A stretch of DNA of 64,000 bases, from contig NW_025766969.1 in the NCBI RefSeq assembly GCF_003918875.1, positions 2,790,001-2,854,000 of the forward strand, in the 5' to 3' direction. Source of the stretch: Haliotis rubra. Its lineage: Eukaryota. Shown piece by piece: positions 1-64,000 of this stretch (position 1 is its first letter; each line of letters opens with the position of its first letter). The translations under genes and the position numbers were made by a program. Under the pieces are notes generated by a model. The model ran no database searches, was not told where the DNA came from, and saw only the letters and a list, made by a program, of their open reading frames with translations.

Positions 1-733
1 TTTGTGTTTCGCACACACATTTTGTTGCATACCACTTATTTCATCAGTTAATCCGCATTATTCAGATATAGTGTTGCTGCTTATCCTGAGAAGTATATGT
101 TTTGGCCTCAGATAGCTTGAAGCATTGGAATCAGTCGTAGAGACGCTCAACCACTAAGCAGACTGCTTCAGGAGGTCAGATACGGTTGATCGTCCAATCT
201 TCACATCAAACTTCTGCTCAGCAAAAATGACTTCTTGTTGTGTTGTCTGGGGTTTGTCTTTCTTCAAAAGGTGATTTCTTTCTTGATCAATGGCGTAACT
301 TCTACAAGGGGTCGCTGAGCAGGGGGTGTAATTGTGACAAACATCTTGTGATGAAAACTCATGTCGGTTGTAAACATTCTATACAGCTCGCTCTACTGTT
401 ATTTCTTGATTAAATCGTCTCAATTAATTATCCTGTGTTCCTAATTAACAAGTGTGATGTTCACCGACGTCAGTGTCAAGTAGCCAGTAAGGCACGCGCT
501 AATTACCACTCACGTGTGATTGTTTGTATACGGTCGGATTATCCGACCGGCTGTGTTGATTGTCGGATTAACGAATGTTTTTACAATGTATTTACAATAA
601 ACAGTGGCTAGATTGGTGTGTCGGAGTCGGAATTGGAGAATGTCGGATTAACGAGAGTAATTATCACTGTTTTTAATTGTTCCCTATTTTTTTGTCGGAT
701 TAACGTGAGTGACGGATTAACGAGAGCTGACTG
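1..733 (-). mobile_element. pogo/Tigger-like DNA transposon remnant (5' end, decayed CENP-B-type HTH)
   Basis: Minus-strand translation of ~121-300 gives KKDKPQTTQQEVIFAEQKFDVKIGRSTVSDLLKQSA*WLS, a Tigger/CENP-B N-terminal HTH pattern with an in-frame stop. The terminus is CGGATTAACGAGAGCTGACTG|TA (TA at 734-735), with subterminal CGGATTA repeats. The element runs off the window start. Confidence 0.7.
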
Positions 734-879
734 TACGTTGTATTTGTGCATAATATTTCGGGTACTGACCAAAGTATGCTTGTATAACTTTCGGTTGTAT
801 AACTCTAGAATTGATCAGCCCTGGTTACTAGAAATGTTATAACCTCGACTGACAGAGATCCACCGATGACACATACTAC

Positions 880-2469
880 AGCACCAAAACATCTTACGTA
901 AGGCCGTCGAACCTTATAAATTGCTTCAAGGCAAACGACTTCCCTCCTAAGTAACCAAGCACCGTCGTCATCGTCAGGAAACCAATGGCGTTTACGACGT
1001 CTTGGATATCGATGTTTCCGCAGGGTGGTGATTGCAATTTAAACTATAAAGGGGATCTTCCTTGGTGCTGATTGCTTTTAACGCCTTGCTTGATTTCTCC
1101 ATTGGTGTTCCGATGAAGGACGACTCAGCCACTCTTGCAATCACTGAATCATCAATCAATGCTTCCATTATCAGAACGTCCAAACTTGACCCGATGTCTA
1201 TCAGCATTGGACAGACTGGCCACTCATTACACTTAGAACACTGAGAGGTTCTTGATCGTTCTGGGGTTCATCATTACTGATTTATAGCGTACCAAATGTT
1301 AGAGAGAAGGGCCAGCAGAACTTTATATCTGTTATATACTAATGGCCTTGATAATTTGTTCTGAGGGTTATAGTGCGAGCAGACTTGTCACAACCACAGG
1401 CAGCCCGTGACACAAGGTGGTAAATAATGCATATAGTCTATCCAGTGGGTATTGTCCGGTTAATATTGGTGGTTAGTTAAAGCTAGAGCGCAGCCATCGA
1501 CTGTGAGTTGTCACAAATCATGTCCGGTCGGTATAAGTGGTAACTAATCATATATTATGTCTGATTACTGTAAGTGGCAACCAGTCATACTTGATGTTTA
1601 TACGGTGTGTTATATCTGATTACGGTAAGTGGCAACCAATCAAACTTGATGTTTATACGGTGTGTTATGTCCGATTACTATACTTGTTGTAAGTGGCAAC
1701 CAAGTCAAACTTGATGTTTATACGGTGTGTTATATCTGATTACTGTGTTACCAGTCATCTGATGTTTATATGGTGTGTAAGTGGTAACCGATTACTGTAA
1801 GTCATACATTTGATGTTTATACGGTGTGTTATATCTGATTACTGTAAGTGGCAACCAGTCATACTTGATGTTTATACGGTGTGTTATATCTGATTACTGT
1901 AAGTGGCAACCAGTCATACTTGATGTTTATACGGTGTGTTATATCTGATTACTGTAAGTGGCAACCAGTCATACTTGATGTTTATACGGTGTGTTATATC
2001 TGATTACTGTAAGTGGCAACCAGTAATCCTTGATGTTTATATGGTGTGTTATATCTGATTACAGTCAAACTTGATGTTTATACGGTGTGTTATATCTGAT
2101 TACTGTAAGTGGCAACCAGTCATACTTGATGTTTATACGGTGTGTTATATCTGATTACTGTAAGTGGCAACCAGTCATACTTGATGTTTATACGGTGTGT
2201 TATATCTGATTACTGTAAGTGGCAACCAGTCATACTTGATGTTTATACGGTGTGTTATATCTGATTACTGTAAGTGGCTAACCAGTCAAACTTGATGTTT
2301 ATACGGTGTGTTATATCTGATTACTGTAAGTGGTAACCAGTCATACTTGATGTTTATACGGTGTGTTATGTCCGATCACTGTTAATCGTAAGCAGTCATG
2401 CTAGATACCTGTCTTTTGTGTATTATCCACTAAACCTGTTGTAACCATATATGGCCTCTGGCCCTGACA
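880..2469 (-). mobile_element. possible BEL/Pao-type LTR retrotransposon remnant (LTR ~1297-2469, PBS-like site, decayed gag start)
   Basis: Imperfect inverted ends TGTTAG (1297) and CTGACA (2469). On the minus strand, ...AACA-TT-TGGT reads as an LTR end followed by a PBS-like TGG. A TATAAA lies ~25 nt before that end. Broken ORF pieces follow (992-1207, plus an FIRFDG motif near 900-925). Confidence 0.35.
1545..2385. repeat. 55-bp minisatellite, ~15 copies
   Basis: Unit TGATTACTGTAAGTGGCAACCAGTCATACTTGATGTTTATACGGTGTGTTATATC; starts at 1891 and 1946 give a 55-bp period. No unique spacers. Confidence 0.95.
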
Positions 2470-2704
2470 CATCAATTCTTTAAGGCCTAAGATATTTCAA
2501 TCTACACAAATTCCACAGATAACACAAATGCTTCTTCGGTTACAGACCCAATTGGACCCATTCTCTGTTCAGTATATGCGGAAGTCAATCCTTGCACACA
2601 AATACAACAGAGAACCTAAACCGTTCTTGTGATAACTGACCCATTTTGATGTTGGTGCCATGCTCAGAAAGGAATATAATCCCAACAATAGAAAATTCAA
2701 GATA

Positions 2705-2816
2705 TACTCATGCCAATAATGGTTGTCACCCCTTCAAATTTTTAATTGGAGAGGGGTGGGGCGAGGGTGTGGGGGTTGGGGTGGGAGTGGGGTGACAACC
2801 ATTATTGGCATGAATA
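2705..2816. mobile_element. short TA-flanked MITE with G-rich core (partial second copy at ~19432-19540)
   Basis: TIR CATGCCAATAATGGTTGTCACC / GGTGACAACCATTATTGGCATG, with TA on both flanks. Confidence 0.7.
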
Positions 2817-2889
2817 TATGTACCCTCCCTGCTGAAACTGTTGGAATGGAAAGGCCAGTATTGGTAAACGTATGTGGTGATCAACATGA

Positions 2890-3004
2890 TGCCTCTTGCA
2901 ATATCACGGCGGAGGACACCGGAGCAGGGCTTCACACATTGTATCATGTGGGGAATCGAACCCGGGTCTTCAGCGATTTAATCACTAGGCTACCCCACCG
3001 CCCC
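2890..3004 (-). mobile_element. tRNA-derived SINE family A, degenerate copy
   Basis: Reverse complement of GGGGCGGTGGGGTAGCCTAGTG...GGGTTCGATTCCCCACATG...GTGTGAAGCCC. Confidence 0.8.
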
Positions 3005-5599
3005 TGCAATCATAGAAGTCCCCCGGAGCAGACTCAACCAAAGAGACTTAACATGTATTGAACAATATCATTATTATAACAGTGTATTTGTTTCTTAAAG
3101 CATCACTCAGTAAGACATGACGGCCGTCTGTAAACAGTCCAGTCTCGGATGGGACTCAACCCAACAAGAATCTGTACTTTAATAAGAAAGTCTAATCCCA
3201 AAATATAACGTATGTTACCTCAAAGGAAAAGCTGGCGGGGCATGAGGGCACGATATGATCTAAGACTACAGGATCCATTTGGTCGCCTCTTGCCACCAAC
3301 ATGATTGCTGGCGACCATTTACAACCCAGAATCCTCACTAGTCATTATACGCACTGAGACTGAATAAACATGGTCGCATTAATGGAATGTATGTCTACTT
3401 TTATGGGCGCTTCTCAGCCTGTCCTCCTTTGCAGTTGATGATTTTAAGGCTACTTTCGCCAAGTGTGGCACATCTTCAAGATATCTGCAACGTTTTTACA
3501 CACGCACAAGCGCACACATACACACACAAAATCGGGTCTAACCAGGATTCGAACTGACAACCACCGGTTTCTGATGCTGCCAAGGGACGTATGCTGACGT
3601 TGCCATAACGGTGGTGTGGTAAATGTGTACGTTGCATCTGCCCTAGGAAGTTGTTTTAACCGTAGAGTTTCCTTCCGGGTTTTAAGTGGTTCCAGCTACC
3701 TGTGTGGTAGCGACGGAACGTGTTAGTGTTAGTGAACAGGCTCGGTGACTTGGTTGTCTGCGTTTTATTTAACCCCGGCGGTGTGGATACATGCTCACAA
3801 TATCAACCACTGGTTTGTCTGGCAGATCCAGATTCAACCTTCATACCACTGGAATATCGCTGAGAGTAGTGTTACGTAAACACAAACAATGCTGTTGGTT
3901 TTAAAACCTCTAAAACAGCTTCGGTTACAGGTAGTGAGTGAGTGGGTATTGCTTAACGCCGCATCAGAAAGTGTGCAGCTATTCGCGGCGAGGGTTACAG
4001 GGAGGGTTCAAATCGAGACAAACAATAGCGTCAAATAACCAGCTTTATTTTCGTGTTCGAATCTTGTGGAAACATAACATTATTAAATTGTTGATGCTTC
4101 TAAGCATAGACAACATATATTTCCTGGTATCATTGTAAAACCAATGAGCAAGGAGAATTTCATTTAGTAGTTTTACCATTTACTGTTGAGTTTGAATCGG
4201 GACGTGAGCTTTGTACCACATTTAAATCTATTAGATTTGACGTTTCAAAGTCACATCCTTCTGTGCTAAGGGTGAAGCTGTCGCTTGTAGGTTTCGATGG
4301 TGGTGGGACGAGTTAAATTTAATTTGTGTTTAATTTCTCAATAACACAGCAAACCAGTTCATTTGTTTCCGTGCAAGGGACCAGTTTATTTCAAACACTG
4401 CAGGCTTAACGCTAACGTTGCATCGGCAGTGATACACTCTGTGGCATATTTCGAATAGAATAGAGCCAGATAAATACGTGGTTTGGCTTAAAGGAGAATA
4501 CGAACGAAAACAAAACTTTTGATATATCGTAAAGGATATTCTAAAAGTCACATTCCGTGATTAAAATTGAACAAAAAAAGTTTGTAAAATAGCAATAAAA
4601 ACACAAAAACGTACTCGTATTTCCGCCTATTACGGAAACACCCGACAGTTAATGAGCAGAGGGGGTATCACGTGACATGACGTCATAAGTGCCTGTTGCT
4701 GATGGCTTCCTCTTTGATTTTACCTCACAACTTAACAGTGTCCGTGGATTCTGAAGCAGTAAAAGATGTTCCTGATGTCATTTCTGAAATGGATGTTAGA
4801 CCGTATCAATACGATCCGATTTTACATCTTGCAAGACAATCTTCCACTGAAGATGAAGAAGAAGAATCAAGCGAAACGGAGGCACCGCTTGAGGTCAAAA
4901 TAAATGTAAAAATAGACCATATAATTTAACAAGATTACTATTTGTCAGCAAAATGTCATAGTTCCAGCCAGCAAACTCACTCCTATAAATATATGACTAG
5001 TCACTAAGAATTATTTTTTTAAAAATGTGATTACAGTTCATTTTGTGTCAACGGGGTGACTGTAGGGTGTCTGAGATTTAAAAACAAATAATATGCTTCA
5101 GACGAGGGAAAATAAAAAATTATCTGCTTCAAACATTACACTGGAATTATTTTGTTGAAAAACATTAGGATCCTAGTTCTCATTAATAACGTATCAAGTC
5201 TCGATACAAGATCCCAGCCTGGTCGAGCAGAGATAATATTCGCGACGCAGATAAGTTATTCCCCGAAAACTGGCGAATTATAAAATACTAGTCAAGACAA
5301 CGTATGTTTCCCTTTTGTTTGGTTATGGAAATAGTTATGGTACTCGGTCATAGCCTTAGAATGACATCCTGTCAGCCAATGAGTATACAGAACAACTTTC
5401 ACGGCACACACTACTGACAAATAGCGAGTCTGATGCCGACGTGTGTAATTGGACAAAATGGAAAACAATGAAAGCAACAAGTACTTCCTGATTTGCCGCT
5501 GTATTCGGCAATGTTTCGAGTTGACTGCATCAAACCGAAAAGAACGTTATAGCGAAACATTTTCAGGCTCAAGTGAAATCTCTTACTGATTTTGATAAT

Positions 5600-5760
5600 A
5601 TCATCATCATCATATATACATTTGTATAGCGCCGATATCCAGCTCCGCTCAGCTGCTCAAAGGCGCTTTGTTTTCCCTCGTTCACTGGATGTCAATCTCA
5701 ACGGCACATCGTATTGTCAATCTCAACTCCCTGGGAGCATACAAACTCTTGCAAACAATA
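5600..5760 (-). mobile_element. SINE family D 3' fragment
   Basis: Shares GGATGTCAATCTCAA...CAATCTCAACTCCCTGGGAG with 30655-30860 and with the reverse complement of 38730-38880. Confidence 0.6.
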
Positions 5761-5774
5761 TATATTCATGTGTA

Positions 5775-6136
5775 CCAGTCGAACTGCCCCAGCTACAAAA
5801 TGCCCCAGCAAATTTGGTCATTCATTCTAATTTGTTCAAATTTATTTATAATGATTGAATATATGCCGTAAATGCATAAATTTTGTCAACTTGTTATGAT
5901 ATTATGTTCTTCATATAAAAGTTATTAAGAAGTAATATTTCTGATAAATGTTTCATCAGTAAACTCATAACTATGTATATACTTACATATGAAGAACATA
6001 ATATCAAAGTTGACAAAACTATGCATTTATGGCCTATATTTATTCATTTTAAATAAATTGGGGCATTTTGACTACCCCACTGGGGCAATTTGACCAAATT
6101 TGCTGGGTCATTTTGTAGCGGGGGCAATTCGACTGG
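5775..6136. mobile_element. foldback MITE with long imperfect inverted arms
   Basis: CCAGTCGAACTGCCCC...CAGCAAATTTGGTCA pairs with TGACCAAATTTGCTG...GGGGCAATTCGACTGG. The inner arms (ATGCATAAATTTTGTCAACTT / AAGTTGACAAAACTATGCAT) also pair. Confidence 0.75.
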
Positions 6137-6559
6137 CAATCGGACTTGATTTAATTTATGTTAAAAATACCACAGACAGTAAGTTGTTACAGGGAATGGT
6201 GGAGTATAATTAATGAATCTCGTTGTTACTTTTTCCTTCATCAGCCTAGCTTGGGGATTTCCATACCCCATGCGTGCATGTCTCTTTCATATGTGTCGGA
6301 CTCGGAATGATCGGCGCATTTCTCCTGCCGAAATCTGTCATTTCACTTTGAAAAAGTGGTGGTTCTTTCCCATGTTCGATGATGCCGTGCATCCCCAGGC
6401 AGCGCAATACACCATCGTACCATTGAAAAACGGTAACCCCCATTACCCCTACATGCCACTACCCCTACAGCTTATAACAACATAGTTTACGGTCTGTTGC
6501 ACTGTTAATCCCCTGCCTGTTACCTATTCCATACAATGGACTAATCCCTTAAGAGACAT

Positions 6560-7490
6560 AATAACACACAACTAAAAGATAGAGAATGATTTTATTGAAG
6601 GTTGATATCATTTGTCATTAATTTTTGTCTTCAAAATTTTAATAAGGATTAACAATAATTTGTCATCATGATTAATTGATGAACATTAACAATTAATTGT
6701 TAACATTCAATGTACATAGTACAGAGTTGATACCCATAGTACAGTGTTGATACTAAACCCCTTTAAATAGAAATATGATTTTTGTCTTAATTCCGTGTAT
6801 TTATTGCATGTAAAGAAATAATGCACAGCATTTTCGACTGGATGTCCACATGGGCACGGGGGCTGTCGATGATGTCTATCAAACCTATCAGCATTCAAAT
6901 CAAATCAGTTTAGATCAAAAATAATAGTTTTGTTATATTGTCTTAATATCGAGTTTTTGAATCGGGATAAAGTATCAATATTTTGAATTTCAGAACTTAA
7001 AGAATTCCATAGTTTTATTGTATCAGGTAGAAATGATCTGGCATATGTCGTCGGTAAGATGAAAGATTTGTAGATAATTTCTAAACTTTTACGCGATAAT
7101 CGATATTTTAAACTTCTTGAACATTTAATCAGTGGGCTAACTTTCTTTTCATAGAGTTTATGTGGATATCCCAGTAACAGTTATTTTGAAGGGTCAAGCC
7201 TGGATGATTATGATTATCTACGTCTAGATTATCACACCGTTCATTGTAAGATCAGGTTTAATGCTTCTATTTAGTTTTCTACTGCACTGTATTGAATTTG
7301 TTTTGTTAGGATTGAATGAAACCTTCCATTCTTTGGCCCAATTTGAAATTCCTAATAAGTCCTTATTTAAACAGTCTGCAGCTATGTCAGGATCATCAAT
7401 TATAACGTATAGAGACGTGTCGTCTAATATTACTAGCAATATCAGCTACAAAATCATTAATATATATTATGAACATTAGGGGTCCTAAGA
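6560..7490 (-). mobile_element. CR1-like non-LTR retrotransposon 3' fragment (decayed RT and C-terminal zinc knuckle)
   Basis: ORF 7224-7439 reads DDTSLY..ADCLNKDLLGISNWAKEWKVSFNPNKT (RT thumb). A SFLPDTIKLWNSL motif lies near 7000-7040. ORF 6707-6898 reads CPCGHPVENAVHYFFTC. Confidence 0.85.
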
Positions 7491-7552
7491 CTGGGGTTTC
7501 AATATTACTGTGTACCTTTCATCCTAGCACTAAACAACATTTAACAACCTAC

Positions 7553-7752
7553 ACACTACCCAATTTGTAAAATTGTTCTACTCACTAGAGGTTTATCTTT
7601 CATCATGAAACTAAAACAACTTTTAGCTAATCCCAAATTTCCTTGACACAAAACACTATCCAATTTGTAAAATTGTTCTACTCACTAGAGGTTTATCTTT
7701 CATCATGAAACTAAAACAACATTTAGCTAATCCCAAATTTCCTTGACACAAG
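7553..7752. repeat. 100-bp direct tandem duplication, followed by a 38-bp repeat (~7790-7895)
   Basis: CAATTTGTAAAATTGTTC occurs at 7561 and 7661. CTGTATACTCTATGCACTAACCCCTCCCTTGATCTCAT occurs at 7801 and 7839. Confidence 0.9.
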
Positions 7753-9220
7753 ACACTAAACAACAGATTAATCCCTCCCATTGATCTCATCTTGGATCCT
7801 CTGTATACTCTATGCACTAACCCCTCCCTTGATCTCATCTGTATACTCTATGCACTAACCCCTCCCTTGATCTCATCTGTATACTCTGTGCACTACCATT
7901 GTAACCTTACTCCTGCCCCACTACGAAGCACTGTAACACGTGTGGTCTCATCTTAGGCAAGCGAACATGTTCGCAGTTGCCTCTGTTCAACCAGCAGTGA
8001 ATGGGTACCCGGTAGAATGAAATGGGCATATGACTGTTAACCTTCGATGAGGAGCGATGAGTTACATACGAGGCACTGCAAACTACAGCATAAGTTGTTA
8101 TTCCCAGACTATAATTAACAGCGGATAGCTTTTTGTCAGCTGGTTAAAGCGACAAAACAGTTTCCATTGTCACAAGAAAACTCCACTGAAAATCGAGTCA
8201 GCTGCTCAAATCCATCTATATCGTAAGCATGTGATTATGAATCACTATCAAACAGTGACCATATCAAGCTGTTCGCAGAAGCTGAGAGTATCCTGCGCTA
8301 TCGGTCACAAACACAAACAAAGTCAATATTCCTGAATAATGGGTAAAAGCACTATATAATTATTATTTCTGTCCTAAACGACAAACGGTCATTCTTATAC
8401 AATACACATGCAGCACTGTGCAAGGGTATATAACTGGCTTTCATTTGTGTGTTCTCAAGACAGCAATGGGATGGTATATACAATCGGCGTTATTGATATT
8501 ATGTTCGAGGACATTATATGTAATCGCTTTCTTTATCTTCAAGTATGATCTTTATTACATTGAAAGCGGTCAGAGAATAAAGGCATCACGTTCATGATTA
8601 AACTGATGTCCGGTTCAGATACCTTCCTATATAAATAACTAAACTTGCAAGAAGCGCACGCAGTAGAATATTACAAAACAATAGTTTATCTGCCGACTCC
8701 TTATCAATTACCTTAGTGTTCTCAAGATTCCTGCATGATAGTACGGGACAAATCATATATTATGTAGGTGAAGCATGAGTGCTAAGGAAAAAAAAGTGCA
8801 AAACTCTTCCTATAACATAATAGACCTCTACTTAAAGCAAAGATTCGTGTTCGAGTCCGACTATATCATAAGCATGTGTTTATCGCTATCACAGTGATGA
8901 CGATATACAATCACATCATATCCCACCGGTGACATCCGTCACAAAGACACGACGCAAGCAACTAATCTTTTCACCTGTAACAAGAGCGTATCGTACAATT
9001 CAATACCTGGAATTGCATACGTTTTCACACTGATGTATAGGTTTGGAAATGTCTAACATGCCTTCTGGACTAACGCTAAGTCTCTGAAAATATATACTTT
9101 TCAAGAAACAAAATAATTCCATTTAAATTGAAAAGGTGTCCCAGTGAGATGGGAGATTCAGCCTAAACCTGTGGGAAATCTGGATTTCATTTCGATTTTT
9201 CGCATTGCAAAAAGGGTAGA

Positions 9221-9427
9221 TTTAGGGAATGTGAGACAGGCTACATACCTACCATAAAACGTTTCAAAGGTATACTAAGGCTTTGAATGTTATCAAAACA
9301 AAATGAATTTTTGAAACAGGCAATTTAGGGAATGTGAGACAGGCTACATACCTACCATAAAACGTTTCAAAGGTATACTAAGGCTTTGAATGTTATCAAA
9401 ACAAAATGAATTTTTGAAACGGGCAAT
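9221..9427. repeat. 103-bp direct tandem duplication
   Basis: TTTAGGGAATGTGAGACAGG... starts at 9221 and 9324. Confidence 0.9.
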
Positions 9428-9712
9428 AAATCGGAATGATAAGCCGGAAGGGTATTGATTTGACTGTACACGAACCACATCAAGGCCAGGTGAACCATCG
9501 ATGAACCGACAATTACATGAAACTAAAGTTCACCATTGTCCTTGGCCCGCCGAAATAAACGTGCAACCAGGGTTAACCTTGGACACATGATGGGTGACTC
9601 ACGGACAGAGTACAACGTACAAAGTACGTGCATGTATGTGTGTACGAGTGGAATGCAGGATGCTAGTGGTTGGTTTAGATACACCATAATCCTGGGACAT
9701 AACACACGGTAG

Positions 9713-10100
9713 GTAAGTTACTGGATACAATGTTATAAAATATATCAGAATCACTGAGGACGTCACTCCATTTCTTCTGACCTAAAACATAAACATCACC
9801 ATGGCCGCTAACCTGGTTAAGACTTGGTTAATGATTTCATGTAAAGGTGTTCGGACATATGACATTTATCGATGAAGACTGATACAATTTTAGGTCGTAG
9901 CCAAGTGGATTAAGCGTTCGCTCGTCACACCGAAGACCCGGGTTTGATTACCCATATCGGTACTATGTGTAAAGCTCATTTCTGGTGTCCCCCGTCGTGA
10001 TATTGCTGAAATATTGCTGAAAGCCACGTAAAACTAAACTCAGTCATCCATGGACAATGGACAGCAATGTTAATCAAAAGGCATTTTCCATTTTGTGCAG
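9713..10100 (+). other. putative 5'-UTR intron of GPCR1
   Basis: Donor AG|GTAAGT at 9713. Acceptor TTTTCCATTTTGTGCAG ends at 10100, 26 nt before ATG 10127. A SINE-A copy lies inside (~9890-10045). Confidence 0.55.
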
Positions 10101-10126
10101 ATCCTCTCGGTTTATTGTTTGTGACC

Positions 10127-11170
10127 ATGAACCTCAGCCGTCAAGAAATTGACCTTTACCTTCGTCAACAAGACAACCAGTATGCAACTGAGGTTCTGCC
10201 TGTCATCTTGTTCCTCGCCATGCTGATGATTACTGGTGTTCTCGGCAATTCACTCGTCTGTTATGTATATCTCGTCAAGTTAAAACAAGGCACAACCCGA
10301 TATTTCATTTTAGCATTAGCGGTATACGATCTTGTCAACTGTTGCGTCTGTATTCCCGGTGAAATAGCAGACATGAGTCACAACTACACATTTGGTGGTA
10401 ATGGTTTATGCAAAATTATGCGTCTGCTCCTGTCATTCACATCCTACTCGTCAGTGACCGTACTTTTACTTGTGGCTTTTGACAGATACAGGAAAATATG
10501 CCAACCATTTCACAAACAGACTTCACCCAGATTTGCCAGGATCGCAATTACTGTATGTTCACTTTCTGCGTTCGTAGTGTCTTTGCCAAATGTCGCTCTC
10601 TATGGTTCAAGGACAATATCTACAAGTGACGGCCACGTCAACGGCTCCGACTGCACCACTGCCGACGAATACATCAGGACACCCTATCCTCTCATCTTTA
10701 ATGGAGTTGAGTTCATCGTCTTCATCATCTCAACCATCAGCCTTACTGTCCTCTACTTCCTTATATGGAAACGTATTGCCAGGCAACATGAATTCAGAAG
10801 AAGCGCTGGGTCAAGACAAATAAACGATGTCATACATTTAAGCATGAGAGATCCAAATAATTTTAACATATGCCCTTCACATGCAATGTCCGTACTGGAA
10901 AAGGGAGCGAAAAAGACGATATCAATGTTGCTTCTAATTACCCTGGTGTTTGTGCTGAGCTTTCTCCCCCACCTCTGTGTTATGGTCGCCAGAGCAGTCA
11001 ACAGCAATTTGTATGATGGCATTCATGGAGCTGGATTGATCGCCTATAATTTGTTCGTTAGATCGTATTTCTTCAACAGTGCCTGCAATCCAATCATATA
11101 CGGCTTCTGCAATGGGCAATTCCGTCTCGAACTTAGGCAAATATGGCGGAAATTGATGTGTCGAGCGTAA
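10127..11170 (+). CDS. GPCR1: orphan rhodopsin-like (class A) 7TM receptor, ~347 aa, single coding exon
   Basis: Seven hydrophobic segments: TM1 GN, TM2 LAxxD, TM3 Cys plus FDRY, ECL2 NGSDC, TM6 FVLSFLPH, TM7 NSACNPIIY. The start is placed at MNLS (ACCATGA) after the splice acceptor; the ORF track extends it to 10067. Confidence 0.93.
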   Translation: MNLSRQEIDLYLRQQDNQYATEVLPVILFLAMLMITGVLGNSLVCYVYLVKLKQGTTRYFILALAVYDLVNCCVCIPGEIADMSHNYTFGGNGLCKIMRLLLSFTSYSSVTVLLLVAFDRYRKICQPFHKQTSPRFARIAITVCSLSAFVVSLPNVALYGSRTISTSDGHVNGSDCTTADEYIRTPYPLIFNGVEFIVFIISTISLTVLYFLIWKRIARQHEFRRSAGSRQINDVIHLSMRDPNNFNICPSHAMSVLEKGAKKTISMLLLITLVFVLSFLPHLCVMVARAVNSNLYDGIHGAGLIAYNLFVRSYFFNSACNPIIYGFCNGQFRLELRQIWRKLMCRA

Positions 11171-11227
11171 ATGTGAGTTGGATTGAACACCGCTTTGAAA
11201 AGTACTGAAAAAAAACAATCAACTATG

Positions 11228-11475
11228 TTTTTTTGCTTGCTTGTTGTTAACGCCGCACTCAGCAATATTCCAGCTATATGGCGCAGGTCTGTAAATAATC
11301 GAGTCTGGACCAGACAATCTAATGATCAACATCATGAGCAGCGACCTACGCATTTTGGATACGATGACTATGTGTCTAACCAAGTCAGCGAGTCTGATTA
11401 CCCGATACCATCAGTCGCCTCTTACGACAAGCATGGGTTGCTGAAGACCAATTTCTAACCCGGATCTTCACGGGT
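11228..11475 (-). mobile_element. SINE family B (no complete tRNA head), full-length with imperfect TSD
   Basis: Reverse complement reads ACCCGTGAAGATCCGGGTTAGAAATTGGTCTTCAGCAACCCATGCTTGTCGTAAGAGGCGAC...GCTGGAATATTGCTGAGTGCGGCGTTAA. Flanks are ACAATCAACTATG (11215) and ACAATCAGCTGTG (11476). Confidence 0.85.
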
Positions 11476-13003
11476 ACAATCAGCTGTGCCAAATATAGGA
11501 CACACATGAAAACATAATTTGACCAAACCATTATAGAACTACTACAAGGTTGAAAACAGTCGCCGATACAATGTGCCCTGGACAAAATGTGATACCAGCA
11601 TGAAATTCGTCAACGTGAACATTATCCTTGGCTGCGCACTTTCTTTTGTCCAGCAATATGGTAAATCAGTTTCATGAGGGAAACAATGAGAAGATATGAG
11701 GTGTATGGTGCTGACCAAACATTAAAGATCCTACACTGGGCGAGTTCATGACCGGTGCATCCTGGCATTTCAAAGAACACTACTCTTGACGTCTTTGCCT
11801 ACTGGACAAGCGTGCCCCTACCCAATTACTCTATATCCGACATAACAACGTCCACTGCTTGATATGATATTTACATATTTGATAATGGGTTTACAAATAA
11901 TGCTAATGCAGTACGTATGCTTGTAATAAATCATCGTCTATATTTTCAGCAAATTAATTACATGCACATTACTATATTCATATGTAATTTGTTCGTATAT
12001 TGCGCCATGTTATGTATGCTGTCAATGTATAGGCCGAAGATGGCTAAAAGGATAAGGAACCTGCTGAGTCTTCCAGAGTGGGTCAATTCGGGGCGACATC
12101 TTGTCACTGGTAGAATGCACTAACTGAAAAAGACGAATCAATTGAAGTAGAAAAAACCCATTCTGCCCTGTCCCAGGTCTGTGTTGAGCAAATTGTGATT
12201 CTCTAAACCAAACTGGGCTGATCAATGCAAAAATAGATAGACCAAACAAACTGCCCATCCATGTTGACCAGTCGTTGTTGACAACCTGGGTGTTTAACAA
12301 ATAAGATAAATTTGTCAACAAATGGTTGACAAATAAGATAGACTCGTATGACAGGTACCCATGGTGGGACACCAGCCTAAATGTAGGCGAAGAACAGTGA
12401 AATGAAATGTCAGTGCAGAAGAATATCCAGCCTTGATTAGCTGCTGACACAGATTCCATTTGGTGTACAGGGCAAAATAACTGTTTATGTGAACTCTGTT
12501 ACACGGGGATTAAGCCATGCCTACAACCGAAACTCACACAATTGTCATAACTCAAATTGTTACTCATATCAAACAATGGGCTGCTTTAAGCAGAGATTTA
12601 TTTGTATCATTGCGATTTATTGTATTTAATAAATACAGGCGGAGTGACACCCGTCCATGCTGTCGTACTCAAGCTCACTATTAAAGACATCTGTCAGAGG
12701 TGTGCCAGATACATCCTCGGTTATATTTGCATGACTTTGTTATACACATGGAATATTACATTCACCCAATACACGAACGTCTTTAAAGAGGCAAAGATTG
12801 GTCGGTCTGAGTTCATAGAATACACATAAAACTCCCATTATTAGCAGAACCATTATGCTGTCATTTAACTTTCGGCCAATGATCCTTTAATTACTATTTA
12901 TTTAGATATTTACATTACTATTTAGCCACGATCCTTTAATTGCTGTTTGGTCAAGATCTTTATATTTTACTCTTTTGTCATGAATCTTTAATTACTATTT
13001 CTT

Positions 13004-13185
13004 CCGGGATCGGGTGGTCAGGCTCGCCGGCTTGGTTGACACATGTCATCGGTTCCCAGTTGCGCAGATCGATGCTCATGCTGTTGATTACTGGATTGTT
13101 TGGTCCAGACTTGATTATTTACAGACCGCCGCCATATGGCTGGAATATTGCTGAGTACGGCGTAAAACGTAACTCACTCACTCAC
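13004..13185 (+). mobile_element. SINE family B, 5'-truncated
   Basis: CGGGATCGGGTGGTCAGGCTCG...GGAATATTGCTGAGTACGGCGTAAAAC with a (CACT)n tail. Confidence 0.85.
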
Positions 13186-14319
13186 TATTTCTTCAGTTTC
13201 CTCCCAAAATCCTGATAAGCTGTATTAACAATGTGCCACGAATCCTATCTCTCAGTCATATGTATTAAAAGTTGAAAGACAAAAGATGAAACAACTAGAA
13301 GCGTTAATGTATTAGCTCACTACTCTTACGATATCCTCCAAAATCACTACTATCTAAAGCAACAAAGATAGTGGTCCATTGGACAGTTAAACCCTTTATT
13401 GTGCTGGGTGCTTCAGACCCTCACAGGCCGAAATACAGATATAATAGGCGTGAAACAATGGGTGTTGTATGTCGCCGTGAGCACTGAACAGTTATGTCAC
13501 TGCCGGCCCTGTTCTTGAGCATGAACAAAGACCCTAAGTGCAATCATATTAACACAGTCAGTCGCTGACGTCGTTGACCACCCTAACCAGGACATGTTTT
13601 TTCCTCGCTATAATTTACTGGCATGTATGATCCAGATTTGACTATTTACAGGCAGCCTTGTGGAAATGACAAATAAATATATTTGTTCTTTTGAATTTAA
13701 CTTTTACAGACAATAATGTTCCAGACACACGGGGAAGGTGGAAGAGCCAAGCGGTTAAAGCATCTCCTCACGCCAAAGACCCGTCGTGAAGCCCATTCCT
13801 GGTGTCCCCGGTTTGAGGTCGTCCCAGAGAGTTTCGAAAACCAATCTTTCATTAAAAAAATACACCATACGTAACATCTAAAACTTAATGCATCTGCCAA
13901 ATATCGTTGTTCTAAACACTTCATATTAGGTTCCAAAAAGATATTGCAGTTTGAAAGGATAGAAAATTATAGTCGTTTTTGCTTTGATCTATTAACGAAG
14001 ACGCCAATGAGACATAAAAGCTTACCTGCATGAATGCAGCAACATCATTCGTGACAATGTTAATATCAATGTTCAGTTGTCAATAACAGTAAGTTCATAA
14101 TACAGTGTAGGTTCATAATTCCATGGTTCAATTGAAGGGGCAAGAAAATAACCCAGAAACGTTGTGTTTACAATGAAAAGAAGTTGACATCCATAATATT
14201 TTGTCTTATAATGTCATGTTGTATTAAAAGTAACTTGGTCATTAACAGCCATTAAATGTGTATATGTGCACAATATTGCCTTAAAGCTACAATAAAAACA
14301 CAAATTTTGGGTAGGTTAA

Positions 14320-15512
14320 AGGTCACATGCAACGTAAAACACAACTTTGCAGATTCTGATACCTTTCGGTATGGACTTACCGAAACAAATCATCAAAAAA
14401 GCAAATTCAACTTAAAAAGTTTAAAAATAACGCGATGAAAAAATACGAGCGAAATTGGAGTTCAAACGTTTCACTAATTTCCCCCCGACTTTTCGGGGGA
14501 AAACTGGTTTCAACAGCTGGGCTGCGCTCATAGCACGGGCGCAGTGAAATAGGTTTGCGCAAATTGGAAGCGGGCTGTCCGGTGAATACTCGGTGAAGGC
14601 TTTTTACTAATGTTTTGTTGATATCTCACAGGCGCGAGCTTTTTATATGTTATGACAGTAAATAAACCGTTTATATAATTTCATTTGTCTATTTCACCAC
14701 ACGTTCTTCTTACCGAGTCACTTTCTCAGTTCGATACTTAAAAGCAATGTCATTATTTAGCGTTGACAGAGTTTCTAACTGTGATATAGATATGTCGTTG
14801 TCACACACAAAACTCAATGTCTTGTTTTATTGACACCTGTGTGTCTGCCTGCCTGTCTGCTAATGACAATATTCAATACACAACTGGGATCACTGACCAC
14901 ATACAATTTGAACTTAACACTAATCAGGATATACACCATAAACAAAATGCATTGATTTATGGCCCGAGTTCGGTCTCTGTCACATTATGTAATTACACAG
15001 ACAGGCAGGTGTGATACTTGAACACATGACATGTTATGATGTCTGTTGATTGCAAAACGTTATACACAAAAAATGAGCATGTATTTACAAAACCCAACAT
15101 CTCTATATATACACACACAATGAGCCGTGAGGGCATCTGCAAATGAAGAAGCCGTTACACTTGAGTGCACACCCACCCGCTCTGACTGGGTTCGGTATCC
15201 CGGCGGTTGTATCCCATAACCCCTACATGCCACTACCCCTACAGCCCAGTACCCCTACAATTAGTTAAAACAACACAAGGCATTTACCTGTCTGGCATAA
15301 TGAACTGACCCAAAGAGAGATTAGTGCATAGAGTATACTGCTTCGTTTCTTGGGAAGTAAACCCGAGTACACAATATTGCACTTTTGATTTGCAATTGTA
15401 CGCTTATAATTTTGTTTATATGTTTTTTCATAACCAGCAATGTATATTATATGTCATGAATAAGTGATAATTGTGTTTTAATTATGTTTGATTTTTTGGT
15501 TGCATGTGACCT
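14320..15512. mobile_element. non-autonomous Kolobok-like DNA transposon (TTAA TSD)
   Basis: Perfect 14-bp TIR AGGTCACATGCAAC / GTTGCATGTGACCT, with TTAA at 14316-14319 and 15513-15516. RR..YY termini fit Kolobok rather than piggyBac (CC..GG). No transposase ORF. Confidence 0.8.
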
Positions 15513-15894
15513 TTAACCAATTCCTCTTCCGGGTACAGGAAGTTGAACACACGAACCCAAGTTCCGCACCAAATGTCACCTACATGAAAATATCCCTGCA
15601 TACATTCAGCATGAGTCATAGAGCTAAAGAAAGACAATACTAAATATTGAAAAACATGGTAAGTTTTAATTACTGGATGGATGTACAATCACATCTGTGA
15701 GATGATTCTGCCTGCACTGAAAAGTGGTTCTTAACTACGGAATCTGATTTGGTGCAGTCTAACCTACAAGCCTATTTGCTTTATATCATGACGCGTCAGC
15801 GTTGTGTGGAAGACAGACCGGAAGCGATGCATGACTTGCACATTTCTAATTGTGACAGAACCCACATCCACTGGTATGGTTAAAATCATTATAA

Positions 15895-16179
15895 GGGGCC
15901 GTTCATAATTTATAGGGGTCGGGGGGTGGGGGGTTGATATGATTTTAGTGGGCGGTCACCCATTTTGTTCTGGGGAGCTAGGGGGTTTCAGCAATTTGGT
16001 ACATAAAAATATGTTTAAAATTATGCCTGAATAGGGGAAGGTGATTGATCTTGTACATGACATGCAGGGGGTCACTTATTTTGTATATAAATTTTAGGGT
16101 GGGTGTCATTCACATTGTACATGCTTCTCCATAAAAATCATCACACACACACCCCTAGCCATAAATTATGAACGGTCCC
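15895..16179. mobile_element. PIF/Harbinger-type MITE (TAA TSD)
   Basis: TIR GGGGCCGTTCATAATTTAT / ATAAATTATGAACGGTCCC, with TAA at 15892-15894 and 16180-16182. Confidence 0.8.
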
Positions 16180-16353
16180 TAAGGGCGAGCCAGCGATCAT
16201 TGAATCCGGACACACCTTCTAATTCCAATTGACTTCCTTTACAAAACTGACACATAATCGATAATTTAGGCTCTTCATTCCTATGTTGTATATTGTATTC
16301 GGCAGCATAATGCTATTCATCATGTAAGAACTACAAACTATTACACACAAAGG

Positions 16354-16498
16354 ACAGGGGCGTGTCACGTTCAGAAACAGCGTTAGAAAGACATATAGGT
16401 ATATAGACCCTATCCTTGTACTATATAAAAGGACCAGGGTTGGGTCTATATACCTATATGTCTTTCTAGCGCTGTTTCTAAGCGTGACACGCCCCTGT
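16354..16498. repeat. 145-bp foldback palindrome (MITE-like)
   Basis: ACAGGGGCGTGTCACG..AGAAACAGCG.TAGAAAGACATATAGGTATATAGACCC is mirrored by GGGTCTATATACCTATATGTCTTTCTAGCGCTGTTTCT..CGTGACACGCCCCTGT. Confidence 0.85.
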
Positions 16499-16694
16499 GA
16501 CACTAAGGGCATGAAATAGCATGTTACCACATGACGTGACGTTTTGCATCCTGGTTGCAGTCTGACACAATTGTTTACAAATAACCTAGCTGCCAAGGAA
16601 TACCTTCAAATTAGGTCATTGTAAGCAGGAAAAAATGGGATGAGCTTCGGGATTAACTAATGTTAACACAACGCATGAGGTTATTCGCTATACT

Positions 16695-16813
16695 ATGGAA
16701 TCCTGAAAGGGACATTGTCGCATTATCGCCCTTGCAAAAACAAGCAAAAAGTGTCAAAATTAACCTAAGTGCGACAGTGCGACATCGCGACAATGTCCCT
16801 TCTAGGATTCCAT
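16695..16813. repeat. short inverted-repeat element (MITE-like)
   Basis: ATGGAATCCTGAAAGGGACATTGTCGC / GCGACAATGTCCCTTCTAGGATTCCAT. Confidence 0.7.
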
Positions 16814-17564
16814 TCTATACAGATATTTGTGTATTTCGAACTACAGTATACTACACTTATAACGAACCGGCTGATATAACGAACTACGTGTTTGGACCAG
16901 GCCACGTGGTGTATATGTCACAGTCAATCCGTCAAACCAGTCATTTGACCAAATGACTGATTGTTTCAGGCATTTGACCAAATGACAGATTGACTGTAAC
17001 ATATATACCATTCGAAATATGCGTATGACGAACTACGCTTGTAACGAACGAAAGTGAGTGTTTTTCTTAGTTCGTTATAACCATATTTTATCATAAACTG
17101 TTCCCAAAAGATAAGTTCATCATATATTATAAGACATATGAAATGAAATGCTACAATATATAGTGTTGATCATTTGCATCTTAATTGTCCAACAAATAAA
17201 GTATATATGCAACACGAAAAACATAAACGATTATTGCGTGCAGGTAAATTGTTCAAAATAGAAAACATCAAATGTGGTAAAAATGCAACATTATGAAAAC
17301 GTTTTGTGGTTATCATTTCCAGTTGTTTTTTTTGTTGTTGTTGTTTAACGCACTGTCAGGTCGGTGAGAATGGAGTCGAGACAATCAGTGGTTGATGTTA
17401 TGAGCACCGATCCACGCCGTGGCAGGAAGACACGGTATCGACCAAGTCGCAGAGTCCTGGCATCTGATCTATTTGGTACCTTCTTGCCACTAGCTCAGAT
17501 TGGTGAAGACAGGTTTTAAACCGGTGGAGGTCAGCACATATAAATGCAACATATGACAATAAAA

Positions 17565-18828
17565 CTACGATGCTTGTCGTATGCGACTAAACCTTTTCAC
17601 AACAGCCACGAGTTCCTGGCGAAACCGTGGGTTGCAGAAGCTGTAGATGATGGGGTTGAATGCACTGTTGATGAAGTAGGACTTGAAAAAGAAGTAGAAA
17701 GCACCAAACTGTGGCGTGTCAACTTTATCAAAGAATTCCTTGTTGACCGCTCTGGCTGCCATGAGACTCAAATGAGGCAGGAAGCTCAATACGAATGCCA
17801 AGGTTATCAGAAACAACATCAACGTTGTTTTCTTTACCGCTGCATCGCTCCTCTCGGGGGATGCGTTATTTGAGCGTTGTGACGTCGTTGGAACAGGATT
17901 CTCAACTTCTTTTTCAGATGGCACTTCGCTGGCTATATCGTCTGCAGGACACGAGGATGCGCATTCATTGTGAACATCAGATGTACGTTCCGTCGACGTC
18001 TCCAGTTCGCAAACAAACGCTGCATTGTCCTCATGATATACTGTTTCATGTTCCTGTCGAGATTTCGTCACACACCCAGTATCAGCTTCAACACATGAAC
18101 TCGAATGACATTTTCTAGATTGTGTCTTCAACTTCCGTCTGTAATTCCGCTGTTTTCTTATCCGACGCCATATAAGCGAATACAATACACTCAGTGATAC
18201 GGTCGTTGTAAGAAAAATGGTTAAATTGAATCCGTTGTAAATCAGTGGATATGGTGTCCCGACATATATATCAGGCGTGCTGCAGTCCGATCCATTAATG
18301 GCGGCAACGTCAGTGGTAACGGTCCGTGGTCCATAAAATACACTTGCAGGAATCCCCACCACAACCCCGACTGTGCAACAGGCACTAATGGCCATCTTGG
18401 CTGTTCGGATGTCCATCTGTTTCTGAAACGGCCGACATATCTTCTTTGTATCTATCCACGGCTACTGGTATGAGAACTAGGCCTGAAGACACTGACGTGA
18501 ATGTTACAAACACGCGCATCGTTTTACACATGATGACGTAAGACCCGAATGTGTAGCGATATCGCATATCTGCGATGTCAAATGGACAACTGACCACACA
18601 GTTTATTAGGTCAATGACCGCGAGGGACACAATGAAACATTTGACAGTGCTGGACTTAAACTTGACCAAATACACACAACAGACCAGGGAGTTGCCGATT
18701 ATGCCCGTTGTCATCAACACCGACACAAGCACGATAGCTGGTAGATATTTGTAGGCGTAGATGTCGTCATAACGACGTAGGTGGACGTTCACGTCGTGGT
18801 CGCTGAGGGTTGTGTTTGTGCCTGACAT
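17565..18828 (-). pseudogene. GPCR2: class A 7TM receptor with a single +1 frameshift (pseudogene or sequencing error)
   Basis: ORF 18385-18828 covers TM1-TM3 up to VDRYK and ORF 17565-18416 covers TM4-TM7 (NSAFNPIIY). Removing one T from TTT at 18445-18447 restores VDRYKKICRPFQKQMDIR and a 420-aa ORF. Acceptor TTCTTCCTAG has its AG at 18873-18874. Confidence 0.9.
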
Positions 18829-20422
18829 TGGAGATGGTTGCCCTCTGTGGATGCTTTAATGTATACTAGTACCTAGGAAGAATTTGAATAATAGCAATGG
18901 TTTTAAAGAAGCATTTGCATTCAATGTACTGAGTACAAACCATGAATATCCTCTTAGATACTCAGAAAATAAGAGCCTATTAAAAATTAATAAGCAAAAT
19001 TTTGGAGTTTAGTTTAGTTTAGTTTTACGCCGCACTCAGCAATATTCCAGCTATATGGCGGCAAAATATTGGAACACTGTTATGGACCTCTACTGTGATC
19101 AGGTTTGAGACTGGGCATCATGAGATTCTAGAAAATGATTTGAAAAATCATTATGATTGAGACTGTTGAAAAAAATTGAAATTAAAGGCAAGACTATTTG
19201 TATGGATGTCAATTGCTTTTTTGTGACGGACACCTGATGAAAGAGTAAGAATATACTTTCAAACGTCGTCTCCATCACAATAAAGAAGTTGACATCCATT
19301 AAAAAAGTCTGGTCTTTATGTGTATCACTTCTAAATGCCATTCAAACACTCAAAATTGACATTGTCTGCCACCAAAACAACCTTAATGCAAGACGTATCA
19401 CCCAAATACAAAGCTTTGCTTATAGCTTAACATATACCCATGCCAATAATGGTTGTCACCGCCCTCCCCACCCCAACCCCACACACACCTCCCACCCCAC
19501 CCCTCTCCAATTAATAAAATTGAAGGGGGTGACAACCGGAAAATATACATACAGCCTCTACACATCCTCTCCCCACCACCACCTTCCCCCGCCCACTCCT
19601 CTTATCCTCCCGTACACCACACGGTAAGGCCCTTAGTGACTTAGATACAGATTAAACGCAAGAGTTACACGCTCGTGTAGGGTGTCCTAATAACAAAGAT
19701 TATACTTACAGAGGTAGCGTGCCTATATCGTTTAACAGGTGTATAACTTGCTCAAGAGTCTTAACCATAAGGGTATTGAGATAAATGATTAATTCAAGTA
19801 TGGAGTTCAGGCAATCTTATCAATCTTTTCACGTCATTTTTATCGCATAGATAGTAGCGTGATATAAACCTACCCAGAATTCTCGCTGCTTTTCTTCACC
19901 TCCAAGGCACTCTTATCAAGTTTGTGAAAGTGTTGAATAAACCATCTGATGTTTTTTCTCTTAACTCTCAATAAATGTCAGCTTTTGTATTGTTTAGGAA
20001 ATGGGAACTGTTAAGTCTTGTTTCACGTAAAATAGTTACTTGTGCTGCATATTATTGCATTACGAAGAAATAACGCCTACATACCTGTGACATCCCAGGT
20101 TTAAAGGACGAAAGCAAAGGCCAGGGACACAAAACTACAACATGCCTCAGTAAACAGGGAGGTGCACCAACGACAAGTGTTGGGAGATAAAACCTGCACA
20201 TGCGCCGTCACACAAACATCTTAAGCCTTGACACTCAATTCAAGTGTCTTGTGATATGACTTAAAATACATCTTACATAAAAAGTCTGTGATAGTGAATA
20301 GCTAAATACATTTTATATTAATATAGGTCTTTAAGTGAATGGAAGCGAATTACTTGTCAAAAATGTTATATTTGTTTCCTTGGTGAATCAATTGTCTCAC
20401 TGCGTTGAACAATGAGTAAATA

Positions 20423-21896
20423 TACTCTCCCAAAAAAGAAACGCATATAGGAATTTCAACTCTATTTTTTATGTTTATTTTGAAACATCTTGTAGGCTTT
20501 ATGAGTCAATGAAATATAGCGAAATTGCAAACTGAGAATGCAGACTTATCCGTCTTTGGCACCAACTCGAGGAAAGTCAGTTTGAGTGTCACATGGAGAC
20601 GTGGGGTGGCGCTGAAGTCAATACCTCGTGTGACCACCGTGGGCATCCAGAACTGCACGGCATCGACTCGGCATCGAACGAATAAGTCTCAGAATCTCGT
20701 GTTGCCCAATCGCAAGCTCACCCTGCATGCAGTGCCTGTGCGAGTTGCTGAAGTGTCTGGGGCTGAGGGTTACGGCGTCGCACCCGTCTGTCCAGGGCAT
20801 CCCACAGATGTTCGATCGGGTTTTTAAAAGTCCGGTGATCTTGAGGGCCAGGGGAGCACATTGATGTTGTGGTTCTGGAGGAAGTCTCTAGTGTGACGTG
20901 CTGTGTGGGGCCTGGCATTGTCCTGTTGAAACAACTCCCTCTGGAGATCAATGATTGGAAGGAGGTGTGGGCGTAAGATTTGCGTCACAGTACCGTTGAG
21001 CTGTCAGGTTGCCCTGGATCATCGCCAAATCACTTCTCCTACGGCAGGTGATCCACCACACACACACACATCACACACACATCACTTCCCCGGCCGAATC
21101 TGTCCACCTGGGGAACGCAAGCGTCGGCGAAACGTTCACGTCGACGTCTGTACACCCGCATTCTTCCATCGCGTCGTTCCAATAGAAATCGGGATTCATC
21201 ACTGAACCAGATTCTACGCCAATTCGGTAGGTTCAGGCCTGAATGTTGGTGCACCATTGAACTCGATGTCGACGATATTGCGTAAACCAGCCTCTCTCAA
21301 CCTGTTCCTAGCGGTCTGTACAGCGGTCTGTGCAGCGGTCGATGACGCAGGTGATGTACCCGGATGTAGCGATCCTGCGCCGCAGTGGTCTCTCGAGGTC
21401 GCCCACTACGAGGGGCATCTGCTACCGAATTCTGCCAGCGATATCTCTCCCAGAGCCGTGAAATGGTGCTTTGGTGAACATTCATGCGTCGGGCAACTGC
21501 ACGTTGAGACTGGCCAGCTTCAAGCAAACCAATGGCGATATGACGGTTGGCTTCACTTAGACGTGGCATTTTGCGTTCGTCAACAATATTCCAAATACAG
21601 TGAATAATCGACAGACAGCGATCAACCTTTTATACCCATCATTGAGACTATCTGATCCCCAACTTTCACGTGCATTGCATGTGAATTGTGTATTCTGTGA
21701 CACTACACGCCGAAATTGAAAATCATGCTGTTAAATACGGGTATTTTACGGATGGTGCGTTTAGTTGTGATGTTTCAAAACATAAACACCATAGGACTCA
21801 TAAACAGAGCAAACCCTTTTGTAAAATGAATCACGTTTTAATTCATTGCTACATGAAACTGCTATTTTCATGATGTGTTTCTTTTTTGGGAGAGTA
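20423..21896 (-). mobile_element. Tc1/mariner (DD34E) transposon A, full length, transposase disrupted (20618-21569)
   Basis: TIR TACTCTCCCAAAAAAGAAAC(G/A)CAT at both ends, with TA TSD at 20421-22 and 21897-98. Peptides MPRLSEANRHIAIG..VHQSTISRLW..RSGRPR, WFSDESRF, NPIEHLWD and HGGHTRY lie in different frames. Confidence 0.95.
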
Positions 21897-22306
21897 TATA
21901 TAAAAGTTGTATTTGAGGAAGTATATCTAATGTCAGATGAGTGAAATATTTTTTCAGTGACTCAGCCAGCGGTGACCTAGATCCGCTTTCTTCACTTGTT
22001 TGCGAGGTTGTTGAGCGTGACGATGCCTTTTAACAACTACTAAAATAAACCCGCACAGACGGACAAGAAAACACTCATACATTAAAGGCCATGAAATGCC
22101 TCCCTCTCATGTCAAGTTGCCATGTCATGACCAAACAGAACGGCTGTTCATTGCGGCGTTAAGCCCTATATTTCCCATTGACACTGTACGCGTAAGGTAC
22201 ATCATAATTCCACATCTCGTTTACAAAGACTGTGGATATATTTCACTGGTATTTTGACATAATTTTTATTCTAGCAATTCAACCAGTAAGGAATGATTGT
22301 GAAATA

Positions 22307-22778
22307 CAGTTGTAAACAGACCTACCACATACCTACACGTGAGTCAGTGAGTGAATGAGAGACAACTGTTTACCCCAACACTAGTCCAGTTGTAAACAGA
22401 CCTACCACATACCTACACGTGAGTCAGTGAGTGAATGAGAGACAACTGTTTACCCCAACACTAGTCCAGTTGTAAACAGACCTACCACATAACTACACGT
22501 GAGTCAGTGAGTGAATGAGAGACAACTGTTTACCTAGTCCAGTTGTAAAAACAGACCAACACTAGTCCAGTTGACAACTGTTTACCCCAACACAGTACCT
22601 ACACGTGAGTCAGTGAGTGAATGAGAGACAACTGTTTACCCCAACACTAGTCCAGTTGTAAACAGACCTACCACATACCTACACGTGAGTCAGTGAGTGA
22701 ATGAGAGACAACTGTTTACCCCAACACTAGTCCAGTTGTGACCTGTGAATGAGAGACAACTGTTTCAACACTAGTCCA
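22307..22778. repeat. 80-bp minisatellite, ~6 copies (some scrambled)
   Basis: Unit CAGTTGTAAACAGACCTACCACATACCTACACGTGAGTCAGTGAGTGAATGAGAGACAACTGTTTACCCCAACACTAGTC; starts at 22307 and 22387. Confidence 0.92.
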
Positions 22779-22954
22779 TCATGACAGCCATGGGTGAGTC
22801 AGAGGTCGCCTCCCACAGGATCCCCCTTCAGTGTTCACGTACATACATAGAGCACTAAGGTCCTAATCTGACCCGGAATCCTTATGTGGTAGATACAGGA
22901 ATTGAGATGTCTTACTTATATTATCCCCCCGTAAGACAGATGTCCCTAGTATGT

Positions 22955-23284
22955 GGTGTTGTTGGTGGTGGAATTGCTCATATGACAACGTGCATGCGTG
23001 TGTAGGTGTATGTGCGGCTGCTTGTACTAGCCCAGACTTAAGCTGGTTTTATAGTGCTAGCCCACTGAGATACCATGCCGCAGTGAATCATGAATACCCC
23101 ACTCAGACACATTATACTGACTACGAGCCCACCAGTCCTTGTTGTACCCATTAATGCCGCGCGCCAGGCAGGGACCAACAAGTACCATATTTTAACGTCT
23201 TTTGGTATGACGCAGTCGGGGATCGAACCCGCGACCTTCCGCACTCCGGGCGGAGGCTCTAACCACTACACCACGGAGGCGGTC
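22955..23284 (-). mobile_element. tRNA-derived SINE family C (Meta-domain-like body), full length with perfect 11-bp TSD
   Basis: TSD CCCTAGTATGT at 22944-22954 and 23285-23295. Head has A box TGGTGTAGTGG and B box GGTTCGATCCC. Body GTCATACCAAAAGACGTTAAAATATGGTAC..CCCTGCCTGGCGC; (CAC/CAA)n tail. A degenerate copy lies near 27045-27190. Confidence 0.88.
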
Positions 23285-23850
23285 CCCTAGTATGTATATC
23301 AAGACCAGGGTAAAGGTGAAACACACATACATATAATGCTGACGGCAAGCAAAATTGTAAATGTCCTAGATTAAACACAATATGATTTCGGAGCGATATG
23401 ATTTCACGCCCAGTGTTCTCGAAATTAACACACCAATTAAAACAGAGAGCGATATATATAGAAGACAATATATTTATTTAGTCAATATAACAACATGTAT
23501 GTATCATATGTCACACAATATAACATATTTGTATATATATTTCATAAATCTCACACAATATATTTGTGTGTGTGTATTATAGAAATAAGTGATTTCTACA
23601 TGTGTATAAGCAATAAATATATAAAAGATGAGTCCAGATATTTCTTCTCATCTGTAATGTTCAGCCAGGATGAAGCAACTCTGACACATGGTCTGTGTAG
23701 TTCAAGTCAGTAAGTCTGTCGGCAAGAAGGTCGGCCTTCAAGGATCGAATCCTAGCGTCGATGATTCGGTAGCAACGTCTACGGACGGGATGTCTGCTGT
23801 CCTTGGATCTGCTGAATTTTAACTTCAGTAGCTGACTGTTCTTTTTGCAT

Positions 23851-25507
23851 TCATGACTTATCCTACAGTCAGCCAAGCTGTACATCTCGTTGTAGTATCT
23901 AGGATGTATGATAGAGTTCAATACAACATTGAAGTCATGACTTATCCTACAGTCAGCCCAGCTGTACATCTCGTTGTAGTAATCTAGGATGTATGATAGA
24001 GTGCAATACAACATTGAAGTCATGACTTATCCTACAGTCAGCCCAGCTGTACATCTCGTTGTAGTATCTAGGATGTATGATTGAGTTCAATACAACATTG
24101 AAGTCATGACTTATCCTACAGTCAGCCCAGCTGTACGGGTAGCACATCTCGTTGTAGTATCTAGGATGTATGACAGAGTTCAATACAACATTGAAGTCAT
24201 GACTTATCCTACAGTCAGCCCAGCTGTACGGGTAGCACATCTCGTTGTAGTATCTAGGATGTATGATAGAGTTCAATACAACATTGAAGTCATAACTTAT
24301 CCTACAGTCAGCCCAGCTGTACGGGTAGCACATCTCGTTGTAGTATCTAGGATGTATGATAGAGTTCAATACAACATTGAAGTCATGACTTATCCTACAG
24401 TCAGCCCAGCTGTACGGGTAGCACATCTCGTTGTAGTATCTAGGATGTATGATAGAGTTCAATACAACATTGAAGTCATAACTTATCCTACAGTCAGCCC
24501 AGCTGTACGGGTAGCACATCTCGTTGTAGTATCTAGGATGTATGATAGAGTTCAATACAACATTGAAGTCATGACTTATCCTACAGTCAGCCCAGCTGTA
24601 CGGGTAGCACATCTCGTTCAGTATCTAGGATGTATGATAGAGTTCAATACAACATTGTACGGGTAGCACATCTCGTTGTAGTATCTAGGATGTATGATAG
24701 AGTTCAATACAACATTGAAGTCATAACTTATCCTACAGTCAGCCCAGCTGTACGGGTAGCACATCTCGTTGTAGTATCTAGGATGTATGATAGAGTTCAA
24801 TACAACATTGAAGTCATAACTTATCCTACAGTCAGCCCAGCTGTACGGGTAGCACATCTCGTTGTAGTATCTAGGATGTATGATAGAGTTCAATACAACA
24901 TTGAAGTCATAACTTATCCTACAGTCAGCCCAGCTGTACGGGTAGCACATCTCGTTGTAGTATCTAGGATGTATGATAGAGTTCAATACAACATTGAAGT
25001 CATAACTTATCCTACAGTCAGCCCAGCTGTACATCTCGTTGTAGTATCTAGGATGTATGATTGAGTGCAATACAACATTGAAGTCATGACTTATCCTACA
25101 GTCAGCCCAGCTGTACGGGTAGCACATCTCGTTGTAGTATCTAGGATGTATGATAGAGTTCAATACAACATTGAAGTCATAACTTATCCTACAGTCAGCC
25201 CAGCTGTACATCTCGTTGTAGTATCTAGGATGTATGAGAGAGTTCAATACAACATTGAAGTCATGACTTATCCTACAGTCAGCCCAGCTGTACGGGTAGC
25301 ACATCTCGTTGTAGTATCTAGGATGTATGATAGAGTTCAATACAACATTGAAGTCATGACTTATCCTACAGTCAGCCCAGCTGTACGGGTAGCACATCTC
25401 GTTGTAGTATCTAGGATGTATGATAGAGTTCAATACAACATTGAAGTCATGACTTATCCTACAGTCAGCCCAGCTGTACGGGTAGCACATCTCTTTGTAG
25501 TATATCC
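23851..25507. repeat. 93-bp minisatellite with an 84-bp variant, ~18 copies, immediately 3' of GPCR3
   Basis: Unit TCATGACTTATCCTACAGTCAGCCCAGCTGTAC[GGGTAGCAC]ATCTCGTTGTAGTATCTAGGATGTATGATAGAGTTCAATACAACATTGAAG; the bracketed 9 bp are optional. Confidence 0.97.
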
Positions 25508-25563
25508 ATGATAATTATGTAAAAGCGTAACAGTACATTAACATATTAACAGCATAAGTTAAG

Positions 25564-26820
25564 TTAAGCTCGACACTTCATTTTTCTCCAAAGGCAGTAC
25601 AGTTCCCGTCGGAAATGTTCATTACAGAAGCTGTAGACAATGGGATTGGAAGCACTGTTAATGAAGTACGACCTCAGGAACAGATTGTAAGCCGTCATCG
25701 CAGCTCCACGGAGGTCGTCAAACACGTGTTTGTTGGCGGCCCTAGTCGCCATCAGCCCTAGATGGGGGAGAAAACTCAACACAAACACCAGTGTGATGAG
25801 GAACAGCATGAACGTTGTCTTCTGCCCTTTCTGACGTGGTGACGATGTGTTGGTGCTGGAAGACTTTAGTCCTTTTGACTTTGTCCCAGCAGACAGTGTA
25901 GTTGACTTGGGAGTCATAGCACTTGAACATCCACGTTCCTTCAATTTAGGATTGATTGTAAGTTCCATTGCCGTTCCACTGTGTCGAGGACAGCCGGTAT
26001 CCTTTATTGCCTTGTTCGCATCCCCTTCGGTTGATGAACTCAGAAAATCATCAGAGGTGTTATTCGTCTCGGATGATTGATTTCCCTGCGTTACCACTAT
26101 TTTCAGTGTTCTTCCACGGTTTTGCTGAGCCCTAACGCTTCTCCTGAAGGTCTGTTGTCGAACCACCTGCCGCCATATCAAACTGTAGAGCACAACGAGA
26201 GTCAGCGTTGAGGAAATGAAGACGATGAACTGGACTCCGTTGTAGATTAGAGGATACGGAGTCTTGATGTATTCATCAGCCGTAGAGCAGTCTGAGCCAT
26301 TCACGAGAACATCGTCTGTCGTCACAGTTCTCGAACCATAGAGAATGGCAGCCGGCAAAGACAAAATAAATGATACAAGTGAACAGATCATTATTGCGAC
26401 TTTAGCTACAAACGGAGTTGTCTGTCTTTTAAAGGGTCGACATATTTTCTTGTATCTGTCCACCGCTACTGCTACGAGCACGGCCCCTGACGACATGGAT
26501 GAGAACGTTACGAACACTCGCATTATTTTACAAAACCCGTACTGCCCGAACGTGTAGTTGAATCGCATGTCCGTTATCTCTACTGGAATACTGATGACAC
26601 AACTAATTAGGTCGAATACTGCCAGGGCCAAAATATAACAACGGGTTGTGCTGTGTTTAAATTTGAACGCATACACGTAGAAGACTAGTGTGTTGCCAAG
26701 CAACCCAGTCAACATCAAAACGACAAGGAACAAGATGGCGACCAGGACTTGCAGTGCGAACTCGTTGTCATAGCGACGAAGATAGACGTCGTGGTCTTCA
26801 TGGAAACTTAAGTTGTCCAT
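25564..26820 (-). CDS. GPCR3: orphan class A 7TM receptor, ~418 aa
   Basis: GN, LAVFD, VDRY, NGSDC, FVLSFLPH, NSASNPIVY; long Ser/Thr-rich ICL3. Start MDNLS follows acceptor TTTCTATTTTTCAG (AG at 26836-26837); the ORF track extends it to 26880. Confidence 0.94.
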   Translation of the reverse strand: MDNLSFHEDHDVYLRRYDNEFALQVLVAILFLVVLMLTGLLGNTLVFYVYAFKFKHSTTRCYILALAVFDLISCVISIPVEITDMRFNYTFGQYGFCKIMRVFVTFSSMSSGAVLVAVAVDRYKKICRPFKRQTTPFVAKVAIMICSLVSFILSLPAAILYGSRTVTTDDVLVNGSDCSTADEYIKTPYPLIYNGVQFIVFISSTLTLVVLYSLIWRQVVRQQTFRRSVRAQQNRGRTLKIVVTQGNQSSETNNTSDDFLSSSTEGDANKAIKDTGCPRHSGTAMELTINPKLKERGCSSAMTPKSTTLSAGTKSKGLKSSSTNTSSPRQKGQKTTFMLFLITLVFVLSFLPHLGLMATRAANKHVFDDLRGAAMTAYNLFLRSYFINSASNPIVYSFCNEHFRRELYCLWRKMKCRA

Positions 26821-29509
26821 CGCTTCGAGAGAAAACTGAAAAATAGAAATATGAAATGAATTTATTTTGTTTAAACTCAATGTCAGATCTCAAGTTACCA
26901 TGCACAGGGAAAACAACTTATCACAAATGTGTCTTTATGCATTATTTTTCGTTGCTTGAGGCAATGGTCAATGTAAAATACCAAAACTACAGAAGCTTGA
27001 TGTGTGACCCCACTATGTATGCCCCGCGTATATACGTGTAACTAGGTCTCACGTAGTTCGATCACTCTCAGCGTCATGCCAAAACACGTTAAAAGATTGT
27101 TCTTGATGTTACCCTGCCTGGCAATCGCAATCCGGATATAAAACAAGGGCAATGGTTAAAGGCATCTGAGTACCAGATACGCTGACTGACACCATGAATG
27201 AGACACATTCATGTCCATGACTAACAGAGGAATCAAATATAATTCAAAATGTTCAGAAAATATATTTCCATTGCTTTTCTTTTTTCATTTTTTCCCCTTT
27301 TATCCTGTCTAATTTATTGAAAAACTGTACTTGTAACTGTTTAAAAACAGAAACTATAAAGAAAATAATGAATTTTACTGACGCCATGTTACATGGTAGT
27401 TACAAATCAAATTCCTATAATTTTAAATGTTACTAGACACAAAGCCTAATGCTGCTACGTCGGAAGCATAAATTATTTTTTATTGTAATTTCTCTTTGCC
27501 TCGATTATTATCTACTCATCTCAGTTTTGTATCGAAATTACGATTATTTCCTTGTTACATCAAGTTTCTTTTCAAAACTCGAAATTTCAAGGTCTTGGAA
27601 GAAAATAACCGAAATTTCAAGAAAATAACTGAAATAACGAGAAAATAGTCAAAGCAACGACAACATTATTTTTGTATGAAGTGGGAGCATTAGACTTGCC
27701 TAACTAGGAACGAAATGCTTGTACTTACACTGAGATTTGCACATGGACGACTGCAACAACCAAACACGTTCGTTGAGCGGACACAAAGTAAATGCTTTGT
27801 GACAACACATCTACGCATCTGATTTAACCCATGACGCTCTGTAACTAGTGTCGAGCATCCAGCGATGATACAAAGCATCATCAGCATGAACAGGGGAAGG
27901 GGGAAGTGTCGACTGACTAGACCGGATAAGGTCACTTTAAACAATTGTGTAAATGTAATGCAGTCATGTTGTGACAGCATAGGTTACAGCGGTGTCATAC
28001 TGCAGGAGTTGAAATATCAGGAAACCAATTACTCGCTTTAGGAAGACCGTAAGTGGGCATTTGATTCAGCACTTATAAAATGAGTATTGCTTCCTTTTAA
28101 TGCATTGTTGAAACGTGCAAGGTTCAAGATGAAACATGGTGAGTGTTGGTTCTTTGTGTGTGGCTTTAGCTAACACCCGGTGTTTTCCCCGAATTTCCGT
28201 GGTCCATTCATGTTATTTTCACAGCAGCCCTGCACTTTGTACCAAATAGAATCTCTCTCTGAGGGAGGTCAAGAGGGTAGTATTTTGCAGTGGCGTTTTA
28301 TCTTTCCTTGTTGAGTCACTGAATGAATGTACCAACTATACCACAGCGGCTTTTAAAGGCAAAACACACCAGTGAATGATTGCATGAGAAATGATTCACG
28401 CGTTGATGAAACGTGGCACACAATCAGATCATCACACTCTGCAACTCCATAAAAGCGTCAGCCAGTAAGAAAAAGCACTGGGAACAACAGGAACCCTGCC
28501 ATAGTGCCCTTTATGTTATAATACACGCATTTATAATGCTCAGCAATTCACAATCATGATGTGCTCTGTGTGCTATATACATGTATGGCTTATGTCAGAT
28601 ATACGAATATGAATTTCAAAGATATGAATAAATAGATTTTTTAGTTTGAAGATATTATGCAAATTATCTGAGACTATGAGAATCCCTGTGGCATTAATAC
28701 CACTTTTCTCAAATACTGTCTGTGGAAAGAAAGAAGGCACGTCCTTCGATGTATTAAAACTTACGATTAATGTTATCTTTGTGAGTCGGGGACTTTGCAG
28801 TATATTTGCTGGATCTTTAATGTAATATATGTTATATTTGGCATTACACTTTCTCATCAAGTATCGGTTTTAGAACTTTTGTTAGGTTGAGTCCCAAACT
28901 CTCAGCGTCTGGCATCTAATCGCCAGCACACAATTACAAAGTCAGTCATCTCACCCCACACAGCCGCTGAGCCGAGGCTTCCTCTAAGGGAAGTCGGATA
29001 ACTGGCAATATGGATCACATACTTTAATGTATCTTTATTTGTATGATTTTATGGATCTTGGGAATACAGTACAGAAGAAACATGAAAGTGTCTACCATTC
29101 AACATCTGTGTTCTGTTATATCGTCCTTCCTTCACTTTCGTGCTCGGTGGTTGACGCTCTGTCGAGAAAACCGGACGTGGTTCTTGTTATGTCCTGGGCA
29201 AATATTATCACACACGTTAAAAGGGTGACTTCCGCTTAAATACAACTCGAGCACCACAGACAAACAGACAGACAGATATTTTATTATAGTCTCACATCAT
29301 TACAATGATTTATACATATCTATAGTAAAACCCAAATATTTACACATAAAATACATATCGTAGGTAAAAGTACACATGTATAAAAAAGTAACGAGCCACC
29401 CTATACAGGGTTATGAGAGACTTTCTATAAAAGAGCATATCAATATACAGATAAACATCATATATACACGTCTATAAAACATATAAAAATATAAACATGA
29501 ATTAAGAGT

Positions 29510-29690
29510 ATATCAGTGGTCAGATTCTCTGACATGGTTGACAAATGTCATCGGTTCCCAATTGCGTAGATCGATGATCATGCTGTTGATCACTGAATTG
29601 TCTGGTCCAGACTCGACTATTTACAGACCGCCACCATGTAGCTCGAATACTGCTGAGTGCGGCGTAAATCTAAACTCATTCACTCACTTT
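29510..29690 (+). mobile_element. SINE family B, 5'-truncated
   Basis: GTGGTCAG..TGGTTGACAAATGTCATCGGTTCCCAATTGCGTAGATCGATG..GCTGAGTGCGGCGTAAATCTAAACTCA. Confidence 0.8.
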
Positions 29691-30654
29691 CTGCTGGCCC
29701 AACGCTGCGTTACTGCTTGAATATTGCCAAAAAACATACTCTCACAATATTGTGCGTCAGATTTATGTAAAAGTGATGGACAGTGGTTCATTGTGTGACT
29801 TGAAACCAGAATTTGAGAAAGACCTTAAGGAATTTGATGTTAAAATTTGACATCGCATCGGCAATATTGCAGCTATATCGCGATCATTTTACGAATATAA
29901 ACAGTGATGGTGTTTCCCTAAACTCGCATCCAGGTCTAAGATTAAATGAAAGTTTGATAATGGACATATTACTTAGGTTCCTTTCTGTATATTATGTGCC
30001 AATTCAAGCAAAGAATGAAAATATTTTATATCAAATGTTAGCGCCAACAGCGCTCACAGTATGTAGCTGACACCTTGCCGATAGCGAACTGTCAGAGCTA
30101 GCGACCTACGTGTATTCCGCACGTATGTGCTGATTCTGTACAGGTGCTCACCACATCATACAGTCTGGCAGAAAACTTTTCATGGCGGTGTTTGCTCACG
30201 TTACTCAAAAACTACAAGTGCAATCGTTTTCTAATTTGGTATGATGCATTATAATTGTTCTACCATTGTGAATTTTGAATTTCATTAATTATGATTTAAT
30301 AATAGAAAAGTTGTTTAACAAACTATCATTAAAATATTGACACAGTTCACTATTTGTTACGAGGGAGGAGTGCAGAGAGAGGACCAGCCAGGTGTGCTAT
30401 TCATTCATTTACCGGTGCTGAGCCTTTCTCGCACACCTGCTGTTTGGAAAGTTACTTTTACCCACATTGATCCTACCAACTGTAGGTTAATTCAAAGGCA
30501 CAAAACGACGACTCGAACTTGTTTCAGCAAGAGTTGCGTCCCTTGGTATTTCAGTCGTCTCATAATATGGTATCAACCAGTGTACACATGTTTATATTGA
30601 AAACACAAATTGAATACAGCATGTTAAGTTCTGTTTCAAATTGAGGGTATTGAT

Positions 30655-30860
30655 TATTATATTATTATTATTATAGGATATTTATATAGCGCACATATCC
30701 AGGCAAACTAGTGCATGCTCAAGGCGCTGGTATTGTATCCCTCGATCATTGGATGTCAATCTCAATGGCACATCGTATTATCAATCTCAACTCCCTGGGG
30801 AGTATACAACTATTGCAGCCACTAGGCGCAACGAGTTATTGTGGCTTTCTCATCCTAACG
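30655..30860 (-). mobile_element. SINE family D 3' part with (TAA)n tail
   Basis: (ATT)n then GGATATTTATATAGCGCACATATCC..GGATGTCAATCTCAA..CTCCCTGGGGAG; homologous to 38690-38880. Confidence 0.7.
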
Positions 30861-31185
30861 ATTTCCTTTTCAACGCGACATGTAGATTTTAATAAATTTA
30901 TAATAATTCACCACAACGTGCGAGCGATGTCCTCTCGCCTGACTTAACCTCACACAAAAAAAATAATTTTCATTCTGCTAAACATTTAACACAAACTTTC
31001 AAATCGGTACATTTCAGTGAGTTATTATGATCGTACTATAACTGATATAACTGGGCTATAACATCTTATGATAAGAGGGTCAGAAAGGTATAACATAAAT
31101 TAACATATAAACAGAATCATAATGTTTATTGAATAAACAAACTGGCACTTAACGTTATTATTCAGTCCACTATTCTAATCATGGT

Positions 31186-31516
31186 TAGCTCGCTCGCTAT
31201 GTATATAGATCATAGAGAATATATCGATTAATTATCGATAAACATCGGAGACGTAACTTTGAGCAAAAATGCAATAAATATGTGTGAAAGAAAGAAATGA
31301 ATAATTCTTTTATGGATTATTAACAAATCAAAATCCTGGACATAATTTAGAAGCAGACCATGAATAAAGTCCTAAATTTGTATATTGTGTGAGAGAATTA
31401 AAACTTTTTTTCCGTCACAAAATGTAATGTACGATGTTATCGATTATACAATTTTCATATCAATAATCTGTAATATCAACGATATTTCCGATTATCGATC
31501 ATTTTAGTCGGCCCTA
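31186..31516. mobile_element. possible hAT-type MITE (TAG...CTA ends, 8-bp TSD)
   Basis: ATCATGGT at 31178-31185 and 31517-31524; ATCGAT-rich subterminal motifs. The left TIR is poorly conserved. Confidence 0.45.
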
Positions 31517-31645
31517 ATCATGGTTATATGGTGTTCTTACCAAAATCTCCTAATTGAATACCGTTGTCACAGGAGGCATAAATCAACTTGGTGTTCGGAC
31601 ATCGGTCAATAAAATAGTTCATGTTCCCTGTCTTCACGGACGTAT

Positions 31646-31811
31646 GGGGCGGTGGGGAAGCCCAGTGGTTAAAGCGTTGGCTCGTCACGCCGAAGACCCG
31701 GGTTCGAATTCCCGCATGGGTACATTGTGTGAAGCCCATTTCTGGTGTCCCCCGCCGTGATGATGCTGGAATATTGCTAAAAGCGGCGTAAAACCAAATT
31801 CAGTCAGTCAG
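31646..31811 (+). mobile_element. tRNA-derived SINE family A, full length with TSD
   Basis: A/B-box head. TSD TTCA(C/T)GGACGTAT at 31633-31645 and 31812-31824. Confidence 0.9.
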
Positions 31812-32869
31812 TTCATGGACGTATAATATCAATGACACTTTCTGAACATATTATTGTAAGTATACTGTTATCATTAACATTTTACTACCATCATATACCT
31901 AGAATATTGCAGAGTGCGACGTAAAACTAAACTCTAAAATAAACATCTTCCTAATTGTGTAAAAAGTGTAGAAATAGAAAATAATTTAGGTGTTATATTG
32001 TCAAGATCTTCTTGTTCAGAAGTTAACATTTAGATAAGAAGAGTATACATTCTAATGAAGTTCTGTATATTATTATGAAATCTGACGTTAAATTTAACCC
32101 CATACCACATTAGGCATTCTTCAGTCTGTTCCCAGTATTATCATATAGACCTAAGAAATAGGCAATGTATAGTGCGTAAATCCGATTAGAAAGCGCCTGA
32201 CATATTGATAAATAACAATGAAAGATGTGTATTTCATGTAACCACAGGATATTTTTTACAAAATTATACAATGTCTGTTAGCCATTTTAACGTATTTCCT
32301 ACAAGATATATATTCAATCGTCTTCAGTTGAAACTGTAATCAAGCAATAATTATAATCATTATACTAGTACATGTATCATAATATCATAGTATTGTTGGG
32401 GCAATCTCTCTTATAACGGCATGTTTCCTTAATACAGATGATGGCTTTGTAACCTCGGTTTCTGGCCTGTATGTGATAAATATACACTACTGAAATAGTC
32501 GTGTTGCTAAGAAACAGTCATGAATGCACGGGGAAAAGGACTTCCTTGTTGCCAGGAAATTCACCCATTCTTTCAAAATAAGGTCAACATGAGCGCCCGA
32601 GTCAACAATAGTTCTGTGCTACTAACTGACTTGAACGCAACAGGTGAACGATGATGTGATCTAGGGTAACGTTCGCACGCCCCGGTTTGGTAATGTTTCA
32701 AGTGAGTCGACTGATCGTGTTCACAGGTTTCATCAGAGTAGTGAACGTCTGATACCCACCTCATCCCACACCAAACCGCCATTCTGTGAACTGTAATACA
32801 GTACAGTGAGGCGTTAAGCCCAAGCTACTCATTTAGGCCGCACTCATGATTACATCTCGTTTTGCCCAC

Positions 32870-33082
32870 TGTATATTTCCTCAGCAATATTTAACCTGTT
32901 TGACGTCGATCTGTACATAACCGAATCTGAACCAGACTATAGAGGATTTGATATCATGGGCATCGATCTATAGGGACAGGGTTATGTGCATCACAGTCAG
33001 CCTAGCCGCCTGATCCCGGAAGTCGCCTCCTACGACAAACATGTGTTCTTGGAGATCAGTTCTAACCCGGGTCTCGGCGAGT
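32870..33082 (-). mobile_element. SINE family B, degenerate
   Basis: CTCAGCAATATT...AGTCGCCTCCTACGACAAACATG...TTCTAACCCGG. Confidence 0.7.
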
Positions 33083-33996
33083 CCTTAACTGAAATACTAT
33101 AGACAAATGGCAGAAGTAATGTAATGCCTTTTAGATAATTTTATCAGCATAAACATTTTTTATATGTGATACATTAGCATACATGAATGAACATTGGTTT
33201 AGAACAATGTCATCATGATTCGTAAATGCACAGACCATTATAACCCAAATAGGTCTTTAAGCCCGCAAGGATAATTATATAATCGTATGTCAACAGATGC
33301 AAACACAAATGAAGCACCACATTCAAGACCTTGCACTTCCAAATCACTGACAAGTGATTGCTAGCACGATGACATTGCACAATAAATCGGCTGTCCTTCT
33401 GGTAACAATGTGGTCACGGTAATAAAAGTAATAAAGGTAATACGAGTAAAGTGAAAATCCAAAACTTATCATTCATGAGGTAGAGTCTTAAAACGTAAGT
33501 TCTCTTAAGCGCTCGGCTCCAAAGAAGCTTTCAGTGAAGGCAACTAGATATCTATTAGCTTTATCTTACACAAAACCGAATAGTTTCCTGATGTCTACAG
33601 TAACATTTTAGCCCTTACACACTAATTCAGCCCTCAAGAGCCATTACCTGTACATGTCTGCCTTAAAGTCTGACCTCAAAGCAGCAATAAAGACAAAATA
33701 TGACTACCTCGACCAGATCCTTTTCCGACTACAGTCCCCACAAAGAATCACCCGCATGAAGATACCTGTGGTCACAATTAGCGTCAGACATCGCTTTAAA
33801 ACTAACAGCTTTAAATATTTTAAAATAAGGTCTGTTTTAATTACTTGATGGGTGTATAATGAAAAACACCCCACAAACATCTTACACAAAACCACCCAAA
33901 CACATCTGTCAGATGATTATATCGGCACTGAAGGCTAGGAAAACCTGCTTGTTAGATTACGGATTCTTTTTGGCGTGATATAACTTGTAGATTGCT

Positions 33997-35346
33997 TCAG
34001 GTGTTTCGTGACATGCTTCTACAAAGCTGAGTCAGTTCCTGTCGAAATCGAACACTACAAAAACTGTAGAGGATTGGGTTGGAGACAGAGTTAATGAAGT
34101 ACGACCTCAGGAACACATTGAACACGATGAATCCCACTCCGTGAAGATCTTCAAAAACGTTCTTGTTCACCGCTCTAGTTACCATCAGACCCAAATGGGG
34201 AAGAAAGCTCAGCACAAATACTAGGGTGATGAGAAACATCATGGTCGTTGTCTTCTGAGATGTTTTGTCACCATGTGACGGTGTGAAGGTACCGGGTGAC
34301 TTTGTTCTCCCGAACTTGAGGAGGATTCTATTGGACTGTGATCCGAGAGCTGGTGTGCCTTCATGCAGGCATGTGTTGTCGTCCTCACATGATTCAACTG
34401 TTGTCATATCGGAAGATGACATGTCTGATTCACCTTTCGGTAACGAGCCATGAGCACCCTTCAAACCTTCTGCGAGTGATGTTGGTATGGGTTTGTATTC
34501 GATCTTCCTTTCAATGTTTTGGTCATTTTCAACAATGTCTGAATCATTTTTCTTGCAAGGTGATATGTTACATTCGCTTTTTGGGGACAGGTTTGATGTC
34601 CAAGGGATCATATTTGATGTTGTTCCAGGTTCGTCTTGAATGTTTAGGTTACATTGTTTGGTTGCTTTCATGCGCTTGTCTTGCCTGACAACTCGTCGCC
34701 ATATGAGACCGTAGAGCACAGAGAGACTGAGTGTTGAGGAGAAGAAGATGAAGAACTGGACTCCATTGTAGATGAGAGGGTAGGGCGTCCCGGTGTAGTC
34801 GTCAGATATAGTACAAACGGAACCATTGATGTGAACGTCATCTGTCATCTCAGTTCTTGAACCATAGAAAGCTACAGTTGGCAATGACATTATGAAGGTT
34901 GTAATCGAGCAGACAGCAATTATCACTTTGGCCATGGATGGTGTCGTCTGCTTGTGAAATAAGCGGCATATCATTCTATACCTGTCAACTGCTACAGCTA
35001 ACAGTATGGTTGCTGAAGCAAATGCTGAGAATGTTTCAAGAAACCGCAATATCATACACAGTTTAGACAGTCCAAATGTGTAGTTATACCTTACGTCTGC
35101 TATCTCGGTAGGGATGCATAATACACATATTACAAGGTCAAACGTTGCAAGTGCCAGGATGTAACATCGGAGTGCGCTTTGCTTAAATTTCAAAAGATAC
35201 ACGTAGCAGACTAAAGAGTTTCCTGTGAAGCCAACCAACATCAGAATGGAAAGAAACAGGACGACAGGCCATGCCTTCAGGGTGTACTCGTTGTCAAGGT
35301 GACGAAGATAAAGGTCAGGGTCGTGTTGAACGTGACTTGAGTTCAT
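33997..35346 (-). CDS. GPCR4: orphan class A 7TM receptor, ~449 aa
   Basis: GN, LATFD, VDRY, NGSVC, FVLSFLPH, NSVSNPILY. Start MNSS follows acceptor TTCTCTCTTTCAG (AG at 35374-35375); the ORF track extends it to 35394. Confidence 0.94.
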   Translation of the reverse strand: MNSSHVQHDPDLYLRHLDNEYTLKAWPVVLFLSILMLVGFTGNSLVCYVYLLKFKQSALRCYILALATFDLVICVLCIPTEIADVRYNYTFGLSKLCMILRFLETFSAFASATILLAVAVDRYRMICRLFHKQTTPSMAKVIIAVCSITTFIMSLPTVAFYGSRTEMTDDVHINGSVCTISDDYTGTPYPLIYNGVQFFIFFSSTLSLSVLYGLIWRRVVRQDKRMKATKQCNLNIQDEPGTTSNMIPWTSNLSPKSECNISPCKKNDSDIVENDQNIERKIEYKPIPTSLAEGLKGAHGSLPKGESDMSSSDMTTVESCEDDNTCLHEGTPALGSQSNRILLKFGRTKSPGTFTPSHGDKTSQKTTTMMFLITLVFVLSFLPHLGLMVTRAVNKNVFEDLHGVGFIVFNVFLRSYFINSVSNPILYSFCSVRFRQELTQLCRSMSRNT

Positions 35347-35523
35347 GTTGGCATGTGTCGCTGAACGTGAATGCTGAAAGAGAGAATTAAACATGCGATA
35401 TAATTATCACAGTACATTATACGATTTAAATTAATATGCAAAATAGACCACACAAGTTAGCGAGAGCTGTTAATTCAGTTCATGTAAATGCCTTGAATAA
35501 ATATCTAACCTAGACATAGCAAA

Positions 35524-35697
35524 GGGGGCGGTGGGGTAGCCTCGTGGTTAAAGCTTTCACTCGTCACGCCGAAGACCCGGGTTCGATTATTCACATGGTA
35601 CAATATGCGAAGCCCATTTCTTGTGTACCCCGCCGTGATATTGCTGGAATATTGTTAAAAGCGGCATAAAACTAAACTCACTCACTCACTCACTTAT
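35524..35697 (+). mobile_element. tRNA-derived SINE family A
   Basis: GGGGCGGTGGGGTAGCCTCGTGG..GGTTCGATT..GCTGGAATATTG..(CACT)n. Confidence 0.9.
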
Positions 35698-36411
35698 TCA
35701 CAGGGGTAGTCTGTGGTGCTCAAACGCTCTGTGATGAGTCGCAGGGTACACCAGAAGACTGTAGGTCGTAATATATGTTTACACCGATTCTAATTTTGGT
35801 TTTCAGCACCAAAGTAGTAAATGTTTAATACCTGCATGACATCGGACTTTCCTCCCACTTTAAGAAAACCCCAGACATTCTCTGACACTTCATGTAAATA
35901 TTGTTGTTTCCTAATGTATTATCAAATCTGTATTTGAATTCAATATTAAAGTAAAAGATTTAATCGTACTATATTGTTTGAAAGAATGCATGAATTGTAC
36001 CAATATAGTACAACTGATTTAGAAACTTGTCATTGTTTAACTCGCTCACTGTCTTACAACAGAAAACTCGCCATGTATGTATTTGTCAAATAAACATGAT
36101 ACAAATAGTTAGGATTATAAAAATGCAACTTATGGTCAAAGCCTTGAAGGATGTGGCCATTAGAAATGCTGTTTTCCTGTCAATAAATTTTGCAACACCT
36201 ACCGTACTCGTTGCCGCTTGCAGGAACAAGAATATAATAATCCAGATCTAATATAATATGCGGAAGGCCATATGCATGGCTGAAGCATCCATTACTGTAG
36301 CAGGATCAAGACATCAAATACCCGGATGCAGCTTTATCCTTCCCGCGTAGCTGAGAATGCAATGTTGTGGAGTCTTGGTTGTTTTGGGGGCGGACTGACT
36401 TATATGATCTG

Positions 36412-36636
36412 GGGCTCCTTTCTCGAAGCACTAAGGTGATCGTAAGTCGCTAAGGTAACCTTAGTGCATGTTAAAGAATGGCAGTTAAGGTTAAATTTAG
36501 TAAAGGCTGCTTCGTGAAAGGACCCCCTGGGCCCCGTTCCTCAAATCGATCGTATGGCTACGACGGTCGTAAATCTGTGTTAAAGTATAGGAGTTGCGAC
36601 CACCTTAGCGCTACGATCGCTTTGAGGAACGGGGCC
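36412..36636. mobile_element. two abutting Harbinger-type MITEs sharing CTG TSDs (36412-36526 and 36530-36636)
   Basis: CTG[GGGCTCCTTTCTCGAAGC..GCTTCGTGAAAGGACCCC]CTG[GGCCCCGTTCCTCAAATCGATCGTA..TACGATCGCTTTGAGGAACGGGGCC]CTG. Confidence 0.82.
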
Positions 36637-36738
36637 CTGGTATGCAGGCTTTGTAATTAGTTGAGATGTCGGGGTGGCCCCATTGTCTAAGGTGTCGTCG
36701 TTAATTGTGCACAGTTGCGTCCCTTCGGAACGCCAGGA

Positions 36739-36845
36739 CTGACTGACTGACTGAGTTTGGTTTTACGCCGGGGGACACCAGAAATGGGCTTCACACATTG
36801 TACCCATGTGGGGATTCGAACCCGGGTCTTCGGCGTGACGAGCCA
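36739..36845 (-). mobile_element. SINE family A, truncated and internally deleted, 13-bp TSD
   Basis: TSD CGGAACGCCAGGA at 36726-36738 and 36846-36858. Confidence 0.88.
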
Positions 36846-37691
36846 CGGAACGCCAGGAAACTAGGGTTGTGGGATCGAATCCCTTTTCGCTCCGATTATG
36901 TTTCTAGGTTTGTCAGGCCCGAGCTCCAAGGTTTACCCAAGGTGTTAAACGCCGAAGTTACTTGGGGACTTTGCTCCCATAGTTAGTTGAAGTATGCCGT
37001 GGCATAACTGGAATACAGATCAGAGCAACATTCTACCCAACTCAGTCGTTCACTACGAGCACTTACGTCAAACAGCGCTATTTTATGTATTATATATAAA
37101 CATCGTAGACGTTTAGTTCAAAGAAAATATCTTTAAAACGACTAGAATAAAAAAAATCCCAGAAACTCTCTTTTGCAGTGGCCAAATTTGATATTACGCA
37201 GTTTCAATACTTGTCATTTGTAAAGAACAATTAAACATCTGTGGCGTCATTTTATTCTCTTTTTCAGGAATTTCCACTTGTTCCCTATCCTGAACAAGCA
37301 TTCCAATTCATTTACAATTTCTGACAAGTGAACAATTTCAGGAAACGTGTTTTTGCAGATCTCATTGTTGTGTACAGCCCGGAACAACCATCTGTTGTTT
37401 GCCTTGCTGATTGACTGATAATGCCGAGATATCAGGCGGGAAGTGAGCGTAACTGTCGGATGTTGTCTTATATTTAGCTGCAACTAAGACAGCAGTGTGT
37501 TTGTAATGGATGCCTGTTATGAGACCAGACATTGTAAGTGAATTTCAGAATTACATAAATAACTTTGCGTGCATTTGATCGCAGTATTTCGTACTGGTTA
37601 TACTTGTGTGTGTTTAAGATAAAAGGAAAAAACACAAAAAAGTCTTCTTTTTTTTTTAAAATGTCTTACTTCTTACTTATGGAATATCAGA

Positions 37692-37929
37692 TTTGGTTTG
37701 GTTTGTTGTTTTACGCCGCGCTCAGGAATATCCCAGCTATATAGCTGTAAACAATCGTGTCTGGGCAAGACAATCCAGTGATCAACATCATGAACATTAA
37801 TCTACGCAATTGGGATACAATGACATGTGTCAACAGAGTCAGGCAGCTTGACCACCCGATCCCGTTAGTCACATCTTACGATAAGCATGGGTTACTGAAG
37901 ACCAATTCTAACCCGGATATTCACTGGTA
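37692..37929 (-). mobile_element. SINE family B, full length, 14-bp TSD
   Basis: TSD TATGGAATATCAGA at 37678-37691 and 37930-37943; (CAAA)n-type tail. Confidence 0.9.
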
Positions 37930-38559
37930 TATGGAATATCAGAAGGGACGTTGTCTCACTTACAAAAGCAATGAATAAATGACAAACTTAAAGGTAATAT
38001 TTTAATTAAACAAGAGAATAACATCTTCTGAGAATGAAAATATCTGTAATGTTGACATAATGTTTTTCTGGTTGATAGTGTTGTCCTCTTGGAGAGAGTC
38101 CCTGATGTTTAGCTATGTTGTATAAACTTTCTGTATTTGTTTAATTACATCACATCAACTAAAACAGATTGATCAATATATACCTCCCATTCAAAGGAAG
38201 GGATTATATGACGTTACATGTATATAGTTATTCTAATTTTGTGTTTCGTCCTGACCCAAATATTACAGGGACATTTACATAAGTATGTGTAAAATAGCAC
38301 GCAGTGATACCACAGAAATTGACTGCATTCTGTTTTAAATACTAAGAGAAACTGAAAAGATGGCACAATTATCCACAGAGCTGCAATGTCAGGAGGCGAC
38401 AAGTTCATGGAGAGGGCAACATCCTCAGATTCTAGAAACTGTCTTCAAATATCTGTAATTGATCCATCAAAGGTTGAAGTTGATGAACACCAGTTAAACT
38501 CCAGTATACAAGAGTATCCACTGTAGGAGGAACACGTTATATGTATTGTACAGTATACA

Positions 38560-38880
38560 ACCCTGTGCACTTAAAAGAACCCACGAATCCGTTGGTATAT
38601 GATGGCAGTAACGTGCAGTAAGACTTGGACAAAGTACTGTGACTATGTGTCCTAGTCCACCCAGCTGTGAATGGCCATGGGTACCTCGTAAGGATGGGAA
38701 AGCCGCAATAACTCGGTGCGCCTTGTGGCAGCAAGAGTTGTATGGTCCCAAGGGAGCTGAGATTGATAATAGGATGTGCTGTTGAGATTGACATCCAATG
38801 ATTGAGGACAAAATACCAGCTCCTTAAACATGCACTAGTGCGTGGATATGTGCGCTATATAAATATCCAATAATAATATT
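38560..38880 (+). mobile_element. SINE family D (CORE/Deu-like GTCCACCCAGCTGTGAATGG body, L2-type GCGCTATATAAAT tail)
   Basis: Homologous to 5600-5760 and 30655-30860. A similar body motif occurs at ~7950-8020. Confidence 0.6.
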
Positions 38881-39329
38881 GTATTGTATGTATTAGAAAT
38901 GTCCACATAAACTGTAAAATATCATCGTTACGGCTTTAATGATAAGTCAGTTTACGAGCTTTTGTTATTTAATACTGATAAAACAAAATCATCGCTAATC
39001 TTGCTGGAATTCAATTAACATTTTGGAGTAGCTGGTGCGGATGTGAATATGTTGGAAAGGTGTGGGACTGTACATTGTCTGGGGAAATGCTTCAGATGGC
39101 ATGAAACATGACGTATATTGGTCATCCGGCCTGGAACGAGTTTAAATGTATCGGGAAACGTATGACAATATATTATTTAGGGCGGTACTAAACGTTTTCT
39201 TTCAGTACATGTATATACACTCGATTAAGCGAAAGCCATTCATCATAATTACATCTGACTATTTGGAGCAGTTCAGGGGAACATATCGTGATGGTGTGTT
39301 ACTGTTATCTGGAGCAGTGCTTCAGGTAA

Positions 39330-40592
39330 TTACTTCTTTATCCTTATTGTCACTCTTCCCCAAAGCTGAATCAGTTCCTGTCGGAATCGAACACTACAAA
39401 AACTGTAGAGGATTGGGTTGGAGACAGAGTTAATGAAGTACGACCTCAGGAACACATTGTACACGATGAATCCCACTCCGTGAAGATCTTCAAAGACGTT
39501 CTTGTTCACCGCTCTAGTTACCATCAGACCCAAATGGGGAAGAAAGCTCAGCACAAATACTAGGGTGATGAGAAACAACATGGTCGTTGTCTTCTGGGAT
39601 CTCTTGTCACTAAGTGACGGTGTGAAGGTAGAGGACCGTCTTCTCCCAAACGTGGAGATCCTTCTGTTGGACTGTGATCCCAGAGTTGGTGTGCCTTCAT
39701 GCAGGCATGTGTTGTCGCTCTTACACGATTCAGTGGTTATTATTTTAGAAGTACTTTCAGAAATGTTTGAATCAGCTGAATAAGAAGACGTCATGTTTGT
39801 TTCAACTCTGGGCGACGAGCCATTATCCTCCTTCCCTCTTTTTGCGATTGATTGTTCTGTGGCTTTGTGTTTGATCTTCCTTCCAATGGTTAGATCGTTT
39901 GCAGTGAAGATATCCATACGTTTCCGCTGCCTGGCAACCCGCCGCCATATTAGACCATACAACACCGAGAGACTCAGTATACAAGACGTGAAGATTATGA
40001 ACTGACCTCCGTTGTAGATAAGGGGAAATAGTGTGTCAATATAATCGTCTGATATAGTGCAGCGTGATCCGTTGACGTGAATGTCGTCTGTAGGCACAGA
40101 TCTCGAACCGTTTACAACAGCAACCGGAAGTGAAACTATAAATGTCGTGATGGAACAGACGGTGGTTGTGACCATGGCCAAACGTGGCGTCGTCTGCTTG
40201 TCAAACGGGCAGCATATTCTCTTGTACCTGTCCACAGCTATAGCCAACAGAATGATCACTGAAGCAATAACCGAGAATGTTGTCATTAATCGAAGCAACT
40301 TACACAGTGTATACTGTCCGAATGTGTAGTTGTGTCTTATATCTGCTATTTCAACGGGGATACAGATGCTGCATGTGGCGACATCATAGGTTGCCAGCGC
40401 TAAAATATAGCATCGGAGAGCGCTTTGTTTAAATTTCAGCAGATACACATAGTAGACGAGAGAATTCCCCACGAACCCAATCAGCATCAGGATGACAAGA
40501 AACGAGATGACTGGAAAGGACTGGATGGCGTATTCGCTGTCGTAGTGACGGAGATAAAGGTCAAGGTCGTGTTGAGAGTGACTTGAGTTCAT
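39330..40592 (-). CDS. GPCR5: orphan class A 7TM receptor, ~420 aa
   Basis: GN, LATYD, VDRY, NGSRC, FVLSFLPH, NSVSNPILY. ATG MNSS is at 40592 (the track's 40601 start is GTG). Acceptor GTTTTATTCAG has its AG at 40620-40621; candidate donor CAGG|GTAAGT at 41541-41542. Confidence 0.94.
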   Translation of the reverse strand: MNSSHSQHDLDLYLRHYDSEYAIQSFPVISFLVILMLIGFVGNSLVYYVYLLKFKQSALRCYILALATYDVATCSICIPVEIADIRHNYTFGQYTLCKLLRLMTTFSVIASVIILLAIAVDRYKRICCPFDKQTTPRLAMVTTTVCSITTFIVSLPVAVVNGSRSVPTDDIHVNGSRCTISDDYIDTLFPLIYNGGQFIIFTSCILSLSVLYGLIWRRVARQRKRMDIFTANDLTIGRKIKHKATEQSIAKRGKEDNGSSPRVETNMTSSYSADSNISESTSKIITTESCKSDNTCLHEGTPTLGSQSNRRISTFGRRRSSTFTPSLSDKRSQKTTTMLFLITLVFVLSFLPHLGLMVTRAVNKNVFEDLHGVGFIVYNVFLRSYFINSVSNPILYSFCSVRFRQELIQLWGRVTIRIKK

Positions 40593-41019
40593 GTTCGGCA
40601 CTGGTGTTGGATGTCAAAACTGAATAAAACAAATATTTAAAATGTATTCAGGTAGTTATTACAACTGCATGTTTATTTGTATCATGAACAATGTGTATAA
40701 TACATTATACAAGTGGATTTGACTACAACAAAAATATATGTTAAGGGTGAAAACAGTCGCCAAAATACATAACGCAAATTTTGATACCTATATCAAATAT
40801 AGCACCATCAAATAACCATTCTTGGTACAGTTTAGGCTCCATCAAACAGTGGTGTACACTTTCTCTTGTCGGGTATATTACAAAATAGGATGAAGTCCCC
40901 GAAATACCACCAGCGATGATTATTAAATATGATATTAGCTAACATTCATAACGTACCAAGGAACAAACAATGTTTAGAACATTTGCACTTACTCATATAC
41001 AAATCGCAATTAAGCATAA

Positions 41020-41185
41020 ATGAGTGAGCGATTATGGTTTAACGCCTCTTTTAGCAATATTCCAGCAATATCACGACGGGGGACACCTGAAATGGGCTCC
41101 ACACATATCACCCATGTGAGGAATCGAACCCGGTCTTCGGCGTAACGAGCGAACGCTTTAACCACTAGGCTATCCCACCACCCCT
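41020..41185 (-). mobile_element. tRNA-derived SINE family A
   Basis: Reverse complement of the family A head and tail. Confidence 0.85.
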
Positions 41186-41880
41186 CCAGTGGGTGGAAAA
41201 GAATTCGAGATTAGATGATTTGACCCCTATCAATCAATTATTACATGATATTTTATAAAATCGAACGAAAACTATAGCTATATCTGGAGAGAATCCAACT
41301 ATTTTCCCAATATAATTAGCTGCGCTACATGCTAACAAGATTTCATGATCCAAATAGATCAAAAACACATTTTGCATCTTATAATCGGCTTGTTGCAAAT
41401 CCTGATAAGTATATGGGTGTTTTTGTGAATGTTCGTGCTCCTTTCCATCTAACTCGAGTGTATTACAAAGTGTGATTTTATTAATACTTTAAGCAAATCA
41501 AACTGATGCTGCTTTCTGGCTCATAACACACGCTTCACTTACCCTGATCGTCCCCGAAATCTTCCGTAGAGAGGAAAGCAACACACTCGCAACCAAAACA
41601 AAAGACCTCGGTGTCTAGCACACTAATAGAAAGTGTTGTTCTCTCGGGGGTAAAGTTCAGCGAACATTTCGATCGGGTTGAAAAATACTTTCTGAAGAGG
41701 CTACTTGAATGCCACCGACCGGATGTTGTATTTATTGTTCACGTGTAGATAAACATAACTTAATACACCCTGCGTAACCCTTGAAACCGTATTATTAGGC
41801 CATTGTAATTTGTACATAGATTTGATTGGATCATTTAGGAAGCCATTCTATGCTATTAGTTGGCCGGATACTAGCTGCAT

Positions 41881-42788
41881 ACTTACAAGAAATGTAGTTT
41901 GCTTACAAGAAATGTAGTTTACCTACAAGAAATGTAGTTTACTTACAAGAAATGTAGTTTACAAGAAATGTGGTTTACTTACAAGAAATGTAGTTTACTT
42001 ACAAGAAATGTAGTTTACTTACAAGAAATGTAGTTTACTTACAAGAAATGTAGTTTACAAGAAATGTGGTTTACTTACAAGAAATGTAGTTTACTTACAA
42101 GAAATGTAGTTTACTTACAAGAAATGTAGTTTACTTACCTACAAGAAATGTGGTTTACTTACAAGAAATGTAGTTTACTTAGTTTACTTGCAAGAAATGT
42201 AGTTTTACTTACAAGAAATGTAGTTTTTTACAAGAAATGTAGTTTACTTACAAGAAATGTAGTTTACTTACAAGAAATGTAGTTTACTTACAAGAAATGT
42301 GTTGAAATGTAGTTTACTACAAGAAATGTAGTTTACTTACAAGTGGAAATGTAGTTTACTTACAAGAAATGTAGTTTACCTACAAGAAATGTAGTTTACT
42401 TACAAGAAATGTAGTTTACTTACAAGAAATGTGGTTTACTTACAAGAAATGTAGTTTACTTACAAGAAATGTACAAGAAATGTAGTTTACTTACAAGAAA
42501 TGTGGTTTACTTACAAGAAATGTAGTTTACAAGAAATGTAGTTTACAAGAAATGTAGTTTACTTACAAGAAATGTAGTTTACTTACAAGAAATGTAGTTT
42601 ACTTACAAGAAATGTAGTTTACTTACAAGAAATGTGGTTTACTTACAAGAAATGTAGTTTACTTACAAGAAATGTAGTTTACTTACAAGAAATGTAGTTT
42701 ACTTACAAGAAACTTACAAGAAATGTAGTTTACTTACAAGAAATGTAGTTTACTTACAAGAAATGTGGTTTACTTACAAGAAATGTAG
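41881..42788. repeat. 20-bp minisatellite (16-bp variants), ~45 copies
   Basis: Unit ACTTACAAGAAATGTAGTTT with a recurring GTGG variant. Confidence 0.97.
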
Positions 42789-43415
42789 AGGTTACATTCT
42801 GAAATTGCTGAGTAATGTCTTTTCAGTGGAGTACATTAGTAATCAAACAACTACTACAATTTTCCTTTTGTTGTTTTATGCATGTGTGGTGTGGTAACGT
42901 CGCCTTGGTATAGAAAATATGAAAGGCCTCAACCCAATAGTACACAAAATACAAACTACTGTTTTGTCAGTGCAGGTATAGTTAGTGCATTTGAATTTCC
43001 TAAGGGTCAAATACAAAAAGGAAGTAAAGAAAAACAAATTGGAATCAGTTTTTGAATAAAAAGGTTTACTGGACATGAATATATATACACATAATCCATC
43101 ACACAGATAAAGTCGGAGAAACACTTGACTCTGTTGAATTCGTAAGCAGAAACGTTTCTTGAGATTTTTTCATAAGATAATTAGACAACGCATGACCTAA
43201 ATGACGAACGCCCGTTGGATCCAATCCTGTAGTTTGTTGGACTGACACTCACACCAGAACTGACATGCACCGAATATTGTGAAGTTAATAATTACACGTT
43301 TCGAAATCATTTCAGAATTGTAAGACTAAAGTTGTGGCTATCTATCTCCTACCTAACATATGGGCTCCTCAGAGGAAATTTCTGACAAATCTGCTGTCCA
43401 GTCGATACCTCGCTG

Positions 43416-43652
43416 GCACGTGAAGATCAGGGTTAGAATTGATCTTCAGTAATCTATTGTGTCGTAAGAGGCGACTAACGGGATAGGGCGGTCAGGCTCG
43501 CTGACTTGGTTGACAAATGTCATCGTATCCCAATTGCGTATATCGATGCTCATGCTTTTGATCACTGGATTGTTTGGTCCAGACTCGATTATTTACAGAC
43601 CGCCGCCATATAGATGGAATATTGCTGAGTGTGGCGTTAAACAACAAACCAA
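43416..43652 (+). mobile_element. SINE family B, full length
   Basis: CACGTGAAGATCAGGGTTAGAATTGATCTTCAG..GTCGTAAGAGGCGACTAACGGG..GCGTTAAACAACAAACC. Confidence 0.88.
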
Positions 43653-43798
43653 CGCCCAAAACAGTCAAAATGTATCAGGCAAGGGTTTTGTGTAATAAGT
43701 GGTAAAAACACATATCCATGCATATTTTAAATAGTTTGCTTCAACAATCCTGTTCTCCTCTTTGATTATTAAGCAGTGTACAATACAGTATTGTGTGC

Positions 43799-45037
43799 CT
43801 ATGTTCTGCGAGTTAACCCTCCAAACAGCCGTGTCACTTCAAGGCGGAACCGTTCGTTGCAGAAGCTGTAAATGATAGGATTGGATGCACTGTTGATAAA
43901 GTAGGATCTCAGAAACAAATTGTTAGCTGCTATTCCAGCTCCTGTAAGGTCGTCAAACACGTGTTTGTTGACAGCCTGCGTAGCCATCAGACCCAGATGA
44001 GGAAGGAAGCTCAAAACAAACACGAGGGTGATGAGAAACAGCATCAGTACTGTCTTATGACCTCTTTGACGCAGTGACGATGTGCCGGTAGGGGATTCGT
44101 TTCTTCCACACCTAGAGGGATGCCTGCCCGGTAGGGATGGTGTGTTACCATCTGGACATGAATCAGGTATACGTTCTGATCTTCTAGCAGGTATGTTGGA
44201 ATCACTTCTGTCGGAAGACAACAGGCTTGAATCCCATGTAACTGACGGACACTGGACATCGGATGATGAAGTATTAGGTATCATTTCGTGTCTGCTATCC
44301 ATTTCCACATTTTGTCTTATTTCATATACAGCATTCATTCGTTTCCGTTGCCTGACAACCTGCCTCCATATGAGACCGTAAAGCACAGAGAGACTGAGTG
44401 TTGAGGAGAAGAAGATGAAGAACAGGACTCCATTGTAGATGAGAGGGTAGGGCGTCCTGACGTAGTCGTCAGACGTAGAGCAGTCAGAACCATTAATATA
44501 GCCGTCGTCTGTTGCAACTGCCCTAGGACCATAGATAACAGCATTGGGTGATGAAACCACCACCGTCATAAGTGAACACACGATAACTGTAACCTTGGCA
44601 GACAAAGGCGTCATCTGCTTTTCAAACGGTCGGCATATTTTCCTATACCTGTCCACGGCTATGGCTACCAGTGTTGACGCTGAAGCAATGGCTGAGAATG
44701 TTACAAGTAATCGCAATATCTTACACAGTGTGTACGGCCCAAATGTATAGTTATGCCGTATGTCTGCGATCTCTGATGGAATACAAATGGTGACTGTAAT
44801 CAGGTCAAATGTAGCCAGTGCTACAATAAAGCATCGGGTGGCACTTTGTTTAAATTTCACAAGATACACATAACAGACGAGGGAATTCCCCACAAGCCCA
44901 ACGATCATCAACACAGCCAGAAACAAAATGGCGGGCAAGGCCTGTAGGGCGTATCTGTTGTCATAGCGACGAAGGTAAACGTCAGGGTCCTGTTGATTGA
45001 CACTGACGTTCACGTCGACCATTAACTTCATTGACAT
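43799..45037 (-). CDS. GPCR6: orphan class A 7TM receptor, 412 aa
   Basis: GN, LATFD, VDRY, NGSDC, FVLSFLPH, NSASNPIIY. Acceptor TTTTATTCTTCAG (AG at 45048-45049) lies 10 nt before the ATG; candidate donor GAG|GTAAGA at 45475-45476. Confidence 0.95.
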   Translation of the reverse strand: MSMKLMVDVNVSVNQQDPDVYLRRYDNRYALQALPAILFLAVLMIVGLVGNSLVCYVYLVKFKQSATRCFIVALATFDLITVTICIPSEIADIRHNYTFGPYTLCKILRLLVTFSAIASASTLVAIAVDRYRKICRPFEKQMTPLSAKVTVIVCSLMTVVVSSPNAVIYGPRAVATDDGYINGSDCSTSDDYVRTPYPLIYNGVLFFIFFSSTLSLSVLYGLIWRQVVRQRKRMNAVYEIRQNVEMDSRHEMIPNTSSSDVQCPSVTWDSSLLSSDRSDSNIPARRSERIPDSCPDGNTPSLPGRHPSRCGRNESPTGTSSLRQRGHKTVLMLFLITLVFVLSFLPHLGLMATQAVNKHVFDDLTGAGIAANNLFLRSYFINSASNPIIYSFCNERFRLEVTRLFGGLTRRT

Positions 45038-45617
45038 GTTTTCTATTCTGAAGAATAAAATAGGTATTTAAGTACATAAAGAAATATGTAACGGCAATGT
45101 TGATTATCAGAAAATAGGTAAGAATAAAGAGACTGAGAAAGAGTGGGGGAGGGAGAGAGTAGGGTTTGATTGGGGAAGAGGAAGAGAGAGGAACAGAGGT
45201 GAGGGAAGAGAGACAGAGAGAGTCACAGAAAGAATGCTATTTATTAATTATATCTATATAATTCAGAAACATCTATATCATTACTGTACCAGCATGATAA
45301 GATAATAATCTACTCAAAACACGGTCTGCATGTGTGTGTATCTGTCTGTCTGTCTGTAAGTGCGTTGACAGGTAAGTAGGTGGGATGGAAGGATAAATGT
45401 GTGTTATAATAAAAATATACATAAATATGAAATACAACATTATAACAGAATTATTTAGTTTATAATATTCTCTTACCTCTGTGCTTCCCTGTAAGTCTAA
45501 AAAGCGAGTTAACGTTTTATGGATACACTTTCGACCAGGATGAACTTAATTGAGGCCAATAGGAAGTTTAATGTGGCTGCCCTCGATTTGACCATTGTGT
45601 CTCTGTCATCATGGTTG

Positions 45618-46200
45618 GACCCGTGCCAAACTGGTAGGATCCGTGAAGAATTGATCTTCAGCCCCGTGTTTGTGACTTGGTTAAAACATGTCATCGTATC
45701 CCAATTGCGTAGGTTGACGTAGGTTGCGTAGGTTGACTCGATTATTTACAGACCGCCGCCATATAGATGGAATATTGTTGAGTGCGGCGTTAAACAACAA
45801 ACCAAACCAAAATACATCCCAGCATGTATCACCTATAGTCACCTACTCAATTACCCATTCAATATATTAATAAATAGGTGCTGGATACGGTCACCTGTCT
45901 TTGAACGCCTACAAGCGATCCATAAACAGATGTCCATGGTATTGTCAGGAACACGTGAAGATCCGGGTTAGTAATCAGGAAACCAAATATAAGTCATCAG
46001 TAAACCAGGGTTGTCGTGAGAGGCGACTATCGTGAACGGATGGTCTGTTCGCTGACCTGGTTGATGCATGTAATCGTATCCCAATTGCCTGCATCGATGT
46101 TCACGATGTCAGTCCCTGGATTGTCTAGTCGAGGGTTTATTTCCCCACCGACGTCATACAGCTAGAGCACTGCTGATTGTGGCGTACAAGCAACAAACAT
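45618..46200 (+). mobile_element. two rearranged or degenerate SINE family B copies (~45618-45812 and ~45951-46200)
   Basis: CGTGAAGA..GATCTTCAG heads, GTATCCCAATTGC body, GCGGCGTTAAACAACAAACC tail. Confidence 0.7.
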
Positions 46201-46699
46201 CGAGGATCTGAGATCCAATAATGGTCAAAAGGCTTCTTCAGTGTTTCTTTAGTGTTGTGCATAAACATTCAGAGTGACAAAATAAACCTCCACAACACTG
46301 TGTGAGGCGATAACTTCAACTTTCCGATAATCATCTTTCCAGCCTCGCAACATTAGAAATACACAAGAACAAGCTCTTTCCAGGAAGTTTTCAAAGAGTG
46401 TTGAGAGACTCCAGCTAAAGTTGTTTTGATCAGAGTTACAACCCGAGTAAACGTTTCAGATTGTTATATAGTTTACATGGGTCGAATATATACACATTTG
46501 ACATACAACTAGCCAAAGGTATGTCCGATACAATTCCCTATTTTGACTTGCACAAATATGGTTTCCCATGTGCGTTCAGATGAAGATTTAACATGCCTTT
46601 GCATGTGTTTTTGATGGATTCCATTGGTGGAGCTGTATAGGCTCCCCTTTCGGCGAGCTTTTGATATCATCACGAAAGTGGATTGCAATTCATTAGAAT

Positions 46700-47366
46700 T
46701 TTATCAGATTAAAGATAGTATGCAGCAGAGAGCGTTCGGGTGATCCTGGCACAGTCAGGCTGGTAAGGCTCATCATCAGCTCAGGACCCTTGCCCCCTCT
46801 ACACGCAGCCCAGACAGTGAATGGGACTTCTCCCAGGAAACACTGCCTAGTCGAACCCACCAAGAACTTTCTGGAGAATATGAAGGCTCCCCAAAACTGC
46901 AGCCTTCTGCATTACCCAGAGTGTCAGAAGGGCTGTACTGGAGAACCCGGGCACTCTCTTGATCTGCGCCAAGAGATCAGGAGGTACCAAACCAAGGGCA
47001 CCGAGAACAGTGGGGTGCCTGACGACAGTGTACTTGGGATGCAAGTGAGACATTTCAAAGGCGAGGTCCGCATATTTATCATGCTTTTCCTGAATCTTGA
47101 AATCACATTGCTTTCAAAAGGGACAGAAAATTCAATGATTTAAATACATTCATTGGCTTTATCAAAAAGGACAAGATCAGATTTGTTGGCTGGAATTCTT
47201 CTGAGGCTGTATATGGGCCTGTTCCAGAGAAGTTTGAAAAAACATCATTTTCCATGACGCCCTGGACATGTTCAGGGTCGTACCATGGATGGACCTCGGA
47301 GTCAAAGCCACAGGAATGGCGGAGACGGTAGTAAAAGCAACGAGCCATGCCATCATGTCGTTTAAG
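46700..47366 (-). mobile_element. R4/Dong-clade RLE LINE 3' fragment, duplicate copy
   Basis: Near-identical to 47396-48066, including the same stop codon and frameshifts. Confidence 0.85.
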
Positions 47367-47395
47367 ATTATTATTATTATTATTATTATTATTAT

Positions 47396-48300
47396 GTTTT
47401 ACAGATTAAAGATAGTATGCAGCAGAGAGGGTTCGGGTGATCCTGGCACAGTCAGGCTGGTAAGGCTCATCATCAGCTCAGGACCCTTGCCCCCTCTACA
47501 CGCAGCCCAGACAGTGAATGGGACTTCTCCCAGGAAACACTGCCTAGTCGAACCCACCAAGAACTTTCTGGAGAATATGAAGGCTCCCCAAAACTGCAGC
47601 CTTCTGCATTACCCAGAGTGTCAGAAGGGCTGTACTCCCGGTGGAGAACCCGGACTCTCCTAATCTGCGCCAAGAGATCAGGAGGTACCAAACCAAGGGC
47701 ACCGAGAACAGTGGGGTGCCTGACGACAGTGTACTTGGGATGCAAGTGAGACATTTCAAAGGCGAGGTCCGCATATTTATCATGCTTTTCCTGAATCTTG
47801 AAATCACATTGCTTTCAAAAGGGACAGAAAATTCAATGATTTAAATACATTCATTGGCTTTATCAAAAAGGACAAGATCAGATTTGTTGGCTGGAATTCT
47901 TCTGAGGCTGTATATGGGCCTGTTCCAGAGAAGTTTGAAAAAACATCATTTTCCATGACGCCCTGGACATGTTCAGGGTCGTACCATGGATGGACCTCGG
48001 AGTCAAAGCCACAGGCATGTCGGAGACGGTAGTAAAAGCAACGAGCCATGCCATCATGTCTTTTAAGATACGCTGTTTGTGCCAAGGAAGGGCATCCACT
48101 GACAAGGTGTTGGACAGTCTCTGTGAATTCATTACACAGTCGGCATTTCATGTTTATATTTTCTTTAAGAATCACATTTAGGCGATTGCGAGTGGGAAGT
48201 GACTGGTCCTGAGCAGCAAAAAGGAAGCCCTCAGTTTCACATTTAAGACCTGCCGACTTCATCCAGGCGAAGGAGTCGGTGGGATTGCTATTCTTGGGTC
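47396..48300 (-). mobile_element. R4/Dong-clade (restriction-like endonuclease) LINE 3' fragment with (TAA)n at 47367-47395
   Basis: ETEGFLFAAQDQSLPTRN, CCHC CRLCNEFTETVQHLVSGC, YLKRHD, KLLWN..NKSDLVLFDK, EKHDKYADL, VLGALG and MQKAAVLGSLHILQKVL; frameshifts and a stop are present. Confidence 0.88.
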
Positions 48301-49344
48301 ATTTAGCTATGTACTCGCTTGTGTTCATCTCAATTGGTATCCTAATTTTCCTTTGAGTAACCAAATAAATTGTACCCACCTTATTGAAACTCAATTGGGT
48401 ATTTTGCCATTAATCTTAAAGATATAATAAAACTTAAATGTTGGTTTACGTATTTGTTATTTATATTGATCTGTAAAATGAGAAACGATAAGAAAGTTTA
48501 TATGCTTAAATAGAACCTCTCAGTATACCTCAGTTATTTTATTTATCCACCGGTACACAAGCTAAGATTTGACATTTTTGTGTGTATACGCATGTAAGAT
48601 CAAATTTATTGAGTATTTACAAAAATTCAAGCGTACTTGTACGCAAAAGGCCTAATAGGAATTGAGGTTTCACATAAATATTTGCGTAATTTACGCAGAT
48701 ACGCAGCTTATCTGTACCTCTGCAGTGGTTTCTCAGAAAGCTTCTCCACAAATGACCGACTCTGGGCAGACTTGGTGAATGACTTCACCTGGTTTACTCC
48801 GATCGCTGTACCGTCCAGCAGTACATCGCCATCAACAACATCAACCTCAAATTTCCAACAACCTTGGCACGCTTAAAATAGCTGTGGAATTCTTTGCTTT
48901 CATCATGAGTTTTGACATGCATCACCAGAGGATCATTATTATTATAAACACCGAGTCCGACTTGCTATGAACTATGTGAACAACAAGGTGAAGGGTTTCA
49001 GAAGATGGGGTAGCCTAGTGGTTAAAGCGTACGCTCAAAGCGCCGAAGATCCAACATGGGTACAATGTGTGAAGCCATTACTCCCCATTAAACAGACATC
49101 TTGACTAAAGCTGAAGCTGTTCAAACCGGCTGTTAAACTCAGCTCACAACATAAAGACATGTCACTTTGATTAAGATGCTATTTTATTACTGTTAGATAT
49201 GCGGTATTAGTAAATAAGAGCAGTAACATGCAAACTTATTAGAATGGGTGAAAATACAGTGTGGAAACAGTCATCTAGTTCCAAACTTCTCAGACTGTCA
49301 CAGATGTCAGATGTCTTTCAACTTATATCTCACTTGCTCACTCA

Positions 49345-50582
49345 CTATTTCCTTTTACAAATCAGTCGGAGTTCGCGGCGGAACTGCTTATTAAGAAAGC
49401 CATAGATAATGGGGTTGGCAGCGATCTGCAGGTGATAGGATTTTTCTAGGATGGAGAAAAGGGAGTACTTCATGGCGAGGCGTTCGTAGTTCTGAGGGTC
49501 TCTTGACATCATTGTTGTGACTGTGAAATAGGGAACACAACTCAGGACGTACACCATCGTCACCAGAAACAACGTCAACGTCATCTTTCTGACACCCTTA
49601 TCATGTGACGCGTTCCTGACGTCACTTCCGGTTCGGACAGACATTGGCAGCGATGAATTTGTGGTTGTTGAATCATTATGGCTGTGCATTTCTGAACTAG
49701 GGTCAGATACCATAACAGAAGTTGAAGCAGTATTTATGTGAGAGGTCTCCGAACAAGGGGAAGGAACACCTACAGAGGTTGGGGTTAAATCATGTCTACA
49801 TGTTGAAGTGTCTTCAGATTCATATGTATCCTGAGACGAATTAAATTTTACACCTCCTTCGACTTGGCTCCCTTTCTTATGCTCTGGGGGACGACAAATC
49901 TCTTCCACCGGATTTGATGCTTTTAATTTCTGTATGTACTTCAATTGCTGATAGACCCGACACCAGATACAGGAATACAGAACACCAAGGGAGGTAACCA
50001 GACCGAACAACATGAAGATCCAAAAGTAAGTGTACGCCTTATAGTAGTCCTCTCTGGCTCGAAGGGGCGACAAATGGTAATATTGACATTATATCGTGTC
50101 ACAGTTTTAGGGCCGTAAATCAGTGGAGTCGGAATCATGAGCACCAGCAAGACGAGACACAAAAGTCCACAAGCCAGTTTGGCTGTATATGGCGTCATCT
50201 GCTTCTGGAAGGGTCGACAAACCTTCCTGTATCTGTCAACGGCCACTAATATTAACACCTGACCAGACGCAGTGCTGAAATATGTCACACTCGTTATCAT
50301 GAACCTACACGCCCCTGAACTGCCAAACGTTACAAAGTTTCTCATCTGAAATATTTGTACTGGACAACATACTAGAGCATTGAGAATATCCAAAAGGGCA
50401 ACCACAAGAATGAAACACCTTGTTGTGCTCGGCTTGAACTTCTTCAGGTATACATGAAAGACAACAGAATTGCCCACGAGGCCAACCACCATCATGGCCG
50501 ATATGTACACTGTAGCAGGAAGGTATCGCTGGTTGTAGACGTCGTTGAACTGATCAAGGGTGAAGTTGACAGCAGTTGCCAT
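49345..50582 (-). pseudogene. GPCR7: subgroup-2 class A receptor with a single -1 frameshift (pseudogene or sequencing error)
   Basis: ORFs 49941-50582 and 49345-50073. GGGG at 50064-50067 corresponds to GGGGG in GPCR8/9; adding one base restores ICRPLRARE and 412 aa, the same length as GPCR9. Confidence 0.92.
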
Positions 50583-51000
50583 GCCTCCTGTAGATGTGTG
50601 TCACCCGGAACTTAAATCAGAAAGTAATTGCTCTTGGTAATTGTTTTGTAAGGTTAAAAATGATATTTGAAAACATATTCATGGCCATGGATCAGTCATT
50701 GTTTTTTCAATAAAAGGAGGTTTTGTGTTTGTTCTGCAGTATTTATATGTGTTTCGGCCAGGCTCTTTCTCTCTTTGTAAACGTATCTTCTAATATTATG
50801 TTTTAGTCCTCAGTATCATTATAACATGGTTTTTTAGTGTTTTTTTAGTTTAAACATATTTTATTCACAATGTGAAAAGGATCAGGGACAATTTCTTTCA
50901 ACTTATAAAACCCCTCTCCAAAGATATTAACAATAACTAATTACATCACAAGCAGTTATTAGAAACTGAGAAAGATTGACAGTTCAGGGGCAATGATATA

Positions 51001-52519
51001 AACTCTGTCAAAAGAAACGCAACCCCTGTCCTCAGATATGAAAAATTCGTTTGAATGAAGTTATTGCTTCAAACTAAATTTTATTCGAATGTATTGAAAT
51101 GATACACGTAATTAATGAAGATTACCATCCAAACAACTGCATTTGTACGCATAAGTGTATTTTATTGCTTATTCCGTCACAACGCATGAAATGACCCTCA
51201 TGGTGACTTCGCACAAAAACACATGCAAATCATGAAAATGGCAGTTAATGTAGGGGTGTATAAAGCCCATGTGCTTCCGTATTATATTCATTCATTTGTC
51301 GCCGAAAAGCTGTGTTAAAATGCCACGATTGAGTGCTGCCGACCGAAATATCGCCATTGGTCGTGTTCAAGCCGGAGAAAGTTTTGGAACTGTTGCACGG
51401 CACCTAAATGTTCACAAAACAACGATATCCCGACTTTGGAGCCGCTACAACAACTTCAATTTGACCAACGATCGCCCGAGAAGTGGAAGGCCAAGAATCA
51501 CGACCCCCCTTCAAGATCGGTACATCCGGGTCCATCACCTGCGTAATCGGCATGCCCTACCAACCGTGACTCCCCACACAAATACCAGGTTTGAGGAGAG
51601 TGTCAGCTCAAACGATTAGGAACCGTCTGAAAGAAGCGGGTTTACGTGCCTGTAGACCAGTTGTTGGACCTGTACTACGCCCCCTACATCGACGCCGACG
51701 ACTCAGGTGGTGCAACAACGTAAGGATACGGACTTTACAAAACTGGAGGCGAATCTGGTTTTCTGATGAATCACGTTTTCTTTTGCAACGTCACGACGGA
51801 AGACAGCGTCTGTATAGGAGACGTCATAAACGTTTTGCGCCCATCTGCGTCCGACAGGTGGACAGATTTGGCGGAGAAAGCGTCATGGTTTGGGGAACCA
51901 TCTCATACAACCAGAAATCAGACTTGGTGATCGTTCCAGGGAACCTGACAGCCCAACGTTACATCAACCACGTGTTACAGCTTCACCTTCTCCCGATTAT
52001 TGACCAACAGACACAGATATTTCAACGGGACAACGCCCGGCCTCATACTGCACGTGCAACAATGAACTTTCTGCAGAATTCCAACGTCAATGTCTTGCCA
52101 TGACCCTCTAAATCACCAGACCTCAACCCTATTGAACACCTGTGGGATACTCTGGATCGACGCGTACGTCAACGTCAGCCGCCGCCACAGACGCTGCAAC
52201 AGCTCGCCGTTGCACTGCAGGAGGAGTGGAGAGCCATTCCCAGGAAAGAATCCGGCGTCTTATCCGTTCTTGTCCAAGGAGATGCCGTGCAGTGATTGTA
52301 GCGCGTGGTGCTCATACGAGATACTGAGAAAGACGCCCCCTGGTGACAAACTGGTGTCTGTGAGATGACTTTTGAAATGACAATTTTAAACATGCCCATC
52401 TGGGTTATTATTCTGCCAAATTTCAGACTTCTGTCTTAAATAATAAAATGCCGTGTCGTCCTAAAACTTCAGATCAAAATCTCTAAAATACAGGGGTTGC
52501 GTTTCTTTTTGACAGAGTT
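51001..52519 (+). mobile_element. Tc1/mariner (DD34E) transposon B, full length, transposase disrupted (51320-52327)
   Basis: TIR AACTCTGTCAAAA(A)GAAACGCAACCCCTGT, with TA TSD at 50999-51000 and 52520-52521. Peptides MPRLSAADRNIAIG, RSGRPR, WFSDESRF, QRDNARPH, LP*PSKSPDLNPIEHLW and GAHTRY. An empty site exists in the paralogous flank at 63954-63955. Confidence 0.96.
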
Positions 52520-52662
52520 TAGTACAAAAGGTGTATAGAGAGGAGGCTACATATCTGAGTATCAATACTGCAGTAACGTTAGTCTTGTGACTGTCACGTT
52601 TCAACTACTGACTTCATACCCAGGTGAGCTACAGTGACGTGGAGTTGTTTCATATTGTAGCC

Positions 52663-52825
52663 GGGTCGGTGGGGTAGCCTAGTGGTTACAGACTTCGCTT
52701 GTTACGCCGGAGACCCGGGTTCGATTCCCCACATGGCTACAATGTGTCAAGCTTATTTCTGGTGTACCCCGCCGTGATATTGCTGGAATATTACTAAAAG
52801 CGGCGTAAAACCATACTCACTCACT
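52663..52825 (+). mobile_element. SINE family A, 12-bp TSD
   Basis: TSD CATATTGTAGCC at 52651-52662 and 52826-52837. Confidence 0.9.
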
Positions 52826-53794
52826 CATATTGTAGCCAAATTTCATATTTGCACACTGTGATATATCCTGCTTCTAAATACGATTAAAGTTTAGAAGGTC
52901 GATGTTGTAATTGATTCAGTAAATCAGAAAAGAGTAAACTGCACCATTACGACAACATTTTGAACGCAGCTTTCTACAGCTTTCCACTTATATGTCATTG
53001 AGGGTCAGCTTAAGTGGAAGAAACGCGCGACGTGATACACAGGGAGGTTTTACCAAGTTTCCATAAAACCTTGAAAATGATATGATATTCACCAGGACAA
53101 ATGCGTAGTTTCAAACTGGACATTATTTATAACACAGTACTTACCTCAAGTTGCATCTATGAACAGCACTCTTCAGCTACTGCTGATATCAAACTGGTCA
53201 CGTTGTAGGATGACAAACATGCTTTAACGAGATTGGGTCGAATAGTTTTGTTGAAACAATTCATGTACACGTTGGAGAATCTGCCAATACCTGCGTGGCA
53301 GTTATTTCCTCACGCATTTCATCATCCGGAATCGTGTAAACACGTGTAAACACCGCCCACGAGATGAAACGAACAAATACCATCAGCAGTAGTTTTCTGG
53401 GGAACCCAGCTGCCTTGAGCTGACGTACCAAGGATCATTACCGAGGCAAGTCTTGGATTCGATGCCATGAGTAGAGGACCATGTATTAGAGATTGTATGG
53501 TGTCTCAGTAGTACAGTCCACTGACCCTCCTATAGACAAGATGCAGTAGCGTTCTGGTAGTGATTGTGATCTCATCTTAGTTCTCACTTACCTTAATAAA
53601 CAAAAACATCCCATTAGCAGATATCACTGGATGTCGCCTGACTTTCCATGTCACAAAGTCCAGATGAAATATTACACGAGATGGAGGCTCTTTCGGGAGA
53701 CTGAGTATATGTTTGACGATGACATTATAAATGATTATGTATTTTCACTATCATTTCATGGTCGACAAAACATTTCACTATATTTCTCTGTGTT

Positions 53795-53937
53795 TAGCCT
53801 GGTGGTTAAAGCGTTCGCTCGTCACGCTGATGACACGGGCTCGATTCCCCACGTGGGTACAATGAGTGAAGCCCATTTCTGGTGTCCTGTGTGCTCTAAC
53901 AGTGCTAAAAGCAGCGTAAAACTAAACTCACTCACTT
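53795..53937 (+). mobile_element. SINE family A, degenerate
   Basis: TAGCCTGGTGGTTAAAGCGTTCGCTCGTCACG..AAAACTAAACTCACTCAC. Confidence 0.8.
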
Positions 53938-55367
53938 ATGAACTGTGCTTACCAAATGATATGGAAAAGAACAACAGCAAAACACTTCACATCCGATTAT
54001 ACACTGCCGTGCTAAAGAAACGCATGAAACTTGATTTGATTCAATTCTCTTTTTAAAACGTTACTATAACTACACCAATTCGCTCTGCAAACTTAGATCA
54101 CCCAATTCAAATACTTCTCTATGGGATTGTTAATTTATCTTTTGTTTCGGTCGGGGCCATCTTTAAGTATGGGGTTAAAAGATCTGGGTTGAAGTTGGTT
54201 TTCGGCACTCCGTGTCCTAACAAAGTAACGTGAAATGATTAAGAACTGTATTATAAAATTAACTAGGTTTATAAGTCAATCCCATTCGCTACATTGTATT
54301 AAAATGTGAGTAAGTATAGCAATATAAAGATATGATGATAATATTCACCTCACAGAGGTGATAGTCAAGCTTCCAAAATAGTCTCAGGCTGAGAATCCAG
54401 GATGAAAAGTTATCTTCACGTAACTGCTTGTTATAATGTGAGATGGAGTGTGAGTTTACCAAGGCAAGAGTTTGCATCAATGTAGCGATTACAAACGTTA
54501 TAAAAACGTTACTATGACTACGCCGAAAACAGTCTTCGAAATGTTAAATATAAAGTTCACAACACAACTATGAAACCCGCTTCAAAAACACTCTATCGAA
54601 TAACTATTACTTGTTCATTTCATTCTTAGCAACCCTCAAATATGGGTGTATACCTTTTAGTTCGGCCGTTACTTTGACAACGACATTCCTTTCTTTTAAG
54701 AATAAGTTGATTTCATTGAAATTAAATTAATCCAGTGGGTATTAAATGCCTACATATTCACCCTTCAATGATAATATTGATATGCAAGGTTAATATGAAT
54801 GATTGCTTCGCTTGTGGGTTTTTTTCCTTAAAATTGCGGAAAATGTCGAATTATAACGAGGTAAAACGATCATGTTTGGTGGATGTAAGATTATACTTAA
54901 AAGGGGTATGACAAAAACACAGATATGATTAATATTTATGTCCTCATTTGAATATTAGGTTTCTAAAGGGTAATATTCTGTATGATCTTTTACATCTAAT
55001 AGGACATTAATGTGTTGAATAATAAATATTTACATCCGCAACCAGCTTTTGTAATGAAACTGAATTTAACTGCTTAATACTATATGTTATGTACTGGGAT
55101 TAGGATGAAAATCACACATCAGTGTATCTGGGCACATTGTTAATGTCTCTACAAATGATCAGCCCTCAAGCAATTTCTTTGTTAACCTTTGGTGTGAAGC
55201 GTTTTCCTCAAGTGAACAAACATGTATATTCCATCCGGGAAGGATCGTTTAGGGTTTAGGGTTAAATGTATAGGGTATAAAATAATTAAATGATATCAGA
55301 TTTAAAGAAAACCACCTAAGATCCGATTGTTGTACTTTAAAAAATATGTTTCGATGGAGAAAGTAGA

Positions 55368-58300
55368 CTTTAAAGATGCTTAAATGTCTTAATTTGAGTG
55401 ATCACTAATCTTAGAAGGATATATTTAATATTTTGGAAAATTCACTCATGAATAATTCCCTACACCTTGATTGTTCCCAAACAAACCAATACCTACGTAG
55501 GTAAAGTAGCTTTTCAAATATTTGAGGCCCATGTAATCCTACCATGTTGATCTAAGCCCAAATCTCTGAATAAAATGACAGGTTATATTTGAAACTCAAA
55601 CATTTAATAGAACTGTGGGAGAAAGATTTTTTCGATTTTACAAAGCAACTATCTATAGGCATAGGAAAGCTTTTGGAATTACGTTTGTACTGACTTCGAC
55701 CCTGACAATCTATTTGAAAATATAATTCCTAAATAGCTAAAAAACTAGGATAAGTAATTCAGATTGAAGTCGTTGTACTTCCACATTCATGATGTTTTGT
55801 TTACCACGACTTCAGTTTTGCAGCAATTAATTCACTTGTTACAAAAAGATGCCAGTACATCATCTCCTGTAAGCCAACTACAGAATCAGAAAACAAATCA
55901 TCGGCACCTACCAATACATATACATATAATTCTAGGAAGTCTTCACCTTCAAAATGCCGATGCCACCATGTAGATGTAATTCGTCTTCAAGTTGATCGAT
56001 AAACATGGAGAATATGCAACCTTGTCTGACAAAACTGAAGCAATCCAAATATTCTGAAATGGTAATAGTAGTTTAAGAGTAGATATCGCCAATGATGTTT
56101 ACCATTTTACCAAGGCTAGTTTGCTTCAATAAGATATACCATAAGAAGTCTCTGTTCATAGAATCACACAAATTAGATTGGTTTGGTTGTTTAACGCCAG
56201 ACTCAGCAATATTCCAGCAACATTTGTATATAGCGGCGGTCTGTAAATAATCGAGTGTGGACCAGATAAACTCGATAATTACACATACAGACAGTAGAAT
56301 CTATCCGTATTTTTGAATCAGTGAGTGAAGTGTGAAAACTTTATCAACTGTTGAGTATCATTTACGAAAACATGCCCGACATTCTGGGTATTTATTATAC
56401 AATCTACAAAATACTTCATTTTGTTGTTAAGAATATCTAACATTTTACTATCAATATCCATCAGGATCATTCAGGTTGACTGTCTTATACTTCTACATAG
56501 GAATATCTAAAATAGAATTTAAAATACTGTTAAAACATACATGTTAGTTGCGGTAACAACATGTCACCTCCATGTTTCCGCATCTGGGGTATCCCATCAG
56601 GTCCTTAGCCCCCCATTGACATCATGTGTGGTACTGTTTAGAATTGAATTGTTGCTTTTTTTGTACGTAATCGAACACATTGTCTGACTTGCTACGATAA
56701 TGACTTAAGTAAGTGAACACCACTCTGAAAGGTTTCAGTGAGTGAGTGAGTATGGTTTTACGCCGCGCTTAGCAATATTCCAGCAATGTCACGACGGGGG
56801 ACACAAGAAATGGTCTTCACACATTGTACCAATGTGGGGTATCGAACACGGGTCTTGGCCTGACGAGCTAACGCTTTATCCGCTAGGCTAACCCACAGTC
56901 CCCTGAAGGGTTTCAGGTGAGGTTGTCCAGTGGTTAATGCGTACGCTCAAAACGCCGAAGACCCAACAGAGCTACAAAGTTGGTTTCCCCGCCATGACAT
57001 TGCTGGCATATGGTGAAAAGCGCCATAAAACCATACTCGCTGATGGGTTTGAGGGAAGAGGTAAGCATCAACCACCGATCACTCACTCACCGATCGTTAA
57101 TCCGGAGTTTATTTCCCCATTAAAGAGTCATCTTGACTGAGGCAAAAGCTGTTCAAACCGGTTGTTAAACTCTCACAACATAAAGAGATGTCGCTTCTAT
57201 TAAGGAACTATTTTATTATTGTAAGTGCTATAAGTAAATAAGAACAGTAACATGCAGACTAATCAGAATGGGTGAAATTTACAGGTGGAAACAGTCATCT
57301 AGTTCCACAGATGTCAGATGTCTTTCAACTTATATCTCACTTGTTCACTCATTATTTCCTTTTACAAATCAGTCGGAGTTCGCGGCGGAACTGCTTATCA
57401 AGAAAGCCATAGATAAAGGGGTTGGCAGCGATCTGCAGGTGATAGGACTTTTCTAAGATGGAGAAAAGGGAGTACTTCATGGCGAGGCGTTCGTAGTTTT
57501 TAGGATCTCTTGACATCATTGTTGTGACTGTGAAATAGGGAACACAACTCAGGACGTACACCATCGTCACCAGAAACAACGTCAACGTCATCTTTCTGAC
57601 ACCCTTATCATGTGACGCGTTCCTGACGTCACTTCCGGTTCGGACAGACATTGGCAGCGATGAATTTGTGGTTGTTGAATCATTTCGGCTGTGCATTTCT
57701 GAACTAGGGTCAGATACCATAACAGAAGTTGAAGCAGTATTTATGTGAGAGTTCTCCGAACAAGGGCAAGGAACACTTACAGAGGTTGAGGTTAAATCAT
57801 GGCTACAAGGTGAAGTATGTTGAGATTCGTATGTATCCTGAGACGAATTCAATTTTACGCCTCCTTCGACTTGGCTCTGATTCATTTTCCTATGCTTTTT
57901 GGGACCACCGACGCGTTCCACCCGATTTGATGCTTTTAATTTCTGCATGTACTTCAATTGCTGATAGACCCGACACCAGATACAGGAATACAGAACACCA
58001 AGGGAGGTAACCAGACCGAACAACATGAAGATCCAAAAGTAAGTGTACGCCTTATAGTAGTCCTCTCTGGCTCGCAGGGGGTGACAGATGGTAATATTGA
58101 CATTATATCGTGTCACAGTTTTAGGGCCGTAAATCAGTGGAGTCGGAATCATGAGCACCAGCAAGACGAGACACAAAAGTCCACAAGCCAGTTTGGCTGT
58201 ATATGGCGTCATCTGCTTCTGGAAGGGTCGACAAACCTTCCTGTATCTGTCAACGGCCACTAATATTAACACCTGACCAGACGCAGTGCTGAAATATGTC

Positions 58301-58645
58301 ACACTCGTTATCATGAACCTACACGCCCCTGAACTGCCAAACATTACAACGTTTCTCATCTGAAATATTTGTACTGGACAACATAATAGGGCATTGAGAA
58401 TATCCAGAAGGGCAACCACAAGAATGAAACACCTTGTTGTGCTCGGCTTGAACTTCTTCAGGTATACATGAAAGACAACAGAATTGCCCACGAGGCCCAC
58501 CACCATCATGGCCGATATGTACACTGTAGCAGGAAGGTATCGTTTGTTGTAGACGTCGTTGAACTGATCAAGGGTAAAGTTGACAGCAGTTGCCATGCCT
58601 CCTGTAGATGTGTGTCACCCGGAACTTAAATCAGAAAGTATTTCT
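55368..58645. repeat. segmental duplication unit carrying GPCR8 (partner 61057-63715)
   Basis: TTTAAAGATGC(T/A)TAAATGTCT.AATTTGAGTGATCACTAATCTTAGAA begins both copies. Both share the divergent SINE-A pair (56738-57040 vs 61808-62110). The segment 55664-56287 is absent from the partner. Confidence 0.92.
57352..58596 (-). CDS. GPCR8: subgroup-2 orphan class A 7TM receptor, 414 aa
   Basis: GN, VALLD, VDRY, NITIC, YVLSCVPY, QIAANPFIY; intact ORF with the acceptor 5 nt before the ATG. Confidence 0.95.
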   Translation of the reverse strand: MATAVNFTLDQFNDVYNKRYLPATVYISAMMVVGLVGNSVVFHVYLKKFKPSTTRCFILVVALLDILNALLCCPVQIFQMRNVVMFGSSGACRFMITSVTYFSTASGQVLILVAVDRYRKVCRPFQKQMTPYTAKLACGLLCLVLLVLMIPTPLIYGPKTVTRYNVNITICHPLRAREDYYKAYTYFWIFMLFGLVTSLGVLYSCIWCRVYQQLKYMQKLKASNRVERVGGPKKHRKMNQSQVEGGVKLNSSQDTYESQHTSPCSHDLTSTSVSVPCPCSENSHINTASTSVMVSDPSSEMHSRNDSTTTNSSLPMSVRTGSDVRNASHDKGVRKMTLTLFLVTMVYVLSCVPYFTVTTMMSRDPKNYERLAMKYSLFSILEKSYHLQIAANPFIYGFLDKQFRRELRLICKRK

Positions 58646-59073
58646 CATGGTGATTGTTAATATTGTTTACATTCGTGTGTATCGTCATAAAAACAATGAA
58701 TATACCAAAGTTGGGATTTCACTGAAAGATATTCATACAATACAAACGGATTTCGGATATGACCGCCCAATTAGAAACGCTAGTCATATTTGAAAACATG
58801 TTAATTTTTTCCATTATGGGTGTTTTTGCCATGCTCTTTGTTTCTTAAAAGTGCGGAGTTTGTTCAGTATACGTCTCCTCTAACGCGGTTTTAGTCCTCA
58901 CTACTATTCAGTATCAGTAGGCCTACTGTGAATGTCATTTTTAGACAAGATACCCGGGTGGGCTAAATGCATTGGCATTGTCTTTATGCTTTAAATTGTA
59001 GCCAAATTTCAAACTCTTATGTATCCTCAAGATTATACTTTAATGACTACATACCCATTGGCACTGTTCAAAT

Positions 59074-59248
59074 GGGGCGGTGGGGTAGCCTAGTGGTTAA
59101 AGCGTTCGCTCGTCACGCCGAAGACCCGGGTTCGATTCCCCACATGGGTACAATGTGTGAAGCCCATTTATGGCGTCCCCCGCCGTGATATAGCTGGAAT
59201 ATTGTTAAAAGCGGCGTAAAACTGAACTCACTCACTCACTCACTCACT
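59074..59248 (+). mobile_element. SINE family A, near-consensus, 12-bp TSD
   Basis: TSD CACTGTTCAAAT at 59062-59073 and 59249-59260; A box TAGCCTAGTGG, B box GGTTCGATTCC, (CACT)n tail. Confidence 0.92.
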
Positions 59249-60127
59249 CACTGTTCAAATTGTAGCCATATTTCAAATTCTGTGATATATCTTCCAGATT
59301 TTACGTGAATTTTAAAAAGTCGATGTTGTGAAGGATTTTACTTAATTCAGAAAGGAGAATGTGTGCAAAAACAAAAGCTTTTTTCAATGAAAACATTTAA
59401 TTTAATGTAATTTACCATTGCCTACACCTGAATACTGTGTATGAGTGAGTTTAGCTTGTAACAGCATTCCAGCAGTATCATGGCATATTAGCTAATGTGG
59501 GGGGAGCGCAACGTTAAGCAGACCGCGGATGTTTACCACCACCACGGGTAAAGTGTTGTTAACCTACAAGCACGAGGTTGTAACCAGTTTACATAAATTC
59601 TAAAAATGATATGATAATGACCAGGACAAATGCACTGCTTCAAATGTAACATAAAAACACAGCACTTACCTCAGGTTGTGTCAATAAACACCAATCTAAA
59701 GCAATTACTAATATCAAGCTCTACAAAGTGCAGTAACATCTGGGTTACTGAATATGAGGAAAGAATCCTTCAACGTGATTGGGTAAATAGTTTGTTGAAA
59801 ACAGTCACGCCCACGGAGCAGCTTTTGTCAACCTAGTGTGACAGTTTTTCCTCGTGATCTCTGTGTGGTCATTTCATCATCATTTCTATGAGGGGGAAAT
59901 AAAGCGAATAAATCACTTTACAACAGCAATTTTCACGACAGCGTGTAAAAAGCGACGTAAAACCCAACTCACCCAATCACTCACCCTTTTGTTTCGGTTT
60001 TGGCCACCTTTGTGTATGATTCTCTCCCGAAGTTTACTTAGAGACTGATGCTCGCTGTGGATGATCAAAGTCCTATATATTGTACGATTGCAAATATTGG
60101 TAAGCATGGTTAGTTTTCTTGTTATAA

Positions 60128-60376
60128 GACCGGTAAAGATCCTGGTTAGAATTGATCTTCAGTAACTCATGCTTGTCGTAAGAGGCGACTAACGGGATCG
60201 GGTGGTCAGGCTCGCTGACGTGGTTGACACATGTCATCGTATCCCAATTGCGTAGATCGATGCTCATGCTGTTGATCAGTGGATTGTCTGGTCCAGGCTC
60301 GATTATTTACAGACTGCCGCCATATAGCTTGAATATTGCTGAGTGCAGCGTAACACTAAACTCGCTCACACACTAT
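60128..60376 (+). mobile_element. SINE family B, full length, 9-bp TSD
   Basis: TSD TTGTTATAA at 60119-60127 and 60377-60385; starts GACCGGTAAAGATCC. Confidence 0.9.
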
Positions 60377-60495
60377 TTGTTATAACTTTCTGATTACATG
60401 TATCACATTATAGCGAGTTAGTAAGATATTATTTGGAGGATGTCATTGTGTAGTAAAAAGAGGGGGTGTTATGTAACAAAAACCCAGATATTACT

Positions 60496-61052
60496 GACAG
60501 ACAGACAGACAATACTTTATTACCTTAAAAGGAATTCGTTTTGGTTCACAGAGCTTGACAAAAATACAAATGAATAACAGTATAAAATATGACATTACTA
60601 AAAACATAAAAAGAGATAAATATGTGCTTAAATAAAAATAAATGATAGCTGGACATTCAACATTTGTTTAAAATTGCAAAACTTTGAGGTACAAAAGACG
60701 TTCGATCTCGTTTAGTCTTGGTGATTGGCACTGTATAGCGGCGGCCCGAAGGTAAAAGCTTATACTCTAGATTTAGAAAATGTGTTGTGTCATTAATGAT
60801 TTATTCAGACGTTGAAAGTACTTGCCGCTCATAGAGAAGTGAAAGATTAACGAAAGTGACCCCGGCTATTTTACTAGCTGTATTTACAATTTTGTTAAGT
60901 TTGGATTTGTTTTTGACTGAAAGAGACTCGAACCAGCACTGAGAAGAGAAAGTGAGTACACTCAGAATAAAAGTAGTATAAAACAACATCATAACAGATT
61001 GGGAAACGTTAAAAGATCGCAGTTTGCGCAGTAGATGGAGGTGTTGTTGACA
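60496..61052 (-). mobile_element. Rex1/Babar-like LINE 3' fragment
   Basis: Minus strand reads LHLLRKLRSFNVS..MMLFYTTFILSVLTFSSQCWF..KLNKIVNTASKIAG and LLPSGRRYTVP..RTSFVP. An AATAAA and a (TGTC)n tail lie near 60496-60522. Confidence 0.8.
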
Positions 61053-62432
61053 TTTACTTTAAGATGCATAAATGTCTAAATTTGAGTGATCACTAATCTT
61101 AGAAAACCATGTGTGGATATATTTAATTTTTGGAAAATTCACTCATGAATAATTCCCTACACCTTGATTGTTCCCAAACAAACCAATACCTACATAGGTA
61201 AAGTAGCTTTTTAAATATTTGAGGCCCATGTAATCCTACCATGTTGATCTAAGCCCAAATCTCTGAATAAAATGGCAGGTTCTATTTGAAACTCAAACAT
61301 TTAATAGAACTGTGGGAGAAAGATTGTTTCGATTTTACAAAGCAACTATCTATAGGCATACAGACAGTAGAATCTATCCGTATTTTTTAATCAGTGAGTG
61401 AAGTGTGAAAACTTTATCAACTGTTGAGTAGCCTTTACGAAAACATGCCTGACATTCTGGGTATTTATTATACAATCTACAAAATACTTCATTTTGTTGT
61501 TAAGAATATCTAACATTTTACCATCAATATCAATCAAGATCATTCAGGTTGACTGTCTTATACTACTACATAGGAAAATCTAAAATAGAATTTAAAATAC
61601 TGCTAAAATATACATGTTAGTTACCGTAACAAGATATCACCTCCATGTTTCCGCATCTGGGGTATCCCATCAGGTCCTTAGCCCCCCTTTGACATCATGT
61701 GTGGTACTGTTTAGAATTGTATTGCTTTTTTTGTATGTAATCGAACACATTGTCTGACTTGCTACGATAATGACTCTAAGTAAGTGAACACCACTCTGAA
61801 AGGTTTCAGTGAGTGAGTGAGTATGGTTTTACGCCGCGTTTAGCAATATTCCAGCAATGTCACGACGGGGGACACAAGAAATTGTCTTCACACATTGTAC
61901 CAATGTGGGGTAGGTAACACGGGTCTTGGCCTGACGAGCTAACGCTTTATCCGCTAGGCTAACCCACAGTCCCCTGAAGGGTTTCAGGTGAGGTTGTCGA
62001 GTGGTTAAAGCGTACGCTCAAAACGCCGAAGACCCAACAGAGCTACAAAGTTGGTGTCCCCGCCATGACATTGCTGGCATATGGTGAAAAGCGCCATAAA
62101 ACCATACTCGCTGATGGGTTTGAGGGAAGAGGTAAGCATCAACCACCGATCACTCACTCACCGATCGTTAATCCGGAGTTTACTTCCCCATTAAAGAGTC
62201 ATCTTGACTGAGGCAAAAGCTGTTCAAACCGGTTGTTAAACTCTCACAACATAAAGAGATGTCGCTTCTATTAAGGAACTATTTTATTATTGTAAGTAAA
62301 TAAGAACAGTACTACATGCAGACTACTCAGAATGGGTGAAATTTACAGGTGGAAACAGTCGTCTAGTTCCAAAATTCCCAGACTGTCACCGACGTCAGAT
62401 GTCTTTCAACTTATATATCACTTGCTCACTCA

Positions 62433-63671
62433 CTATTTCCTTTTACAAATCAGTCGGAGTTCGCGGCGGAACTGCTTATTAAGAAAGCCATAGATAATGG
62501 GGTTGGCAGCGATCTGCAGGTGATAGGACTTTTCTAGGATGGAGAAAAGGGAGTACTTCATGGCGAGGCGTTCGTAGTTTTTAGGGTCTCTTGACATCAT
62601 TGTTGTTACTGTGAAATAGGGAACACAACTCAGGACGTACACCATCGTCACCAGAAACAACGTCAACGTCATCTTTCTGACACCCTTATCATGTGACGCG
62701 TTCATGACGTCACTTCCGGTTCGGACAGACATTGGCAGCGATGAATTTGTGGTTGTTGAATCATTATGGCTGTGCATTTCTGAACTAGGGTCAGATACCA
62801 TAACAGAAGTTGAAGCAGTATTTATGTGAGAGGTCTCCGAACAAGGGGAAGGAACACCTACAGAGATTGGGGTTATATCATGTCTACATGTTGAAGTGTC
62901 TTCAGATTCATATGTACCCTGAGACGAATTCAATTTTACGCCTCCTTCGACTTGGCTCCCTTTCTCATGCTCTTGGGGACGACAAATCTCTTCAACCCGA
63001 TTTGATGCTTTTAATTTCTGCATGTACTTCATTTGCTCATAGACCCGACACCAGATACAGGAATACAGAACACCAAGGGAGGTAACCAGACCGAACAACA
63101 TGAAGATCCAAAAGTAAGTGTACGCCTTATAGTAGGCCTCTCTGGCTCGCAGGGGGCGACAAATGGTAATATTGACATTATATCGTGTCACAGTTTTAGG
63201 GCCGTAAATCAGTGGAGTCGGAATCATGAGCACCAGCAAGACGAGACACAAAATTCCACAAGCCAGTTTGGCTGTATATGGCGTCATCTGCTTCTGGAAG
63301 GGTCGACAAACCTTCCTGTATCTGTCAACGGCCACTAATATTAACACCTGACCAGACGCAGTGCTGAAATATGTCACACTCGTTATCATGAACCTACACG
63401 CCCCTGAACTGCCAAACATTACAACGTTTCTCATCTGAAATATTTGTACTGGACAACATAATAGAGCATTGAGAATATCCAGAAGGGCAACCACAAGAAT
63501 GAAACACCTTGTTGTGCTCGGCTTGAACTTCTTCAGGTATACATGAAAGACAACAGAATTGCCCACGAGGCCCACCACCATCATGGCCGATATGTACACT
63601 GTAGCAGGAAGGTAACGTTTGTTGTAGACGTCGTTGAACTGATCAAGGGTGAAGTTGACAGCAGTTGCCAT
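62433..63671 (-). CDS. GPCR9: subgroup-2 orphan class A 7TM receptor, 412 aa
   Basis: Same motifs as GPCR7/8 (VDRY, YVLSCVPY, QIAANPIIY); intact ORF. Confidence 0.95.
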   Translation of the reverse strand: MATAVNFTLDQFNDVYNKRYLPATVYISAMMVVGLVGNSVVFHVYLKKFKPSTTRCFILVVALLDILNALLCCPVQIFQMRNVVMFGSSGACRFMITSVTYFSTASGQVLILVAVDRYRKVCRPFQKQMTPYTAKLACGILCLVLLVLMIPTPLIYGPKTVTRYNVNITICRPLRAREAYYKAYTYFWIFMLFGLVTSLGVLYSCIWCRVYEQMKYMQKLKASNRVEEICRPQEHEKGSQVEGGVKLNSSQGTYESEDTSTCRHDITPISVGVPSPCSETSHINTASTSVMVSDPSSEMHSHNDSTTTNSSLPMSVRTGSDVMNASHDKGVRKMTLTLFLVTMVYVLSCVPYFTVTTMMSRDPKNYERLAMKYSLFSILEKSYHLQIAANPIIYGFLNKQFRRELRLICKRK

Positions 63672-64000
63672 GCCTCCTGTAGATGTGTGTCACCCGGAAC
63701 TTAAATCAGAAAGTAATTGCTCCTGGTAATTGTTTTGTGAGGTTAAAAATGATATTTGAAAACATATTCATGACCATGGATCAGTCATTGTTTTTTCAAT
63801 AAAAGAAGGTTTTGTGTTTGTTCTGCAGTATTTATATGTATTTCTTTCAACTTATAAAACCCCTCTCTAAAGATATTAACAATAACTAATTACATCACAA
63901 GCAGTTATTAGAAACTGAGACAGAGAAAGATTGACAGTTTAGGGGCAATGTTATAATACAAAAGGTGTATAGAGAGGAGACTACATATCTGAGTATCAAT

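What the first reader, a model, noticed from the sequence alone, without database searches (positions are those of the whole stretch)
10127..63671. Nine-gene tandem array of single-coding-exon orphan class A GPCRs: candidate lineage-specific chemosensory or peptide-receptor cluster
Seen: nine paralogues in 54 kb with no other host gene between them, eight co-oriented, all with uninterrupted coding exons and short glycosylated N-termini. They form an old divergent set (1-6) and a young triplet (7-9), and two copies are disrupted. Established: tandem arrays of intronless class A receptors with birth-and-death turnover typify chemoreceptor repertoires (vertebrate ORs, TAARs), whereas conserved neuropeptide receptors are usually low-copy and often intron-containing. 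Inference: automated pipelines would probably call these CCK/orexin-receptor-like, but the architecture suggests an uncharacterised expanded sensory or signalling family. The array may continue past the right edge.
Basis: partly seen in the sequence, partly recalled or inferred. Interest (0 to 1): 0.8.

Follow-up and report, generated by a model that had tools for sequence, protein, structure and literature searches.

The report
Abalone orphan peptide-type receptor gene array
This stretch of blacklip abalone DNA holds nine neighbouring single-exon genes for cell-surface receptors of unknown ligand, an abalone-specific branch of a mollusc-wide receptor family; gene clusters of this kind are already described in molluscs, so it is a tidy example, not a new kind of thing.

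Summary
The window (Haliotis rubra QXJH01000030.1, 2,790,001-2,854,000) carries nine class A (PF00001) GPCR genes, each with an uninterrupted ORF. Eight are co-oriented, and only transposon remnants and satellites lie between them.

Two corrections:
- The array does not continue to the right. An RDD-domain gene follows g9, as in H. cracherodii.
- The g7 frameshift is contradicted by the only short-read contig that crosses it. The g2 break is unverified.

The array is old within the genus. Order and one-to-one orthologues are kept in H. asinina and H. cracherodii, with local turnover: triplication of set B in H. rubra, a g6 duplicate in H. cracherodii, and g4/g5 gene conversion.

All Haliotis members form one clade apart from other gastropods (moderate support). 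None is an orthologue of CCK, orexin or NPFF receptors. Public names are inconsistent and several public models are chimeras.

The 7TM core is under purifying selection (dN/dS 0.09-0.24), while ICL3 drifts. Fold, ECL2 hairpin and disulfide look peptide-receptor-like.

A chemosensory role could not be tested because no RNA run holds the genes. Tandem lineage-specific class A expansions in molluscs are published (Cummins 2009; Koene 2024; Nath 2025). The scan also noted another class A array elsewhere in this genome (s1-335194). Verdict: a new member of a known kind.

The parts
10127..11170 (+). g1: intact 347-aa class A GPCR with a short ICL3 (39 aa), and the only gene on the + strand (tail-to-tail with g2)
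   Evidence: ORF. PF00001 E 1.6e-36. An inverted 78%-identical orthologue sits at the same end of the H. cracherodii array.
17565..18828 (-). g2: GPCR split by a 1-nt insertion just after DRYK (about 18,436). The N part is 18388-18828 and the C part 17568-18416.
   Evidence: Intact orthologues exist in H. asinina (P0021, 92%) and H. cracherodii (425 aa). 7TM-core dN/dS is 0.12, so the break is recent or an error. Not rechecked with reads.
25564..26820 (-). g3: intact 418-aa GPCR
   Evidence: Orthologues: H. asinina P0006 (89%) and H. cracherodii P0007 (82%).
33997..35394 (-). g4: intact GPCR (449 aa from the Met at 35346, or 465 aa from 35394)
   Evidence: Orthologue: H. asinina P0009 (82-85%). 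No separate orthologue in H. cracherodii.
34072..34251 (-). Gene-conversion tract (TM6-TM7) in g4. Its partner tract in g5 is at about 39405-39584.
   Evidence: g4/g5 nucleotide identity is 98-99% here against 63-85% elsewhere, and 89-93% to the H. asinina orthologue. H. asinina g4/g5 show the same pattern.
39330..40592 (-). g5: intact 420-aa GPCR
   Evidence: Orthologues: H. asinina P0008 (86%), H. cracherodii P0003 (74%).
43799..45037 (-). g6: intact 412-aa GPCR. This is the gene that was modelled.
   Evidence: AF2 pLDDT 80.9, 7TM plus H8, ECL2 hairpin. Orthologues: H. asinina (82%) and two H. cracherodii copies (71-72%).
49345..50582 (-). g7: set-B GPCR with a 1-nt deletion at 50062-50063 in the assembly
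   Evidence: A short-read contig from the same sample reads the intact frame at this site and lacks the g8/g9-specific differences. Core dN/dS against g8/g9 is 0.21-0.33.
57352..58596 (-). g8: intact 414-aa set-B GPCR
62433..63671 (-). g9: intact 412-aa set-B GPCR and the last gene of the array. It is not called in the public gene set.
20718..21629 (-). Tc1/mariner-type transposase remnant between g2 and g3
   Evidence: HTH_38 and related hits; ORFs.
51254..52365 (+). Tc1/mariner-type transposase remnant between g7 and g8
   Evidence: HTH_Tnp_Tc3_2 at 2.3e-11 and DDE_3.
23882..25503 (.). 93-bp minisatellite (about 16 copies) directly downstream of the g3 stop. It produces spurious long ORFs on both strands.

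Best explanation
The window holds a bounded tandem array of nine orphan rhodopsin-class GPCR genes, each coded by a single uninterrupted exon. It belongs to an abalone-specific (Haliotis) branch of a mollusc-wide receptor family.

The array predates the split of H. rubra, H. asinina and H. cracherodii. It is flanked on one side by a conserved RDD-domain gene. It evolves by local birth-and-death: set B was triplicated in H. rubra, g6 was duplicated in H. cracherodii, and g4/g5 is two genes or one depending on species. It also shows gene conversion (TM6-TM7 of g4/g5).

Each protein is a canonical 7TM receptor. It has a glycosylation sequon in a short N-terminus, a TM3-ECL2 disulfide stapling an ECL2 beta-hairpin, DRY and NPxxY motifs for G-protein coupling, Phe in place of the W6.48 toggle, and a long, disordered, Ser/Thr-rich ICL3 that drifts almost neutrally.

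Inferred: ligands bind in the extracellular half of the helix bundle, which is the more variable half, and are most likely peptides or similar polar molecules (about 0.6). Whether they are the animal's own peptides or hormones (my slight preference, about 0.45) or external or conspecific water-borne cues (about 0.3) is not resolved by sequence.
For: - Identity as class A GPCRs: PF00001 E 1e-28 to 1e-36. The AF2 model shows 7TM plus H8. The nearest solved folds are all peptide receptors, namely orexin-1, QRFP, NPFF2, opioid, ghrelin, Y2 and CCK1.
- Motifs and invariant C3.25/ECL2 Cys.
- Single ORFs. Orthologue models align as one HSP over the full length.
- Synteny and boundaries.
- Haliotis-only clade of 38 rows (SH-aLRT 90), with one-to-one intra-genus orthologues.
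- Selection: orthologue dN/dS is 0.16-0.35 overall, 0.09-0.24 in the core and 0.45-1.0 in ICL3.
- Gene conversion.
- Extracellular TM halves are more variable than intracellular halves (1.48 vs 1.10 bits, p = 5e-4).
- No specific affinity to any solved receptor family. The profile E-values fall smoothly from NPFF1 6e-36 through OX2R 2e-34 and GHSR 4e-31 to NMUR1, AT1R and CCK1R at about 1e-30.
Against: - There is no expression evidence at all, so function in any tissue is unproven.
- Support for the Haliotis-only clade is moderate. The position of set B rests on a join of long branches.
- A tree against deorphanised protostome receptors could not be built here, so membership of a protostome-only peptide-receptor family (for example FMRFamide-receptor-like) is not excluded.
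- The peptide-ligand inference rests on resemblance only (fold neighbours at 17-22% identity, ECL2 hairpin).
Confidence: 0.75

Rival explanations
1. Chemosensory repertoire: the array encodes receptors for external cues such as food, settlement or pheromone molecules, expressed in tentacles, epipodium, osphradium or larvae.
For: - Tandem, single-exon, lineage-restricted paralogues with copy-number turnover and gene conversion.
- Higher variability in the extracellular TM halves.
- Young duplicates show relaxed or elevated dN/dS of 0.53-0.72.
- The same architecture marks the candidate chemoreceptors of Aplysia (PMC2700072) and the lophotrochozoan LSEs (PMC11886862).
Against: - No expression data.
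- Small family: at least 16 in H. rubra among the listed hits.
- One-to-one orthologues are kept across species at dS 0.27-0.50, with core dN/dS 0.09-0.24.
- The TM3-ECL2 disulfide is retained, whereas gastropod LSEs are reported to lack it (PMC11886862).
- A long phosphorylatable ICL3 is unlike the compact vertebrate ORs and TAARs.
- Lineage-specific expansion also occurs in endogenous peptide receptors (Lymnaea FMRFamide-R-like, PMC11589774).
Confidence: 0.3
2. They are true orthologues of a conserved bilaterian neuropeptide receptor (CCK/sulfakinin, orexin/allatotropin or NPFF/SIFamide), as the RefSeq names suggest.
For: The best solved-structure matches are NPFF2, orexin and CCK-A. RefSeq names include 'CCK receptor type A-like' and 'orexin receptor type 2-like'.
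Against: - Matches are weak: single-sequence E 1e-18 to 1e-25, 17-22% identity.
- The matches fall off smoothly across many unrelated peptide and amine receptors.
- Names given to close paralogues and orthologues contradict each other: CCK-A, orexin-2, bombesin-3, D1 and D2 dopamine, alpha-2D, NPS, C5a, OR14L1.
- The nearest feature-space clusters are mollusc-only.
- The Haliotis genes form their own clade.
Confidence: 0.04
3. The array is largely decaying: most copies are non-functional relics of a past expansion.
For: Two of nine copies carry frameshifts in the assembly. ICL3 evolves near neutrally. No RNA holder was found.
Against: - Seven ORFs are intact.
- Core dN/dS is 0.09-0.24 over dS 0.27-0.50, which shows sustained purifying selection.
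- Even g7 and g2 show constrained cores.
- The g7 break is not seen in the one short-read contig that crosses it.
- Class A motifs are invariant across 34 sequences.
Confidence: 0.03

Closest known systems
Lineage-specific expansions (LSEs) of class A GPCRs in Lophotrochozoa (Nath et al., bioRxiv 10.1101/2024.07.14.603414; Mol Biol Evol 2025, PMC11886862)
   Same: Class A receptors form taxon-specific paralogue clades with no orthologues between families or orders. One-to-one orthologues are found mainly within a genus. Genes are tandemly clustered, with some pseudogenes and higher entropy in the extracellular TM segments. The preprint's supplementary figure S2 covers the genus Haliotis.
   Different: This family keeps the TM3-ECL2 disulfide cysteines invariant, whereas the paper reports that gastropod LSEs lack that linkage. 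Orthology within the genus is nearly complete here, and the core is clearly constrained. Whether these particular genes were classed as LSEs there could not be checked, because no supplement is held.
Aplysia candidate chemoreceptors AcCRa/b/c (Cummins et al. 2009, PMC2700072)
   Same: Rhodopsin-type, mostly single-exon, clustered genes a few kb apart in one orientation, with retroelements between them and some pseudogenes. AcCRc shows length variation in ICL3.
   Different: AcCRa/b carry an ERC motif within a conserved FERCLCIA block, whereas these genes have DRY. AcCR proteins are mostly 319-364 aa, against mostly 412-450 aa here. AcCR genes have shown rhinophore and tentacle expression. No expression evidence exists here.
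FMRFamide-receptor-like tandem expansions in Lymnaea and other gastropods (Koene et al. 2024, PMC11589774)
   Same: Peptide-type rhodopsin GPCRs in tandem groups of 4-26 genes interspersed with repeats. H. rubra was in their orthology dataset. The authors read them as endogenous peptide receptors.
   Different: The classification there rests on an NCBI conserved-domain label that I could not apply here. That expansion is euthyneuran and far larger (about 450 genes).
Human NPFF, orexin, QRFP and CCK receptors (solved structures)
   Same: These are the best sequence and fold matches. Shared features are the ECL2 beta-hairpin with a TM3-ECL2 disulfide, and the DRY and NPxxY motifs.
   Different: Only 17-22% identical, with no preferential match to one family. 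The CWxP toggle is SFLP, there is no P5.50 or W4.50, and ICL3 is much longer. They are not orthologues.

Membership tests
Rhodopsin-class (class A) GPCR, Pfam PF00001 | 7tm_1 profile match above the gathering score | tested here: met
   All nine score 100-127 bits for intact genes, and both halves of the split genes pass 30.5 bits.
Rhodopsin-class (class A) GPCR, Pfam PF00001 | Seven helices plus helix 8; N1.50, D2.50, DRY and NPxxY motifs; C3.25-ECL2 Cys pair | tested here: met
   AF2 model; alignment invariants N51, D78, C105, D129-R130, C186, N386-P387-Y390.
Rhodopsin-class (class A) GPCR, Pfam PF00001 | CWxP toggle in TM6, P5.50, W4.50 | tested here: not met
   TM6 reads S-F-L-P, 5.50 is Ser and 4.50 is Cys. 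These are common but not obligatory class A features, so membership stands.
Lophotrochozoan class A lineage-specific expansion (candidate chemosensory LSE, PMC11886862) | Taxon-specific paralogue clade without orthologues in other gastropod families or orders | tested here: met
   38 Haliotis rows form one side of a branch (SH-aLRT 90), next to a Gigantopelta-only clade (100). Support is moderate, and only hits with named species were used.
Lophotrochozoan class A lineage-specific expansion (candidate chemosensory LSE, PMC11886862) | Tandem genomic clustering, with some pseudogenes | tested here: met
   Nine genes in 54 kb and seven in the H. cracherodii array. Pseudogene status of g7 is doubtful.
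Lophotrochozoan class A lineage-specific expansion (candidate chemosensory LSE, PMC11886862) | Extracellular TM segments more variable than the rest | tested here: met
   1.48 vs 1.10 bits, Mann-Whitney p = 5e-4.
Lophotrochozoan class A lineage-specific expansion (candidate chemosensory LSE, PMC11886862) | Gastropod LSEs reported to lack the TM3-ECL2 disulfide | tested here: not met
   C105 and C186 are invariant in 34 sequences. This is a reported trend, not a definition.
Lophotrochozoan class A lineage-specific expansion (candidate chemosensory LSE, PMC11886862) | Expression in chemosensory tissue | not testable with these tools
   No RNA run holds the g5-g6 stretch.
Conserved bilaterian neuropeptide receptors (CCK/SK, orexin/AT, NPFF/SIFa) | One-to-one orthology with a deorphanised receptor, with a clearly best match to one family | tested here: not met
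   Smooth E-value gradient across NPFF, orexin, ghrelin, NMU, AT1, CCK and amine receptors. RefSeq names contradict each other. A tree with protostome deorphanised receptors could not be built.
Biogenic amine receptors | Asp at 3.32 | tested here: not met
   Position 3.32 is Leu or Val in all nine, counted from C3.25 and R3.50.
Aplysia AcCRa/b chemoreceptors (PMC2700072) | ERC motif within the conserved (F/W)ITAF(I/V)TFERCLCIA block at TM3/ICL2 | tested here: not met
   These genes have AVDRY(K/R)KIC. The motif is taken from the paper.
Vertebrate-type olfactory receptors, Pfam PF13853 | 7tm_4 profile above the gathering score | tested here: not met
   Only g3 gives a sub-threshold hit, 26.6 bits against a cut-off of 27.

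The most novel reading that the evidence does not exclude
The array could be a small, conserved set of receptors for water-borne peptide or protein cues, such as spawning or aggregation pheromones or settlement inducers. On this reading the strongly diverged set B (28-37% identical to its neighbours, triplicated only in H. rubra) would be a receptor that acquired a new ligand class inside the array. That would give abalone a tractable receptor set for cues that matter in aquaculture and recruitment.
Probability: 0.2. Interest if true: 0.55.

Novelty: new member of a known kind. Interest (0 to 1): 0.25.

Why it matters
It gives a cleanly bounded, three-species-comparable example of how a mollusc orphan receptor cluster turns over: duplication, gene conversion confined to TM6-TM7, a neutral ICL3 and a constrained core. 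It also exposes concrete annotation errors. Public models fuse g7+g6 and g2+g3, and fuse set B with g6 in H. asinina. g9 is uncalled, and the family names are misleading. If ligands were found, the set could bear on abalone peptide signalling or chemical ecology. As a class of finding it repeats published surveys.

Tried and rejected
- Expression: the look-up of sequencing runs returned no RNA holder for g5-g6, so tissue specificity and UTR introns could not be examined.
- A tree against deorphanised bilaterian or protostome receptors was not possible. No tool delivered those sequences as usable ids, and long sequences may not be pasted in.
- I did not run the large representative search. Its top-150 unnamed hits would almost certainly all be mollusc paralogues and would not settle orthology.
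- The third word-based protein search was left unused for the same reason.
- An exact-sequence look-up of g9 found no called gene.
- The supplement of PMC11886862 is not held, so I could not see whether these genes are in its LSE lists or how many H. rubra LSEs it counts.
- Rejected readings: amine receptor (no D3.32), vertebrate-type OR (sub-threshold 7tm_4), AcCRa/b membership (DRY instead of ERC), and continuation of the array past the right edge.
- The long ORFs at 23.9-25.5 kb are read-throughs of a 93-bp minisatellite, not genes.


Full report
**What is there**

The window is Haliotis rubra GCA_003918875.1, contig QXJH01000030.1, positions 2,790,001-2,854,000. ORF listing and Pfam scans confirm nine rhodopsin-class receptors (PF00001) at the reported places:
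- g1 10127-11170 (+)
- g2 17565-18828 (-)
- g3 25564-26820 (-)
- g4 33997-35394 (-)
- g5 39330-40592 (-)
- g6 43799-45037 (-)
- g7 49345-50582 (-)
- g8 57352-58596 (-)
- g9 62433-63671 (-)

Seven are complete single ORFs of 347-465 aa. Gaps between genes are 3.2-7.2 kb.

The spacers hold the following:
- two Tc1/mariner transposase remnants
- a zf-RVT retroelement fragment
- a 93-bp minisatellite abutting the g3 stop
- a 20-bp repeat array
- eleven copies of a tRNA-like SINE head

No other Pfam-recognisable host gene lies between the receptors. The public gene calls for this contig list none.

**Paralogue structure**

g1-g6 are 42-69% identical to each other. g7-g9 are 93-96% identical. The two sets share only 28-37%. 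The triplet repeat unit is short: 1.6-2.4 kb at 93-95% nucleotide identity, essentially the ORF with small flanks.

All nine have these features:
- a sequon in a 17-30 aa N-terminus, and a second conserved sequon directly before the ECL2 cysteine
- N1.50, D2.50, C3.25, DRY, the ECL2 Cys and NPxxY
- S-F-L-P in place of CWxP
- no P5.50, no W4.50 and no D3.32
- an ICL3 of 94-139 aa (39 aa in g1) with 22-31% Ser+Thr (13% in g1)

**The two disrupted copies**

Both breaks are single-base indels. g2 has one extra base just after DRYK. g7 has one missing base beside a C-run in ECL2.

I laid short-read contigs of the probable source sample on g7 at 98% or higher likeness. The only contig crossing the site (240 nt) carries A>C at 50062 and an added G after 50063. 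That restores the frame seen in g8 and g9. The contig lacks the other g8- and g9-specific differences in that stretch, so it comes from g7. The g7 frameshift is therefore an assembly error or one allele only.

g2 could not be rechecked. Its core dN/dS of 0.12 against an intact H. cracherodii orthologue means any inactivation is very recent. Other follow-ups in this genome also met suspect one-base breaks.

**Boundaries and synteny**

Fetching the contig beyond the window shows no GPCR after g9. An RDD-domain gene starts about 3.2 kb further on.

In H. cracherodii (JAJLRC010000001.1, 10.065-10.140 Mb) the same RDD gene is followed by g6a, one set-B gene, g6b, one g4/g5-type gene, g3 and an intact g2. 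A g1-like gene follows in inverted orientation.

In H. asinina (CM074528.1, about 32.49-32.52 Mb) the order is set B, g6, g5, g4, g3.

So the array, including the very divergent set B, predates these species. The lineage-specific events are:
- triplication of set B in H. rubra (dS 0.036-0.062)
- duplication of g6 in H. cracherodii (dS 0.032)
- two g4/g5 genes in H. rubra and H. asinina, against one in H. cracherodii

**Phylogeny**

The tree has 92 rows: the nine genes plus species-named hits (IQ-TREE quick, LG+C20). It puts 38 Haliotis sequences on one side of a branch (SH-aLRT 90). Beside them are a Gigantopelta-only clade (100) and a clade that looks like one copy per gastropod species.

Inside the Haliotis clade, g2-g6 and set B each have one-to-one orthologues in the other abalone species. 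The g1 orthologue was found by tblastn only. The placement of set B involves long branches and should be read with care.

At least 16 clade members are in H. rubra, on several contigs. Two H. cracherodii members that I looked up are single-exon singletons, at 13.3 and 32.6 Mb on the same chromosome.

Set B has almost no detectable relatives by word search. One H. cracherodii protein reaches 74%, and the next hit is at 30%.

**Selection and conversion**

Orthologue pairs give dS of 0.27-0.30 (rubra-asinina) and 0.40-0.50 (rubra-cracherodii), with whole-gene dN/dS of 0.16-0.35.

Split by region, the 7TM core gives 0.09-0.24 and ICL3 gives 0.45-1.0. Within the triplet the core gives 0.21-0.33, and ICL3 exceeds 1 on small counts.

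In TM6-TM7, g4 and g5 are 98-99% identical at the nucleotide level, against 63-85% elsewhere. This is higher than g4's identity to its H. asinina orthologue (89-93%). H. asinina g4/g5 show the same local identity. The TM5 resemblance of g4 to g6 (87%) is weaker and older.

Across 34 Haliotis sequences, the extracellular halves of the helices are more variable than the intracellular halves (1.48 vs 1.10 bits, p = 5e-4). TM3, TM4, TM5 and ECL3 lead.

**What kind of receptor**

Single sequences match NPFF2, orexin and CCK-A receptors at only E 1e-18 to 1e-25.

The family profile gives NPFF1 6e-36, OX2R 2e-34, GHSR 4e-31, and NMUR1, AT1R and CCK1R at about 1e-30, followed by amine and adenosine receptors. 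This is a smooth gradient without a preferred family. The top NPFF2 value (2.8e-45) is inflated by a fusion partner aligned to ICL3.

An AlphaFold2 model of g6 (pLDDT 80.9) shows 7TM plus H8, an ECL2 beta-hairpin and a disordered ICL3. Its best solved-structure neighbours are all peptide receptors, at 17-22% identity. Feature-space neighbours are mollusc-only clusters with arbitrary automatic names.

RefSeq names for close relatives contradict each other: CCK-A-, orexin-2-, bombesin-3-, D1/D2 dopamine-, alpha-2D-, NPS- and C5a-like, and OR14L1.

Several public models are chimeras:
- a 576-aa 'CCK receptor type A-like' that joins g7 pieces to g6
- an 888-aa model with two 7tm_1 domains that spans g2 and g3
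- an 807-aa H. asinina model that spans set B and g6

g9 is not called at all.

**Interpretation**

Shown:
- a conserved, bounded, single-exon tandem array of orphan class A receptors
- abalone-specific at the family level
- under purifying selection in the core
- turning over by duplication and conversion

Inferred:
- peptide-type ligands bound in the variable extracellular pocket
- G-protein coupling through DRY and NPxxY
- regulation through a phosphorylatable ICL3

The chemosensory reading is possible but has no direct support. Several features fit endogenous peptide receptors at least as well: retained disulfide and hairpin, long ICL3, near-complete intra-genus orthology, core constraint and modest family size. 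Lineage-specific tandem expansions of endogenous-type peptide receptors are documented in gastropods (PMC11589774).

**Comparison with what is known**

Tandem, mostly single-exon, lineage-specific class A clusters in molluscs were described in three studies:
- Aplysia (PMC2700072)
- Lymnaea, with tandem groups of 4-26 genes and H. rubra in the orthology dataset (PMC11589774)
- 238 lophotrochozoan genomes, with the genus Haliotis in the preprint's supplementary figure S2 (10.1101/2024.07.14.603414 and PMC11886862)

The present array fits that kind, apart from keeping the TM3-ECL2 disulfide that gastropod LSEs are said to lack. The scan itself noted another five-gene class A array elsewhere in this genome (s1-335194; not tested here).

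The verdict is a well-resolved new member of a known kind. The value lies mainly in the corrected annotation and the three-species turnover picture.

Noticed in passing
window 43799-50582; window 17565-26820; L009:1-3850 (H. asinina): Public gene models are chimeras bridging neighbouring receptors. A 576-aa H. rubra 'CCK receptor type A-like' joins g7 pieces to g6. An 888-aa model with two 7tm_1 domains spans g2 and g3. An 807-aa H. asinina model spans set B and g6. g9 is not called at all.
   Followed up: partly
window 2974, 31656, 35535, 41154, 49009, 52673, 53793, 56872, 59084, 61943, 61992: Eleven copies of a tRNA-like SINE head (21-mer GGTAGCCTAGTGGTTAAAGCG, up to 3 mismatches; none expected by chance). 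Word depth in short-read contigs is in the tens of thousands at 48967-49100. Several copies sit just outside receptor ORFs and could have served as substrates for unequal crossing-over.
   Followed up: partly
window 23882-25503: A 93-bp minisatellite (about 16 copies, 94-98% matches) starts about 60 bp downstream of the g3 stop. It produces spurious ORFs of 186-290 aa on both strands.
   Followed up: yes
window 41880-42788: A 20-bp tandem repeat of about 47 copies lies between g5 and g6.
   Followed up: no
window 1555-2382: A 55/110-bp satellite array lies upstream of the gene array, in the 10 kb where no gene was called.
   Followed up: no
window 46699-48298: A retroelement fragment (zf-RVT domain, 47807-48298, minus strand) with an adjacent local duplication: 46699-47368 matches 47397-48069 at 97.8%.
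   Followed up: partly
L001:997-2256 and L001:15624-16883 (H. cracherodii): Two g6-type genes, 96% identical (dS 0.032), flank the single set-B gene. This is a recent duplication that moved a copy across set B to the RDD-gene side of the array. It is absent in H. rubra.
   Followed up: partly
window about 66,858-68,596 (beyond the window; L008:1-1739) and L005:1-4146: An RDD-domain (PF06271) gene on the opposite strand bounds the array in both H. rubra and H. cracherodii. One exon is 86% identical between them.
   Followed up: partly
window: ECL2 of all nine genes (e.g. g6 residues 182-186): A conserved N-x-S/T sequon sits immediately before the disulfide cysteine of ECL2: N-G-S-x-C in set A and N-I-T-I-C in set B. 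This suggests a glycan at the tip of the ECL2 hairpin.
   Followed up: no
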